From the NCBI GenBank assembly GCA_964404815.1, contig CAYOLR010000003.1, positions 1 through 38,256 on the forward strand: a stretch of DNA of 38,256 nt. Reading direction: 5' to 3'. Below, one piece after another: positions 1 through 38,256 of the stretch. Source of the DNA: an uncultured Halobacteriales archaeon (lineage in GTDB: Archaea > Halobacteriota > Halobacteria > Halobacteriales > Hikarchaeaceae). Each line of letters starts with the position of its first letter. The stretch's first letter is position 1. Below the pieces are notes generated by a model, which had not been told where the DNA came from, did no database searches, and was given only the letters and a program-made list of their open reading frames with translations. The position numbers and the translations under genes are program-made.

Positions 1-1015
1 GGAGTACGACGCCATGATCGACGGCGAGTATGATCCCGGCGAGATGGTCCTCCGGGTGCGGACCGATATCGACCATCCCAATCCCGCCCTCCGCGACTGG
101 GTGGCCTTCCGCCAGATCGCGACCCCCCATCCCCGCCCCGAGGCCGAGGGATTTCGGTGCTGGCCGACGCTGGATTTCCAGTCGGGGATCGACGATCACC
201 TGTTGGAAGTTTCCCACATCATCCGGGGGATCGATCTTCAGGACTCGGCCAAACGCCAACGGTTCGTGTATGAGTACTTCGGCTGGGACTATCCGGAGGT
301 CGTCCACTGGGGCCACGTGCAGGTCGACGAATACGACGTCAAGCTGTCGACCTCGCGGATCGGGGAGCTGATCGAGGCGGGCGAGCTCGACGGCTGGGAT
401 GATCCCCGCGCACCGACGATCCGGAGCGTCCGCCGCCGGGGCATCCGGGGTGAGGCGGTGCGGGAGGCGATGATCGAACTCGGGACCTCGACGAGCAACG
501 TCGAGCTCTCGATGTCGACCGTCTACGCGAAGAACCGAGAGCACATCGACATGGCGGCGGATCGGCTGTTCCTGGTCCGTGAGGGTGTCGAGAAGCAAGT
601 CCTCGGCGGCCCGGCGGTCGGCGAACCGCCGGTCCACCCCGAGGACGACCAGCGTGGCGTCCGAACCCTCCCCGTCGCGGCCGGGGTGCTACTCGAACCG
701 GATGACGTCCCGCCGAACGGGCAGCGGGTCTGGCTGAAGGGCTTCGGCTGCGTCCGGCATACGCGGGACGCCCTCGAATACGAAGCGGCCGATATCGACG
801 TCGTTAGAGCGGGCGAGGCCGACGTGGTCCATTGGGTCCCAGCCACGGAGAACCAGCCGGTGAGGCTTCGAACGATGGAGGGCGACGTCGAGGGCGTCGC
901 CGAGCACGGGGTGACAGAATACCACCCTGACGACATCGTCCAGTTCGAACGGGTCGGGTTCGCCCGCATCGATTCCACGGGAAACCCGACCGTCGCCTAC
1001 TTCGCCCACCCCTGA
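1..1015 (+). CDS. gltX: Glutamate--tRNA ligase, archaeal type (5'-truncated by window edge)
   Basis: Motifs DWVAFR, WPTLDF, SHIIRG.DL, KLSTS (KMSKS-like), GWDDPR.PT and QFERVGF.RID are typical of archaeal GluRS; the frame is open from the window start. Confidence 0.96.
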   Translation, partial: EYDAMIDGEYDPGEMVLRVRTDIDHPNPALRDWVAFRQIATPHPRPEAEGFRCWPTLDFQSGIDDHLLEVSHIIRGIDLQDSAKRQRFVYEYFGWDYPEVVHWGHVQVDEYDVKLSTSRIGELIEAGELDGWDDPRAPTIRSVRRRGIRGEAVREAMIELGTSTSNVELSMSTVYAKNREHIDMAADRLFLVREGVEKQVLGGPAVGEPPVHPEDDQRGVRTLPVAAGVLLEPDDVPPNGQRVWLKGFGCVRHTRDALEYEAADIDVVRAGEADVVHWVPATENQPVRLRTMEGDVEGVAEHGVTEYHPDDIVQFERVGFARIDSTGNPTVAYFAHP

Positions 1016-1192
1016 TTAGGGGTCGTGCCTCGCGGAGGCCGCCGCCTCGGCGATGTCCGCCGCCAGTTCCTCGGCTTCGTCCGGCGTATAGAGCGGTGGA
1101 TCCCCGACACTCTGTTCGATGCGAACGTAGCCGTCCTCGAGATCGATCTCGAAATACGCACGATCCTCGAGTGGCTCCACGGGGCCAGTCAT
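1016..1192 (-). CDS. Small acidic hypothetical protein (58 aa, MTGPVEPLED...)
   Basis: Only the acidic C-terminal part of ORF 1016..1513 looks haloarchaeal; ATG at 1192 lies about 25 nt downstream of a CTTAAG TATA-like box (leaderless). Confidence 0.7.
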   Translation of the reverse strand: MTGPVEPLEDRAYFEIDLEDGYVRIEQSVGDPPLYTPDEAEELAADIAEAAASARHDP

Positions 1193-1565
1193 TATCGACT
1201 GGTGGGCTGGCCGAGCCTTAAGCCTACTTTCCTCACCGAGAGCGTCCAGCCGTTCAAGGCGAGCGTGCATCGCGGCACCTTCCCCGGGTTTATGCCACAT
1301 TGCGCCCTGACGCACACTGACCCGAGGTGGCCCCCCCATGCCGGGACAATCGAACAATATCGGGATTCCATCGTCGGATCGAGGCAGGCACCCCCTGCCG
1401 CCGACGGACGATGGATGCGGGCGACAAGGTGCTCCCGAATCCCAGCCGGGATAGGGATACCGGGGGCGAGGCGCCCCCAGCACACCGCCGGCGTGCGAAC
1501 CCGAGGTTCCCAACCCTGCCGCTCCGATGCGGTGGGAAGCCCCGCCGTTGTCGACGGGGAGGACA

Positions 1566-3797
1566 TCACTCGACCGCGTCGTAGCGGTCCCGTTCGGCGG
1601 CCGCGACGTCGTTCCCGTAGGTATCGACCAACGGTCGGACGGCCGCGCCGAGGGCCCGCATGCATTGTCGGGTCGAGGGGTACTCGAGTTCGTCGGTGAT
1701 GGCCGACCAGGGTGCCGCCTGGAGGACCTTTCTAACGAGCAACCGCTCCTGTTCGGTCGTCAACCCGACCGGTTCGTTCGGATCGACGAGATGTTTGACA
1801 ACCAGTTCTCGGAACGGGTCCGGATCGACATCGATCAGCCCCGGCCCGTAGGCCATGCCGGCGATCCGCCGCCAGTCTTCGTCGGGGAGCGTGAGTTGGA
1901 CCGTGGTATCACACGCCCGACAGGCCGCGACCGCGATGTCAGGGTCGAGATCGGACAGGGCATCCGAGAGAACGGCCGGGATTCGACGGGCGAACCAGGC
2001 CGCCTGCCGGTTGTGTAGTGAGGTTCCGTCGTCGGTGACGGGCTTGAGCATGATCGCTGAGTGTTCACCGCTGGACTCGTTCCGCGTCGTGGAGAGATGA
2101 ATGGTCGAGTAGCCGTTCCGGGCCCAGAACCCCACGAGCTGCGGTGTCGCGCCATAGCCGACCCCGAACCAATCAACGTCGTTGGAAAACTCGTTCTCGA
2201 TGCGCCGGAGCAAGGTCGTTCCTAACCCACGGGACCTAACCGCCGCGTGCGTCGCGATGCGCATCACTCGAAACCCGACCGGTTGTGCGGCGGCCTCATC
2301 GCGGAGCTGGCTCGCCATGACGTCGGGAAGCATGTTGCCGCGAACCCGCCCGCCTTCGTACATGACGGCCTGTTGCTCCGCGGAGAGATCGCCCTCCCGT
2401 GCCAGGAGCGCCACCGAGACGGCGTGGCCGTCGTGTAGCAGGGCCCGAGCGTTGATGTTCGGGGCGTCGAGAAGCCTGGCGAAGTCCGACGGCTCAGTTC
2501 GATAGTGGGCAAGTACGAGCAAGCCAAAGACCTCCCGCAGAAGCGGCTCATCATCGAGGAGCATCGCCGCCGTGAGGGCTCGATACTCGACCGTGTCGGG
2601 ATCGGCCCCCGTAACGACAGCCTTGGTCGCCGGTCTGGCGTCGAGGAGCAACGCGCGGAACGACCAGATCTCGATCGGGTCGCCTTGCGCATACCTGATC
2701 GGCTCGGCCATTTCGACGTCGGTTACCGTCAGACCGCTTCGGGCAAGCCGATCGCGAAACCTGACCGAAAAGCCCCGACCAGCCCCCTCGTACCCGTGGA
2801 TGGTCGTCGTGAAGGCCACGCGATCCTTCTCGAGGAAGTCGGTCAGGAGCGGGACCGAGATCGCCGCCGCCTCGTCGACGATGAGCACGTCGGCCGCCAC
2901 GTCCCTTGCGGGGTCGGGTCGGCGAAACGACACCCCTCCCCCCGTCCCGGTCGTGAGATCGTGACCGGAGCCACGATCTAGATCGTTCAGCCGGGAAAGC
3001 AGGTCCTCGGCCCGGATGAACGCCTCCGCCGCTCGTCGGTACTCGGGAGCCGTTATGACGACACATTCCCCCTGCAACGCGAGTGAGGCAGCCGCGAGGC
3101 CGGCGACACTCGATTTGCCCCGGCCGCGATCGGCCTCGACGACGACCGCCGACCCATCCTCGAGCAGAGTTTCGAACGCCAGCAGTGCCTCCACCTGGCC
3201 GGACGTCACACACGATTCATAGGCGATTCGGTCGAACCGATGGTCGTCGGGGACACTGGGTGGTTCGGGTGGCGCCCTGGGAGGGGGGTCGGTCAACCCA
3301 CGGCGTTCGATGCGATCGCTGTCGATATCGACGATGGCGATCCCCGGGTGTGATCTGAGGGTGGTGACAAACCGGCGACGGAAGTGGCCAGCGACGTCGG
3401 ACACCGCAAAGGGCGGCACCGCCAGGGTCTCGTCGAACGCATCTCGTTCGGTTGGCCAGCTCTCGAGCGACGGGGCCAGTAGGACGAACAGACCTCCGCC
3501 CCCGACGGTGCCGACGATTCGACCCAAGACGTTCGGATCGAGGCCTGAATGGCCGTCGAAAACGATCGTGTCTCTGGTCGACCCGAGGAGGGTGGCCGCA
3601 TCGGCCGGTGCAAGGGTCGGGAGGTCGACGTCCGCCCGTCCCACGTAGGTGACCGCCTCCGGGGCGATGTCAGCACCGTCGAGGACCGCATCGATCGCGT
3701 CCAGGCCATCGGAGTGTGAGCCGGCCAGGACGAGCATCCGGCGTTCGTCGACGGCCCTCGCCTCCTCCCGAAGCGCCCCGGCGAGGTCCGAGAGCAT
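1566..3797 (-). CDS. tmcA: tRNA(Met) cytidine acetyltransferase TmcA
   Basis: DUF1726 N-terminus (ERRMLVLAG), helicase P-loop ADRGRGKS, DEAAA, TTTIHGYEGAGRGF, LAHYRTEP.D and GNAT motif RIATH..VRSRGLG. Start placed at MLSDLA (3797) because the longer ORF overlaps the divergent gene. Confidence 0.95.
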   Translation of the reverse strand: MLSDLAGALREEARAVDERRMLVLAGSHSDGLDAIDAVLDGADIAPEAVTYVGRADVDLPTLAPADAATLLGSTRDTIVFDGHSGLDPNVLGRIVGTVGGGGLFVLLAPSLESWPTERDAFDETLAVPPFAVSDVAGHFRRRFVTTLRSHPGIAIVDIDSDRIERRGLTDPPPRAPPEPPSVPDDHRFDRIAYESCVTSGQVEALLAFETLLEDGSAVVVEADRGRGKSSVAGLAAASLALQGECVVITAPEYRRAAEAFIRAEDLLSRLNDLDRGSGHDLTTGTGGGVSFRRPDPARDVAADVLIVDEAAAISVPLLTDFLEKDRVAFTTTIHGYEGAGRGFSVRFRDRLARSGLTVTDVEMAEPIRYAQGDPIEIWSFRALLLDARPATKAVVTGADPDTVEYRALTAAMLLDDEPLLREVFGLLVLAHYRTEPSDFARLLDAPNINARALLHDGHAVSVALLAREGDLSAEQQAVMYEGGRVRGNMLPDVMASQLRDEAAAQPVGFRVMRIATHAAVRSRGLGTTLLRRIENEFSNDVDWFGVGYGATPQLVGFWARNGYSTIHLSTTRNESSGEHSAIMLKPVTDDGTSLHNRQAAWFARRIPAVLSDALSDLDPDIAVAACRACDTTVQLTLPDEDWRRIAGMAYGPGLIDVDPDPFRELVVKHLVDPNEPVGLTTEQERLLVRKVLQAAPWSAITDELEYPSTRQCMRALGAAVRPLVDTYGNDVAAAERDRYDAVE

Positions 3798-3878
3798 GTC
3801 TTCACTGACGGGAGGCCAGGCCAAGGAAGTGCCGGTCCGGGGAGAACGCTGATTTGGCCCGACGGTGTCCGGGGCGAC

Positions 3879-4886
3879 ATGGCAGATACCAACCGCCAGT
3901 GGCTGTTGGCCGATCGCCCGGAGGGGACCCCGACTATGGAAGCCTTCGAGTTGGTCGAGAACGAGATCCCCGAACCGGACAACGACGAAGTCCTGGTTCG
4001 GACTCGCTACCTCTCGGTCGATCCGTATATGCGGGGGCGAATGCGGGATAGCGACTCGTACGCCGAGCCATGGTCGGTCGGCGAACCGATGAAGGCGGGG
4101 GTCGTCGGCGAGGTGGTGCGCTCGCACCATCCGAATTTCGAGGCGGGTGACATCGTTTCCGGGGATCTCCACTGGGCAGAGTATGCCACGGCCCCCGGCC
4201 ACCGTTTGGTCCCGGTCGACCCCGAGATCTCGCCAATTTCCACCGCCCTGGGAGTGCTGGGGATGCCCGGGCGGACGGCGTATTTCGGGACGCTCGACGT
4301 CGCTGACGTGCGGCCCGGCGACACGGTTCTCGTGTCCGCGGCGGCCGGCGCGGTCGGTTCGGTCGTCGGCCAGATCGCGAAGCTTTCAGGATGCCATGTC
4401 GTCGGGATCGCAGGCTCCGATCGAAAACTCGCGTTCGTCACCGACGAGTGCGGGATGGACGCCGGGATCAATTACAACTCGGACGAGGTCAGTGCGGCCA
4501 TCGCCGAGACATGTCCCGACGGGGTCGACGTCTACTTCGACAACGTCGGCGGCGAGATAACCGATGCGGCCTTCGGACATCTATCGGTCGGGGCACGTGT
4601 CGCTGTGTGTGGACAGATCGCCCTGTACAACAAAGAGAGCATTCCCACGGGTCCCCGGAAGCTGGGGACGCTCATTACAAAGCGCGCGTCGGTCGAGGGT
4701 TTTCTCGTGAGCGACTTCGACCACCGTCGGGAGGAAGCCACCGATCGCCTCGGACGATGGGTTTCGGCCAACGATATCGTGTACCGAGAATCCGTCACGT
4801 CGGGGCTCGAAAACGCCCCCGAGGCGTTCCTCTCGCTTTTCGAAGGGGCGAACATCGGAAAGCAATTAGTTTCGGTCGATACGTGA
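3879..4886 (+). CDS. NADP-dependent oxidoreductase, CurA/prostaglandin-reductase-like MDR family
   Basis: YLSVDPYMRGRM, GVLGMPGRTAYFG, SAAAGAVGS, DVYFDNVGG, GANIGKQLV. Confidence 0.93.
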   Translation: MADTNRQWLLADRPEGTPTMEAFELVENEIPEPDNDEVLVRTRYLSVDPYMRGRMRDSDSYAEPWSVGEPMKAGVVGEVVRSHHPNFEAGDIVSGDLHWAEYATAPGHRLVPVDPEISPISTALGVLGMPGRTAYFGTLDVADVRPGDTVLVSAAAGAVGSVVGQIAKLSGCHVVGIAGSDRKLAFVTDECGMDAGINYNSDEVSAAIAETCPDGVDVYFDNVGGEITDAAFGHLSVGARVAVCGQIALYNKESIPTGPRKLGTLITKRASVEGFLVSDFDHRREEATDRLGRWVSANDIVYRESVTSGLENAPEAFLSLFEGANIGKQLVSVDT

Positions 4887-4929
4887 TACCAACCAGGGGT
4901 GTAGGCCAGTTTCGACTCCGACGGGTTTC

Positions 4930-5110
4930 AGGGACGGCTCACCGCGATTGACATCCTCACCCGCCTGGAGGCAGGGTGAATCCCAAGCGTTCGGATATTA
5001 AGGTTTGCAGTCTGCCTGTTCTTGTGGATGGAACGCACCCGTGGTTAAATCGAACAGGTAGACTCCGGGCTGTGCCGACCAGCCGTTACTCATATCCCCG
5101 GTCGGGGGAG
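4930..5110 (-). ncRNA. Probable TnpB omega-RNA / sense-overlapping transcript at the right end
   Basis: Inferred from position over the tnpB 3' end and right-end hairpin; the predicted guide is the flank TCGCGGTGAGCCGTCCCTGA. Boundaries approximate. Confidence 0.55.
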
Positions 5111-5678
5111 TTTGAGATATCTTTCGACGGATATCACCGCACCGTTCACGTCTGCGTTCATCGTCGTCTCACACGAGTCACAGACGAACAGCCCACGCTC
5201 GACGCGATTGGCGTCACGAATCTTCCAACAACACGAACAGGTCTTGGATTGGTTTTCTTCACCCACACGGAGAACCAGTATCCCGTGTTCTTCGGCTTTG
5301 TATTCCACCAGGTTCGTGAACCGGTCGAACTCCCACCCGTGCAACTTTTTGTTTCCCCCCTGGCCGCAGTTTCGTGAATCGCCGTCGTCATCCCCTCGAA
5401 ATCGCTCATGTCGCCAACGGCGATATTCTCGATACCTTCCTCGACACACCACTCAATGTGGGGTTGTCTCCAACGTCGGCCTGCTTCATAACTACTCATG
5501 GATAGAATAGTATTACTAGTGTCGGTTGACCGTGGAATATCCTGCCGGGCTGTCCCTCTGTGGACTGTTACTCACAATGTCGGCTTCATCCCCCCGACTG
5601 TCCGGTCCTCGGTTCCGATTTGAGCGGTCGGAACACTCGTCCCTCACGGGAAGGCGGGGGAATTCTCCTCGACTCTCT
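4948..5678 (-). mobile_element. Internally deleted IS200/IS605-family (IS1341-type) element
   Basis: Minus strand: TTAT followed by left-end hairpin (GAATTCCCCCGCC...GGGGGGATGAAGCCGACA), a tnpB 3' remnant, and a right-end hairpin TCACCCTGCCTCCAGGCGGGTGA ending GATGTCAA at 4948. Confidence 0.8.
4998..5499 (-). pseudogene. tnpB: TnpB (RNA-guided endonuclease) C-terminal remnant, frameshifted
   Basis: Fragments IAVGD, LHGWEFDRFTNLVEYKAEEHGI, SKTCSCC, RVERGLFVCDSC and MNADVNGA (RuvC-III) and tail MSNGW.AQPGVYLFD...DCKP* lie in different frames; the N-terminal two thirds is absent. Confidence 0.88.
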
Positions 5679-6048
5679 ATAACCGCCCTCTCGTTTTCTT
5701 GCAGCACTGCGGAGTGGGAGGTTCCTGTACCGACCGCCGAGCCCCGTGACCGCTTCACGAAGAATTTGAGGACGTGGCGGAACCTCGTCACCGATGGTGC
5801 CAGTTTTACCTGTATTGCGACGAGTCGGTCGGGATTCGGTTCGGTCACCCCGGCGTCCGTTGACCCTCAAAAAGTCCGGTTGTCAAGGCGGCCCCGGCCC
5901 CGTCCACGAACCGGTCGGCTTGCTTCCACCGGGCGGGGTTGGACCGATGAACGATGTCGGAGACCACTACCACGCCGCCGTGGCGATCGAATTCGGTCAC
6001 GCCGATCGCCGTTGGTCCGTCCAGGCAGCATGGTGCTCCCGAGACGGG

Positions 6049-6846
6049 TCAGGAGAAATAGCCCGCCAAATCCATCTCGCCTGCGCTGGTGGTCTCGGTT
6101 CGGGAAGCACCGTCCCGGAGCTTTCGTATTGCGGTGACGACACGTTCTCCGATCGACCAGTAGGCCTCCGCAGCAGGAGTTGCGATATCGTACGCGATGA
6201 CCGACTTGCCGGAATCCTGTGATTCTGGCACGTTCGGGTCGTCGGGGACGTGGCCGAACAATTCCACGCCCATATGATCGGCGATACGTTCCGGGGGTGG
6301 CGCGCTTCCCGTCCCGGATTGGGTGAAAACGATCCCTATAACAGTTCCGCCGACGCGTTCGGTGAGGTTTTTGGTTTTCTGGGTATCACGGACGGCAGCG
6401 AGTCGTGGAGTCGATACCAGTATCACGCCATCCGCGAGGCCGAGCGGAAGTAGCGTTTCGTAGCTCAGCCCGGCCCCGGTGTCGAGAAGAATCACATCGT
6501 ACTCGGATCGGAGCTCTGTCACGGCGGCTCCTAACTTGCGTGGGTCGAGGCTGGCATAACCCTCGATATCGGGCCCGCAGGGCATCACGTCGAATCCTCC
6601 GGCTGCCTCGTAGACCGCGTCCGTCACTGCCGCCCGGTCGTTGAGAACATCATGAAGGCTAGGATCGACCCCTGGACGGAACCCGATATCAATAAAGTCG
6701 AGAAGATTGGCCATCGCGAGGTCGACTTCAACCACGACGACGGATCCTGCCAAGGCCTCGAGCGAGGCGCCGAGGTTGATGCTCGTCGTCGTTTTGCCCA
6801 CCCCGCCTTTCGCACTCGCGATCGCGAGCACAACACCGTCTGTCAC
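6049..6846 (-). CDS. minD: MinD/ParA family ATPase
   Basis: Deviant Walker A KGGVGKTT, DLAMANL, SLHDVL, LLDTGAGL, VPDDPNVPES. Confidence 0.92.
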   Translation of the reverse strand: MTDGVVLAIASAKGGVGKTTTSINLGASLEALAGSVVVVEVDLAMANLLDFIDIGFRPGVDPSLHDVLNDRAAVTDAVYEAAGGFDVMPCGPDIEGYASLDPRKLGAAVTELRSEYDVILLDTGAGLSYETLLPLGLADGVILVSTPRLAAVRDTQKTKNLTERVGGTVIGIVFTQSGTGSAPPPERIADHMGVELFGHVPDDPNVPESQDSGKSVIAYDIATPAAEAYWSIGERVVTAIRKLRDGASRTETTSAGEMDLAGYFS

Positions 6847-6892
6847 GATGTGAGGCTATTTCAGGTACCGGGTATTAAGCCTGGTTCATCGG

Positions 6893-6908
6893 TTATCAGC
6901 TTCGATAA
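6893..6908. promoter_or_regulatory. Palindromic site TTATC-N6-GATAA upstream of first minD
   Basis: TTATC AGCTTC GATAA, 13 bp from TATA CTTAATA (minus strand). Confidence 0.75.
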
Positions 6909-6918
6909 TAATTCTGGA

Positions 6919-7524
6919 TCATGAAAACAGCGCCTGCATCCAATCGTCATCGGTGGCCGGGGCCGTTCTCGTCGCCGCAAGCTGTTCGGCGAGTTCTTCC
7001 TCGAACGGTTCGATCATTGGTTGGACCCGTTCCCGAAGGTCATCGATTCGGCTCTGGAGTCGATGATATTCGTCGCTATTAGCGAGTTCCTCAGGGGTTT
7101 TTTCGGATTCGAGGGAATGCCGTTTCGCCACTAGCGAAAAGAACTCCTGGACTTGGACGTCCCTGACGGAAAGGGCCTGGACACGTTCGATCGCGGAAAT
7201 TAATTCTTCAGAACTTACAGGTTTGGTTAGATACTCGTTAAAGGGCATTGTGATCACGTCGAAATCCGGGTCGATTCCGGTCACCATTACGACGCCACAG
7301 TCGTACCCCTCGGACCGGATCCTGTCAAGAACTGAATCGCCGGAGAGTTCGGGCATCCGTCGGTCTAAGAGGACCACGTCGATAGATTCATCCATACGGT
7401 CCAGGGCCTCCTGACCACCTGGGGCGGTGGCGACCGAATACCGCTCCTCGAGGAGTTCCGCGTAGATCTCGACTACCTGGGGGTCGTCATCGACGATCAG
7501 GACGGTCGTCGTCTCCGAACTCAT
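6919..7524 (-). CDS. Response regulator, receiver plus HalX domain
   Basis: VLIVDDD, VLLDRRMP (phosphoacceptor Asp), YLTKPV, then HalX-like EFFSLVAKR..LESEK..EEL..SDEY.RL; no DNA-binding domain. Confidence 0.92.
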   Translation of the reverse strand: MSSETTTVLIVDDDPQVVEIYAELLEERYSVATAPGGQEALDRMDESIDVVLLDRRMPELSGDSVLDRIRSEGYDCGVVMVTGIDPDFDVITMPFNEYLTKPVSSEELISAIERVQALSVRDVQVQEFFSLVAKRHSLESEKTPEELANSDEYHRLQSRIDDLRERVQPMIEPFEEELAEQLAATRTAPATDDDWMQALFS

Positions 7525-7567
7525 GAGGGAACGTGTCGCGTAAAAACTGAAAAAGGATGGTGTTTAA

Positions 7568-7583
7568 TTATCAGAACGGATAA
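7568..7583. promoter_or_regulatory. Palindromic site upstream of HalX response regulator
   Basis: AATTATC AGAACG GATAATT, core 13 bp from TTTTTCAG (minus strand). Confidence 0.75.
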
Positions 7584-7590
7584 TTTACAA

Positions 7591-8676
7591 CTACCCAGCG
7601 GCTCGGCTGGTCGTCGGGCTACTGGAGGAGACGGGCTCAACAGCGGGGAGACGGAGCTCCACTACGCTCCCGCTCGGGTCGTTCCGTTCGAACGTTACCG
7701 TTCCCCCGTAACTTTCAACCACCCATTTGACGAGCCAGAGCCCAAGTCCCTCGCTGTGAACGAGGTCGGTTTCGTTTGCTCCTTGGAGTACCCGTCGTTC
7801 GTGCTCGGGGATGCCGGGGCCGTCGTCGGCGACCCGGACTACGATGTGGTCTGCCGACCGCCTGACCGAGATTTCGATCGACGGGGACGAGTGGCCGTGT
7901 TCGATGGCGTTTTCGAGGAGGTTGTCCAGAACCGAGGCGAATAGCGAATCCCCTCTCGCCCACGCTGACTCCGGAAGGTCCAGATCGACCGTCGTGTTGG
8001 GGTAGTTCGATCGGATCATAGACGTCCGCTCCCGGACGGTGGCGACGACGTCGATTCGTGAGGCGTCGTCGAGGGGTCCGATCGATTCAATCTTCCGGGC
8101 CGAATCGCTGAGGCTAACGACCTCCTGGATCTTTCGTCGAATTGATTCGAGGGTCGCTTCGTCACTTCCATTGTCGGCGTGAAGTTGATCGAGATATCCC
8201 AGCAGCACGTTCATGTCGTTTCGGATGTTGTGTCGAAGAACTCGGTTCATTACGACGTTCTTCCGGTTGAGTTCAAGCGCTTTTTCGTGTTCTTTCCGAA
8301 GCTCTTTCACCATACCAAGGAGCACGCCGACGACCCCGCCTGCGGCAATCGTGTTGACGAACAGTGTCGGGAACAGGTATAGGATGCGGGTTTGAACCTG
8401 GACGACCGTGAGAATAACGCCTATAAAGGTCGGGATGGAGAGCCCCACCGCACTCCATGCCGCGATGTTCCATATGAGGTCCTCCGGGAGGTCGCTCAGG
8501 TAAAGCCGATACCCGGCATAGAGGAGCGAGCCCGCCATCATTCCCGCGATTACGGTCCCCAAAACGTTGATGATGGCGGGTGCATCGGTAATAACGAAGT
8601 ACCCGAGTAAACTACTGAGCAGCCCAAGACCAGTTCCGATGAGGTAGCCAATCCCGAGCTGTCGTTTGGTGACCAT
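7591..8676 (-). CDS. Membrane-bound sensor histidine kinase (about 4 TM)
   Basis: Hydrophobic N-terminus, H-box RVLRHNIRND, N-box NLLENAIEH, DDGPGI, GLGLWLV. Confidence 0.93.
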   Translation of the reverse strand: MVTKRQLGIGYLIGTGLGLLSSLLGYFVITDAPAIINVLGTVIAGMMAGSLLYAGYRLYLSDLPEDLIWNIAAWSAVGLSIPTFIGVILTVVQVQTRILYLFPTLFVNTIAAGGVVGVLLGMVKELRKEHEKALELNRKNVVMNRVLRHNIRNDMNVLLGYLDQLHADNGSDEATLESIRRKIQEVVSLSDSARKIESIGPLDDASRIDVVATVRERTSMIRSNYPNTTVDLDLPESAWARGDSLFASVLDNLLENAIEHGHSSPSIEISVRRSADHIVVRVADDGPGIPEHERRVLQGANETDLVHSEGLGLWLVKWVVESYGGTVTFERNDPSGSVVELRLPAVEPVSSSSPTTSRAAG

Positions 8677-8725
8677 CGGGGTGGGCCAGCGTACAGGATG
8701 ACGGAATATAAACTGTCAGTTCCAG

Positions 8726-8741
8726 TTTTCAGTCTATAGAA
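8726..8741. promoter_or_regulatory. Palindromic site variant upstream of first membrane kinase
   Basis: TTTTC AGTCTA TAGAA, 13 bp from TTTATA (minus strand). Confidence 0.55.
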
Positions 8742-8753
8742 TGACTTACGCAG

Positions 8754-9086
8754 TTATCGGATGAGCCACCCGTTTCGGAGGCGGGAAATCGCCTTGGTGA
8801 CAAGCGACCGCCGCCCGGAATCTGCCCGTTCGGCCGCGAGTTTGCGGTTTTTCTCGGTCAGGAGCAACTCGTACCGGTCGATGATGGCTTGTGTCCGGTG
8901 TTCTTTTCGCCGCAACTCTCGTTCTAGCGTTTCGATGCGTTCCGTGCTGGTCGGTGGCGCGCGGCGGCGACGATCCGAGGAAGTCGTCGTTTCGGACTCG
9001 CGGGCAGCCCCTTCGTCCGCGATCATCCGGTTCCAGTCCCAGCCGTCCCGGCCGGAGACGCTTTCTGCGGGGAGGTCGAGCGACAT
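8754..9086 (-). CDS. Hypothetical coiled-coil protein (110 aa)
   Basis: Heptad segment IETLERELRRKE...IIDRYELLL and a basic amphipathic C-terminus; start set at MSLDLP. Confidence 0.7.
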   Translation of the reverse strand: MSLDLPAESVSGRDGWDWNRMIADEGAARESETTTSSDRRRRAPPTSTERIETLERELRRKEHRTQAIIDRYELLLTEKNRKLAAERADSGRRSLVTKAISRLRNGWLIR

Positions 9087-9237
9087 GTCGTTTCGACTGG
9101 GGCCATGACCGTCGAGGACCATAAGCGTACGGCAGACGGAGGGCTGACGGAACGGTGGGGAAATATCAAATATTGAATTTGGGTGCCAACGGTTTTTTAT
9201 TCGGTGGCCGCTCCGAGGGAACGGAGGCACCTGGCGC

Positions 9238-9993
9238 GTGGCCGACGTCGTATTGAAGGGCGAACTCCACACGAGTCCCGAGGATCTCGAGGAGGCCAAG
9301 GACCTGCTCCTCGACGGGGTGGATGTCATCGTGCTTGAGGGGAGTGCCTATACGGATTCCTCGATCGAGCTCGCACAAGGGTGGTTCGCCCTCACGTTGA
9401 CGTCGTTTTTCTGGATCCTCGATAGCGTCTATATCGACAATGACATTCTAGTCGACCTGGCCCGTGCCAAGGGAACGTCCGTCGTGTATACGAGGGAAAC
9501 GGATACGGCGATCGCTGAAAACGTCTCGTTTCCCGTTAAGGCCCTGGCTGGCGCGGTGTTTTACGTCTTGACGCCGGCGAGTATCTGGACTGGCTTTCTC
9601 ACCGGCAGTCAACTCTTCGGGGCATACCTATTGTTCCTTGGGTTGGTTCTGCCGATCGGGATCGTACGGATGTTCGATACCCGGGGTCAAACCGTCAGTC
9701 GGGATCGGTATATCGCCGACGAGATCCGGGGGGCCCTAAATCGGGGGGAGTCCGTGTTGGCAGTCGTGGGTGCCGCCCATGTCGACGGGATTCAGCGGCG
9801 GCTTCCCCCCGATATCGACATCGAGTTGCGGCCACCGAAGTACGGCGTCTGGTCCATTCACCACTTGCGACAGATCGCCCTGCCGATGTTCAAAGCCGGC
9901 TTGGTGCTCTTTTCGATGTATCTGTTGGCGGTGTGGTTCGCCGTTCACGCGGTAGCAACACTGTCTCCGTTAGTTGAGGGCCTCCTCGTCTGA
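9238..9993 (+). CDS. TraB/PrgY/Tiki-like membrane protein
   Basis: GELH, VIVLEG, RDRYIA and VLAVVGAAH.DGI match TraB-family metal-site motifs; about 3 TM segments. Confidence 0.7.
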   Translation: MADVVLKGELHTSPEDLEEAKDLLLDGVDVIVLEGSAYTDSSIELAQGWFALTLTSFFWILDSVYIDNDILVDLARAKGTSVVYTRETDTAIAENVSFPVKALAGAVFYVLTPASIWTGFLTGSQLFGAYLLFLGLVLPIGIVRMFDTRGQTVSRDRYIADEIRGALNRGESVLAVVGAAHVDGIQRRLPPDIDIELRPPKYGVWSIHHLRQIALPMFKAGLVLFSMYLLAVWFAVHAVATLSPLVEGLLV

Positions 9994-10061
9994 GTTCGGG
10001 ATCCGGGAGGCGTGGCCAGAAGGTTAATTCGGTGGGATGTCGAGGGTTTACCGCAAGGGTC

Positions 10062-12881
10062 ATGTCAGATGATACCACATCCGATTTCGAACAGGGGCGG
10101 CTGTTCGAACTGTACACGAAATACGTAACCGAGCCCGAGTCGAAACGAGACGTTTACGGATATACGATCCTCCTGGTAGGCTATCTCCTGGGGATGGCCG
10201 GAATGGTAGTGTTCCTGATCGGCCCGTCGGGTGGTGATCTCGACCCGATAACGGTCCTGGTCCGGGAGATTTCGATCCCGGCGGCCGGCCTCGGTCTCGT
10301 TATTACATTGTTCGGGATCGAGCTCATGCTCCCGGTGAAACGCAAGGGCATCGCCATCGGGGGCGTGGGAACCGCAATGGGGCTCACTGCGGCGGGCTGG
10401 TTCATCGTGGCGTATCCACAGAACTGGTCGATCGGCACGCCCGATTACAGCTCAGCGATTATCACCCTCTACACGGCCGGGATCGCGCTGGTCGCCGGGG
10501 TGGTAGTTATGGTGCCTGTCATCACCGGCGAACGATCGTACTTCGCCGCGGCCCGGGAGGTGCTTGGTCAAGACCATCCGGACATCATGCTCGGCCGGAC
10601 GGATCGCGGGGGGCTGTTCACCATTTTTAACCGTGGCTCGGACTGGACTTGGCGGCTGATCGATCAGGCAGCGATCGCGGAATCGACCGACGCCTTTCTC
10701 TCCCGCCTCGAGACCGAAAACCGGGTTGACCGGGTGAAGGATCTGGTAGACCAGGCGGCCCTCCTCGAAATCGCTCACGCCGCCTTCCGCCTGTATCGGG
10801 TCGGAGAGGACCGTTGGCGATGGCTCTTGATGCGCGAAAACGGGAGCGTGGTGGCGGACTCCGGTGACGAATATCCGTCACGGGAGGCAGCCGAGTCATC
10901 GGTCAACGACCTCAAGGAATTCGGGCCATCGGCGACGGTAATTGCGATCGACGAAGCCGCTTTCGAGACATATCCCGCCGATGGGGGATGGAAATGGCGG
11001 CTGATAAATGACAGACGGGAGACGCTGGCGACCAGTGCGACTCCAGTGGAGGACAAGGCGGCCGCCAAACGGGCGGCCGACGCGTTCGTCGAACGGGCGG
11101 TGGACGCGCCGCAGCTCACGATCGAGTCATATGGCATCGAACTCCTCGAGGGTGATGACGCTGGGTGGCACTGGCGGCTGCTAGACCCCGGTCTCGAGGT
11201 CTTGGGCGGGGCAACGCGAGCCCATCCCAGCAAAGGGGTGGTCGAGGACGCCGCCTATGATCTTTTGGAGCGGCTCGACGGCGCGGCGCTATTGGATGGT
11301 ACCGAGTCATCCTATGACCTCTTCGAGGACCCGTCGGGTAACTGGCAGTGGCGGCTCGTGACCCCCGAGAATCGGCGGATCGTCACGGGGAACGGGTCGG
11401 GCGCGAACCCCGGCGCGGTCAGGTCCGAGGCGCGGGCGTTCAGAGACCTCGCTCCCGGCACAGATATCGTCGAGATCCGGACGCAGGACTTCGAGGTGTA
11501 TCAGGCCAATGGCCATTGGCACTGGCGGCTGGTCGACAGCGATCGGGCGGTCCGGGCGGAGAGCGTGGAGGCATACGACTCCGAGGAACAAGCAGCATCC
11601 GCGATCGATCGGCTCCGCCAGCAGGCCCCCGACGCGGACCTCATCGAGTTCGAAACTGCAGCCTTCCAGATCTATGAATCCGAGGAGGGTGGGTGGCGAT
11701 GGCGGCTCATCGACGAGGATGGTAACGTCCTGGCCGATTCGAGCGAGGGAGAGTACGATTCGCGGGATGGGGCGACGGCGGCCATGGCCACACTAAAGGA
11801 GTACGCACCCGAGGCCGAGCAGCTCGAGATCGAGACGGCTGCGTTCGAACTGTTCGAGGATCCTGACGAGGGCTGGGGATGGCGACTGGTGGACGATATT
11901 GGCGAAACCATCGCTCGAGGATCCCGTCGATATCCCACGCGGGACGAGGCCCACGATGACATGGATGCGCTGCGAGGGGAAGTCGAGGACGTCCGCGGCC
12001 GCGTCATGTCGGATGGTATCTTCCAGGTCTACCAGGATGGGGCCGATGAATGGTGGTGGCGGTTCGTCCGGCCCGATGGGACTGACCTTGCCGAGAGTCC
12101 CGAAGGGTTCGGAACCCGCCACGAGGCCGAGGATGCGATCGACGAACTCGTCGACGACCACGTCGGCGCCGGCATCGCCGAGGTCGGTCAACTCGCCGTA
12201 GTGGTCGACGAATCCGGCGAGGATTGGACCTGGCGGTTCGTCGACCAGGACCGGATTCCGATCGCCGAGAGTACGCGCCAATACGAGACGCGGAACGCCG
12301 CCCGACAGGCGATCGGCGATGTCCAGTCGGCGGTTGATACGGTTACGGTCTTCGAGATCCGGGATGCCGCGTTCTTCGTGACGGATGGAGAATGGACCTG
12401 GGCACTGTTCGACGAGGCTCACGAGGAGGTCGCCGTTGGCGCAGAATCGTTCGACAGCCTGGAGGCGGCAGAGGCGAATGTGGATACCGTCACGAATCGG
12501 GTCGACAGCGCGGGGTATATCGATTACGAGGGAGCGGCCTTCGAAGTTCACGACACCGATGACGGGTGGCAGTGGCGACTCATCGACGAAGCTCGGAACG
12601 TGATTTCGGCGAGCACGGAAACGTACGAGAGCAAACAGGCCGTCGAGGAGACGGTCGAGGCGATCAGAGAGGAACTCACGGAGGCGTCCATTCTGGAGAT
12701 CGAACGGGCCGCCTTCGAGTTTCACGAGGACACCCAGGGCTGGCGCTGGCGACTCATCGACGAATCGGGTAATGAACTCGCCGAAAGCCTCCAGGCTTAC
12801 GAAAGTCGAACCGATGCACGCGAGGCGATGACGACGGTGAAGGATTTCGCGCCGGAGGCGTGGACGTCGGTCGCGGATTGA
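10062..12881 (+). CDS. Membrane-anchored protein with 4 TM segments and 13 tandem YegP/DUF1508-like repeats
   Basis: Hydrophobic N-terminal domain followed by 13 units of about 58 aa: F-x-x-Y-x-D-x-x-x-W-x-W-R-L...A-x-S...Y-x-S-R-x-x-A. Start at MSDDTTS. Confidence 0.9.
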   Translation: MSDDTTSDFEQGRLFELYTKYVTEPESKRDVYGYTILLVGYLLGMAGMVVFLIGPSGGDLDPITVLVREISIPAAGLGLVITLFGIELMLPVKRKGIAIGGVGTAMGLTAAGWFIVAYPQNWSIGTPDYSSAIITLYTAGIALVAGVVVMVPVITGERSYFAAAREVLGQDHPDIMLGRTDRGGLFTIFNRGSDWTWRLIDQAAIAESTDAFLSRLETENRVDRVKDLVDQAALLEIAHAAFRLYRVGEDRWRWLLMRENGSVVADSGDEYPSREAAESSVNDLKEFGPSATVIAIDEAAFETYPADGGWKWRLINDRRETLATSATPVEDKAAAKRAADAFVERAVDAPQLTIESYGIELLEGDDAGWHWRLLDPGLEVLGGATRAHPSKGVVEDAAYDLLERLDGAALLDGTESSYDLFEDPSGNWQWRLVTPENRRIVTGNGSGANPGAVRSEARAFRDLAPGTDIVEIRTQDFEVYQANGHWHWRLVDSDRAVRAESVEAYDSEEQAASAIDRLRQQAPDADLIEFETAAFQIYESEEGGWRWRLIDEDGNVLADSSEGEYDSRDGATAAMATLKEYAPEAEQLEIETAAFELFEDPDEGWGWRLVDDIGETIARGSRRYPTRDEAHDDMDALRGEVEDVRGRVMSDGIFQVYQDGADEWWWRFVRPDGTDLAESPEGFGTRHEAEDAIDELVDDHVGAGIAEVGQLAVVVDESGEDWTWRFVDQDRIPIAESTRQYETRNAARQAIGDVQSAVDTVTVFEIRDAAFFVTDGEWTWALFDEAHEEVAVGAESFDSLEAAEANVDTVTNRVDSAGYIDYEGAAFEVHDTDDGWQWRLIDEARNVISASTETYESKQAVEETVEAIREELTEASILEIERAAFEFHEDTQGWRWRLIDESGNELAESLQAYESRTDAREAMTTVKDFAPEAWTSVAD

Positions 12882-12892
12882 GTAACAATCCG

Positions 12893-12908
12893 TCATCAGA
12901 CTTGATAA
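12893..12908. promoter_or_regulatory. Palindromic site upstream of ORF 13041
   Basis: TCATC AGACTT GATAA, 13 bp from weak TATA GCTAAG. Confidence 0.65.
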
Positions 12909-13040
12909 TTAGCGGGGTAGGGCTAAGGGCGCTCGGACGCCGATCCCGGACATGGGACCGACACCGTGGGGACGGCCGGCGATGAAGGCGCATCAAGTGA
13001 TCTGGGATTCCGAGCAGCGCCCTGTGGAGGTGATCAGCCC

Positions 13041-13550
13041 ATGGAAATGACGTTCTCCGAACGGAATCAGAACGCGTACCTGGTCGACGAGATCGAAGTC
13101 TCCATGACCATTAAGGACGGGAAATTTACGGCGACATCGACGAGTGGCCCGAAGTCGGGACGGGTGGAGTTCAATCCGGGGGAGACGACGGTCGAACTCG
13201 TGCTCGAAGGTGCAGGCTCGGACCGGGCGTCGGTTCCGATGAGCCGCCCGGAACTCACCCAACTCAGAACCACGATCGATGCAGTTCTGGCAAACGAGTT
13301 TGCCGACAGGGATAGCTCGTCGGAGCGTGGCCGGGGGACCTTCTTTGCGGGATATCGACAGCTCCGGGAACAGGACGAAGGGATCGGGGTAACGTTCGAT
13401 ACCGAAACGCTCAGTTCCCTTGGGTTGGTCGATGAAGCCGGATCGCTCACGGGGGGATCGAGGCAGGTCCAGTGTACCGTGCTTCAGAGTGGTGTCGCGA
13501 TCATCAACCTGGTACCCGACGAATCGTCGCAGATGTTCGACGTCTTTTGA
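13041..13550 (+). CDS. Hypothetical protein (169 aa), possible C-terminal AbrB-like swapped hairpin
   Basis: Acidic ORF with SD GGAGGTGA before ATG 13041; RQLREQDEGIGVTFDTETLSSLGL loosely resembles AbrB/MazE folds (tentative). Confidence 0.72.
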   Translation: MEMTFSERNQNAYLVDEIEVSMTIKDGKFTATSTSGPKSGRVEFNPGETTVELVLEGAGSDRASVPMSRPELTQLRTTIDAVLANEFADRDSSSERGRGTFFAGYRQLREQDEGIGVTFDTETLSSLGLVDEAGSLTGGSRQVQCTVLQSGVAIINLVPDESSQMFDVF

Positions 13551-13700
13551 CGAGCAGGGGTGATGTGACGGCGATTCGACAGGCGGCGTGGCTGCATCCT
13601 GGCGCTTCGGCCGGCTGCAGCCAGTGAAAGATAGGCTAAATCGGTTATTATGTATAGGCAGTGTCCCGAGAAATCCAATGACGGTTGAGAGGGTCGACTG

Positions 13701-15293
13701 GTGCAAGAATCGACAGACATCCTCGTATTCGCCCCTGACGAGGACCTCTTTGACTCGGTGGAAACGGCCCTCGAACCGCTTGGGTCGTCGGTCATTCGCG
13801 CTCGGACGGCTATCGAGACGGTGAAATACCTGGATGACCGTCGGTTCGGTGCCGTGATATGTCCGGCGGCGGAAACGACGCCCGAACCCCCGAGGTTCGT
13901 CGAACTCGTCCACAACGAGTCTCCGAGCGTCCCTGTCGTCCTCGTGGGCACGGCGCCCGACACCGATTCGATCCGCCGTGCCGTCGAAGCCGGAGCCGCC
14001 GCTCATGTCGAGGCCATCGGCGTCGACCTCCGGAAGGAACTTACGACGATCGGCTTTGAGACACGAATCCGTGACGAGCTAGATCGACACAACCGACTCG
14101 GCCGTGTGGTCCGCGAACTGGGCCAGTCGCTCTTCACGGCCACGACGGTCGACGAGGTCGAGCGGCTCGTGTACCGGCGGCTGTCCGAAGCTGGCCTATA
14201 TCAGTTCATTTGGGTTGGGGCCCCGGGCGATGACGGGAAAATCGACCTCCACGTCCCGATCCCGAGTACTGTCGCCGCGACAGAAATTCCGGGGATCGAC
14301 GCGGAGGCGGGAGCGGCGAAAGTCGACCACGCGCTCAAGTCTGGCTCGATCGAGGTAGTCGGGGACGGCGAGGGGTTTACCCGTCGGGTCCTCAGCGGGT
14401 CCACCGGACCGGACACGGACAATGGACCGGGTAATGACGCTGGGCTCACGACGGCGATAGTTCCCTTCGTCGGCGAGGGGTCGGTCGTAGGGGTCGGGGT
14501 CTTTGCCACGGAGAGGTCTCGCGGGATCGATTCGGCCGAGGCATCGGTACTGGAGACATTGAGCCGGTTGACCGGGACGGCGATCTGGCTGGTAGAAGCC
14601 CGTTCGGAACTGCAGCGGACCCGCCAACGCGTCGAGGAGTTTGCCGGTCTGATCGCCCATGAAATCCGCAATCCGCTCGCGATAGCGATGACGCAACTGG
14701 ATCTACTTCGTGAAGGGGAGGACGGCCAAGCCATCGATCGGGTCGATTCCTCGCTGCAACGGATCGAACGACACGTCGAGAACCTGGTAACTCTGTCGCG
14801 GGGTCTCGATATTGACGACCTAACGACCCAGGCGATCGCGGAGACGGCATCGGCGGCGTGGGAGTCGCTCGAGACGCCGGGCGCGGAGCTCGTAATCGAG
14901 TCGTCGAGGCCACTGGCGGCCGATCACGACCTGCTGATGCAATGCTTTAGTAATCTGTTTCGCAATGCCCTCGAGCAGGAGACAGAAGGAAAAACAGTCG
15001 TTCGCCTCGGGAGCTTCGACGAGGGGTTCTATGTCGCTGATAATGGGCCGGGAATTCCGCCCGAGGAACGAGAGCGGGTGTTCGAATCGGGGTATTCGCA
15101 GAGCGCCGGCCTCGGCATTGGTCTCACCGTCGTTCGTGAGATCTGTCGCGTCCACGGGTGGTCGATCGAGGTGAAGGAAAGCCGAGAGGGTGGCGCAAGA
15201 TTCGAGATCAGGACGGAGGGGCCTGACGATAACGACGGGTCCGACGACCGGCTCTCCGGGCCGTTCGATACGGACACCGTCACCGATTTTTAG
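13701..15293 (+). CDS. Cytoplasmic hybrid histidine kinase: degenerate receiver, GAF, HisKA, HATPase
   Basis: Receiver-like N-terminus, GAF (YQFIWVG...IVPF...VGV), H-box AHEIRNPL, NLFRNA, DNGPGI, GLGIGL. Confidence 0.9.
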   Translation: MQESTDILVFAPDEDLFDSVETALEPLGSSVIRARTAIETVKYLDDRRFGAVICPAAETTPEPPRFVELVHNESPSVPVVLVGTAPDTDSIRRAVEAGAAAHVEAIGVDLRKELTTIGFETRIRDELDRHNRLGRVVRELGQSLFTATTVDEVERLVYRRLSEAGLYQFIWVGAPGDDGKIDLHVPIPSTVAATEIPGIDAEAGAAKVDHALKSGSIEVVGDGEGFTRRVLSGSTGPDTDNGPGNDAGLTTAIVPFVGEGSVVGVGVFATERSRGIDSAEASVLETLSRLTGTAIWLVEARSELQRTRQRVEEFAGLIAHEIRNPLAIAMTQLDLLREGEDGQAIDRVDSSLQRIERHVENLVTLSRGLDIDDLTTQAIAETASAAWESLETPGAELVIESSRPLAADHDLLMQCFSNLFRNALEQETEGKTVVRLGSFDEGFYVADNGPGIPPEERERVFESGYSQSAGLGIGLTVVREICRVHGWSIEVKESREGGARFEIRTEGPDDNDGSDDRLSGPFDTDTVTDF

Positions 15294-16684
15294 TCCGACG
15301 AGTCGAGCAGATCGCCCGAAAGGGCCTCGGCGATGGCCCGGCGTCGGGCCTTCCCATCTTCGACGTCTTCACGAAGGTCAGCGACCTCATCGGCGACGTC
15401 ATCGATGGTGGTTTCGAGGGCATCGATCTGGTCCGCCATGTCCGTCCGTGCCTCACTGGCGTCACGGCGGAGCGTGGCGAGCGCGGCTTCGAGGTCCGCA
15501 ATATCGTCGGAGAAATCGGTCCGCTCATCGGCTGCCGTCTCGATCGCTGATTGCAGGTCATCGATTTGGCCCGTTATTCGATCCTGTGTGTCGGTCATGT
15601 CATCGAGACGATCCATCGCCACGTCGAGGTCGGCACCGAGCTCGGTCAGGTCCGTCTCGATGGTATCGAGATCGGACTTGATCTCCGTAACGAACTCCTC
15701 CGCGGTCCCGTGTTCGTCGATAAGGTCGCGGAGGGCCTCTGTGTAAGCGGCGAACTCCTCCATGTTGGATTCGATCTGTTGCAAACGGACCTCCGCGCTT
15801 CGGGGAAGCCCTGCCGATGGCTCATCCACGAACTTGCTGAGTTCAGTCGCCAGGGCCTCGCCTCGTTCGGTCTCCGGGGACTCGGCCTGGAGAGCGGTTA
15901 CCAGTTCGTCGATAAGGTGGCTGTCGTCGAGTCCGGTTGGGGAGTTCGAACCGGCCTGGGGGTCGTCAGTCGGCGGCCCCTCGGAGTCCGACGCTTCGGT
16001 CTTGGAGAACAGTTCCTCGACCGATTCCGGTGCCGTCGCGTCAGTTACTGTCGCATCCGGGTCGTCCTCAAGGTCGGTGATGGCCTCCGCTACGGCTACC
16101 GCCGCCTCTTCGGATTCCGATGTTTCCACATTGGCCGAGGCCGGCTCCTCGCGGGCGGCCGGCGTCTGGTCGGTACCCCCGAATACCGAGTTTTTGAGGT
16201 TCGTGAATAGTTTTTGGTCCGCCGTCTCACTCCCGACCCCGCCGCGCGCCATGGCTGGCGTTTCGAGGTCAACCTCGTCGACCTCCGCCGCCTCGATTCG
16301 TTCCTCGAGTTCGATCGTAGGGGGTACGCCGGTTTGGTCGGGCTCGATTGCGTCCGGGGACAACACCCGTCCTGGACACATTCCGTATTTGACCACTCGC
16401 TCGTCGTCGGGGTCGAGGACCCCGCCAACAACGACTTGGTGATCCTCGATCCGTCCGTGGCTCGGTTGGTGGTCGGGATGAAAACCGATTTCATCCAGGT
16501 CGTACGAGCCCGGGAGGGGGTCGATACACTGGTACTTGACGGGGGTATCGGCGTGTGAGGCGAACCGTAACGTGACCATAATCCCTGAGTCCCGGACGAC
16601 AAGGGATCTGTTGATGGCCAGAAGGTCGCCCTCGACCGTAATCGGGTCGAGTTCGACGCCGGAAGAATCCTTATCACGTGGCAT
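15290..16684 (-). CDS. Acidic protein with N-terminal beta domain, disordered linker and long C-terminal coiled coil
   Basis: IGFHPD-containing globular N-terminus and clear heptads over the last 150 aa; start MPRDKD at 16684 fits the TATA box near 16712-16718. Confidence 0.85.
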   Translation of the reverse strand: MPRDKDSSGVELDPITVEGDLLAINRSLVVRDSGIMVTLRFASHADTPVKYQCIDPLPGSYDLDEIGFHPDHQPSHGRIEDHQVVVGGVLDPDDERVVKYGMCPGRVLSPDAIEPDQTGVPPTIELEERIEAAEVDEVDLETPAMARGGVGSETADQKLFTNLKNSVFGGTDQTPAAREEPASANVETSESEEAAVAVAEAITDLEDDPDATVTDATAPESVEELFSKTEASDSEGPPTDDPQAGSNSPTGLDDSHLIDELVTALQAESPETERGEALATELSKFVDEPSAGLPRSAEVRLQQIESNMEEFAAYTEALRDLIDEHGTAEEFVTEIKSDLDTIETDLTELGADLDVAMDRLDDMTDTQDRITGQIDDLQSAIETAADERTDFSDDIADLEAALATLRRDASEARTDMADQIDALETTIDDVADEVADLREDVEDGKARRRAIAEALSGDLLDSSD

Positions 16685-16731
16685 CCGTATTCGAATCGAA
16701 GGGAAAGGCGCCTTAATAAATAATCCGGCAT

Positions 16732-16747
16732 TTATCAAATTTGAATT
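16732..16747. promoter_or_regulatory. Palindromic site variant upstream of coiled-coil gene
   Basis: TTATC AAATTT GAATT, 13 bp from TATTAAG (minus strand). Confidence 0.55.
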
Positions 16748-19719
16748 TTATCTGGGAACTTTCCCCGTCGTTCGTATCGGAAGACAGTAACGGCCCCCTC
16801 GTGCAGGGTGGATTTTAGCACGTGGGTACGGGTGAGCCGACGGTTGACTGACGACGGCGGCACGACGTTGTAGGTCACGAGCCAGACGGTCCGATGCCGG
16901 ATGGCGGCCGCGTGGAGCCGATCGAGGTGTTCAGGGTCGATGGAGGCCGGTTCGGGAAGAGCGTATCTGTCAGCGGGGAGAGCCCGGCCATAGAAGTCGA
17001 GGTTGTCTTCGATCCGAGGGGGCTGGACGACGAGGAGGTCGCCGGGGGCACTTTCGGCCTGGACGTGAGCCGCGACGCCGCGCCAATCCTCCTGTGATGG
17101 GGACGTCGCGTATGCGGCGGTGGTCACCGCCGACCCGACAAGGAGGACGCCCAGCAGCGCCAGCCGCCAGTGTCGTTCCGGGACGTTCACGAGGCCTCGA
17201 GCGACCAGGATGACCAATGGAATGCCGGCTGCGAGGGTATAGCGGGGAACGAAAATCGGGAGCATGAACGAAAGAATAAATGGGACGCAGACGACCGAGA
17301 GGAGGAAAATTGCGAACATGCCCGCCTGTCGACCTCCGACGAAATAATAGGTTGGCCCGTCCCCGATGTCGTACGTTAGAACCGAGAACACCAGGGCGAC
17401 GTTGAACACGAAGCTGATCGCGATGACCGCGACCAACGTCGTCTCCGAGGTGGCGAGGACCGGGTAGACATTCGGATAGCCGGCGTGGAAGAGGAGTGTT
17501 TCGCGGAACAACCCGTAACTTGGGGACGGAATCCACCTGATCGCAACGCCATTCGAGCCCATGATTGTCTCACGTAGCTGGATCAAGAGGACGACCAACC
17601 ATGGCACGAACCCAGCGAAGATGACGGCTTGGAGTCGGTACCAGCGGTCCCTGGGAACAAGCCCCGTTGTGGTGATCCATCGATACGCGTGCTGTGAGAC
17701 GAGAACGAACAGACCGAAGACGTGGGTGTACAACATGGCCAGGGTGGAAAGCGTGTAGAGAATAGTGGGTGTTCGCCCCGGTTGGGGCAGCCAGTCGAAG
17801 CACTGCTCGTCAGTCCGAAGCGCTACGTACCCGTACCAGGAGAGCCCCGCGACGAAAGTGAACAGACTGTACATCCGAATCGTCCGGCCGAAATGGATGT
17901 GGACGGTCGACACGGCGATTAGGAGGGCGGCGACGAGGCCGGTGCGGGCGTCGAACACGGATCGGCCGAACTGGAATACGACGACGATCGTCCCGAGGGA
18001 AAGGACGACCGATAACAACCGTAGCGGGGTTGGATCTGGTCCGAACACACCGAGCGTCACGCGAACCAGGAGGAAATACAACGGCGGATGGGGATCACCG
18101 GCCGCCACCAGGAGGTCCGGGAGTGGCGCCGGACCCCGACTGAGCAGCGTGAAGAACTCGTCCTCCCAAAGACTCCACCTGTCGAGAATGGCGAGGCGGA
18201 GCCCCGCGCCGATGAGCAGAATTCCGCCGATAGCGGCCCCGATGGTCCGCCGGTCGAGCGGGGCGCGGGATGGCGGCGTTTCGTTAGCGTTGGCAGCGCC
18301 GATGTGGAGGGTATCGATATGACGCCCGAGGTGTCTGGTCGGCTGCCAGCCGAGCCGTCCTCGAGCGATATCGGCGATGGCACGGCCGTCCGCGATCCAC
18401 TGGAGGAGCCAGTAAAAGGGCACACTCAATCCGACGACGGCCGCCCGACGGAGCCTGAGCGACCACCGACATTGGGAGACGGTCCAGTAACCAACGACAT
18501 ACAACCCCACCATGAAACCGGCGAAGACGAGGCTGACGAGCAGTAGGGCTTGGGCCGGCGCCGCCGGTGAACGGCCAACCAGCGTGGCGAGCCAGAAAAG
18601 CAGGATGAGGCCAGAGAGGTTGATCGGACCGAGATGAGGGAGCAGGGATTGCCAGTAGATGTGAAATTGCCGTCGAAGGCCGCGGGGCGGGGCGCGGAGG
18701 TATTGGCGGAAGGTCCACAATTTTCCCTTCTTCCAACGGATCCGCTGGGTCAACCAAGCCTGGAGGCCGATCGGGGATTCCTCCCGAGTGATCGCGTCGA
18801 GGTAGGCAAACCGGTAGCCCTCCTGCCAGAGGAAGAGCCCGAGTTCGAAGTCCTCCGTTAGGTTATTGGGGGCCCACGGAACAACAGTGGGGAGCCCCCG
18901 GGCACGTAACCACTGATGATCGCTTGGCCCCCACGGCGAGCCGTATCGGTCGAGACGGGTCTGCGCAACTGCCTCAAGGGTAGATCGGCGGAAGAAACAG
19001 GTCGTCCCGCCCAGCGGGATGGGGAATCCAACGGCCGTGAAGGCGGGGACGACGAGCCCGTACCAGAAGCCGTATTCCGCTCGAAAGAGGAGGTTGAGCC
19101 AGCCGTCACCCTCGTTGGCCATGTCCAGGTGCCCGAGCACGTAATCGGCGCCGGCCTCCTGGATGGCCGTCACTACCTCCCTGAACAGACCGGGGGCGAC
19201 GAGGTCTTCGGCATCGACGACCCCGACGATGGGACTGTCGGTGATCGAAAAGCCATAGTCGAGTGCGCGAGGTTTGGTCGGCGGTCCCGGGTAGTCGCCG
19301 GGGACGCGGTGCACCCGGATATCGTAACGGTCGACCAACGTCCAAAGACGGGTACGGGTCCGCTCGTCCTCCGGTTCGGTCAGGATATGCAAGTGCAACC
19401 TGTCCTCGGGATAAGCGGCGTCGGTGATGGCCCGAATGGCGTGTTCGATGACGTTGGCCTCCTGATAGGCCGGGAGGAGGATATCGATGTCTGGTGGGGG
19501 GTGACCGGTCGGCCCAGGCCGGTCGTCCGGGCCCCGCCGGCGCTGTAGCAGGCGGAGCAAGGCGGCCCGGACGAGGGGGGATAGCTGATAGATGTTGAGA
19601 ATGAGCCACACCGCGCCCATGCCGACGGCGATGGCGCTCACGAGCAGTCGAATTGCAGATCCTACGGACGGGAGCACGCCCATAAGTGTCGATACGGACG
19701 GTAGGACGGGGTCGACCAT
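16735..19719 (-). CDS. Bifunctional glycosyltransferase: processive-type GT2 fused to an ArnT/PMT-like GT-C domain
   Basis: LLPAYQE, TKPRAL, DAED, LTEDFELG and QRIRW (QxxRW), then SLWEDE, DPHPPLYF, LRLLSV, RMYSL, PRY and DWR with many TM helices. Start uncertain (19719 or 19785). Confidence 0.88.
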   Translation of the reverse strand: MVDPVLPSVSTLMGVLPSVGSAIRLLVSAIAVGMGAVWLILNIYQLSPLVRAALLRLLQRRRGPDDRPGPTGHPPPDIDILLPAYQEANVIEHAIRAITDAAYPEDRLHLHILTEPEDERTRTRLWTLVDRYDIRVHRVPGDYPGPPTKPRALDYGFSITDSPIVGVVDAEDLVAPGLFREVVTAIQEAGADYVLGHLDMANEGDGWLNLLFRAEYGFWYGLVVPAFTAVGFPIPLGGTTCFFRRSTLEAVAQTRLDRYGSPWGPSDHQWLRARGLPTVVPWAPNNLTEDFELGLFLWQEGYRFAYLDAITREESPIGLQAWLTQRIRWKKGKLWTFRQYLRAPPRGLRRQFHIYWQSLLPHLGPINLSGLILLFWLATLVGRSPAAPAQALLLVSLVFAGFMVGLYVVGYWTVSQCRWSLRLRRAAVVGLSVPFYWLLQWIADGRAIADIARGRLGWQPTRHLGRHIDTLHIGAANANETPPSRAPLDRRTIGAAIGGILLIGAGLRLAILDRWSLWEDEFFTLLSRGPAPLPDLLVAAGDPHPPLYFLLVRVTLGVFGPDPTPLRLLSVVLSLGTIVVVFQFGRSVFDARTGLVAALLIAVSTVHIHFGRTIRMYSLFTFVAGLSWYGYVALRTDEQCFDWLPQPGRTPTILYTLSTLAMLYTHVFGLFVLVSQHAYRWITTTGLVPRDRWYRLQAVIFAGFVPWLVVLLIQLRETIMGSNGVAIRWIPSPSYGLFRETLLFHAGYPNVYPVLATSETTLVAVIAISFVFNVALVFSVLTYDIGDGPTYYFVGGRQAGMFAIFLLSVVCVPFILSFMLPIFVPRYTLAAGIPLVILVARGLVNVPERHWRLALLGVLLVGSAVTTAAYATSPSQEDWRGVAAHVQAESAPGDLLVVQPPRIEDNLDFYGRALPADRYALPEPASIDPEHLDRLHAAAIRHRTVWLVTYNVVPPSSVNRRLTRTHVLKSTLHEGAVTVFRYERRGKFPDKIQI

Positions 19720-19823
19720 CGACTCTGCTGGCAGGTGGACCGTGGCGGCCTTAAACAACTGCCCGCTTACCGGAGTCTGGTTCACCCGAGACCCAGGTGG
19801 ATATCGCTGCGGTCAGCCGGGTA

Positions 19824-19839
19824 TTATCAAATAATGTAA
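19824..19839. promoter_or_regulatory. Palindromic site variant upstream of second membrane kinase
   Basis: TTATC AAATAA TGTAA, 13 bp from GTTAAG. Confidence 0.55.
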
Positions 19840-19881
19840 TTTCTCAGATATAGTTAAGTGACAGGACCGCGGAGCCCTCAA

Positions 19882-21018
19882 GTGATCGTGGTGCCGGAGA
19901 AGCCGTCGGTCTCGAAGCGTGAACTGAGTTACGCGTTTTTCCTATCAGCAGGTGCCCTTTTCACCGGCGTCTTGATCACCAATGGGACCTATCTGCTGCG
20001 AACGGCCCAGCCGACGGTGTCTTTGGGTGTGTTATCCGGTGTCGTCCCGAGCGTGGCCTTCGCCTCATCTCGGTGTTGGCTCCCCCGGACCCAACTCTCC
20101 GGCGAACAAATCTGGCGGGTGGCCACGTGGGGCGGGCTTGGAATCGCAGTCTTAACCGCTGTGGATGTCGGACTCGTGCTCACCCACCTCTACGCGGAGC
20201 CCGTTATCGGAGGCGGGCTGGCCAGCCTGATGGGTCAGGTCGCTGCCGGCGGGGTCATTGGGGTCTTGATCGGTACCGCCTGGGAACTGAACATGAACGT
20301 CCGTAGCGCCAAGGAACAAAACAGCGTCCTGAACCGGATCCTTCGGCACAACATCCGAAACGATGTCAACGTCATTCAGGGCTCGGCGAAGTTGATCCGC
20401 GATGGTAAGGGCGACCCGGCCAAGCATGCTGATCGAATTATGGCCCGCTCGGAGGAGCTTATGAAGGTAAGTGAACAGGTTCGGCGGATTCAGGACGCGA
20501 ACGATCCGGATAGGCTATCACCCAGCGTAATCGACGTTGCCGACGTGGTTCGAGATAGGATGGAGGTACTTCGCCGGGCACATCCGGAGGTAACCGTGGA
20601 ATCGACCGTCCCGACGCAAAGCTTGGCCTACGCTGACGGGTCCCTCGATACCGTTATTGATAATCTCCTGGAGAACGGGGTCGAGCATTCGGAGGGACCG
20701 ACTCGACTGTCGATTTCCGTCGGCCGCGACGACCGGGCCGGCTGGGTGACAGTGGACATCACCGACAACGGACCGGGGATCCCACCGGCCGAACTCGAAG
20801 TGTTGGAGAATGGCCCTGAGACCCAGCTGAATCACAGTACGGGGACCGGGCTGTGGATCGTGAAATGGTACACGGAACAGAACGACGGCCGTTTACAGAT
20901 CGATTCATCGGCGGCCGGCACCCGGGTCCGACTCGCTCTCCCGGCGGCCATTCGTCGGCCCCCGGCCGGCGGCCCGCTCGATTGGGCACGCTGGTTCGTC
21001 CGTCTAACCGGAGTTTAA
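19882..21018 (+). CDS. Membrane-bound sensor histidine kinase (paralog of 7591..8676)
   Basis: 4 TM, RILRHNIRND, NLLENGVEH, DNGPGI, GTGLWIV. Start moved to GTG 19882 or later because a TATA box (GTTAAG) lies at 19853. Confidence 0.92.
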   Translation: MIVVPEKPSVSKRELSYAFFLSAGALFTGVLITNGTYLLRTAQPTVSLGVLSGVVPSVAFASSRCWLPRTQLSGEQIWRVATWGGLGIAVLTAVDVGLVLTHLYAEPVIGGGLASLMGQVAAGGVIGVLIGTAWELNMNVRSAKEQNSVLNRILRHNIRNDVNVIQGSAKLIRDGKGDPAKHADRIMARSEELMKVSEQVRRIQDANDPDRLSPSVIDVADVVRDRMEVLRRAHPEVTVESTVPTQSLAYADGSLDTVIDNLLENGVEHSEGPTRLSISVGRDDRAGWVTVDITDNGPGIPPAELEVLENGPETQLNHSTGTGLWIVKWYTEQNDGRLQIDSSAAGTRVRLALPAAIRRPPAGGPLDWARWFVRLTGV

Positions 21019-21034
21019 TGGACGGTGCAATCGA

Positions 21035-21050
21035 TTCTCAATTTTGAATA
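21035..21050. promoter_or_regulatory. Palindromic site upstream of zinc-ribbon gene and ftsZ
   Basis: TTCTC AATTTT GAATA, 13 bp from GTTAAG. Confidence 0.6.
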
Positions 21051-21094
21051 TTTGAAACGAACCGTTAAGGGTCGGTCCGGTGAACCCAGGAGTG

Positions 21095-21328
21095 ATGTCG
21101 GCCCCTGAAGCGAAATCACACGACTCCCGCCTGGACTTCGACTCCGGCGATATCCTGGAAGTCTGTGAGGTCTGCGCCCGCGAAACCCGTCACGAGGTTC
21201 GGCTGGAAATCGCCTCAATGGCCCGTTCGGCCACCGGGACCGATCGGACCTACGCCAACGAACCCCGGCGCATTACGACGTGCCGGGTTTGTGGGATCGA
21301 GTCGAAGACCTGGATTACCCGGCAATAA
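21095..21328 (+). CDS. Small zinc-ribbon protein (CEVC...CRVC, 77 aa)
   Basis: Two CxxC motifs with ET.HEV and EP.R..TC; TATA at 21064. Confidence 0.85.
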   Translation: MSAPEAKSHDSRLDFDSGDILEVCEVCARETRHEVRLEIASMARSATGTDRTYANEPRRITTCRVCGIESKTWITRQ

Positions 21329-21420
21329 CGGACGGCCGGTTGAGCTGGTTTCGAGGCCCGGTACGTACGACGGGAGTCTGACATAAACTAATAACCCGGC
21401 GTCGCGAATCGGCGCACGTC

Positions 21421-22527
21421 ATGGACGTTGAAGTCGATGGGATGATCGAATCCATCGAACAGGAGGAACTCCGCGAACAGGCGGGTTCGGAATCGGCCGG
21501 GATTTCCGACGCCGCGTTGGAAGCGATGTTGGACGACCGAGATACACAGATCACGGTCATCGGGTGTGGCGGGGCCGGATGTAATACGGTAAACCGGATG
21601 GTCCAAGAGGGCATACACGGCGCGGACCTTGTTGCGATGAACACCGACGTTCAGGATCTCATCGAGATTTCAGCCGATGACAAGCTCCTGCTCGGTGCCG
21701 AGGAAACCCGTGGCCGGGGTGCTGGATCGCTCCCCCAGGTTGGAGAACAGGCGGCAATTGAGAGCGACAAGGCCATCAGGGATATCGTGGATGGACAGGA
21801 CCTAGTATTCGTAACCGCTGGGATGGGCGGCGGGACCGGGACTGGAGCGGCCCCTATCGTCGCCCAAGCCGCGCGGGAGGCCGGCGCGCTGACCGTCGCC
21901 ATCGTAACCATGCCGTTCACCAGCGAGGGAGAAGTTCGCCGACAGAATGCCGAAGCTGGCCTTGACCGATTGAAGGAAATCGTTGACACCGTGATTGTGG
22001 TCATGAATGACCGGCTCCTGGATGCCGTTGGTAAGGTGCCGATCAAGCAGGCCTTCAAGGTGGCTGACGAGGTATTGATGCGGTCCGTGAAAGGGATTAC
22101 CGAGTTGGTCACGACCCCCGGTATGGTGAACGTGGACTTCGCGGACGTTGAAACCGTGATGGACTCCGGGGGGGTCGCGATGATCGGATTCGGCGAAAGC
22201 GACAGCGAACACAAAGCCCGGGATGCCGTCAATAAGGCGGTCCAGTCGCCACTGTTGGACGTGGACCTCGAGGGGGCTGACGGCGCGCTCGTAAACGTAA
22301 CGGGTGGCCCGGAAATGTCTATCGACGAGGCCGAAGGGGTCGTCGAACAGATTTACGACAGGATCGATCCCGATGCGAGGATCATCTGGGGGACCGCCAT
22401 CGACGAGTCCCTCGGGCGCACCTTACGGACTATGGTCGTACTGACCGGAGTTGACTCGCCCCAAATCGCCGGGCGAGCCGAGGAAGCGACACCGGCCGAT
22501 AACGAGTCGATCGATCATATCGTGTAG
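21421..22527 (+). CDS. ftsZ: Cell division protein FtsZ, FtsZ1-like
   Basis: [27 protein letters not shown] tubulin signature, PF.SEGEVRR, T7 loop [16 protein letters not shown]; C-terminal IDHIV resembles the haloarchaeal FtsZ1 tail. Confidence 0.97.
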
Positions 22528-22597
22528 GCGGGCCCAAACAACGAGGCAAAGCGGCCATTAATTATTAGTCGGTCGTCGGTTATCGCCGAGTCCCAGC

Positions 22598-23068
22598 ATG
22601 ACAAATGTCCCGGTCGTAGGGGAGGTCCCGCCGGCCGATGACGACGGTGTCCGGATCGGCGTCAAAGCCCTGATCCCGCGGTCTCAGACGGTGCTATTGG
22701 TCCGGGAACAGCGCACCGACGGCTCGACGTTCTGGACGCTCCCCGGTGGCGGGGTCGCACCGGCGGAGACTCGACGGGCGGGCCTCCGACGGGAGTTGGC
22801 CGAAGAACTCGATTGTCGGGTGACCGTGGGGTCGCCGCTCGCCAGGTGCGGGTACGCGCATACGTCCCTAACTTCCGTGACGACGGTCTACACGGTCTTT
22901 CGGACTCAGCTCATAACCGCCCCATCGCCGAACCCGACAGAGGGTGTTATCGATCTGACCTGGGCCGACCCGGCCTCGCCTCCCGAAGGGATGCTCGATC
23001 CATTTCGGACGGTGCTGACGCGGCTCTATGAGCCGGCCGGTACCGCCCGGGCGCGATCGTACGAGTGA
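22598..23068 (+). CDS. NUDIX hydrolase
   Basis: Nudix box WTLPGGGVAPAETRRAGLRRELAEELD. Confidence 0.9.
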   Translation: MTNVPVVGEVPPADDDGVRIGVKALIPRSQTVLLVREQRTDGSTFWTLPGGGVAPAETRRAGLRRELAEELDCRVTVGSPLARCGYAHTSLTSVTTVYTVFRTQLITAPSPNPTEGVIDLTWADPASPPEGMLDPFRTVLTRLYEPAGTARARSYE

Positions 23069-23178
23069 CGACCATCGCGCCGTCAACGGGTGGTTAAGCA
23101 CCCCCATATCGACCTAACGTCTAATTAATGATTTACCGGGTAGACGGTATTCGGCCTGTGGATCGACCGCAATCCGGG

Positions 23179-23391
23179 ATGGAGGTGGATGGACTCCGAA
23201 TCCGTCGGGGGACCTCCGTCTATCATACTCGGGAACATCGGGTGCTCTGGGTCGATAAGGTGACTGAATCCGCGGTACAGCTCAGCTCGGTCGATCGTTC
23301 CGCTGAAATCGGTCGAGAGGCGTTTACCGAGAAGATCCGTGACGGGACGCTTGTCGTCGAGGCAACGGTCGAAACCAACAAATCCCGGTGA
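23179..23391 (+). CDS. Small hypothetical beta-rich protein (70 aa)
   Basis: Plausible composition (MEVDGLRIRRGTSVYH...IRDGTLVVE), no overlap with other genes. Confidence 0.6.
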   Translation: MEVDGLRIRRGTSVYHTREHRVLWVDKVTESAVQLSSVDRSAEIGREAFTEKIRDGTLVVEATVETNKSR

Positions 23392-23593
23392 GACTGCCCA
23401 GATTGCCGACGGGCAACATCGTAGTCGACTCCAAGACCATGGGCCGGCGAACTGGTGTGAATCAGGTGCCGTCGGGGCCAACTGCTCACCACCCGACCAC
23501 ACCCGGATTATGGCCCGTGGGTCGGCTTTCCACTGACGGATGCCGGACCGACCCGGTGACGGGTTCGTACCGACTTGGGAAGACGCCAGCGCT

Positions 23594-24115
23594 TCATCCC
23601 CGAAGTCGAGAGATAACCGAACTTCCCTGGCGGTAGGTGTGATACGAGCCCGCAATGACGATGATCCCGAAGAAGAACATAGCCCAGTCGGTAACGGACA
23701 CCGCACTAAGGAGTGGCACGCCGATGGAGGCCGCAATGAGGGTAATGATGGCCAATACCCCGGTCGCGACATAGAATTCGCTCCAGGATAGGCCGTATTT
23801 CGGGACGGTCTCCAGGTACACGGTCACGTCGCTTTCGTTATCGGTGAGGGTCACCGTTTTGGCCTGTTCGTCGTAATCAATAATGTCGAGCTGGTTGAGC
23901 TTCGGGAGATGGGTTTGGTGAAGTGACACGTAAGCACTCTGACGAATATTTCTAGGGGGTGGGGTTTCGCCGGATTCGGCCTCCGCAATCCGTTCGGATA
24001 ACTCCCGGGCAGTCGCCGCGCCACCGTTGCTACGAAGCGTTTCCAGGACCAGCCGTCGACGCCGATTGCTGAGGACATCGTGAACGTCTTCCGCAGAAAG
24101 GTCGTCCGGTGACAT
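23594..24115 (-). CDS. Membrane-anchored winged-HTH protein (ArsR-like / DUF7344 type) with 2 C-terminal TM helices
   Basis: VHDVLSNRRRRLVL, ELSERIAEAE, YVSLHQTHLPKL..LDIIDYD, then two hydrophobic helices. Confidence 0.88.
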   Translation of the reverse strand: MSPDDLSAEDVHDVLSNRRRRLVLETLRSNGGAATARELSERIAEAESGETPPPRNIRQSAYVSLHQTHLPKLNQLDIIDYDEQAKTVTLTDNESDVTVYLETVPKYGLSWSEFYVATGVLAIITLIAASIGVPLLSAVSVTDWAMFFFGIIVIAGSYHTYRQGSSVISRLRG

Positions 24116-24514
24116 TGGTGGTCCTGTCCCCCCTTTTAGGCGTTCATTAAACAACGGTCGATAGTTACTTAATTATTTTCTCTCCCTCCGATGGCGCTGT
24201 TCAGCTTAGGATGACACACGTCATACGTTTCGGTCCGAATATCCGGAGATTCTCTTCCAACTAACTCATCGGAATAGAGAAATAGACGATCTCTATCGGC
24301 GTTCTTTTGTAACCGAAAGATTAGACCACCAGAATATTACTCGTGGTTTTAATTGAACAGCTCCCCCTCCGATAAATGCCGCGGACAGCTCGCAGACCCA
24401 ATTCCGGGTCGAAAGGGTAAGCACGCGTTCGTCGACCGTCGCTCGGAATGGCCGATTGCCACCGTCTGCCGGTCGGCTGACGATCGCTGAAACGTTGATA
24501 AGGATTGCGGGACG

Positions 24515-24682
24515 ATGGCCGCTGAGATGCAGTATCTTCGCCTCGAAACCGGGACGTGGCACCGTAAGTCGTGTCGACACGTCGCGAATGAGACCGACGC
24601 AGATGAGGTCCGATCTCAGCTCCCGCTGGAGGGTGAGCACTGTTCCCACTGTATTGGCGGTTTTGAGTTCGGCTCTCAGTGA
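24515..24682 (+). CDS. Unannotated 55-aa zinc-binding microprotein (WHRKSC...CSHC)
   Basis: Manual translation MAAEMQYLRLETGTWHRKSCRHVANETDADEVRSQLPLEGEHCSHCIGGFEFGSQ*; H-x3-C plus CxxC; TATA-like TTGATAA at 24495 (second ATG at 24527 may be the true start). Confidence 0.7.
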   Translation: MAAEMQYLRLETGTWHRKSCRHVANETDADEVRSQLPLEGEHCSHCIGGFEFGSQ

Positions 24683-24698
24683 TCTGGCCGGTGGTTAG

Positions 24699-25061
24699 CT
24701 TTGATTGAGGGCGGTAAGCTCCCTTCCACAGCGAGCACAGATGGCGCGAGCAAGGAGGGGATACATGGCCCTGTGGTTGTTGCCCCTTCCCCGATAGGCC
24801 TGCTCCCTCGGCGGTCGACCGGAGGGAGTAAGCCGCTCCGCCACGGTGTGTCCGACGGTGGCAACGCGACTATAAGCGTGCGGGGACTGCGTGTCCCGAG
24901 GGAGGAACCGGTAGGAGTGGGACACGCCAAACCACCCAACGAGGGACAATGCTCGTGGAGTCTGGAACCGCTGTTCCATCCGGTGTAGGTTCCGACACCA
25001 AAGCAGTAAGCCCCGGCGTCCATGGAGGTGCGAAACGCCAGCGGAGGCCGGGATGGTTCAT
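24699..25061 (+). mobile_element. Non-autonomous IS200/IS605 derivative (MITE-like, omega-RNA bearing), copy A
   Basis: TTAG then left-end GGCGGTAAGCTCCCTTCC...GGAGGGGATACA, tnpB-tail-like GTAGGAGTGGGACAC...GTGGAGTCTGGAACC, right-end hairpin CCCGGC...GCCGGG and ATGGTTCAT; collinear with 32467..32834. Confidence 0.85.
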
Positions 25062-25300
25062 ACCTCGACGATGATATGGTGCCGTACCGCCTGTATACGG
25101 TCGGCTGGACATCGGTAACGGCCATCGGTGTCGATCGATAGATCGAGTCCGTAGAGCGATTCGTCACCCTGATCGATGACCAGATCGACGACAGTGCCGG
25201 TCGTCGGTTTGATCAGGACATTCGCGATAGTTCCCAAATCGCGGCCATCGGTGCTGACCACGCGTTTATCGAGCAAGTCGGAAAGCAATGAGTCGGCCAT
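25058..25300 (-). CDS. PRC-barrel domain protein, CdpB2/CdpB3-like
   Basis: L.DKRVVSTDGRDLGTIANVLI...TG.VVDLVI...RIQAVRHHIIV matches the single-domain haloarchaeal PRC barrel pattern. Confidence 0.88.
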   Translation of the reverse strand: MADSLLSDLLDKRVVSTDGRDLGTIANVLIKPTTGTVVDLVIDQGDESLYGLDLSIDTDGRYRCPADRIQAVRHHIIVEV

Positions 25301-25400
25301 CGTGCAAGGGTTCCCCGGTATCCTGGTTAAATATGATGGCCCGAAATCGGGGCGGACTCAAATACGGTGGCCAGACGGAGCGAGGAGCGCCGAAGCCCGT

Positions 25401-25721
25401 TCAGGTGTCCGCCAACTCCGGTGGATTCGGGTGCCCGTCCGGTAGGAGGTCAGTGATGGCGTCGGCATCGATCGCGTCGGTCACCGTTTTCAGTGAGCGC
25501 TCTCTGAGGCGGATGTCATCGGCATCCGCGTCGTAGGCACGGACGTACTCCGATCGTCGGTGGGCTTCAAACGCGTGCTTAATCGCGAAGTATCCGGCTG
25601 GCACACTGTCCCCGCAAATTTGACATGTACGGTTGGGGTGGTCGGCTGCCTGATGGCGGAGGACGCGTTCAGCCGAGTCAAATTTCGCTCCACAGTTGTC
25701 AACCCCACACGTCCATGCCAT
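25401..25721 (-). CDS. Double C2H2-type zinc-finger protein (106 aa)
   Basis: CGVDNC..F.....L.H...H and CQIC...KHAFEAH, followed by EYVRAYDA. Confidence 0.85.
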   Translation of the reverse strand: MAWTCGVDNCGAKFDSAERVLRHQAADHPNRTCQICGDSVPAGYFAIKHAFEAHRRSEYVRAYDADADDIRLRERSLKTVTDAIDADAITDLLPDGHPNPPELADT

Positions 25722-25855
25722 AGTCGATACCTCGACAGGTCCGTTTGTACCTCAGCCATTACTGATTTTTATACATATATGTTTTGGCCCGAAGTAACCC
25801 GAACGTCGGATGTACGGTACCGCTACTGCGTCGTGGACCGCGGTTCGGGAACCGA

Positions 25856-26203
25856 TCAGGTGCCGAGTAAGAGGTAGGCGTTCCAAGCGGTAACCAGAAC
25901 GCCGAGGGTTGCCAGTCCCAGGGGTACGCCCACGGCATGGGGGCGCGGCGTGAATTTCCACAGGAGGAGCGAGATGCCGAAGGCGGCCGTTTTTAATGAT
26001 ATGAGGGCGGCGAGTCCGAATCGGTTTATGAACGGAGCGACGAAGGGTCCGGCCTCGACCAGGTGGCCCGCGGAAAGGCCTGCCATCGTCGTAACGATGT
26101 CGCCCACACCGAAACAAATGAGAGCGATGACCCAGAGCTCGATGGTAGCCGCATCGAGGATCGATACGGCCTCGTGACCGGCGTCGCTCCTCTTCGCCGC
26201 CAT
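25856..26203 (-). CDS. Small membrane protein, DUF5658-like
   Basis: GVGDIVTT..GL...EAGP motif with 3 hydrophobic segments. Confidence 0.8.
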   Translation of the reverse strand: MAAKRSDAGHEAVSILDAATIELWVIALICFGVGDIVTTMAGLSAGHLVEAGPFVAPFINRFGLAALISLKTAAFGISLLLWKFTPRPHAVGVPLGLATLGVLVTAWNAYLLLGT

Positions 26204-26589
26204 CTGATTCTTGAGCGGCAGTGGGATCGGGAAAGTTAATGTTTGCTTACATTGATATGACGCGGAATTAATCGGCCACTATTGGGGATTTGCCAGGGCG
26301 TCGGCCGATACGGTAATGGGTTCCGCGCCACTCATTGAAGGCTCTGAGCGAATCGTGTCGAGTCGCCGACCGTGGATCAATTGAAATCGGTGCTGCCGGC
26401 AATCGGGCCTGGCATGCCGTTTGATTCGAGGACAGGACCCGGCTGGAAACCAGTGGGATGTAGGTGCTCGGAACTCTTCCCTCTCGGAAGCGGTCTCGAC
26501 AGTTGGCGTCTAGGCGTCCGAACGATGGCCGGTGATATAACGGGCTGTCCGACCCTCGAGCCCGAACGATCCCGGCACGGCACAGGTAA

Positions 26590-26605
26590 CTATCAATTTC
26601 GATAG
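26590..26605. promoter_or_regulatory. Palindromic site upstream of DUF5658-like gene
   Basis: CTATC AATTTC GATAG, 13 bp from TTTTTAT. Confidence 0.7.
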
Positions 26606-26657
26606 CCACTCCGGGAGTTTTTTATCGCAACCCGCCGCGTCGATACTCGATCGAAAA

Positions 26658-27062
26658 ATGGGAGTTACCGGCCTCGAGGCCAGGGTTCAAGAATACTGGG
26701 ATTGGCTGGCGGTCGGGCTCTTCGTTTTGATCACGGTCGACATGATTACGACGGTCTATGCTGCACGGGCGGTTGGTTTAGCGGGTGAGGCCAATCCCGT
26801 CGTCCGGTGGTCACTGCTTCAAGGACCGATAGCGTTCGCAGGAATCAATCTGATCGCTGTCATTGTCGTGGTAACACTATTTGATCGAATACTGGATTTG
26901 TTGCTCGTTACGCCCGAACCATATGAACGGTACGCCGCGGCAGCCGTCGAGGCTTGGCTCGGGGGATTGCTTGCAGCGGGATTATTGGTTTTCGCCAATA
27001 ACCTTGCGGTAATCGTCCACGGACAAAGCCTGATCGACGCGGTCCGCCCGGCCGTCGGATAG
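26658..27062 (+). CDS. Small membrane protein, DUF5658-like
   Basis: VDMITT.YA...EANP motif, 3 TM, terminal NNL. Confidence 0.82.
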   Translation: MGVTGLEARVQEYWDWLAVGLFVLITVDMITTVYAARAVGLAGEANPVVRWSLLQGPIAFAGINLIAVIVVVTLFDRILDLLLVTPEPYERYAAAAVEAWLGGLLAAGLLVFANNLAVIVHGQSLIDAVRPAVG

Positions 27063-27113
27063 ATTGAATTGGGAGCTTTGGATACCTCCAGTTCGCCGTC
27101 CGATTGGGCGGCA

Positions 27114-27129
27114 CTCTCATTTTTGAAAA
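27114..27129. promoter_or_regulatory. Palindromic site upstream of second minD
   Basis: CTCTC ATTTTT GAAAA, 13 bp from CATATATA. Confidence 0.62.
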
Positions 27130-27180
27130 TTGACGGCGTAAGCATATATACCGGTCTGTGCAATTCCGAGTGAACTAGGC

Positions 27181-28113
27181 ATGGGCGCGCGCGTCATCGC
27201 CGTGACGGGCGGTAAAGGGGGCGTCGGGAAGAGCACGACGACCATCAACCTCGCTGTCTCCCTCCGTATGGACGGCTACGCCGTGGTGATCGTCGATACC
27301 GATCTGGAGATGCCGAACATCGTGGAGATGCTCGGCATTGAGCCGACGAAGACGATCCACGATGTGCTCACCAACCGTGCGACGACAGAGGAGGCTATCG
27401 TCGAGCTCGATGACGGTTTCGGGGTCGTACCCGGCGACCCGACACTGGCCGGATTCGCGGGAGTCGACGCGGGAAAACTTCGATCCGTCGTCGAGACGCT
27501 ACGGGAAACCTTCGACGTAGTTCTCCTCGATACGGGCGCCGGCCTCAGCTACGATGACGTCATGCCGTTGGGGCTTGCCGATGAGGTCCTGTTGGTTACA
27601 TCGCCAGATGCGGCAGCCGTGCAGAACGCTTCCCGGAGCGAGGCGTTCGTTAGAAAACTCGGCCAACCCTTGACCGGTATCGTGGTGACGAACGCGACCG
27701 GCCCGGTCGAAGGAACGGTCAGCGAAACATTCGATGCGGAGATCATCGCCGTCGTACCGCAGGATTCCGCGGTACGGGAAAGCACGGCGCAAGGAAAGCC
27801 GCTCGAAGTTTTCGCGCCGGAGACGGAGGCCGCGGCGGCGTACAGAAGATTGGAAGCCGTCCTTACGGACGGGAACCTGCCACCGTCGAACGCCGGACGG
27901 GAGCAGGGGGGAAATCAGGGCGGATCGGTGGAAGATAGCTCAAGCGATCCGGATGATGACGAAGACACGGCCGAGCCAGCGACGGCGGAAGCCAGCACTG
28001 ATGAGACGGAGGGGGAGACCACCGGAGCGGACGCCGACCCCGGTGCCGGGGGGGTCGATGAAGAGGCAGGTGATGGTTTGTTGTCCCGGGTTAAACAACG
28101 GTTTATCGTTTAA
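27181..28113 (+). CDS. minD: MinD/ParA family ATPase with acidic tail and amphipathic C-terminal helix
   Basis: GKGGVGKST, DTDLEMPN, TIHDVL, LLDTGAGL; tail ends GLLSRVKQRFIV. Confidence 0.93.
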   Translation: MGARVIAVTGGKGGVGKSTTTINLAVSLRMDGYAVVIVDTDLEMPNIVEMLGIEPTKTIHDVLTNRATTEEAIVELDDGFGVVPGDPTLAGFAGVDAGKLRSVVETLRETFDVVLLDTGAGLSYDDVMPLGLADEVLLVTSPDAAAVQNASRSEAFVRKLGQPLTGIVVTNATGPVEGTVSETFDAEIIAVVPQDSAVRESTAQGKPLEVFAPETEAAAAYRRLEAVLTDGNLPPSNAGREQGGNQGGSVEDSSSDPDDDEDTAEPATAEASTDETEGETTGADADPGAGGVDEEAGDGLLSRVKQRFIV

Positions 28114-28260
28114 CAAACCCTGAAAAGAAGCTAGCGATCACTCCCCATGACCGAGGGTGCCGTTGGCGGGTTAGCGGGCAACGACTGGCTGGTCAAAATG
28201 GGTGGCCCGAAGGAAGGGCGGGAGTTCGAGATGGCAGAGGACCCGCCACTCGTCGACATA

Positions 28261-28276
28261 TTATTATATTTGATAA
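28261..28276. promoter_or_regulatory. Palindromic site upstream of C2H2 microprotein
   Basis: TTATT ATATTT GATAA, 13 bp from TTGAAGTA. Confidence 0.62.
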
Positions 28277-28321
28277 TTTCATCTTAATTTTGAAGTAGTA
28301 TGTGAACCAGTACCACAGTGT

Positions 28322-28438
28322 ATGGACCGGAAGACCGCGCCCATCACCTGCCTGTTTTGTGGAAAGCGCTTCGACACCCCCACCGATCTGTATAGACATT
28401 CCGGAGAGGAACACCTCCGGTCCAAATCGACCATTTAA
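28322..28438 (+). CDS. Unannotated 38-aa single C2H2 zinc-finger microprotein
   Basis: Manual translation MDRKTAPITCLFCGKRFDTPTDLYRHSGEEHLRSKSTI*, a canonical C-x2-C-x3-F-x5-L-x2-H-x4-H; preceded by the palindrome at 28261 and TATA-like TTGAAGTA at 28290. Confidence 0.82.
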   Translation: MDRKTAPITCLFCGKRFDTPTDLYRHSGEEHLRSKSTI

Positions 28439-28761
28439 CGACCCGGTCAGGCGAATCCGTCCGGCCAGATGGAGGTGCGTCGAGACACTAAGGGGGTGAA
28501 TCGACGGCATGAGATTCCGATGGGAGGTTGTTCCATTGGAGTGACGTCGACGAGTCTGTATCGGGGCGAGGCCGGTGTCTGTCATCGGAGCGGCTACATC
28601 ATCGGCTGCGGGTTTGGCATTGCGGTAACGTCAGATATTGGGAGTGTGAGCAGACACCGTCCGAAACAGTGCGGCGATGCGAACCGGTACATGGGGGATT
28701 TGTAGTCGAGGGGTGTTGGTTCGACCTCCTGCGCCCTTGAATTGCCCGGAAGGCGTCACGA

Positions 28762-29268
28762 TCACCCTTTCGTCGGGACGCCCACGTAACCACAGTCCTC
28801 GCACTGGAGCGCCCGGGCATCGCCGAGGTGGTACGCCTCAAGCCGGCCCCCACACCGTTCACACGGTCGGGCGAGTTCCGCGTCCGGCTCCAGCCAGGCC
28901 TCTCGTTCGCGCCAAGCCCGATCCGAGTCATCGGGACTGGTGGTATCCACGTCGGGAGAACCGCTTTCGGCGATCCACTCGCGCTGGTCGGGATCGAGCC
29001 CACTAACCATGTCTGCCCGACAGGTGAGGTTAGCGCCCGCAAGCCATTCGAAGGACCATACGAGCGAGTACTCGCGACGAAGTTTGGCCGCTACCCCCGG
29101 GTTGATCCCGGCCGCCAGAAGTGCCCGATATGAGATGGTTCGATGGAGGATATCCGCCGCATCGAACGGAGCCTCCTCGATAACGGCTGCGGTCGCCGGG
29201 CCAACATGGGTAAGCTCGGTGGGGTCCGTGAGGATATCCGCCGATGCGGGTGCATCCTCGGTAGCCAT
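28762..29268 (-). CDS. Helix-hairpin-helix-like haloarchaeal protein with C-terminal zinc ribbon
   Basis: LTHVGPATA (HhH-like), GINPGVAAKLRREYSL.WSF, then CERCGG...CEDCGYVG. Confidence 0.8.
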   Translation of the reverse strand: MATEDAPASADILTDPTELTHVGPATAAVIEEAPFDAADILHRTISYRALLAAGINPGVAAKLRREYSLVWSFEWLAGANLTCRADMVSGLDPDQREWIAESGSPDVDTTSPDDSDRAWREREAWLEPDAELARPCERCGGRLEAYHLGDARALQCEDCGYVGVPTKG

Positions 29269-29478
29269 GGGCTACTTCCAGGTGTTCCCCATGGTGTCTT
29301 CATGGTTTCGGCCAGGACGATTGGATCTTGACGTCCGATCGCCTGAAAGCGGAGGAATCCCGAACGCAATCGAGATGAGGGGACTTGCGGTCGCCCGCTT
29401 GTTCCCGCGGTTGGAAGCCGCAGACCAAATCATGCAAGTCACCTTCCCCGCCCTAATCAGTAGGTGACGAAGTAGTTC

Positions 29479-30160
29479 AGGGACCACTGAAGTTGGCTCA
29501 ACTGCGGAGACTGTCAGACGATTGGCTGGCGCTCGGCTGACTGAATCTTACGGAGAATGTCTGCGTGGGAGAAGCTATGCACACAACCCCAGCAGACACC
29601 TCAGCCGTCGGTGACGAGCCTCTTAATTCTTGTCTCAATCGCGTCCTCACGACGCTCGACCGAACCGTCTACCCCCAACTCGACCTCAATCTCCACCACA
29701 ACACCACCTACGACCGGGACCCATTCCTCGCTCTCCTCACCCACATCTCCCTCGAGGACGAGTTCGCCAACACCGGGGCGAAAACCCTTCGGCTCCGGCA
29801 GGGCAACCCGCCCCAGCTACGGAGCGACCAGCGAAGTGGGTTGGCGAAAGAACTCGGCCGGCATCTCCGGAATCTCGACCGCGACCAGATCACCCATCAG
29901 TTCGACGCCGTCTTCGACCAGGTCCGCTCCCTCGCCACCCGGGCCCGCCTGTTCACCGGCCCGGTCAGCCTCGCCATCGACGAACACGACTGGCTCTTCC
30001 ACGGGGGTGCCGAAACCGAAATGGTCACGCACACCAATCCCGACCGAGGGACCGATCTGGCGTTCATGTTTCTCACGACCTGTGTGGTCGTCCCCGATGT
30101 CCGGCTGACCGTCGGGGTCGTCCCACTCGGCGCAGAAACCGACATCCGCTTGGACCTTGA
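29479..30160 (+). mobile_element. Truncated ISH3/IS4-like insertion sequence (left end plus 5' half of transposase)
   Basis: C-rich ORF 29565..30251 with LAIDEHD (first DDE Asp) and F.FLT.CVV...RLTV; similarity ends near 30155 and the ORF reads on into promoter DNA. Putative left end starts CAGGGACCACTGAAG (tentative). Confidence 0.7.
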
Positions 30161-30218
30161 TGATATTCTCCCTGGCGTGGTCGGTGTTGGGGGATCCAGG
30201 GGCCTAGGTCTGAGAAGA

Positions 30219-30234
30219 TTATCAAATATAATAA
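30219..30234. promoter_or_regulatory. Palindromic site upstream of PAS-DHH pair
   Basis: TTATC AAATAT AATAA, 13 bp from TTAATA. Confidence 0.62.
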
Positions 30235-30276
30235 TTCTTCCGCTACGTTAATACCCCATGTGTGTCAAGTCCTCAC

Positions 30277-30672
30277 ATGGCCGCACGGAAGGACGTCCGA
30301 AAACTCTCGCTACTCGAGAAGGCGGTTGAGGCGGCACCTGATGGGATCGCGGTAATGGATGATGCCTATCGGTTCATTTACGCGAACACGCGGTATCTGG
30401 AGCTGTTCGGAATCGATCGGGGGGAAGCGCTAATCGGCGAAGATTGGCGGGTTGCCCACCCGGACCGAGAACACGAATTCATTGAAAATGAGGTCCTCCG
30501 TGATGTGCGCCGTTATGGAGATTGGCGAGGTGAGGTCATCGCTGTGGACGAGAAAGGACGCTCCCGGCGGGTCGAGCTATCGATCAAGGACGTCGAAGAC
30601 GCGACCGTGTGGTTCGCCCGGGTCGCCGCGAATGATACGGAATCATTCCGGGAACCAAGGAGACAAAGCTGA
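30277..30672 (+). CDS. Stand-alone PAS domain protein
   Basis: AVEAAPDGIAVMD...FIYAN..YLELFG...LIG..W...WRGE....G....VELSI. Confidence 0.88.
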   Translation: MAARKDVRKLSLLEKAVEAAPDGIAVMDDAYRFIYANTRYLELFGIDRGEALIGEDWRVAHPDREHEFIENEVLRDVRRYGDWRGEVIAVDEKGRSRRVELSIKDVEDATVWFARVAANDTESFREPRRQS

Positions 30673-30728
30673 CGGGACGGGCAAACAGCTTTTTGGTTGG
30701 CGCGGAAATTGTCCTGAAACCGACGCCG

Positions 30729-31913
30729 ATGGTCGATACCCTCCCTCTGGTCCTGGAGCGGGTACGCTCCCTTATTACGGTCGACCCGATGGCAGCGGCA
30801 ATCCTGGGTACGGTTGCCGTCATCTTCCTAGCCACCCTTGCATATCTGCTGTGGTCCTGGCGCCATTTACCCCCGGGAAAACGGTTTTGTTCGCTCCTGG
30901 AACAACAGGACCGGGTATTGGTGCTGCTGCATCCGAACCCTGATCCGGATGCCATGGCTGGCGCACTGGGAGTTCAAGAACTTGGCGAACGGCTCGATAC
31001 GACCGTCGATGTGTCGTATCCTGGGCGGATCGCTCACCAGGAGAACAGGGCGTTTCGAACCGTCCTGGGTGTGGATTTCGATCGTATCGAAACAGCCGAG
31101 ACAGTGAAGTCCGCACCGGTCATTCTTCTCGATCACAACGTGGCTCGTGGCTTCGACGGCGCCGACGACATCGAACCGGTGGCCGTCGTGGATCACCATC
31201 CTGGCAACGGGACCGGCACGGAATTCACGGACGTCCGGGAAACCTATGGTGCGACGGCGACGATCGTGACGGAGTATCTCCGCGACACCGGTATCGATTA
31301 CGACCAGAAATCGTTGCCAACCCACGTCGCGACCGGTCTAATGTACGGGATCCTTTCGGATACTGACCATCTCGTTAGCAATGGGACCGATCCCGATTTT
31401 GCCGCCGCGGCCTACCTGTCTGAGGCAGTCGACGAAAACGCCCTGAATCGGATTGCGAATCCCCCGGTGGACGCGACGATCCTCGATACGGTTGCACGGG
31501 CGATTCGTAACCGGGAGGTAAGGGGCCCCTTCGCCGTCTCCGACGTCGGCGAGATCGATAACCCGGATTCGATCCCGCAGGCGGCGGATAAGTTACGCAA
31601 CCTCGAGGGAGCGACGGTGGTGATCGTTTTCGGCATATACGACAACGAGATTAAGTTGTCCGGGCGTTCCCGGGATGATCGGGTCAACATTGGCGACGCC
31701 TTAAGCGCTTTGGCCGCTAAACTCAGTGGTGATGGAAAGCTAGCGGGTGGCCACTCTCGGATGGGTGGAGGTCAGATACCGATCGAGTCTATTGACGGAG
31801 CTTCTGAAGGGGACCTTCCGGCAATCACAGATGAAGTTTTTGACATAGTGGGCGGGGCTCACGAGGGTGAGGCAGAATCGGCACCCCCGGTCAACAGGAA
31901 GTCGGTTGAGTGA
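30729..31913 (+). CDS. DHH/DHHA1 family phosphoesterase with N-terminal TM anchor
   Basis: HPNPDPDA, LLDHN, VVDHH, SDT, LSGRSR, AGGH..MGG; hydrophobic helix near the N-terminus. Confidence 0.92.
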   Translation: MVDTLPLVLERVRSLITVDPMAAAILGTVAVIFLATLAYLLWSWRHLPPGKRFCSLLEQQDRVLVLLHPNPDPDAMAGALGVQELGERLDTTVDVSYPGRIAHQENRAFRTVLGVDFDRIETAETVKSAPVILLDHNVARGFDGADDIEPVAVVDHHPGNGTGTEFTDVRETYGATATIVTEYLRDTGIDYDQKSLPTHVATGLMYGILSDTDHLVSNGTDPDFAAAAYLSEAVDENALNRIANPPVDATILDTVARAIRNREVRGPFAVSDVGEIDNPDSIPQAADKLRNLEGATVVIVFGIYDNEIKLSGRSRDDRVNIGDALSALAAKLSGDGKLAGGHSRMGGGQIPIESIDGASEGDLPAITDEVFDIVGGAHEGEAESAPPVNRKSVE

Positions 31914-32081
31914 TAACATCGAGGATTTGGCCCGGCGGCAACCGGTTCACTGGGTCACATCCACCGGTATGGAGGGGCCGTGGTGAAAGGTTGTCGCGGA
32001 CCCTTCAATGTACCAGCCAGTCGCAGCTTTCCACCCCGGCTCGTTAGGTGGTTGGGGACGGTGTCAGGATAGATCCAGTCT

Positions 32082-32300
32082 TGGACGTCCTCCCGCGCTG
32101 AAGCGGGGGAGTTTCCAGCTGGGGGCGTCAGCTCATCGAGGGGTAGTTTGCCGGTTCGTGGGCGGCGCGTCGGGGCAAGTGAGCGCGTGACGACGCCGGA
32201 CCGTTGGGACTCTCCAACTTCGCCTACGCGGGCTGCGCCTTGGTCCTGACTCGCCCCGACGGCACGATGGTGAGACCCACGTGAGTGACCGCACGTACCG
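32082..32300 (-). mobile_element. Degenerate IS200/IS605 right-end / omega-RNA remnant
   Basis: Minus strand ...CACGAACCGGCAAACTACCCC...CCCCCAGCTGGAAACTCCCCCGCTTCAGCGCGGGAGGACGTCCA resembles IS1341-type right ends (compare GAGGATGTCAA at 4948). 5' boundary uncertain. Confidence 0.6.
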
Positions 32301-32466
32301 GGTCGTCACTCAACTGGTGTTAGTTGACGATGGTTGCGGGAGGTGCGAATAATTTCAAGCACCGCACGGTTATCAAAAATTTTATGTAATATGTGAGGGA
32401 AATAACCGTTACTGAGCGTGGATGACCGGTGATTCCATCGAGCCTGGGTAATGCAGGAATTATCGG

Positions 32467-32834
32467 GTAAACTACCCCGGCCTCCGCTGGCGCTTCGCGC
32501 CTCCATGGCAGCCGGGGCTTCCTGCTTCGGTGTCGGAACTTGCATCGGACGGCACAGCGGTTCCAGCCTCCAGAGGCGGTGTCCCGTGCTGGGTGGTTCG
32601 GAGTGTCCCACTCCTCCCGGTTCGACACTCCGGCCACCCGTCCGGTGCACGCTTATTGTCGCGCTACAAACGCCGAAGATACCGTGGCAGAGCGTCTTAC
32701 TACCCTCGGTGGACCGCACGGGTAGAACGCCTATCGGAGCGCACGGAAACGACCGACGACGGCGCTATATCCCCCCCAACCCCGCTCCCGTCGGTCGCAT
32801 CGTAGAGGATGGGGGCTTACCGCCTGGACTGAAG
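32467..32834 (-). mobile_element. Non-autonomous IS200/IS605 derivative (MITE-like, omega-RNA bearing), copy B
   Basis: TTAG|CTTCAGTCCAGGCGGTAAGCCCCCATCC ... GGAAGCCCCGGC...GCCGGGGTAGTTTAC; aligns end to end with copy A. Confidence 0.85.
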
Positions 32835-33124
32835 CTAAATCCCATCCCGAAGTGCGGTTGAAGCCGCACAACTTTTATAATGCCCAGATTGTCGCTACCA
32901 TGGTCAAGCGGGAAACCAGGCGGCCGAAACACCGAGCCCCGGTCACCGTGAAGAACTCTCCGATTTCGATGCGCCCACTCATACGGATAATAATGTGGAG
33001 GGAGCACCTTCGGCAGCCGATCTCAAGTGGTAAATTCAAGGTCTCCATTGCCTCGCGATCGTGTTCTCATCACCATGTCCGCCGTTATCGGTTGTTTACC
33101 GTATCGTTCTGTGAAATCAGCTGG

Positions 33125-33140
33125 TTATTAATACCGATAA
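33125..33140. promoter_or_regulatory. Palindromic site upstream of third membrane kinase
   Basis: TTATT AATACC GATAA, 13 bp from CTTAAG. Confidence 0.68.
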
Positions 33141-33194
33141 CTTCCCCCGAATCCTTAAGCCCGGTTCGACCCTTATTATCGGTATTAATTCTCC

Positions 33195-34307
33195 ATGGTC
33201 TCGAAAGGCGACCTCGGCGTGGGATACCTAGCCGGGATCGGGCTGGGCTTCATCGCCCTGCTTGTCTGGCGGTTTACGACATCCGTCGAACCGGCGTTTA
33301 TGTCATTGATCGGCACCACAACCGGGGTCATGTTGGCCGGCGCAATGGCCTATTTGGCCTACTGGCTCACCCAGTGCGACCTCCAAGCTGAGCACATTTG
33401 GACTGTGTCGAAATGGGGAGCGATCGGCCTGACACTTCCTATGGCGGCGACGTTCATCGTGGCGGCCGTTCAGTCGGGATCAATCGCCACCCTCGAGCCC
33501 AGCGTATTGATCAACAACGCCGCCGCGGGCGCCGTCATCGGATCGCTCTTCGGTGCGATCACCGAACTCGAAACCGAACATGGCCGTGCAGCCGAGCTCA
33601 ACCGGCGAAACATCGTCCTGAATCGAGTGCTTCGCCACGATATTCGAAACGACGTGAGTGTCCTCCTGGCCTATGCAGAACGGTATCGGGATGACCTCTC
33701 GACGGCTGGACAGGAGTTCGTCGAAACAGTGGAGGGCAAGGTCGACGAAATTCTGGCGCTCACCGAAGCGGCCGGGTGGGTCGACGATCTGGAGGATAGC
33801 TCAATGGAGGAGTCTGTGGATGTGGTCTTACTAATCGAGGAAAGCTGTCGGTCATTCGGGCGGACCCATCCAGATGTAAACTTCGAAATCGACATGCCGA
33901 GCGAGGCGTGTGTGCGGGCCGATCAAATGCTCCGAACGGTGGTTGATAACCTAATCGAGAACGCCATCGAACATCATGATGCCGATCCACATGTCACGAT
34001 CACGGTTCGAACCGTCACTGGGGAGGGCGTCGTCGAAATCACGATCGAGGACGATGGGCCAGGAATCCCCGACCAATATCGGCGTCAACTCGAAGACTGG
34101 TCGACATTTAACGTCGAACACGGCCCGCCGGGCCAGGGTCTCGGACTTTGGTTAGTCCGGTGGTTCGTCGACTCGTACGACGGTTCCATCCACGTCGAAG
34201 ACCGGAGGCCAAAAGGGACAGCGATTACTTTACGGCTACCGGCCGTTGACACAATGGACGCTGTGCAACGGCCGGTGGTTGCGGACGGTGGTCTTTCCCC
34301 GCGATAA
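33195..34307 (+). CDS. Membrane-bound sensor histidine kinase (third paralog)
   Basis: 4 TM, RVLRHDIRND, NLIENAIEH, DDGPGI, GLGLWLV. Confidence 0.93.
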   Translation: MVSKGDLGVGYLAGIGLGFIALLVWRFTTSVEPAFMSLIGTTTGVMLAGAMAYLAYWLTQCDLQAEHIWTVSKWGAIGLTLPMAATFIVAAVQSGSIATLEPSVLINNAAAGAVIGSLFGAITELETEHGRAAELNRRNIVLNRVLRHDIRNDVSVLLAYAERYRDDLSTAGQEFVETVEGKVDEILALTEAAGWVDDLEDSSMEESVDVVLLIEESCRSFGRTHPDVNFEIDMPSEACVRADQMLRTVVDNLIENAIEHHDADPHVTITVRTVTGEGVVEITIEDDGPGIPDQYRRQLEDWSTFNVEHGPPGQGLGLWLVRWFVDSYDGSIHVEDRRPKGTAITLRLPAVDTMDAVQRPVVADGGLSPR

Positions 34308-34699
34308 TCGGTCCCGCGAGCGCGTCTAGTTCGAGGAGGTGGCCGTTATGCGACTCTTTGAATCCTCTGCCAACGGTCAGGGATTGGGGGGTATCCAATG
34401 GTAGACCGACGGTGATCGTGGTGCGATAAGGGCCGTCGGTGATCCCCCCAGGTTATCGAAGCGAGCCAACGTAAATAATCCCCAGCAGGGATTTCTGGCT
34501 CTGAGAAAAGTTCCGGATCGGTTACCACAGCCGCGGTGGCTCGGGAGGCGTCGCCAATGTGAAAAAACAGTGGGTTGTGTGGGGCCGGACGAGTATATGT
34601 CAATTGGGGATTAATTCTAACGACCGCTTAAGCGACCGGATAGCCCAAAATCGAGTAACACGACGCAAGGACGGTGGCGGTGTGCCGTCAGCGTTTAAG

Positions 34700-34792
34700 C
34701 ATCGATTAACATTAATATATTAAATTACGGATAATTTGTTCGTTAGACCATTTATTTACATATTAGATATATTAGAAAAATTTTATATAAAT
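34700..34792 (+). promoter_or_regulatory. Very AT-rich upstream region with BRE/TATA for the peptide gene
   Basis: AGAAAAA-TTTTATATAA at 34774-34790, about 27 nt before ATG 34817; palindromes TTAATATATTAA (34712-34723) and AAATTA-CGGA-TAATTT (34722-34737). Confidence 0.7.
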
Positions 34793-34816
34793 GCCGGCGA
34801 TGGGAACACCCGGACC

Positions 34817-34954
34817 ATGTCCACTGAACACACGGTACCGAACTACCTGGCGGAGCACCCACGAATGACCGGCGTCCTCTTCATGTTGTTCCTACTGCTC
34901 ACACAGGCGGGACAGGTGGCTGGAGCGGGTGGGTCTGTGACGATTGGCCCGTAA
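34817..34954 (+). CDS. 45-aa signal-peptide-like precursor (DUF7503-like, ends ...TIGP)
   Basis: MSTEHTVPNYLAEHPRMTGVLFMLFLLLTQAGQVAGAGGSVTIGP: basic residue, hydrophobic core, small-residue cleavage region, short tail; strong leaderless promoter. Confidence 0.85.
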   Translation: MSTEHTVPNYLAEHPRMTGVLFMLFLLLTQAGQVAGAGGSVTIGP

Positions 34955-37063
34955 TTACTGATCGATTAGCTCGTAGCTCCAACACAAATCTCCATCGGAA
35001 CGCACCGGAACGTTCTCAAGAGAAAAGAATTCCGATAGTTCGGCCTGGGATGGGGCCGATGCACTAACGCGATTTGAGACCAGGCTGTGAAGGTCGTTCT
35101 CCCCAAGATGGGGGAGGAACATACTGCCCAGATCGATCCGCGAAGTGGGGTACGTGATGTATTCGAACCTTCGAGATGGCTCGTTCGCCGTCATTTCGCA
35201 TAAATACGGCACGGATTTCGGTTGCGTTAAGGCCATTCGGCCATCGCCTACGACGATATACCGACCCCCCATTAGACTCTCCCGTTCGGCGATTCCGAGG
35301 GCCGCGTACAATGGGAAACCACTGTTGAGGAGTTGGGCCAGTGTCCGACCGATTTTGATGGCGGATTCGTTGATTACATCGCTCAAGGTTACAATACCGC
35401 CGATGCTACCGGCCTCAATGAGATGTCGGCCCTGAGCGTACGATTCGCAAGCGTTGAGCAAGAACGAATCGACCGCCGCATCGTCCATCGTTGCCGCGTC
35501 CAACTTGCCATCGGCACATTCGAACCCCTCACCATCGATATGTCCAATGTAATGAACGAAATCGGTTTGGGTGTGGAGTACCTCCCGAAGCGAGGCCCGC
35601 GTGAGGTCCCGATGGAATGAAAGATCGAACGCCAGATCCTCCCGCGAGCCATAAATCTCCTCGATCAAGCCCTCCTCCGTATTCATCCGCCGATCGTTAC
35701 AGATCACTGTAATGTCGATATCGCCCCTCGTAGGTGATCGGTCGAGCCGGTTTTCATAGGCTGCCTTGACTGCCTTGCTCGCACCGATCGGGGTCCCATC
35801 GCCCAGCCAGACTTGTTCGGCCGCGTCGATGTTAGGGGGTCGAACAAACCGCGGCGATTGTGAAACGGTCACACCATCGCTCGACCGGGTAAAGGCCTCG
35901 GGTTTCGGGGGGTGATTCGGTTTCGACGACGCGGACCCCGCCGAGCGCTCCAGGGCGGCCTCCTGGTGAACCTGTACAAGAGCGAGGTCATCGACGAGGT
36001 AGGGGAGTAATTCGATAGCCGAAGGGTCGGGCCGCATGTGGGCGGCGAGTCCCCAGCGTGGCACGAGATCGGCAACCGTCGAATACGGAAGTTGTAGGTA
36101 CGACTCGAGGCGCTGCCCGATCGGTTGATCGTAGAGGGCCTGAAAGTCCAATGAAACGCGCGATTCGAGCCGACGGCGTTCATCGAGCGCGACGGGATAC
36201 AGCCCCTCCGTTCTCGTGACACAGTCGAGGAGGAAGACCTGTTTGAGGACCCGTTCCATTTCCTGTCCGATCCCATCGGTCGCTTCGAGATTGTGGACGT
36301 AGCCGTCGTCGGTGACGATACGGGGAGTTGGCCCCCGAACGACCGTCGCCCCGAGGTAAAAGGCGACCGACCCGGCCTGAAAGATCTCGGCTAGATTCGG
36401 ACGGAGTTCGATGGTGATTCCAGTCTCTGGTGCCGCCAGCTCACGGGGGATTTCAAGGGAATCTCCCATCTCCACGGTGGGCGGATGGCCCCGAAGCGTC
36501 GGGAACGAACGCTCGGGACTGGTGGATTTCAAGGCCGAGCCAAAGGTGGAAACGGCCGCCATGAGGTCTTCCGGGGCGGCGGTGGTCGTAACGGTCCCAG
36601 CGGGTCGTTCGTGCGTGGAGCGTGCGCCAATGGCCACATCGACCACCGAGCCGAAGTTCAGATTCATGGTATCGAGGTCAGAAGTAATTTCAATCGCCGA
36701 TTCGACCTCGAGGTAGAGTTTGATTGGCGCGTTGATCTCAACAACGTAATTCCCGGGCGGTACAGTTACGTCGGCGAACTGTTCGGCCTCCGCTGCCAAC
36801 CGACCGTCCCCGTCACGGACGTATAGCGCGACGACCGACGGTAATTCTAAGTGATCGGTTGCAACCTCGATTGCGGTTTCGACCGGAAACTGGAATACCG
36901 AAGGATCGATATCGACCGGGTCGATGGCGTGTTGCGTCGATAGGGTGTACCGATGGCGTTCGATGGGGTCGTAGACTTCGATCGACTCCATCCCCGAAAA
37001 CGTAACGAACGTCACGTCGTACTCCGTATTGATTGCCGTGTCCGGGTGACGTTTGAGGGCCAT
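34955..37063 (-). CDS. 702-aa protein with C-terminal caspase-like (CHAT / clan CD) peptidase domain
   Basis: DFVHYIGH.DGEG and FLLNACES (His/Cys dyad), GGIVTLSDV, YIVVGDG; N-terminal region with PERSFPTLRGHPP; SD GGAGGT upstream. Confidence 0.8.
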   Translation of the reverse strand: MALKRHPDTAINTEYDVTFVTFSGMESIEVYDPIERHRYTLSTQHAIDPVDIDPSVFQFPVETAIEVATDHLELPSVVALYVRDGDGRLAAEAEQFADVTVPPGNYVVEINAPIKLYLEVESAIEITSDLDTMNLNFGSVVDVAIGARSTHERPAGTVTTTAAPEDLMAAVSTFGSALKSTSPERSFPTLRGHPPTVEMGDSLEIPRELAAPETGITIELRPNLAEIFQAGSVAFYLGATVVRGPTPRIVTDDGYVHNLEATDGIGQEMERVLKQVFLLDCVTRTEGLYPVALDERRRLESRVSLDFQALYDQPIGQRLESYLQLPYSTVADLVPRWGLAAHMRPDPSAIELLPYLVDDLALVQVHQEAALERSAGSASSKPNHPPKPEAFTRSSDGVTVSQSPRFVRPPNIDAAEQVWLGDGTPIGASKAVKAAYENRLDRSPTRGDIDITVICNDRRMNTEEGLIEEIYGSREDLAFDLSFHRDLTRASLREVLHTQTDFVHYIGHIDGEGFECADGKLDAATMDDAAVDSFLLNACESYAQGRHLIEAGSIGGIVTLSDVINESAIKIGRTLAQLLNSGFPLYAALGIAERESLMGGRYIVVGDGRMALTQPKSVPYLCEMTANEPSRRFEYITYPTSRIDLGSMFLPHLGENDLHSLVSNRVSASAPSQAELSEFFSLENVPVRSDGDLCWSYELIDQ

Positions 37064-37979
37064 CAGTGCCTGAGACCTCCTTCGATACTCCCACCGGTGG
37101 GAGCGCTTTGGGGCACTGGGAGGTGAGGTGGGCCATTTCGGGAGGGATGCCAGCGGAGTAACGCCACGGTTATAGCCTGGTGAAATCCTGTAAAAAATGT
37201 CATGCGGATAGTGAATATTACGGCGTGGTATCCGTCGATGTTCAGGAAATTATCAGTGGGCCGTCCGACACTTCTCTTTCGTACCTAACCATTGATGGCC
37301 GTTATAAAAATGTATTGGCGAAAGGTTTTATTCGTGATACTCACTCCGCCGGGGGGCTGGATGGCTCGCATGGCGAACATCTTAAACCGGACCCCAGCTG
37401 AGACCCTCGTGGTATATCACGACCCGGTTCACCGTCCGTAATCGGTCATTAACAGCTATCCAATGGGTCAGCCGGGGGCCAGGAATCCAACGACGGGCCG
37501 GCATAACCCAACTCTGGACCGACGCTGATCGGTGGGGACGAATGGATGTCACCAACGGGGCCTACTCCATCGGGCCGCTTTCCGGTAACAGGGCCGGACG
37601 CGCTGAGCCGGTCGGCTTCGCCCGGTCCGGAGGCGACTTCGATGATGGCGAATTTCGTGACGGACTGACAGCGAACCCTTCGGAACTGAATATTATCGAT
37701 AGCGGCTTGCCGGACCCGATAGGCTCGGCCCCCGTGCCTGGCCGCTCGTTCACATGTATAGAACTCCCAAGCGTCGAGGAAGGAGGGCGCTTCACACGGT
37801 CTGATTGGCTGTCCGGTTGGTGCGGTGTACGGGCCTGGAATGAAATCGGACGTCCCGCTCTCTCGACGTGATTCAGAATGACAGTCCGGTCGAACAATCC
37901 GAGTCTTTGGGTTTGGACCGTTCGGCCGTGGGCAGCCGTCGTCCCCGGGTCGTCCCCCCACACCCGAGCAGGCAATGCC

Positions 37980-38192
37980 TCATTCGACGTACCCGAGGTC
38001 ACGGAGTCGGTCACGAAGCTCCGCGTCAAGGTCGGCTTCTTCGAGCGTCTCCATGGCATCGGCATGCCGGGTACGGAGGACGACGAGAAGTTGAAGGGCG
38101 GTGCGGAGCTTGAAGTGGACCTCGGTATCGTCCGTCTCGTCGATAACGGATTCGAGGAGGCTTGTGACGGTATCGAATAGGGAATCGTCCAT
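37980..38192 (-). CDS. Small acidic helical hypothetical protein (70 aa)
   Basis: TDDTEVHFKLRTALQLL...LRDRLRDLGY; TATA CTTTAAA about 21-27 nt upstream. Confidence 0.82.
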   Translation of the reverse strand: MDDSLFDTVTSLLESVIDETDDTEVHFKLRTALQLLVVLRTRHADAMETLEEADLDAELRDRLRDLGYVE

Positions 38193-38256
38193 ACCCTAAG
38201 CTCGATTGGAGGTTTAAAGGGGGTTTCGAACCTCTCGGGTCACCTTCCCCCCTAAA

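Follow-up and report, generated by a model that had tools for sequence, protein, structure and literature searches.

A TATCA-N4-TGATA palindrome upstream of TATA boxes as the predicted CsmR operator of an archaellum-centred regulon in an uncultured Halobacteriales archaeon

The window analyzed here, a stretch of 38,256 nucleotides from an uncultured Halobacteriales archaeon (GCA_964404815.1 CAYOLR010000003.1:1-38256), contains thirteen boxes of one 16-base palindrome, crowded into a single 26-kb island. In this genome the consensus reads TTATCA-N4-TGATAA (12 defined bases), then 13 nt, then TTTAT. Mismatches are given below against these 12 bases, TATA offsets and start-codon distances are counted from the box, and scores are those of a held-out, 38-column model whose training sites all lie outside the window.

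On the minus strand, the box at 6893..6908 (TTATCGAAGCTGATAA as read on that strand, 1 mismatch; score 30.0) precedes a MinD-like ATPase gene (6049-6846), with the best TATA word, TTAATACC, at offset 14 and a GTG start 46 nt away; the product matches Pfam ParA/CbiA, and its top NCBIfam match, minD_arch, falls below the cut-off of that model. The box at 7568..7583 (TTATCCGTTCTGATAA, minus strand, 1 mismatch; score 29.0), with TTTTTCAG starting 13 nt past it and an ATG 43 nt away, belongs to a receiver-HalX response regulator gene (6919-7524; Pfam Response_reg and HalX). A weak box at 8726..8741 (TTCTATAGACTGAAAA, minus strand, 4 mismatches; score 21.6) has TTTATATT at offset 13 and lies 49 nt from the ATG of a HisKA_4TM histidine kinase gene (7591-8676; Pfam HisKA_4TM and HATPase_c). 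The box at 16732..16747 (AATTCAAATTTGATAA, minus strand, 3 mismatches; score 23.0), with TTTATTAA at offset 11, is found 47 nt from the ATG of a coiled-coil protein gene (15290-16684), the product of which gives only weak coiled-coil and SMC-like matches.

The other boxes are on the plus strand. A candidate at 9163..9178 (ATATCAAATATTGAAT, 5 mismatches; score 20.4, the weakest of the thirteen), absent from the original prediction, has TTTTTATT at offset 15 and a GTG 59 nt away that opens gene 9238-9993 (a weak TraB-like match); it may also serve a 949-aa DUF7139/DUF1508 gene at 10032-12881, and a second DUF7139 gene, outside the window (C34:4230-5132), has a strong box. The box at 12893..12908 (TCATCAGACTTGATAA, 1 mismatch; score 23.9), with a weak TATA word, GCTAAGGG, at offset 13 and an ATG 43 nt downstream, precedes an unannotated ORF, either of 32 aa at 12952 or of 194 aa from GTG 12966; 12966-13550 has no Pfam or NCBIfam match. 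A further HisKA_4TM kinase gene (19882-21018, Pfam) follows the box at 19824..19839 (TTATCAAATAATGTAA, 3 mismatches; score 21.8), with GTTAAGTG at offset 13, the best-scoring word at 7 and a GTG 42 nt away. The box at 21035..21050 (TTCTCAATTTTGAATA, 3 mismatches; score 26.3), with GTTAAGGG at offset 13 and an ATG 44 nt away, precedes a 77-aa zinc-ribbon gene (21095-21328, Pfam DUF7835; CEVC...CRVC) upstream of ftsZ1 (21421-22527). Since ftsZ1 retains its own conserved promoter, gtctgacATAAACTAATAA, about 24 nt ahead of its ATG as in other families, the small DUF7835 gene is the only clear target at this locus. A small membrane protein gene (26658-27062; Pfam, weak DUF5658) follows the box at 26590..26605 (CTATCAATTTCGATAG, 3 mismatches; score 23.4; TTTTTATC at offset 13, ATG 52 nt away), and the second MinD-like ATPase gene (27181-28113; Pfam ParA/CbiA, top NCBIfam match minD_arch, again below its cut-off) that at 27114..27129 (CTCTCATTTTTGAAAA, 3 mismatches; score 28.5; TATATACC at offset 15, ATG 51 nt away). 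A 38-aa C2H2 zinc-finger micro-protein (28322-28438; C-x2-C ... H-x4-H) is encoded 45 nt, to its ATG, beyond the box at 28261..28276 (TTATTATATTTGATAA, 1 mismatch; score 30.3), where the best TATA word, CTTAATTT, is at offset 6 and TTGAAGTA at 13. The top score in the window, 31.7, is that of the box at 30219..30234 (TTATCAAATATAATAA, 1 mismatch; TTAATACC at offset 13, ATG 42 nt away), followed by a PAS gene (30277-30672) and then a DHH/DHHA1 phosphoesterase gene (30693-31913; both Pfam). The third HisKA_4TM kinase gene (33195-34307, Pfam) is preceded by the box at 33125..33140 (TTATTAATACCGATAA, 2 mismatches; score 28.5; CTTAAGCC at offset 13, ATG 54 nt away). Twelve of these boxes had been named in the original prediction, and the sequences it gave are present at all twelve places; Pfam and the translations agree with its target list (both MinD, the three kinases, HalX, DUF7835 before ftsZ1, coiled-coil, PAS and DHH, the C2H2 protein), and its remark that tmcA and the oxidoreductase lack a site is matched by their promoters, which have no composite-scan match of at least 8.

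The 16-base palindrome ahead of the TATA box is a genuine switch of an already known kind. Over the whole genome, exact TTATC/GATAA pairs occur 9 times at N6 versus 0-3 times at each of 15 other spacers; with at most one mismatch the counts are 65 versus 12-45, and for TTATCA/TGATAA with at most two mismatches 77 at N4 versus 13-29 at control spacers. TTATC-N6-GATAA with at most two mismatches has 15 matches in the window, a number reached by none of 100 dinucleotide shuffles (7.74 ± 2.75, largest 14). Eight of the 15 are originally predicted sites; the remaining seven (6185, 20393, 20648, 23243, 23838, 23986 and 24266) are not promoter-like and are about as many as expected by chance, with a composite-scan score of 11.5 at 20648 and of less than 8 at the six others. 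The boxes at 8726, 16732, 21035 and 27114 have more than two mismatches to this 10-base pattern and 3-4 to the 12-base consensus. All twelve predicted sites score 21.6-31.7 with the held-out model when read in the direction of the gene they precede, and the weaker site at 9163-9178 is added by it. In the assembly, which is 82% complete, 82 unique sites score at least 20, one of them in coding sequence, and the window holds 13 of these 82 within 1.3% of the genome (binomial p 3.9e-11). Shuffling in 30-nt blocks, with local AT-richness kept (n=10), leaves a mean of 1.1 matches (largest 2) versus 86 real, orientation-counted ones.

Iterated motif models drift to generic AT-rich sequence. A chance likeness among AT-rich promoters could draw on this drift, on the several window sites with 3-5 mismatches and on the roughly seven of 15 pattern matches that stand at chance level with no composite-scan support. 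For the site set as a whole this reading, to which we give almost no credence, is refuted by the spacer control, the block shuffles, the held-out scores of all twelve sites, the tight start-codon distance and the clustering; the single weak sites at 9163 and 8726 could be due to chance.

The palindrome is almost confined to intergenic DNA (5 of 77 seeds in coding sequence versus 2-17 of 13-29 at control spacers). From motif end to predicted start codon the distance is 40-59 nt in 28 of 68 site-gene pairs, versus 1-6 in controls, and typically about 45 nt for leaderless start codons. Within this 40-59 nt set, position +11 downstream of the motif is A in 19 of 28 sites, and positions +14 to +18 read T-T-T-A-T in 14, 17, 14, 21 and 15 of 28. 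The placement just upstream of BRE/TATA, as originally described, holds, with a 13-nt spacing to a TTTAT-type TATA box. Of 68 oriented seeds genome-wide, 33 have their best TATA offset at exactly 13 and 43 at 12-14. In the window this offset is 13-15 at nine of thirteen sites, but it is 11 at 16732 and lies elsewhere at 7568, 19824 and 28261, where a TATA-like word is yet also present at 13.

The TATCA-N4-TGATA element that the original prediction had mentioned for Haloferax proved to be the ChIP-seq motif of CsmR (HVO_1209) in Haloferax volcanii, where 50 of the 65 peaks contain it (Nussbaum et al., PLoS Genet 2026, PMC13286277; preprint 10.64898/2026.02.03.703544). CsmR is described there as a small winged-helix regulator of archaellum, chemotaxis and cell-shape genes, and its motif as part of a ~34-bp promoter-proximal element adjoining BRE/TATA. 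The boxes studied here share with that account the semi-palindrome, its position directly upstream of BRE/TATA in one such composite, its presence at archaellin and arl promoters, the location of the regulator gene next to archaellin and KaiC/CirA genes, and a mixture of motility, signalling, pili and shape genes. The outer bases differ, TTATCA/TGATAA being favoured here versus ATATCA/GTATCA in Haloferax species. The CsmR orthologue of this archaeon (114 aa; Pfam HTH_20, 4.9e-10) is encoded on the minus strand of a different contig from the window (G000:C23:16979-17320), with a KaiC/CirA-like gene on one side and an archaellin gene on the other; its flanks comprise KaiC (4.2e-50), DUF7521 and archaellin. 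It is 65-67% identical to the proteins of Haloferax species among 63 related loci in named haloarchaea, the orthology resting on species other than H. volcanii, whose own CsmR is outside the 63. In the Haloferax loci csmR immediately precedes archaellin genes, and KaiC is encoded close by, matching the published hvo_1209 setting, and within the fetched flanks of the 63 loci archaellin is present in 50 and KaiC in 57. The palindrome is probably the operator of this organism's CsmR orthologue, and the proposal that one palindromic operator joins the window genes as a regulon is supported.

The regulon would not be limited to the roughly 12 genes first proposed, but would comprise about 80 promoters with the archaellum at its centre, the genes of which are outside the window. 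Boxes precede the archaellins at C23:16543 (29.8) and C69:1985 (27.8) and ArlC/D/E at C23:9065 (26.9), as well as pili genes, CetZ, volactin, two salactins and DUF7504 genes. Also behind boxes are C105:6940-9612, a QarA-like REC-HalX-GAF-BAT-HTH_10 gene, several REC-HalX regulators, and C23:1095-1445, a small wHTH gene with Pfam HTH_20 (27.2). QarA, of the same architecture, belongs to the QarABC two-component system of H. volcanii, which acts on the same rod/disk and motility switch; unlike for CsmR, no DNA motif is reported for it in the parts of that paper considered here (Cote et al., mBio 2026, PMC13464002). In comparison with the 50 motif-bearing peaks of H. volcanii, about 82 sites are predicted here from an incomplete assembly, and thirteen of them are packed into one 26-kb island. 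Boxes here stand before MinD, HalX, QarA-like, HisKA_4TM, CetZ, volactin, salactin and DUF7504 genes, some of which may figure in the H. volcanii peak lists. The MinD, QarA-like, CetZ, volactin and DUF7504 homologues of the Haloferax species examined have promoters with no box (best score 13.8 at eight QarA-like loci in five species), the box is rare at 4TM kinase promoters in other families, and the homologues of these target families examined (MinD, 4TM kinases, CetZ, volactin) in Haloferax species and other families mostly lack it. With the box missing from most window-type targets there, the published ChIP data give no warrant for the window promoters. The motif itself is not new; the target set is a lineage-specific expansion of the regulon.

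Applied to other species, the model built from sites of this genome detects four sites at each csmR locus of the Haloferax species listed, one of them immediately before the archaellin gene; at least one site scoring at least 18 is present in 57 of the 63 csmR loci (182 sites in 499 kb), and the box at archaellin loci is conserved across genera. In 80 genomes of the class, TATCA-N4-TGATA with at most one mismatch was counted against a reversed-pattern control, in a comparison confounded by phylogeny: genomes with a close CsmR (E <= 1e-39, n=34) have a median excess of 22 sites, at least 2-fold in 25 of 34, versus a median of 4, and at least 2-fold in 2 of 13, where CsmR is absent or weak. Three genomes of a csmR-less genus (family f2) gave 19/20, 17/15 and 23/17 (motif/control). 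Exceptions are G051, whose CsmR is 68% identical and which yet has 6 motif versus 6 control sites, G045 and G066, which lack a close CsmR and yet have 33/13 and 19/6, and 33 genomes with a CsmR 50-59% identical, which show almost no excess. These counts bear on a reading in which the box is real but bound here by another regulator, a small winged-helix paralogue (e.g. C23:1095-1445) or a QarA-type HalX/BAT-HTH_10 protein, with CsmR serving archaellum promoters only. Two paralogues, C23:1095-1445, with its own box, and one on C253, match CsmR over its full length at about 29-31% identity, shorter partial matches occur on C4, C173 and C61, and the small paralogues could share or compete for the box. 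Paralogues at about 30% identity usually recognise other sequences, however. The presence of QarA-like and HalX genes in the box set, and the position of most window-type targets outside the ChIP evidence, also speak for another regulator, as does the report that delta-qarA in H. volcanii alters arlA1/arlA2, rdfA and sph3, as delta-csmR does (Cote et al., 2026). We consider this reading unlikely, since one model from sites elsewhere, archaellin promoters included, fits the window sites with no division into two classes, the direct ChIP-seq motif is that of CsmR (Nussbaum et al., 2026), and the motif excess follows close CsmR orthologues.

By orthology, CsmR would bind the window boxes as a dimer on the half-sites TATCA and TGATA, with their centres 9 bp apart. 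Ending 13 bp before TATA, the box would span roughly -60 to -45 from mostly leaderless starts and abut the BRE, where a bound dimer may touch TFB/TBP and so alter pre-initiation complex assembly. The two MinD proteins, three 4TM kinases, HalX regulator, zinc fingers, coiled-coil protein and PAS/DHH proteins would join an archaellum/pili/CetZ/volactin/salactin programme. EarA of Methanococcus maripaludis and Pyrococcus furiosus, like CsmR a winged-helix protein, has its binding site upstream of the archaellum promoter and probably aids TFB recruitment, as BRE mutations bypass it; the two are described as unrelated in sequence and structure (Nussbaum et al., 2026). They also have different binding sites. 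We know of no reach of EarA to cytoskeleton or kinase genes. Archaeal Lrp/Ptr2-type activators are dimeric winged-helix proteins; from a palindromic activating site that adjoins BRE/TATA on the upstream side, they recruit TBP/TFB. Unlike these, CsmR is reported to resemble Lrp/AsnC in its N-terminal DNA-binding part only (Nussbaum et al., 2026) and may be a repressor or dual; moreover, the TATA boxes of box promoters here are not weaker than those of other promoters (median score 7.3 versus 4.75), so a common sign of dependence on an activator is missing. In H. volcanii, box-bearing genes are expressed more strongly once csmR is deleted, csmR overexpression yields hypermotile rods, and the authors leave open whether CsmR is an activator, a repressor or dual (Nussbaum et al., 2026). 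Of the original idea that a factor switches on a shape or differentiation programme, shape and motility stand, but "switches on" is only one possible sign of control. The sequence was looked for in RNA runs and occurs in none. In our judgement the odds are about even between activation by recruitment, with a CirA-like partner as modulator, and repression or dual action.

The promoter of csmR itself reads TTTTAAA, 8 nt, GTATCTGAATTGATAA, 2 nt, ATG, with a full box between TATA and ATG; none (at most two mismatches) occurs in the 60 nt ahead of csmR in the Haloferax loci. This arrangement speaks against the box as a core-promoter extension read by an alternative TFB/TBP variant with no dedicated regulator: a position downstream of TATA is unlike that of a directional core element. 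The rigid spacing to the TATA box would suit such an extension, and the TFB variant HVO_0226 is named in the CsmR paper as a possible further control layer, but the box elsewhere ends 13 bp upstream of TATA, past the BRE, has the two-fold symmetry of a dimer site and is attributed to CsmR by ChIP-seq (Nussbaum et al., 2026); we hold the extension to be highly improbable. With CsmR as the regulator, negative autoregulation of csmR is likely, because a box between TATA and ATG is in a repressing position. Among the 63 csmR loci, 20 have the box (at most two mismatches) in the 60 nt ahead of csmR, whereas a control region contains it in 4 of the 63.

According to the original prediction, a palindrome, TTATC-N6-GATAA, recurs at fixed distance from TATA boxes and joins about twelve genes of the window into a regulon, with sites at 6893, 7568, 8726, 12893, 16732, 19824, 21035, 26590, 27114, 28261, 30219 and 33125; the sequences described are present at all of these positions. 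With up to two mismatches the pattern has 15 matches in the window, compared with 7.7 ± 2.8 in shuffled sequence, and none of 100 shuffles reached 15. Eight of these matches are predicted sites; the other seven, a number close to chance expectation, find no support in the composite scan described below (best score 11.5). The strongest control was to keep the half-sites constant and to vary the gap alone. In the whole assembly (G000; 3.04 Mb in 380 contigs, 82% complete, 64% G+C, the window being contig C3), exact TTATC/GATAA pairs number 9 at a spacer of six nucleotides versus 0-3 at fifteen other spacings, and with up to one mismatch 65 versus 12-45. The longer half-sites TTATCA/TGATAA (up to two mismatches) number 77 at a spacer of four versus 13-29, and five of the 77 seeds lie inside predicted genes. 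TATCA-N4-TGATA with at most one mismatch occurs 48 times, versus 14-23 at other spacers and 10 for the reversed control. When a model of the palindrome alone was refined iteratively, against either the genome or intergenic sequence as background, it came to describe generic AT-rich sequence, and it was dropped; first-round seeds were used instead, together with a composite model of 38 columns (box, gap and TATA) trained only on sites outside the window.

All twelve sites score 21.6-31.7 in this held-out scan, in the orientation of the downstream gene, and no hit was found ahead of tmcA or the oxidoreductase gene, the two before which the original prediction had seen none. A thirteenth position, 9163-9178 (+), before the gene at 9238-9993, scores 20.4 with five mismatches and is a candidate only. 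Genome-wide, 82 unique positions score at least 20, one of them in coding sequence. The window holds 13 of the 82 in 1.3% of the genome (binomial p = 3.9e-11); six lie on C23, the contig of the archaellum genes, and five on contig C74. Shuffling of intergenic sequence in 30-nt blocks, which keeps the AT-richness of promoters, left on average 1.1 hits versus 86 in the real sequence. Over-representation and promoter association of the palindrome are thus confirmed by the spacer, shuffle and held-out controls. Chance similarity is excluded for the set as a whole and possible for single weak sites, namely 9163 and 8726.

The box occupies a preferred position in the promoter. In 28 of 68 site-gene pairs it lies 40-59 nt from the start codon (1-6 pairs at control spacings), and in base counts over these 28 the box is followed by A at +11 and by TTTAT at +14 to +18. 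In an independent scan, 33 of 68 seeds have their best TATA word at offset 13 exactly, and 43 have it at 12-14; the predicted spacing of 13 ± 1 is exact for most sites and does not extend to all, the best offset in the window being 13-15 for nine of 13. Since TTTAT begins about 30 nt before the ATG in ordinary promoters of this genome, transcripts would be mostly leaderless and the box would span about -60 to -45. Its two-fold symmetry and the 9 bp between half-site centres fit a dimer bound to one face of the DNA, and its centre, about 21 bp upstream of the TATA start, lies beside the BRE. Archaeal activators that act by recruiting TFB/TBP classically bind at such a place.

The same element has been described in Haloferax volcanii, as the original prediction rightly suggested. 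CsmR (HVO_1209), a winged-helix protein of 13 kDa, is encoded upstream of arlA1/arlA2; the paper reports 65 sites bound in ChIP-seq, 50 of which contain the semi-palindrome TATCA(N4)TGATA within a promoter-proximal element of ~34 bp adjoining the BRE/TATA, and a regulon of archaellum, chemotaxis, sph3, rdfA and pilin genes (Nussbaum et al., PLoS Genet 2026, PMC13286277). The composite found here measures 35 bp (16 + 13 + 6). Literature joining CsmR with "haloarchaea" consisted of that paper and its preprint, and no cross-species comparison of the box was found in the literature searched. Motif and regulator were accordingly already published in 2026; the present analysis adds the transfer across species, a larger and differently composed regulon, the island of 13 promoters and a box in the csmR promoter.

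The csmR-like gene of this genome (C23:16979-17320, minus strand) encodes 114 amino acids that match Pfam HTH_20 (4.9e-10) and HTH_24 (3.3e-4) and no NCBIfam model. It is embedded in the order KaiC, csmR-like, DUF7521, archaellin; among 63 csmR-related loci of named haloarchaea, 50 contain an archaellin and 57 a KaiC gene, and in those of Haloferax species the archaellins come immediately after the csmR homologue and KaiC follows them, as described for hvo_1209. The protein shares 80% identity with its counterpart in one uncultured Halobacteriales genome and 65-67% with the syntenic Haloferax proteins (H. gibbonsii, H. denitrificans, H. mucosum and others); since the 63 loci include none from H. 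volcanii, the final link in the orthology is made through close relatives. CsmR of the HVO_1209 family is described as a beta-sandwich dimer that resembles Phr (PDB 2P4W) in its fold. The sole hit of a PDB sequence search with the protein encoded here was PH1932 (1ULY; E = 0.21), which we take to be a Phr relative.

Boxes stand at the archaellum promoters of this genome, i.e. those of the archaellins (C23:16543 and C69:1985) and of ArlC/D/E (C23:9065). The model trained on this genome also finds four sites in each of the Haloferax csmR-arl loci listed, archaellin promoter included, and in 57 of the 63 csmR loci it scores one or more sites at 18 or above, from which we conclude that the motif here and the published CsmR motif are the same. 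The box is therefore, with high probability, the operator of CsmR, with occupancy predicted via the orthologue. The operator recovered from raw sequence alone is the one that a ChIP-seq study of 2026 assigned to CsmR, so the box is recognizable, and usable for prediction, in uncultured haloarchaea. If the orthology is read correctly, it lists candidate genes of motility, shape and signalling for this lineage, many of unassigned function.

The distribution of the motif also bears on who reads it. In 80 genomes of the class, the count of TATCA-N4-TGATA (up to one mismatch) was set against a reversed-pattern control and the best CsmR match. Genomes with a close CsmR (n = 34) have a median excess of 22 sites, at least two-fold in 25; those with a 50-59%-identical CsmR (n = 33) an excess of 5, at least two-fold in four; and those with a weak match or none (n = 13) an excess of 4, at least two-fold in two. 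A genus that lacks csmR inside one family has no motif excess. Genomes G051, G045 and G066 are exceptions, in both directions, to this tracking of motif and regulator, and relatives are not independent samples. The excess nevertheless tracks close CsmR, which supports CsmR as the putative reader and suggests that the site has drifted where CsmR has. Another regulator, either a paralogous small winged-helix protein or a QarA-like protein, might read the box instead: small paralogues about 29-31% identical to CsmR are encoded, and one is itself a box target. Given the tracking of motif and CsmR, we regard this as unlikely and retain CsmR as the predicted reader.

At csmR itself the order is inverted. 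A full box (C23 17320-17335, minus strand; locus L005) lies between the TATA and the ATG of the csmR-like gene, the arrangement being TTTTAAA, 8 nt, box, 2 nt, ATG. A box with up to two mismatches occurs within 60 nt upstream of csmR at 20 of the 63 loci, compared with four of 63 in a control region; the 20 include loci of Haloplanus, Halobaculum, Halolamina and Salinigranum as well as those of the nearest uncultured relatives, and the Haloferax loci among the 63 have none by the same measure. A site between TATA and start codon is in a position that blocks polymerase recruitment and hence suggests that csmR may be under negative autoregulation, a testable point of CsmR biology raised by boxes at this place in several genera; the string "autoregulat" is absent from the main text of PMC13286277. 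The same reversed placement, together with the distance of the box from the TATA and its two-fold symmetry, makes it highly improbable that the box is an alternative core element for TFB/TBP.

The sign of control is another matter. In H. volcanii, box genes rise in delta-csmR, the cells being non-motile, and overexpression yields hypermotile permanent rods; the authors favour a model in which CirA, a KaiC homologue, offsets activation by CsmR, without committing themselves to a sign (PMC13286277). EarA, a regulator absent from H. volcanii and unrelated to CsmR, is described as also acting from the upstream place, where it would help TFB recruitment (PMC13286277). If box promoters depended on an activator their TATA boxes might be weak; they score higher than others, not lower, in a comparison that is noisy because the start codons of ordinary genes are poorly called. 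With this negative outcome and the paradoxical genetics, activation and repression (or dual control) are held equally probable, while the identity of the site keeps the high probability assigned to it.

Genes were predicted with a caller based on codon usage (a simple GC3 caller missed many), in which many small genes are absent and starts are approximate. Pfam bore out the gene list of the original prediction. The left part of the window encodes a tRNA synthetase fragment, TmcA and the oxidoreductase. Beyond these are a MinD-like protein (6049-6846), a REC-HalX regulator (6919-7524), three HisKA_4TM kinases (7591-8676, 19882-21018 and 33195-34307), a GAF kinase (13701-15293), a coiled-coil protein (15290-16684), a large glycosyltransferase, a DUF7835 zinc ribbon (21095-21328) that precedes FtsZ1 (21421-22527), a second MinD-like protein (27181-28113), and a PAS domain (30277-30672) followed by DHH/DHHA1 (30693-31913). 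Missed by the caller was an ORF at 28322-28438 (+) for a 38-residue C2H2 zinc-finger micro-protein (C-x2-C ... H-x4-H in translation), which starts 45 nt past one of the best boxes. Behind the candidate box at 9163, positions 10032-12881 (+) encode a 949-residue protein that combines an N-terminal DUF7139 with seven repeats of DUF1508; a second DUF7139 protein (300 residues, C34:4230-5132) adjoins volactin, with strong boxes at both genes, and DUF7139 may be a cytoskeleton-associated family.

Outside the window, Pfam scans of 39 genes behind high-scoring boxes, together with archaellin matches, identified two archaellins, ArlC/D/E, a PilB-type ATPase and pilins; CetZ, volactin and two salactins; three KaiC-like, three DUF7504 and one DUF7139 protein; HalX regulators and a REC-HalX-GAF-BAT-HTH_10 protein of QarA type (cf. 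PMC13464002); a CheY-like receiver, a REC-PAS kinase and two more 4TM kinases; and winged-helix and coiled-coil proteins. A box precedes six of the seven HisKA_4TM matches of the genome (on contigs C20, C186, C202 and C42, and the three in the window), including all five above the Pfam cut-off, and five of 16 HalX matches; in this lineage the HisKA_4TM family has apparently grown within the regulon. Boxes are also found at two genes for small DUF7521 membrane proteins, C23:16592-16873 (directly after csmR) and C309:298-636. According to PMC13464002, a DUF7521-labelled pair of H. volcanii, HVO_B0192/B0193, holds the most up-regulated genes in delta-qarA.

How far these targets are shared was judged from homologues, close relatives being scarce. 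The source family is represented by incomplete genomes only, and no close relative is present in the collections searched; FtsZ1 of the window is at most 72% identical to any in the 80 sampled class genomes and five further genomes, its MinD has no homologue above 47% identity outside this assembly, and phylogenetic footprinting of the window promoters yielded nothing because such relatives are lacking. The window sequence itself is present in four DNA runs of one sediment-metagenome study, with no RNA run among them. The archaellum part of the regulon is common to the genomes examined and the remainder mostly is not: one of 20 MinD homologues in relatives scores at least 18, and a box was found at none of ten MinD genes of five Haloferax species (best 14.7), at one of 28 HisKA_4TM kinase genes of other families, and, in Haloferax, at none of two volactin, 14 CetZ, 12 DUF7504 and eight QarA-like genes. 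The boxed CetZ (C74:9548-10816; locus L006) shares 87% identity with one Haloferax larsenii CetZ, a copy with no box, and at most 51% with the CetZ copies of four other Haloferax species, so that this paralogue is patchily distributed.

With non-archaellum homologues elsewhere mostly devoid of the box, the window island looks like a lineage-specific enlargement of a conserved regulon, a judgement drawn from scans of homologous promoters and not from the H. volcanii peak lists, and the comparison suggests that regulon content differs strongly between lineages around a constant archaellum core. We lean slightly towards a CsmR regulon that has grown in this lineage and been rewired so as to govern the entire apparatus of cell architecture as a master programme, with about 80 promoters under one operator (CetZ, volactin, two salactins, two MinD, all five clear 4TM kinases, five of 16 HalX regulators, the QarA-like protein, pili and small unstudied genes, among them the DUF7835 zinc ribbon preceding ftsZ1, the 38-residue C2H2 finger, DUF7139/DUF1508 and DUF7504), 13 of them in one island of 26 kb. 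If so, regulator and site are conserved while the target set turns over fast, and new genes of shape and motility could be predicted cheaply from the box in any haloarchaeal genome.

The division gene ftsZ1 stands apart. At 29 ftsZ1 loci of other families neither a DUF7835 gene nor a box is present (best score 12.5), and ftsZ1 of the window has its own promoter, of the type conserved at ftsZ1 in other families; we therefore assign the box at 21035 to the DUF7835 zinc-ribbon gene, from which read-through might reach ftsZ1. In many haloarchaeal families (loci L072-L100) the ftsZ1 promoters carry a different conserved element just upstream of the TATA, an inverted repeat around gtcagacg...cgtctgac followed by gggaaagATAAT. 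The window ftsZ1 promoter (21375-21400) carries the related gtctgacATAAACTAATAA, and this element may be the site of a cell-division regulator.

What the first reader, a model, noticed from the sequence alone, without database searches (positions are those of the whole stretch)
34700..37063. Candidate archaeal peptide-signalling module: secreted micro-peptide precursor paired with a caspase-like protein
Seen: a 45-aa ORF that is almost all signal peptide (PR, hydrophobic core, AGQVAG/A) would release only about 8-9 aa (A/GGSVTIGP). It has a strong, very AT-rich promoter and its stop codon directly abuts (TAA|TTA) the stop of a convergent 702-aa gene with intact HYIGH and LNACES motifs. Established: His/Cys dyads in this pattern mark clan CD (caspase/CHAT) peptidases, and signal peptide plus short C-terminal tail is the layout of Phr/PapR/AimP precursors, which sit beside their receptors in Firmicutes. 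Inference: the mature peptide is a pheromone or inhibitor and the large protein is its cognate receptor-protease or processing enzyme, i.e. quorum-sensing-like or peptide-gated proteolytic control that I do not know as characterised in haloarchaea.
Basis: partly seen in the sequence, partly recalled or inferred. Interest (0 to 1): 0.88.

Follow-up and report, generated by a model that had tools for sequence, protein, structure and literature searches.

The report
Archaeal peptide paired with caspase-like protease
A tiny gene and the caspase-like protease gene it abuts form a two-gene unit found in most salt-loving archaea, and the peptide's variable last nine residues appear to dock into a dedicated groove of the protease, which makes peptide-controlled proteolysis or peptide signalling in archaea testable.

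Summary
The 45-aa ORF (34817-34954, +) belongs to Pfam DUF7503. The 702-aa gene (34955-37063, -) has a CHAT/caspase fold with an invariant His508/Cys539.

In a sample of Halobacteria, 147 of 150 listed DUF7503 genes lie tail-to-tail against a homologue of the large gene. Going the other way, 76 of 80 named large-gene loci carry a convergent DUF7503 ORF.

The small protein has a conserved signal-like leader, then 6-7 hypervariable residues, then a near-invariant C-terminal Gly-Pro.

A co-fold scores 0.86 against a best control of 0.00. It places only residues 36-45 (tail plus GP) in a non-catalytic groove. The groove residues around GP are conserved; those along the tail are hypervariable.

Tail position -5 co-varies with groove residue 647. 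Phylogenetically independent pairs go the expected way 7.4 times on average and the opposite way 0 times.

Other lineages replace the leader but keep the same C-terminal end:
- tandem xTAD-GNxGxxSGP repeats in Haloplanus;
- 10-25-aa micro-ORFs ending in YGGP.

Best reading: a cognate peptide ligand gating a CHAT protease, possibly as a secreted signal. Export, cleavage and protease output are untested. I found no publication on it.

The parts
34690..34816 (+). AT-rich promoter region of the small gene, with a TATA-like TTTATATAAA at 34782-34791, about 31 nt before the ATG. This implies a very short or absent 5' leader.
   Evidence: GC is 0.30 against 0.605 for the window, and these are the lowest-GC stretches of the window. 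The 70 nt upstream of 89 homologues have mean GC 0.31 with a conserved A/T block. Promoter function itself is inferred from recalled haloarchaeal promoter geometry.
34817..34954 (+). 45-aa DUF7503 precursor gene, stop codon included
   Evidence: Pfam PF24335, E 1.4e-19, 69.9 bits. Alignment of 84 homologues. Purifying selection.
34817..34924 (+). Leader, aa 1-36. It has a variable N-terminus, the conserved YLxxHP(R/K)MxGVLFTxxLLL(S/T)QAG core, and a small-residue (V/A)-A-(A/G) end that resembles a signal-peptidase site.
   Evidence: Entropy profile. pN/pS 0.15. KD12 2.6 and KD19 1.65. Cleavage is inferred and was not tested.
34925..34951 (+). Tail, aa 37-45 (AGGSVTIGP). This is the hypervariable 6-7 residues plus the near-invariant C-terminal Gly-Pro, and is the predicted ligand.
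   Evidence: Column entropy is 2.2-3.2 bits against under 1 bit in the core. GP ends 87 of 89 sequences. It is the only part of the small protein placed with confidence in the co-fold, as residues 36-45.
34955..37063 (-). 702-aa CHAT-type (clan CD-like) protein gene with no signal peptide or membrane segment
   Evidence: AF2 model pLDDT 89.8, pTM 0.89. Foldseek matches to SAVED-CHAT, separase, gingipain, Csx29 and procaspase-3. Maximum KD19 is 1.42. 1463 homologues at E<=0.001 among the 8000 candidates scored.
35939..37030 (-). N-terminal half, aa 12-375: a beta-sandwich plus an alpha/beta domain of no recognised fold. It carries the invariant PTLRGHPP motif (aa 188-195, nt 36479-36502) that lines the Gly-Pro pocket.
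   Evidence: Separate AF2 model, pLDDT 90.5. Best PDB fold matches have TM <=0.21. Invariant R185, R191, G192, H193, P194, P195. Interface residues 59-60, 109, 184, 187-190, 288-291.
35234..35836 (-). CHAT/caspase-fold domain, about aa 410-610. Catalytic-type His508 is the codon at 35540-35542 and Cys539 is the codon at 35447-35449.
   Evidence: Foldseek E 4e-7 to 5e-4 to CHAT, separase, gingipain and caspase chains. His and Cys sit at the ends of strands 500-506 and 531-537 and are invariant in 53 of 53. The Pfam CHAT hit is only 12.7 bits against a cut-off of 24.
34958..35221 (-). C-terminal beta-sandwich, aa 615-702. Its strand and loop at aa 642-652 (nt 35108-35140) pair with the peptide tail.
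   Evidence: Least-error contacts are 647-652 with small-protein residues 39-44. These columns are hypervariable, 1.9-3.6 bits against a mean of 1.77. Column 647 co-varies with tail position -5.

Best explanation
The two genes form a dedicated ligand-receptor module. The last 9-10 residues of the small protein are a variable stretch ending in Gly-Pro with a free carboxylate. They are the specific ligand of a non-catalytic groove on the large cytoplasmic protein.

The groove lies between the novel N-terminal domain and the C-terminal beta-sandwich. The invariant PTLRGHPP region holds the Gly-Pro end. A hypervariable strand (aa 642-652) reads the variable residues by beta-strand pairing.

Occupancy of this sensor groove is proposed to switch the adjacent CHAT (caspase-fold, His508/Cys539) protease on or off. 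This is the way nucleotide signals gate SAVED-CHAT proteases.

In the form present in this window, the peptide is made as a 45-aa precursor from its own strong promoter. Its conserved leader looks like a Sec-type signal peptide. The most likely route is therefore export, cleavage after the small-residue motif (after G36), release of AGGSVTIGP, and re-entry to the cytoplasmic receptor. That would be a self-produced, species-specific signal analogous to RRNPP pheromones.

Shown by computation: the linkage, the fold, the conserved dyad, tail variability, the predicted docking, and one co-varying contact.
Inferred: export, cleavage, re-import, the direction of control, and the protease's substrates.

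Sub-confidences:
- the tail binds the large protein: about 0.8;
- binding regulates the protease: about 0.55;
- the peptide acts as an exported signal: about 0.35-0.4.
For: Linkage.
- DUF7503 is in 166 of 201 sampled Halobacteria genomes. The large family is in 181 of 201.
- 147 of the 150 listed DUF7503 places are convergent with a large-gene homologue within about 300 nt.
- 76 of 80 named large-gene loci have a convergent DUF7503 ORF at a 9-186 nt gap.
- The second copy in the window's own genome has the same arrangement.
- A distant lineage whose large proteins are 33% identical keeps a leader-plus-tail-plus-GP partner in 3 of 4 loci.

Fold.
- pLDDT 89.8.
- CHAT, separase, gingipain and caspase matches at E 4e-7 to 5e-4.
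- His and Cys invariant in 53 of 53.

Ligand.
- Conserved leader, then a 6-7-residue hypervariable tail (pN 0.34 against 0.046 in the leader), then Gly-Pro with 0 nonsynonymous differences over 1220 sites.
- Co-fold ipSAE 0.86, 0.87 and 0.86 against a best of 3 controls of 0.00. In the calibration this mark was reached by 58 of 80 solved complexes and 2 of 110 mismatched pairs. The runs share at least 48% of contacts, and partner pLDDT is 46-48.
- The confident interface is small-protein residues 36-45 only.
- Groove residues near GP are conserved (P60, E184, F/W187, P188, T189, L190). Those along the tail are hypervariable.

Co-variation.
- For tail position -5, 5 of the 10 highest-MI columns out of 303 lie in 642-652, hypergeometric p 2.9e-6. 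Sixteen leader control positions give at most 2.
- With A or S at -5, residue 647 is Thr in 34 sequences and another residue in 12. With T, V, I, C or Y at -5, residue 647 is Thr in 0 of 36.
- There are 13 phylogenetically independent pairs on supported branches. On average 7.4 go the expected way, 0.0 the opposite way and 5.6 show no change. Sign test median p 0.016.

Unit character of the tail.
- Haloplanus loci carry 2 to about 14 tandem copies of xTAD-GN(S/G)G(G/S/A)(I/V)SGP, with no leader.
- A paralogous subfamily has micro-ORFs in which only the last 11 codons are conserved and show coding periodicity, in 26 of 30 loci.
Against: No experiment or expression data exist for this locus. No RNA run was listed.

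The co-fold used my own unpaired alignments. The partner's own fold is uncertain, with pLDDT under 50. The tool states that a pass supports binding but does not show it.

A global test was not specific. The partial Mantel correlation of tail against interface, given background, was r 0.18-0.20. It was matched or exceeded by 141 of 1000 sets of equally variable non-interface columns.

The -5/647 pair was singled out after looking at the MI table, although 647 with residues 41 and 42 was among the co-fold's least-error contacts.

Against the export step:
- the receptor has no signal peptide or membrane segment;
- no transporter is linked;
- the Haloplanus repeats, the Halococcus variant and the subfamily-B micro-ORFs have no hydrophobic leader. 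This is easier to reconcile with an intracellular ligand.

Gly-Pro is not universal. It ends 9 of the 16 lower-scoring DUF7503 partners and 67 of 76.

Many divergent paralogues have no recognised partner: 11 of 16 regions, and 8 of 8 regions from the family coded f19.

Pfam's CHAT model scores below its cut-off, 12.7 against 24 bits.
Confidence: 0.5

Rival explanations
1. Intracellular regulatory peptide, resembling an antitoxin or securin. The peptide never leaves the cell. It is a labile, separately transcribed inhibitor (or activator) of the CHAT protease. When peptide synthesis stops, for example under stress or virus-induced shut-off, the protease is released. The hydrophobic leader of DUF7503 would only park or destabilise the peptide.
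For: - The receptor is cytoplasmic.
- Three partner types lack any export signal but keep the C-terminal ...GP unit.
- Convergent genes with abutting stops give independent promoters and possible antisense interplay.
- The family is multi-copy and diversifying within genomes, with up to 6 DUF7503 and 7 large-gene match rows per genome, as in conflict systems.
- Two named loci are on plasmids (L119 and L181).
Against: - It does not explain why the commonest and most ancient partner form carries a conserved signal-like leader with a small-residue cleavage motif. By the positive-inside rule, which I recall, that leader should put the tail outside the cell.
- PADLOC models gave no hit for either protein.
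- The module is near-universal in the class, 181 of 201 genomes, and sits among housekeeping genes here. That is unlike patchy defence islands.
Confidence: 0.25
2. Precursor and maturation protease. The small proteins are substrates. The groove is an exosite that positions the precursor so that the CHAT protease (or transpeptidase) cuts next to the core peptide. The released or transferred peptide then acts elsewhere, for example as an antimicrobial, a RiPP-like product or a tag.
For: - Tandem-repeat precursors in Haloplanus have spacers ending in Asp directly before each core (xTAD|G). This has the look of a caspase-type P1-Asp site. The homologous position in DUF7503 is the small-residue motif directly before the tail.
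- The conserved-leader, variable-core layout is that of RiPP precursors, as I recall them.
- The confident co-fold contacts start at residue 36, exactly at the proposed cut.
Against: - The catalytic His508 and Cys539 are not among the confident interface residues.
- Micro-ORF partners of 10-13 aa need little or no processing.
- No modifying enzyme or exporter is conserved next to the pair. The only recurrent neighbour is DUF7504, in 39 of 80 loci.
- A maturation protease does not need a co-evolving, hypervariable specificity strand.
Confidence: 0.12
3. Uncleaved membrane micro-protein acting as a tether. DUF7503 stays in the membrane as a single-span protein, and its C-terminal tail recruits the CHAT protein to the membrane.
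For: - KD19 of 1.65 is at the usual threshold for a membrane span.
- The leader is more conserved than ordinary signal peptides, as I recall them.
- The tail is predicted to bind the large protein.
Against: - It requires the tail to face the cytoplasm, against the basic residue that precedes the hydrophobic core.
- Leaderless partners cannot tether anything.
- It gives no reason for tail hypervariability between close species with identical leaders.
Confidence: 0.1
4. The genes are neighbours by inherited synteny only and do not interact.
For: No experiment links them. The global Mantel control was not specific.
Against: - The convergent arrangement is kept across at least 56 genera, in paralogous copies within genomes, on plasmids, and in a distant lineage.
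- The partner's N-terminal part has been replaced several times while the C-terminal unit and its position were kept.
- The co-fold scores 0.86 against 0.00 for controls.
- Independent-pair co-variation goes the expected way 7.4 times on average and the opposite way 0 times.
Confidence: 0.03

Closest known systems
RRNPP-type peptide signalling of Firmicutes and their phages (Rap-Phr, PlcR-PapR, NprR-NprX, Rgg-SHP/ComR-ComS, AimR-AimP). Features are recalled, except that the SAIRGA arbitrium peptide is mentioned in a passage of PMC12240190.
   Same: - A cytoplasmic receptor is encoded next to a very small gene.
- The active peptide is the last 5-10 residues of the precursor.
- The leader is conserved, the mature part is variable, and the mature end is partly fixed (compare xxxRGA in arbitrium with xxxxxxGP here).
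- Precursor forms exist both with and without a classical signal peptide.
- Specificity diversifies between close relatives.
   Different: - The receptor has no TPR repeats and no DNA-binding or phosphatase domain.
- Its output domain is a CHAT/caspase-fold protease and its sensor half has no recognised fold.
- The genes are convergent.
- The host is archaeal.
- Export and re-import are not shown.
Ligand-gated CHAT proteases of prokaryotic immunity: SAVED-CHAT (PDB 8tl0) and TPR-CHAT/Csx29 of type III-E CRISPR (7zoq, 8eey, 7y84). The mechanisms are recalled.
   Same: - A CHAT protease domain fused to a separate sensor module.
- These are the best structural matches, at E 4e-7 to 5e-4.
- The proposed logic is the same: a ligand binding away from the active site switches the protease.
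   Different: - The ligand here would be a ribosomally made peptide encoded next door, not a cyclic oligonucleotide or a target-RNA-bound effector complex.
- There is no SAVED or TPR domain.
- No CRISPR or CBASS genes are nearby.
- PADLOC gave no hit.
Separase-securin (PDB 5fc2, 7nj1, 5u1t; titles, biology recalled)
   Same: A clan CD protease with large non-catalytic regions, controlled by a small, dedicated, extended-chain partner.
   Different: Securin is a pseudosubstrate that runs through the active site. Here the predicted site excludes the catalytic dyad. There is no sequence relationship beyond the fold.
Tandem-repeat pheromone or hormone precursors, such as yeast alpha-factor and multi-copy Phr precursors (recalled)
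   Same: The Haloplanus partners carry 2 to about 14 head-to-tail copies of the same 9-residue core separated by 4-residue spacers.
   Different: The spacer ends in Asp rather than in dibasic residues. There is no signal sequence. The processing enzymes are unknown.
Pfam DUF7503 (PF24335) and the neighbouring-numbered DUF7504 (PF24336)
   Same: The small protein is a full-length member of DUF7503. DUF7504 is the gene directly upstream of the large gene in 39 of 80 loci.
   Different: Both are families of unknown function. Searches for these names and accessions found no paper in the held library. In this window no DUF7504 gene precedes the large gene. Eight copies lie elsewhere in the genome.

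Membership tests
Pfam DUF7503 (PF24335) | Match to the family HMM above its gathering score over the full model | tested here: met
   E 1.4e-19, 69.9 bits against a cut-off of 27, model positions 2-42 of 42. Confirmed on the genome scan at 68.3 bits.
CHAT domain / clan CD cysteine peptidases | Caspase-hemoglobinase fold | tested here: met
   The AF2 model (pLDDT 89.8) matches SAVED-CHAT 8tl0 (E 4.3e-7), separase 5fc2 (5.1e-7), gingipain 4ief and 1cvr, Csx29 7zoq, 8eey and 7y84, and procaspase-3 4jqz, all at probability 1.00.
CHAT domain / clan CD cysteine peptidases | Catalytic His then Cys, each at the C-terminal end of a core strand, and conserved | tested here: met
   H508 follows strand 500-506 and C539 follows strand 531-537. 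Both are invariant in 53 of 53 sequences. No residue-level superposition was available.
CHAT domain / clan CD cysteine peptidases | Pfam CHAT (PF12770) HMM above its gathering score | tested here: not met
   12.7 bits against a cut-off of 24, E 0.084, residues 480-598. A profile of 53 homologues found no PDB sequence at E<=1. The protein is therefore CHAT-like by fold and dyad, but a divergent family by sequence.
CHAT domain / clan CD cysteine peptidases | Proteolytic activity and P1 specificity | not testable with these tools
   Needs an enzyme assay.
RRNPP-type peptide quorum sensing | Cytoplasmic receptor encoded next to a small precursor whose C-terminal residues are the ligand | tested here: met
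   Linkage in 147 of 150 and 76 of 80. No signal peptide or membrane segment in the receptor. The co-fold interface is residues 36-45 of 45. Binding is predicted, not measured.
RRNPP-type peptide quorum sensing | Receptor built of TPR repeats | tested here: not met
   No TPR family in Pfam. The secondary structure of the sensor half is mostly beta. No TPR protein appears among the fold matches to the N-terminal half. It is therefore not a member, at most a functional analogue.
RRNPP-type peptide quorum sensing | Export, extracellular maturation, and re-import by an oligopeptide permease | not testable with these tools
   No transporter is conserved beside the pair. Needs LC-MS and genetics.
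Sec-type signal peptide | Basic n-region, 7-15-residue hydrophobic h-region, and a c-region with small residues at -3 and -1 | tested here: inconclusive
   P(R/K) is invariantly basic. The core is GVLFxxxLLL with KD12 of 2.6. (V/A)-A-(A/G) precedes the tail. However, KD19 of 1.65 also allows a membrane span, and no dedicated predictor was available.
Known anti-phage defence or toxin-antitoxin systems | Match to a PADLOC-DB model | tested here: not met
   0 families at E<=1 for either protein.
RiPP biosynthetic clusters | Precursor with leader and core, plus a recognised modifying enzyme or leader-recognition element nearby | tested here: inconclusive
   A leader-and-core-like precursor is present. 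No known modifying-enzyme family is in the large protein or in the recurrent neighbours.

The most novel reading that the evidence does not exclude
This is the first genetically encoded peptide-pheromone system of Archaea. A Sec-exported 8-10-residue peptide ending in Gly-Pro diversifies into species-specific 'pherotypes'. It is read inside the cell by a caspase-like protease whose sensor groove co-evolves with it. Cell-density or kin information would then be converted directly into proteolysis rather than transcription. The system would be present in about 90% of the haloarchaeal genomes sampled, including the genetic model genus Haloferax.
Probability: 0.35. Interest if true: 0.95.

Novelty: new variant of a known kind. 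Interest (0 to 1): 0.85.

Why it matters
Peptide-based cell-cell signalling is a hallmark of Gram-positive bacteria and some phages. According to the introductions of two recent Haloferax quorum-sensing papers (PMC13464002, PMC12240190; abstract and passages read), archaeal quorum sensing is 'largely unexplored', and the Haloferax disk-forming signal is still chemically undefined.

Caspase-like activity has long been reported in Haloferax without a convincing gene. This is recalled and not checked here.

The module described here offers three things.
- A concrete, widely conserved candidate for a ribosomal peptide ligand in archaea.
- A concrete clan CD-type protease family with an intact dyad in haloarchaea.
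- A new way of gating a CHAT protease, by a short peptide rather than a nucleotide signal, through a sensor domain of unrecognised fold.

Haloferax species carry the pair (L159, L166, L174, L184, L185, L188, L191). The Haloferax volcanii control genome matches DUF7503 and DUF7504. Every step is therefore testable with existing genetics.

Even if the peptide proves to be intracellular, a 10-residue genetically encoded specificity ligand for a protease would be an unusual regulatory principle. It would also give a function to two Pfam DUFs.

Tried and rejected
Family and structure look-ups that gave nothing useful:
- NCBIfam gave only a chance 10-bit hit for the large protein and none for the small one.
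- PADLOC gave no hit.
- A profile of 53 homologues against PDB sequences gave 0 hits at E<=1.
- The N-terminal half alone gave only generic beta-sandwich matches to glycosidases, TM <=0.21. I do not read these as homology.
- The protein Atlas returned only archaeal hypothetical clusters for residues 1-375.
- The word-indexed homology search with the 45-aa protein returned just 10 proteins. Family sampling was therefore done from genome loci instead.

Global co-variation. The partial Mantel test of tail distance against interface distance, given background, gave r 0.18-0.20 with 0 of 2000 permutations as high. However, 141 of 1000 matched sets of equally variable non-interface columns did as well. 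I therefore do not count it as support. An earlier run of the same script returned NaN because of one gappy row, L044, which was then dropped.

Tail selection. Pooled pN/pS in the tail is 0.48, not above 1. I claim hypervariability, not demonstrated positive selection.

Neighbourhood. Genes upstream of the small gene are not conserved beyond genus-level synteny. The histidine kinase at 33195-34307 is therefore not part of the module. DUF7504 is a frequent but not obligatory upstream neighbour of the large gene, in 39 of 80 loci, and is absent from that position here.

Partners not found:
- In 11 of 16 regions downstream of more divergent paralogues (L201-L204, L207, L208, L210-L214).
- In L249 and in the 8 fetched loci of the distant family coded f19, whose proteins lack the C-terminal sandwich.
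- L039 is a DUF7503 gene with no large-gene homologue within 2.6 kb.

Link to the Haloferax volcanii disk-forming signal: considered and not adopted. The signal is reported as autoclave-stable, proteinase-K-resistant and ethyl-acetate-extractable (passages of PMC12240190). That argues against an unmodified linear peptide.

Expression. No RNA holder was listed for this stretch, and read laying was not used.

Tools and files not available:
The supplementary tables of the Haloferax small-proteome paper PMC10117724 may show whether a DUF7503 protein was detected. I saw only its search listing.
- I had no access to model coordinates. The distance between the groove and Cys539 could not be measured.

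Literature searches for prior description (and find in PMC12144867) found nothing on this pair.

Full report
WHAT IS IN THE WINDOW

The small ORF runs from ATG 34817 to TAA 34952-34954 on the plus strand and encodes 45 aa. Its stop is immediately followed by TTA at 34955-34957. That is the stop of a 702-aa ORF on the minus strand, 34955-37063.

The 127 nt before the ATG have GC 0.30 in a window of GC 0.605. They hold the lowest-GC stretches of the whole 38 kb. A TATA-like TTTATATAAA lies about 31 nt before the ATG.

The large protein contains HYIGH (504-508) and LNACES (536-541). The rest of the window is ordinary chromosomal haloarchaeal DNA: FtsZ, a TmcA-type acetyltransferase, a GT2-family glycosyltransferase and several histidine kinases. 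No mobile or defence context is evident.

THE SMALL ORF IS A REAL GENE OF A KNOWN BUT UNCHARACTERISED FAMILY

It matches Pfam DUF7503 over the whole model, E 1.4e-19, 69.9 bits against a cut-off of 27. The family occurs in 166 of 201 sampled Halobacteria genomes and in 56 of 67 genera.

An alignment of 84 members and its entropy profile show four zones:
- a variable N-terminus;
- a strongly conserved core, YLxxHP(R/K)MxGVLFTxxLLL(S/T)QAGxxA(A/G);
- 6-7 hypervariable residues, 2.2-3.2 bits per column;
- a terminal Gly-Pro, present in 87 of the 89 sequences extracted from the best-scoring loci.

Pooled over 305 close pairs, nonsynonymous divergence is 0.046 in the core and 0.34 in the tail. It is 0 over 1220 sites in Gly-Pro, although synonymous divergence there is 0.66. 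The pN/pS values are 0.15, 0.48 and 0.00.

Within one genus the 35-residue leader is essentially identical while the 4-5 residues before Gly-Pro differ in nearly every species.

The AT-rich upstream region is also a family feature. Mean GC is 0.31 over the 70 nt upstream of 89 members, with a conserved A/T block 27-40 nt before the ATG.

THE LARGE PROTEIN

The family has 1463 homologues at E<=0.001 among the 8000 candidates scored. These are mostly annotated as hypothetical, and a few as 'CHAT domain-containing' or 'caspase family'. It is found in 181 of 201 sampled genomes, often in several copies.

Pfam's CHAT model scores only 12.7 bits against a cut-off of 24. An AlphaFold2 model built on 53 homologues is confident, pLDDT 89.8 and pTM 0.89.

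Its C-terminal half matches SAVED-CHAT, separase, gingipain R, Csx29, the CHAT anti-sigma factor DdvA and procaspase-3, at E 4e-7 to 5e-4 and probability 1.00. His508 and Cys539 sit at the ends of two core strands and are invariant in 53 of 53 sequences.

The N-terminal 360 residues are a beta-sandwich plus an alpha/beta domain. They contain the family's most conserved motif, PTLRGHPP. They fold confidently on their own, pLDDT 90.5, but match nothing convincing in the PDB or by profile.

A further beta-sandwich, residues 615-702, follows the CHAT domain. There is no signal peptide or membrane segment; the maximum 19-residue hydropathy is 1.42. The protein is presumably cytoplasmic.

LINKAGE

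From the small gene, of the 150 DUF7503 places listed (80 further matches were not listed):
- 81 lie next to a listed large-gene match. The script flagged one of these as 'other', but that locus also has a convergent copy on its other side.
- 12 more were shown adjacent and convergent in the loci.
- Of the remaining 57, which I fetched, 54 are convergent within about 300 nt.
- The other three are one convergent copy 1 kb away, one with the large gene 1.4 kb upstream on the same strand, and one with no large gene within 2.6 kb.

That gives 147 of 150.

Two of the odd loci, L066 (282-nt gap) and L086 (large gene upstream on the same strand), are also the two whose small protein does not end in Gly-Pro.

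From the large gene:
- Of the 80 best named loci in the species-representative genome collection, 76 have a convergent DUF7503 ORF at a 9-186 nt gap. All 80 are Halobacteria and two are on plasmids.
- The other four are one partly masked copy whose ...GP end is visible, two Haloplanus loci and one Halococcus locus.
- Of 20 large genes that had no listed DUF7503 neighbour, 16 had one below the listing limit.

The window's own genome holds a second pair in the same arrangement on another contig.

Outside the order, a lineage with large proteins only 33% identical to this one has, in 3 of 4 loci, a convergent ORF with the same layout. It runs basic residue, hydrophobic core, VSA, seven residues, then Gly-Pro.

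OTHER PARTNER FORMS POINT TO THE C-TERMINAL PEPTIDE AS THE FUNCTIONAL UNIT

It has a hydrophilic start followed by 2 to about 14 tandem 13-residue units. Each unit is a 4-residue spacer ending in Asp followed by a 9-residue core, GN(S/G)G(G/S/A)(I/V)SGP. The last unit ends the protein.

In a paralogous subfamily of the large protein, 36-37% identical to this one, 26 of 30 loci have a convergent frame ending ...(R)AKR(V/I)S(T/S)Y(G/S)GP.
- Only the last 11 codons are conserved, and they show coding periodicity.
- Entropy at codon positions 1, 2 and 3 is 0.47, 0.17 and 1.19. It is 1.70, 1.69 and 1.81 for the 13 codons upstream.
- All three stop codons are used.
- The ORFs are 10-25 codons long.

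The N-terminal part of the partner has therefore been replaced several times. The position, the orientation and a roughly 9-residue C-terminal unit ending in Gly-Pro were kept.

Gly-Pro is not absolute. Among lower-scoring DUF7503 partners it ends 9 of 16 and 67 of 76. Other endings include TID, TIR, TIS and SGI.

PREDICTED BINDING

The co-fold used the two full-length proteins with my alignments A1 and A2. It gave ipSAE 0.86, 0.87 and 0.86. The best of three controls was 0.00. The controls were two unrelated partners and one unrelated large protein.

In the tool's calibration, this mark was reached by 58 of 80 solved complexes and 2 of 110 mismatched pairs. The runs share at least 48% of contacts, and the partner's pLDDT is 46-48. 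The tool notes that the counts hold only roughly with user alignments, and that a pass supports binding but does not show it.

The confident interface on the small protein is residues 36-45 only. That is the residue before the proposed cleavage site plus the whole tail.

On the large protein the interface is residues 59-60, 109, 184, 187-190, 288-291, 615-618, 642-644, 647-652, 659, 662 and 679-685. This is a groove between the N-terminal domain and the C-terminal sandwich. The catalytic dyad is not part of it.

The lowest-error contacts pair residues 647-652 with tail residues 39-43, and residues 187-189 with residues 43-44.

The conservation pattern fits this picture. Groove residues around Gly-Pro are nearly invariant (P60, E184, F/W187, P188, T189, L190, flanked by invariant R185 and R191). 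Those along the variable tail are among the most variable in the protein, 1.9-3.6 bits against a mean of 1.77.

CO-VARIATION

A global distance-matrix test was not specific (see Tried and rejected).

Position by position, tail position -5 (V41 here) has 5 of its 10 highest-MI columns, out of 303, inside 642-652. The hypergeometric p is 2.9e-6, not corrected for non-independence. Position -6 has 2 of 10. Sixteen control positions in the leader have at most 2.

The rule is concrete. With Ala or Ser at -5, residue 647 is Thr in 34 sequences and another residue in 12. With Thr, Val, Ile, Cys or Tyr at -5, residue 647 is Thr in 0 of 36. The rule holds in three separately defined clade groups.

I built a tree from the large proteins without columns 640-655. 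It gives 13 phylogenetically independent pairs on supported branches that differ at -5. On average residue 647 changes the expected way in 7.4, the opposite way in 0.0, and not at all in 5.6. The sign test has median p 0.016 and range 0.002-0.06.

The pair was picked after seeing the MI table. However, 647 with residues 41 and 42 was among the co-fold's best contacts beforehand.

INTERPRETATION

I consider it well supported (about 0.8) that the C-terminal 9-10 residues of the small protein are a specific ligand of the large protein's sensor groove.

By analogy with other CHAT proteases that carry a separate sensor module (recalled mechanisms of SAVED-CHAT and Craspase), the natural reading is that occupancy gates the protease. 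I cannot tell the direction of the effect or the substrate. The frequent upstream neighbour DUF7504, in 39 of 80 loci and sometimes fused to the HalOD1 output domain, is a candidate substrate or effector, but it is absent from that position here.

For the DUF7503 form, several features favour a secreted, pherotype-like signal that returns to a cytoplasmic receptor, as in RRNPP systems:
- the signal-peptide-like leader with a small-residue motif directly before the tail;
- the strong separate promoter;
- the between-species diversification.

The leaderless partner forms, the lack of a linked transporter and the cytoplasmic receptor favour an intracellular ligand. Leaderless precursors are also known in Rgg-SHP and ComR-ComS systems (recalled).

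The Asp-ending spacers of the Haloplanus repeats raise the possibility that the neighbouring caspase-like enzyme itself releases the units. The dyad's absence from the predicted interface argues against the groove being the substrate cleft.

COMPARISON WITH WHAT IS KNOWN, AND NOVELTY

The small protein is a member of DUF7503. The large protein is CHAT-like by fold and dyad but fails Pfam's CHAT threshold. It has no TPR, SAVED or other known sensor domain.

The system works like an RRNPP pair or a ligand-gated CHAT protease but is a member of neither.

Searches of the held library found no description of it. They covered:
- DUF7503, DUF7504 and their accessions;
- combinations of haloarchaea, CHAT domain, small protein, quorum sensing, signalling peptide and caspase;
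- a term check in an archaeal RiPP survey.

Two Haloferax quorum-sensing papers state that the signal is undefined and that archaeal quorum sensing is largely unexplored (PMC13464002, abstract and passages; PMC12240190, passages). The reported proteinase-K resistance and organic extractability of that signal argue against equating it with this peptide.

VERDICT

It gains independent support from a controlled co-fold and a phylogeny-aware co-variation signal. The signalling and secretion part remains open.

This is a widespread, unstudied, experimentally accessible module. Interest 0.85.

Noticed in passing
L093 (G094), L094 (G160), L095 (G182), L177 (Haloplanus litoreus, about 5067-5441, minus strand of the locus), L153: The partner of the CHAT-like gene is a leaderless ORF made of 2 to about 14 tandem 13-residue units. 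Each unit is a 4-residue spacer ending in Asp plus a 9-residue core ending in SGP. This resembles a polyprotein-type peptide precursor with caspase-like P1-Asp sites.
   Followed up: partly
L216-L245, L200, L206, L209 (subfamily B loci): Convergent micro-ORFs of 10-25 codons in which only the last 11 codons, ...RAKR(V/I)S(T/S)Y(G/S)GP, are conserved, with clear third-position variation. They are found in 26 of 30 loci. Gene callers would mostly miss these.
   Followed up: partly
L126 (Halococcus thailandensis) 5022-5252 minus strand; L104 384-599 minus strand: A third leaderless partner type. It is a hydrophilic frame with four Cys in the last 20 residues, ending ...ACTYSGP. No ATG is visible in the frame, so the start is unclear.
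   Followed up: no
L113-L192, about 100-900 nt upstream of the large gene on the same strand (e.g. L177:2168-2890, L184:2144-2857, L180:1925-2872): A DUF7504 (PF24336) gene precedes the large gene in 39 of 80 loci. In some loci it is fused to the halobacterial output domain HalOD1. Its Pfam number is adjacent to DUF7503. It may be a substrate or effector of the protease. It is absent from that position in this window, and 8 copies lie elsewhere in the genome.
   Followed up: partly
G197:C16, G199:C69, G112:C4, G180:C29 (coordinates): Some loci have a second large-gene paralogue on the far side of the small gene, divergent from it. One peptide gene is then flanked by two CHAT-like genes.
   Followed up: no
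G000 contigs C146:5794-7145 and C332:3-869: The second pair in the window's own genome is cut by contig ends. The C-terminal 400 residues of the paralogue lie on C146 and an N-terminal piece lies on C332. These may be the two halves of one gene.
   Followed up: no
window 33195-34307, 7591-8676, 13701-15293, 19858-21018: Four histidine-kinase genes lie in 38 kb. Two have the archaeal 4TM sensor region (HisKA_4TM). The one directly upstream of the small gene is not a conserved neighbour of the module.
   Followed up: partly
window 10032-12881 (+): A 949-aa protein with an N-terminal DUF7139 and three DUF1508 repeats. Function is unknown.
   Followed up: no
L039 (G192:C9:103700-109000): An intact DUF7503 gene ending in GP with no large-gene homologue within 2.6 kb. 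It is the only orphan among the 150 examined.
   Followed up: no
family coded f19 (G208, G218, G228, G238 and others): More distant homologues, 25-30% identical and matching only residues about 153-614, lack the C-terminal sandwich that forms the peptide groove. No partner ORF was recognised in the 8 loci fetched. This fits the groove being needed for the peptide.
   Followed up: partly
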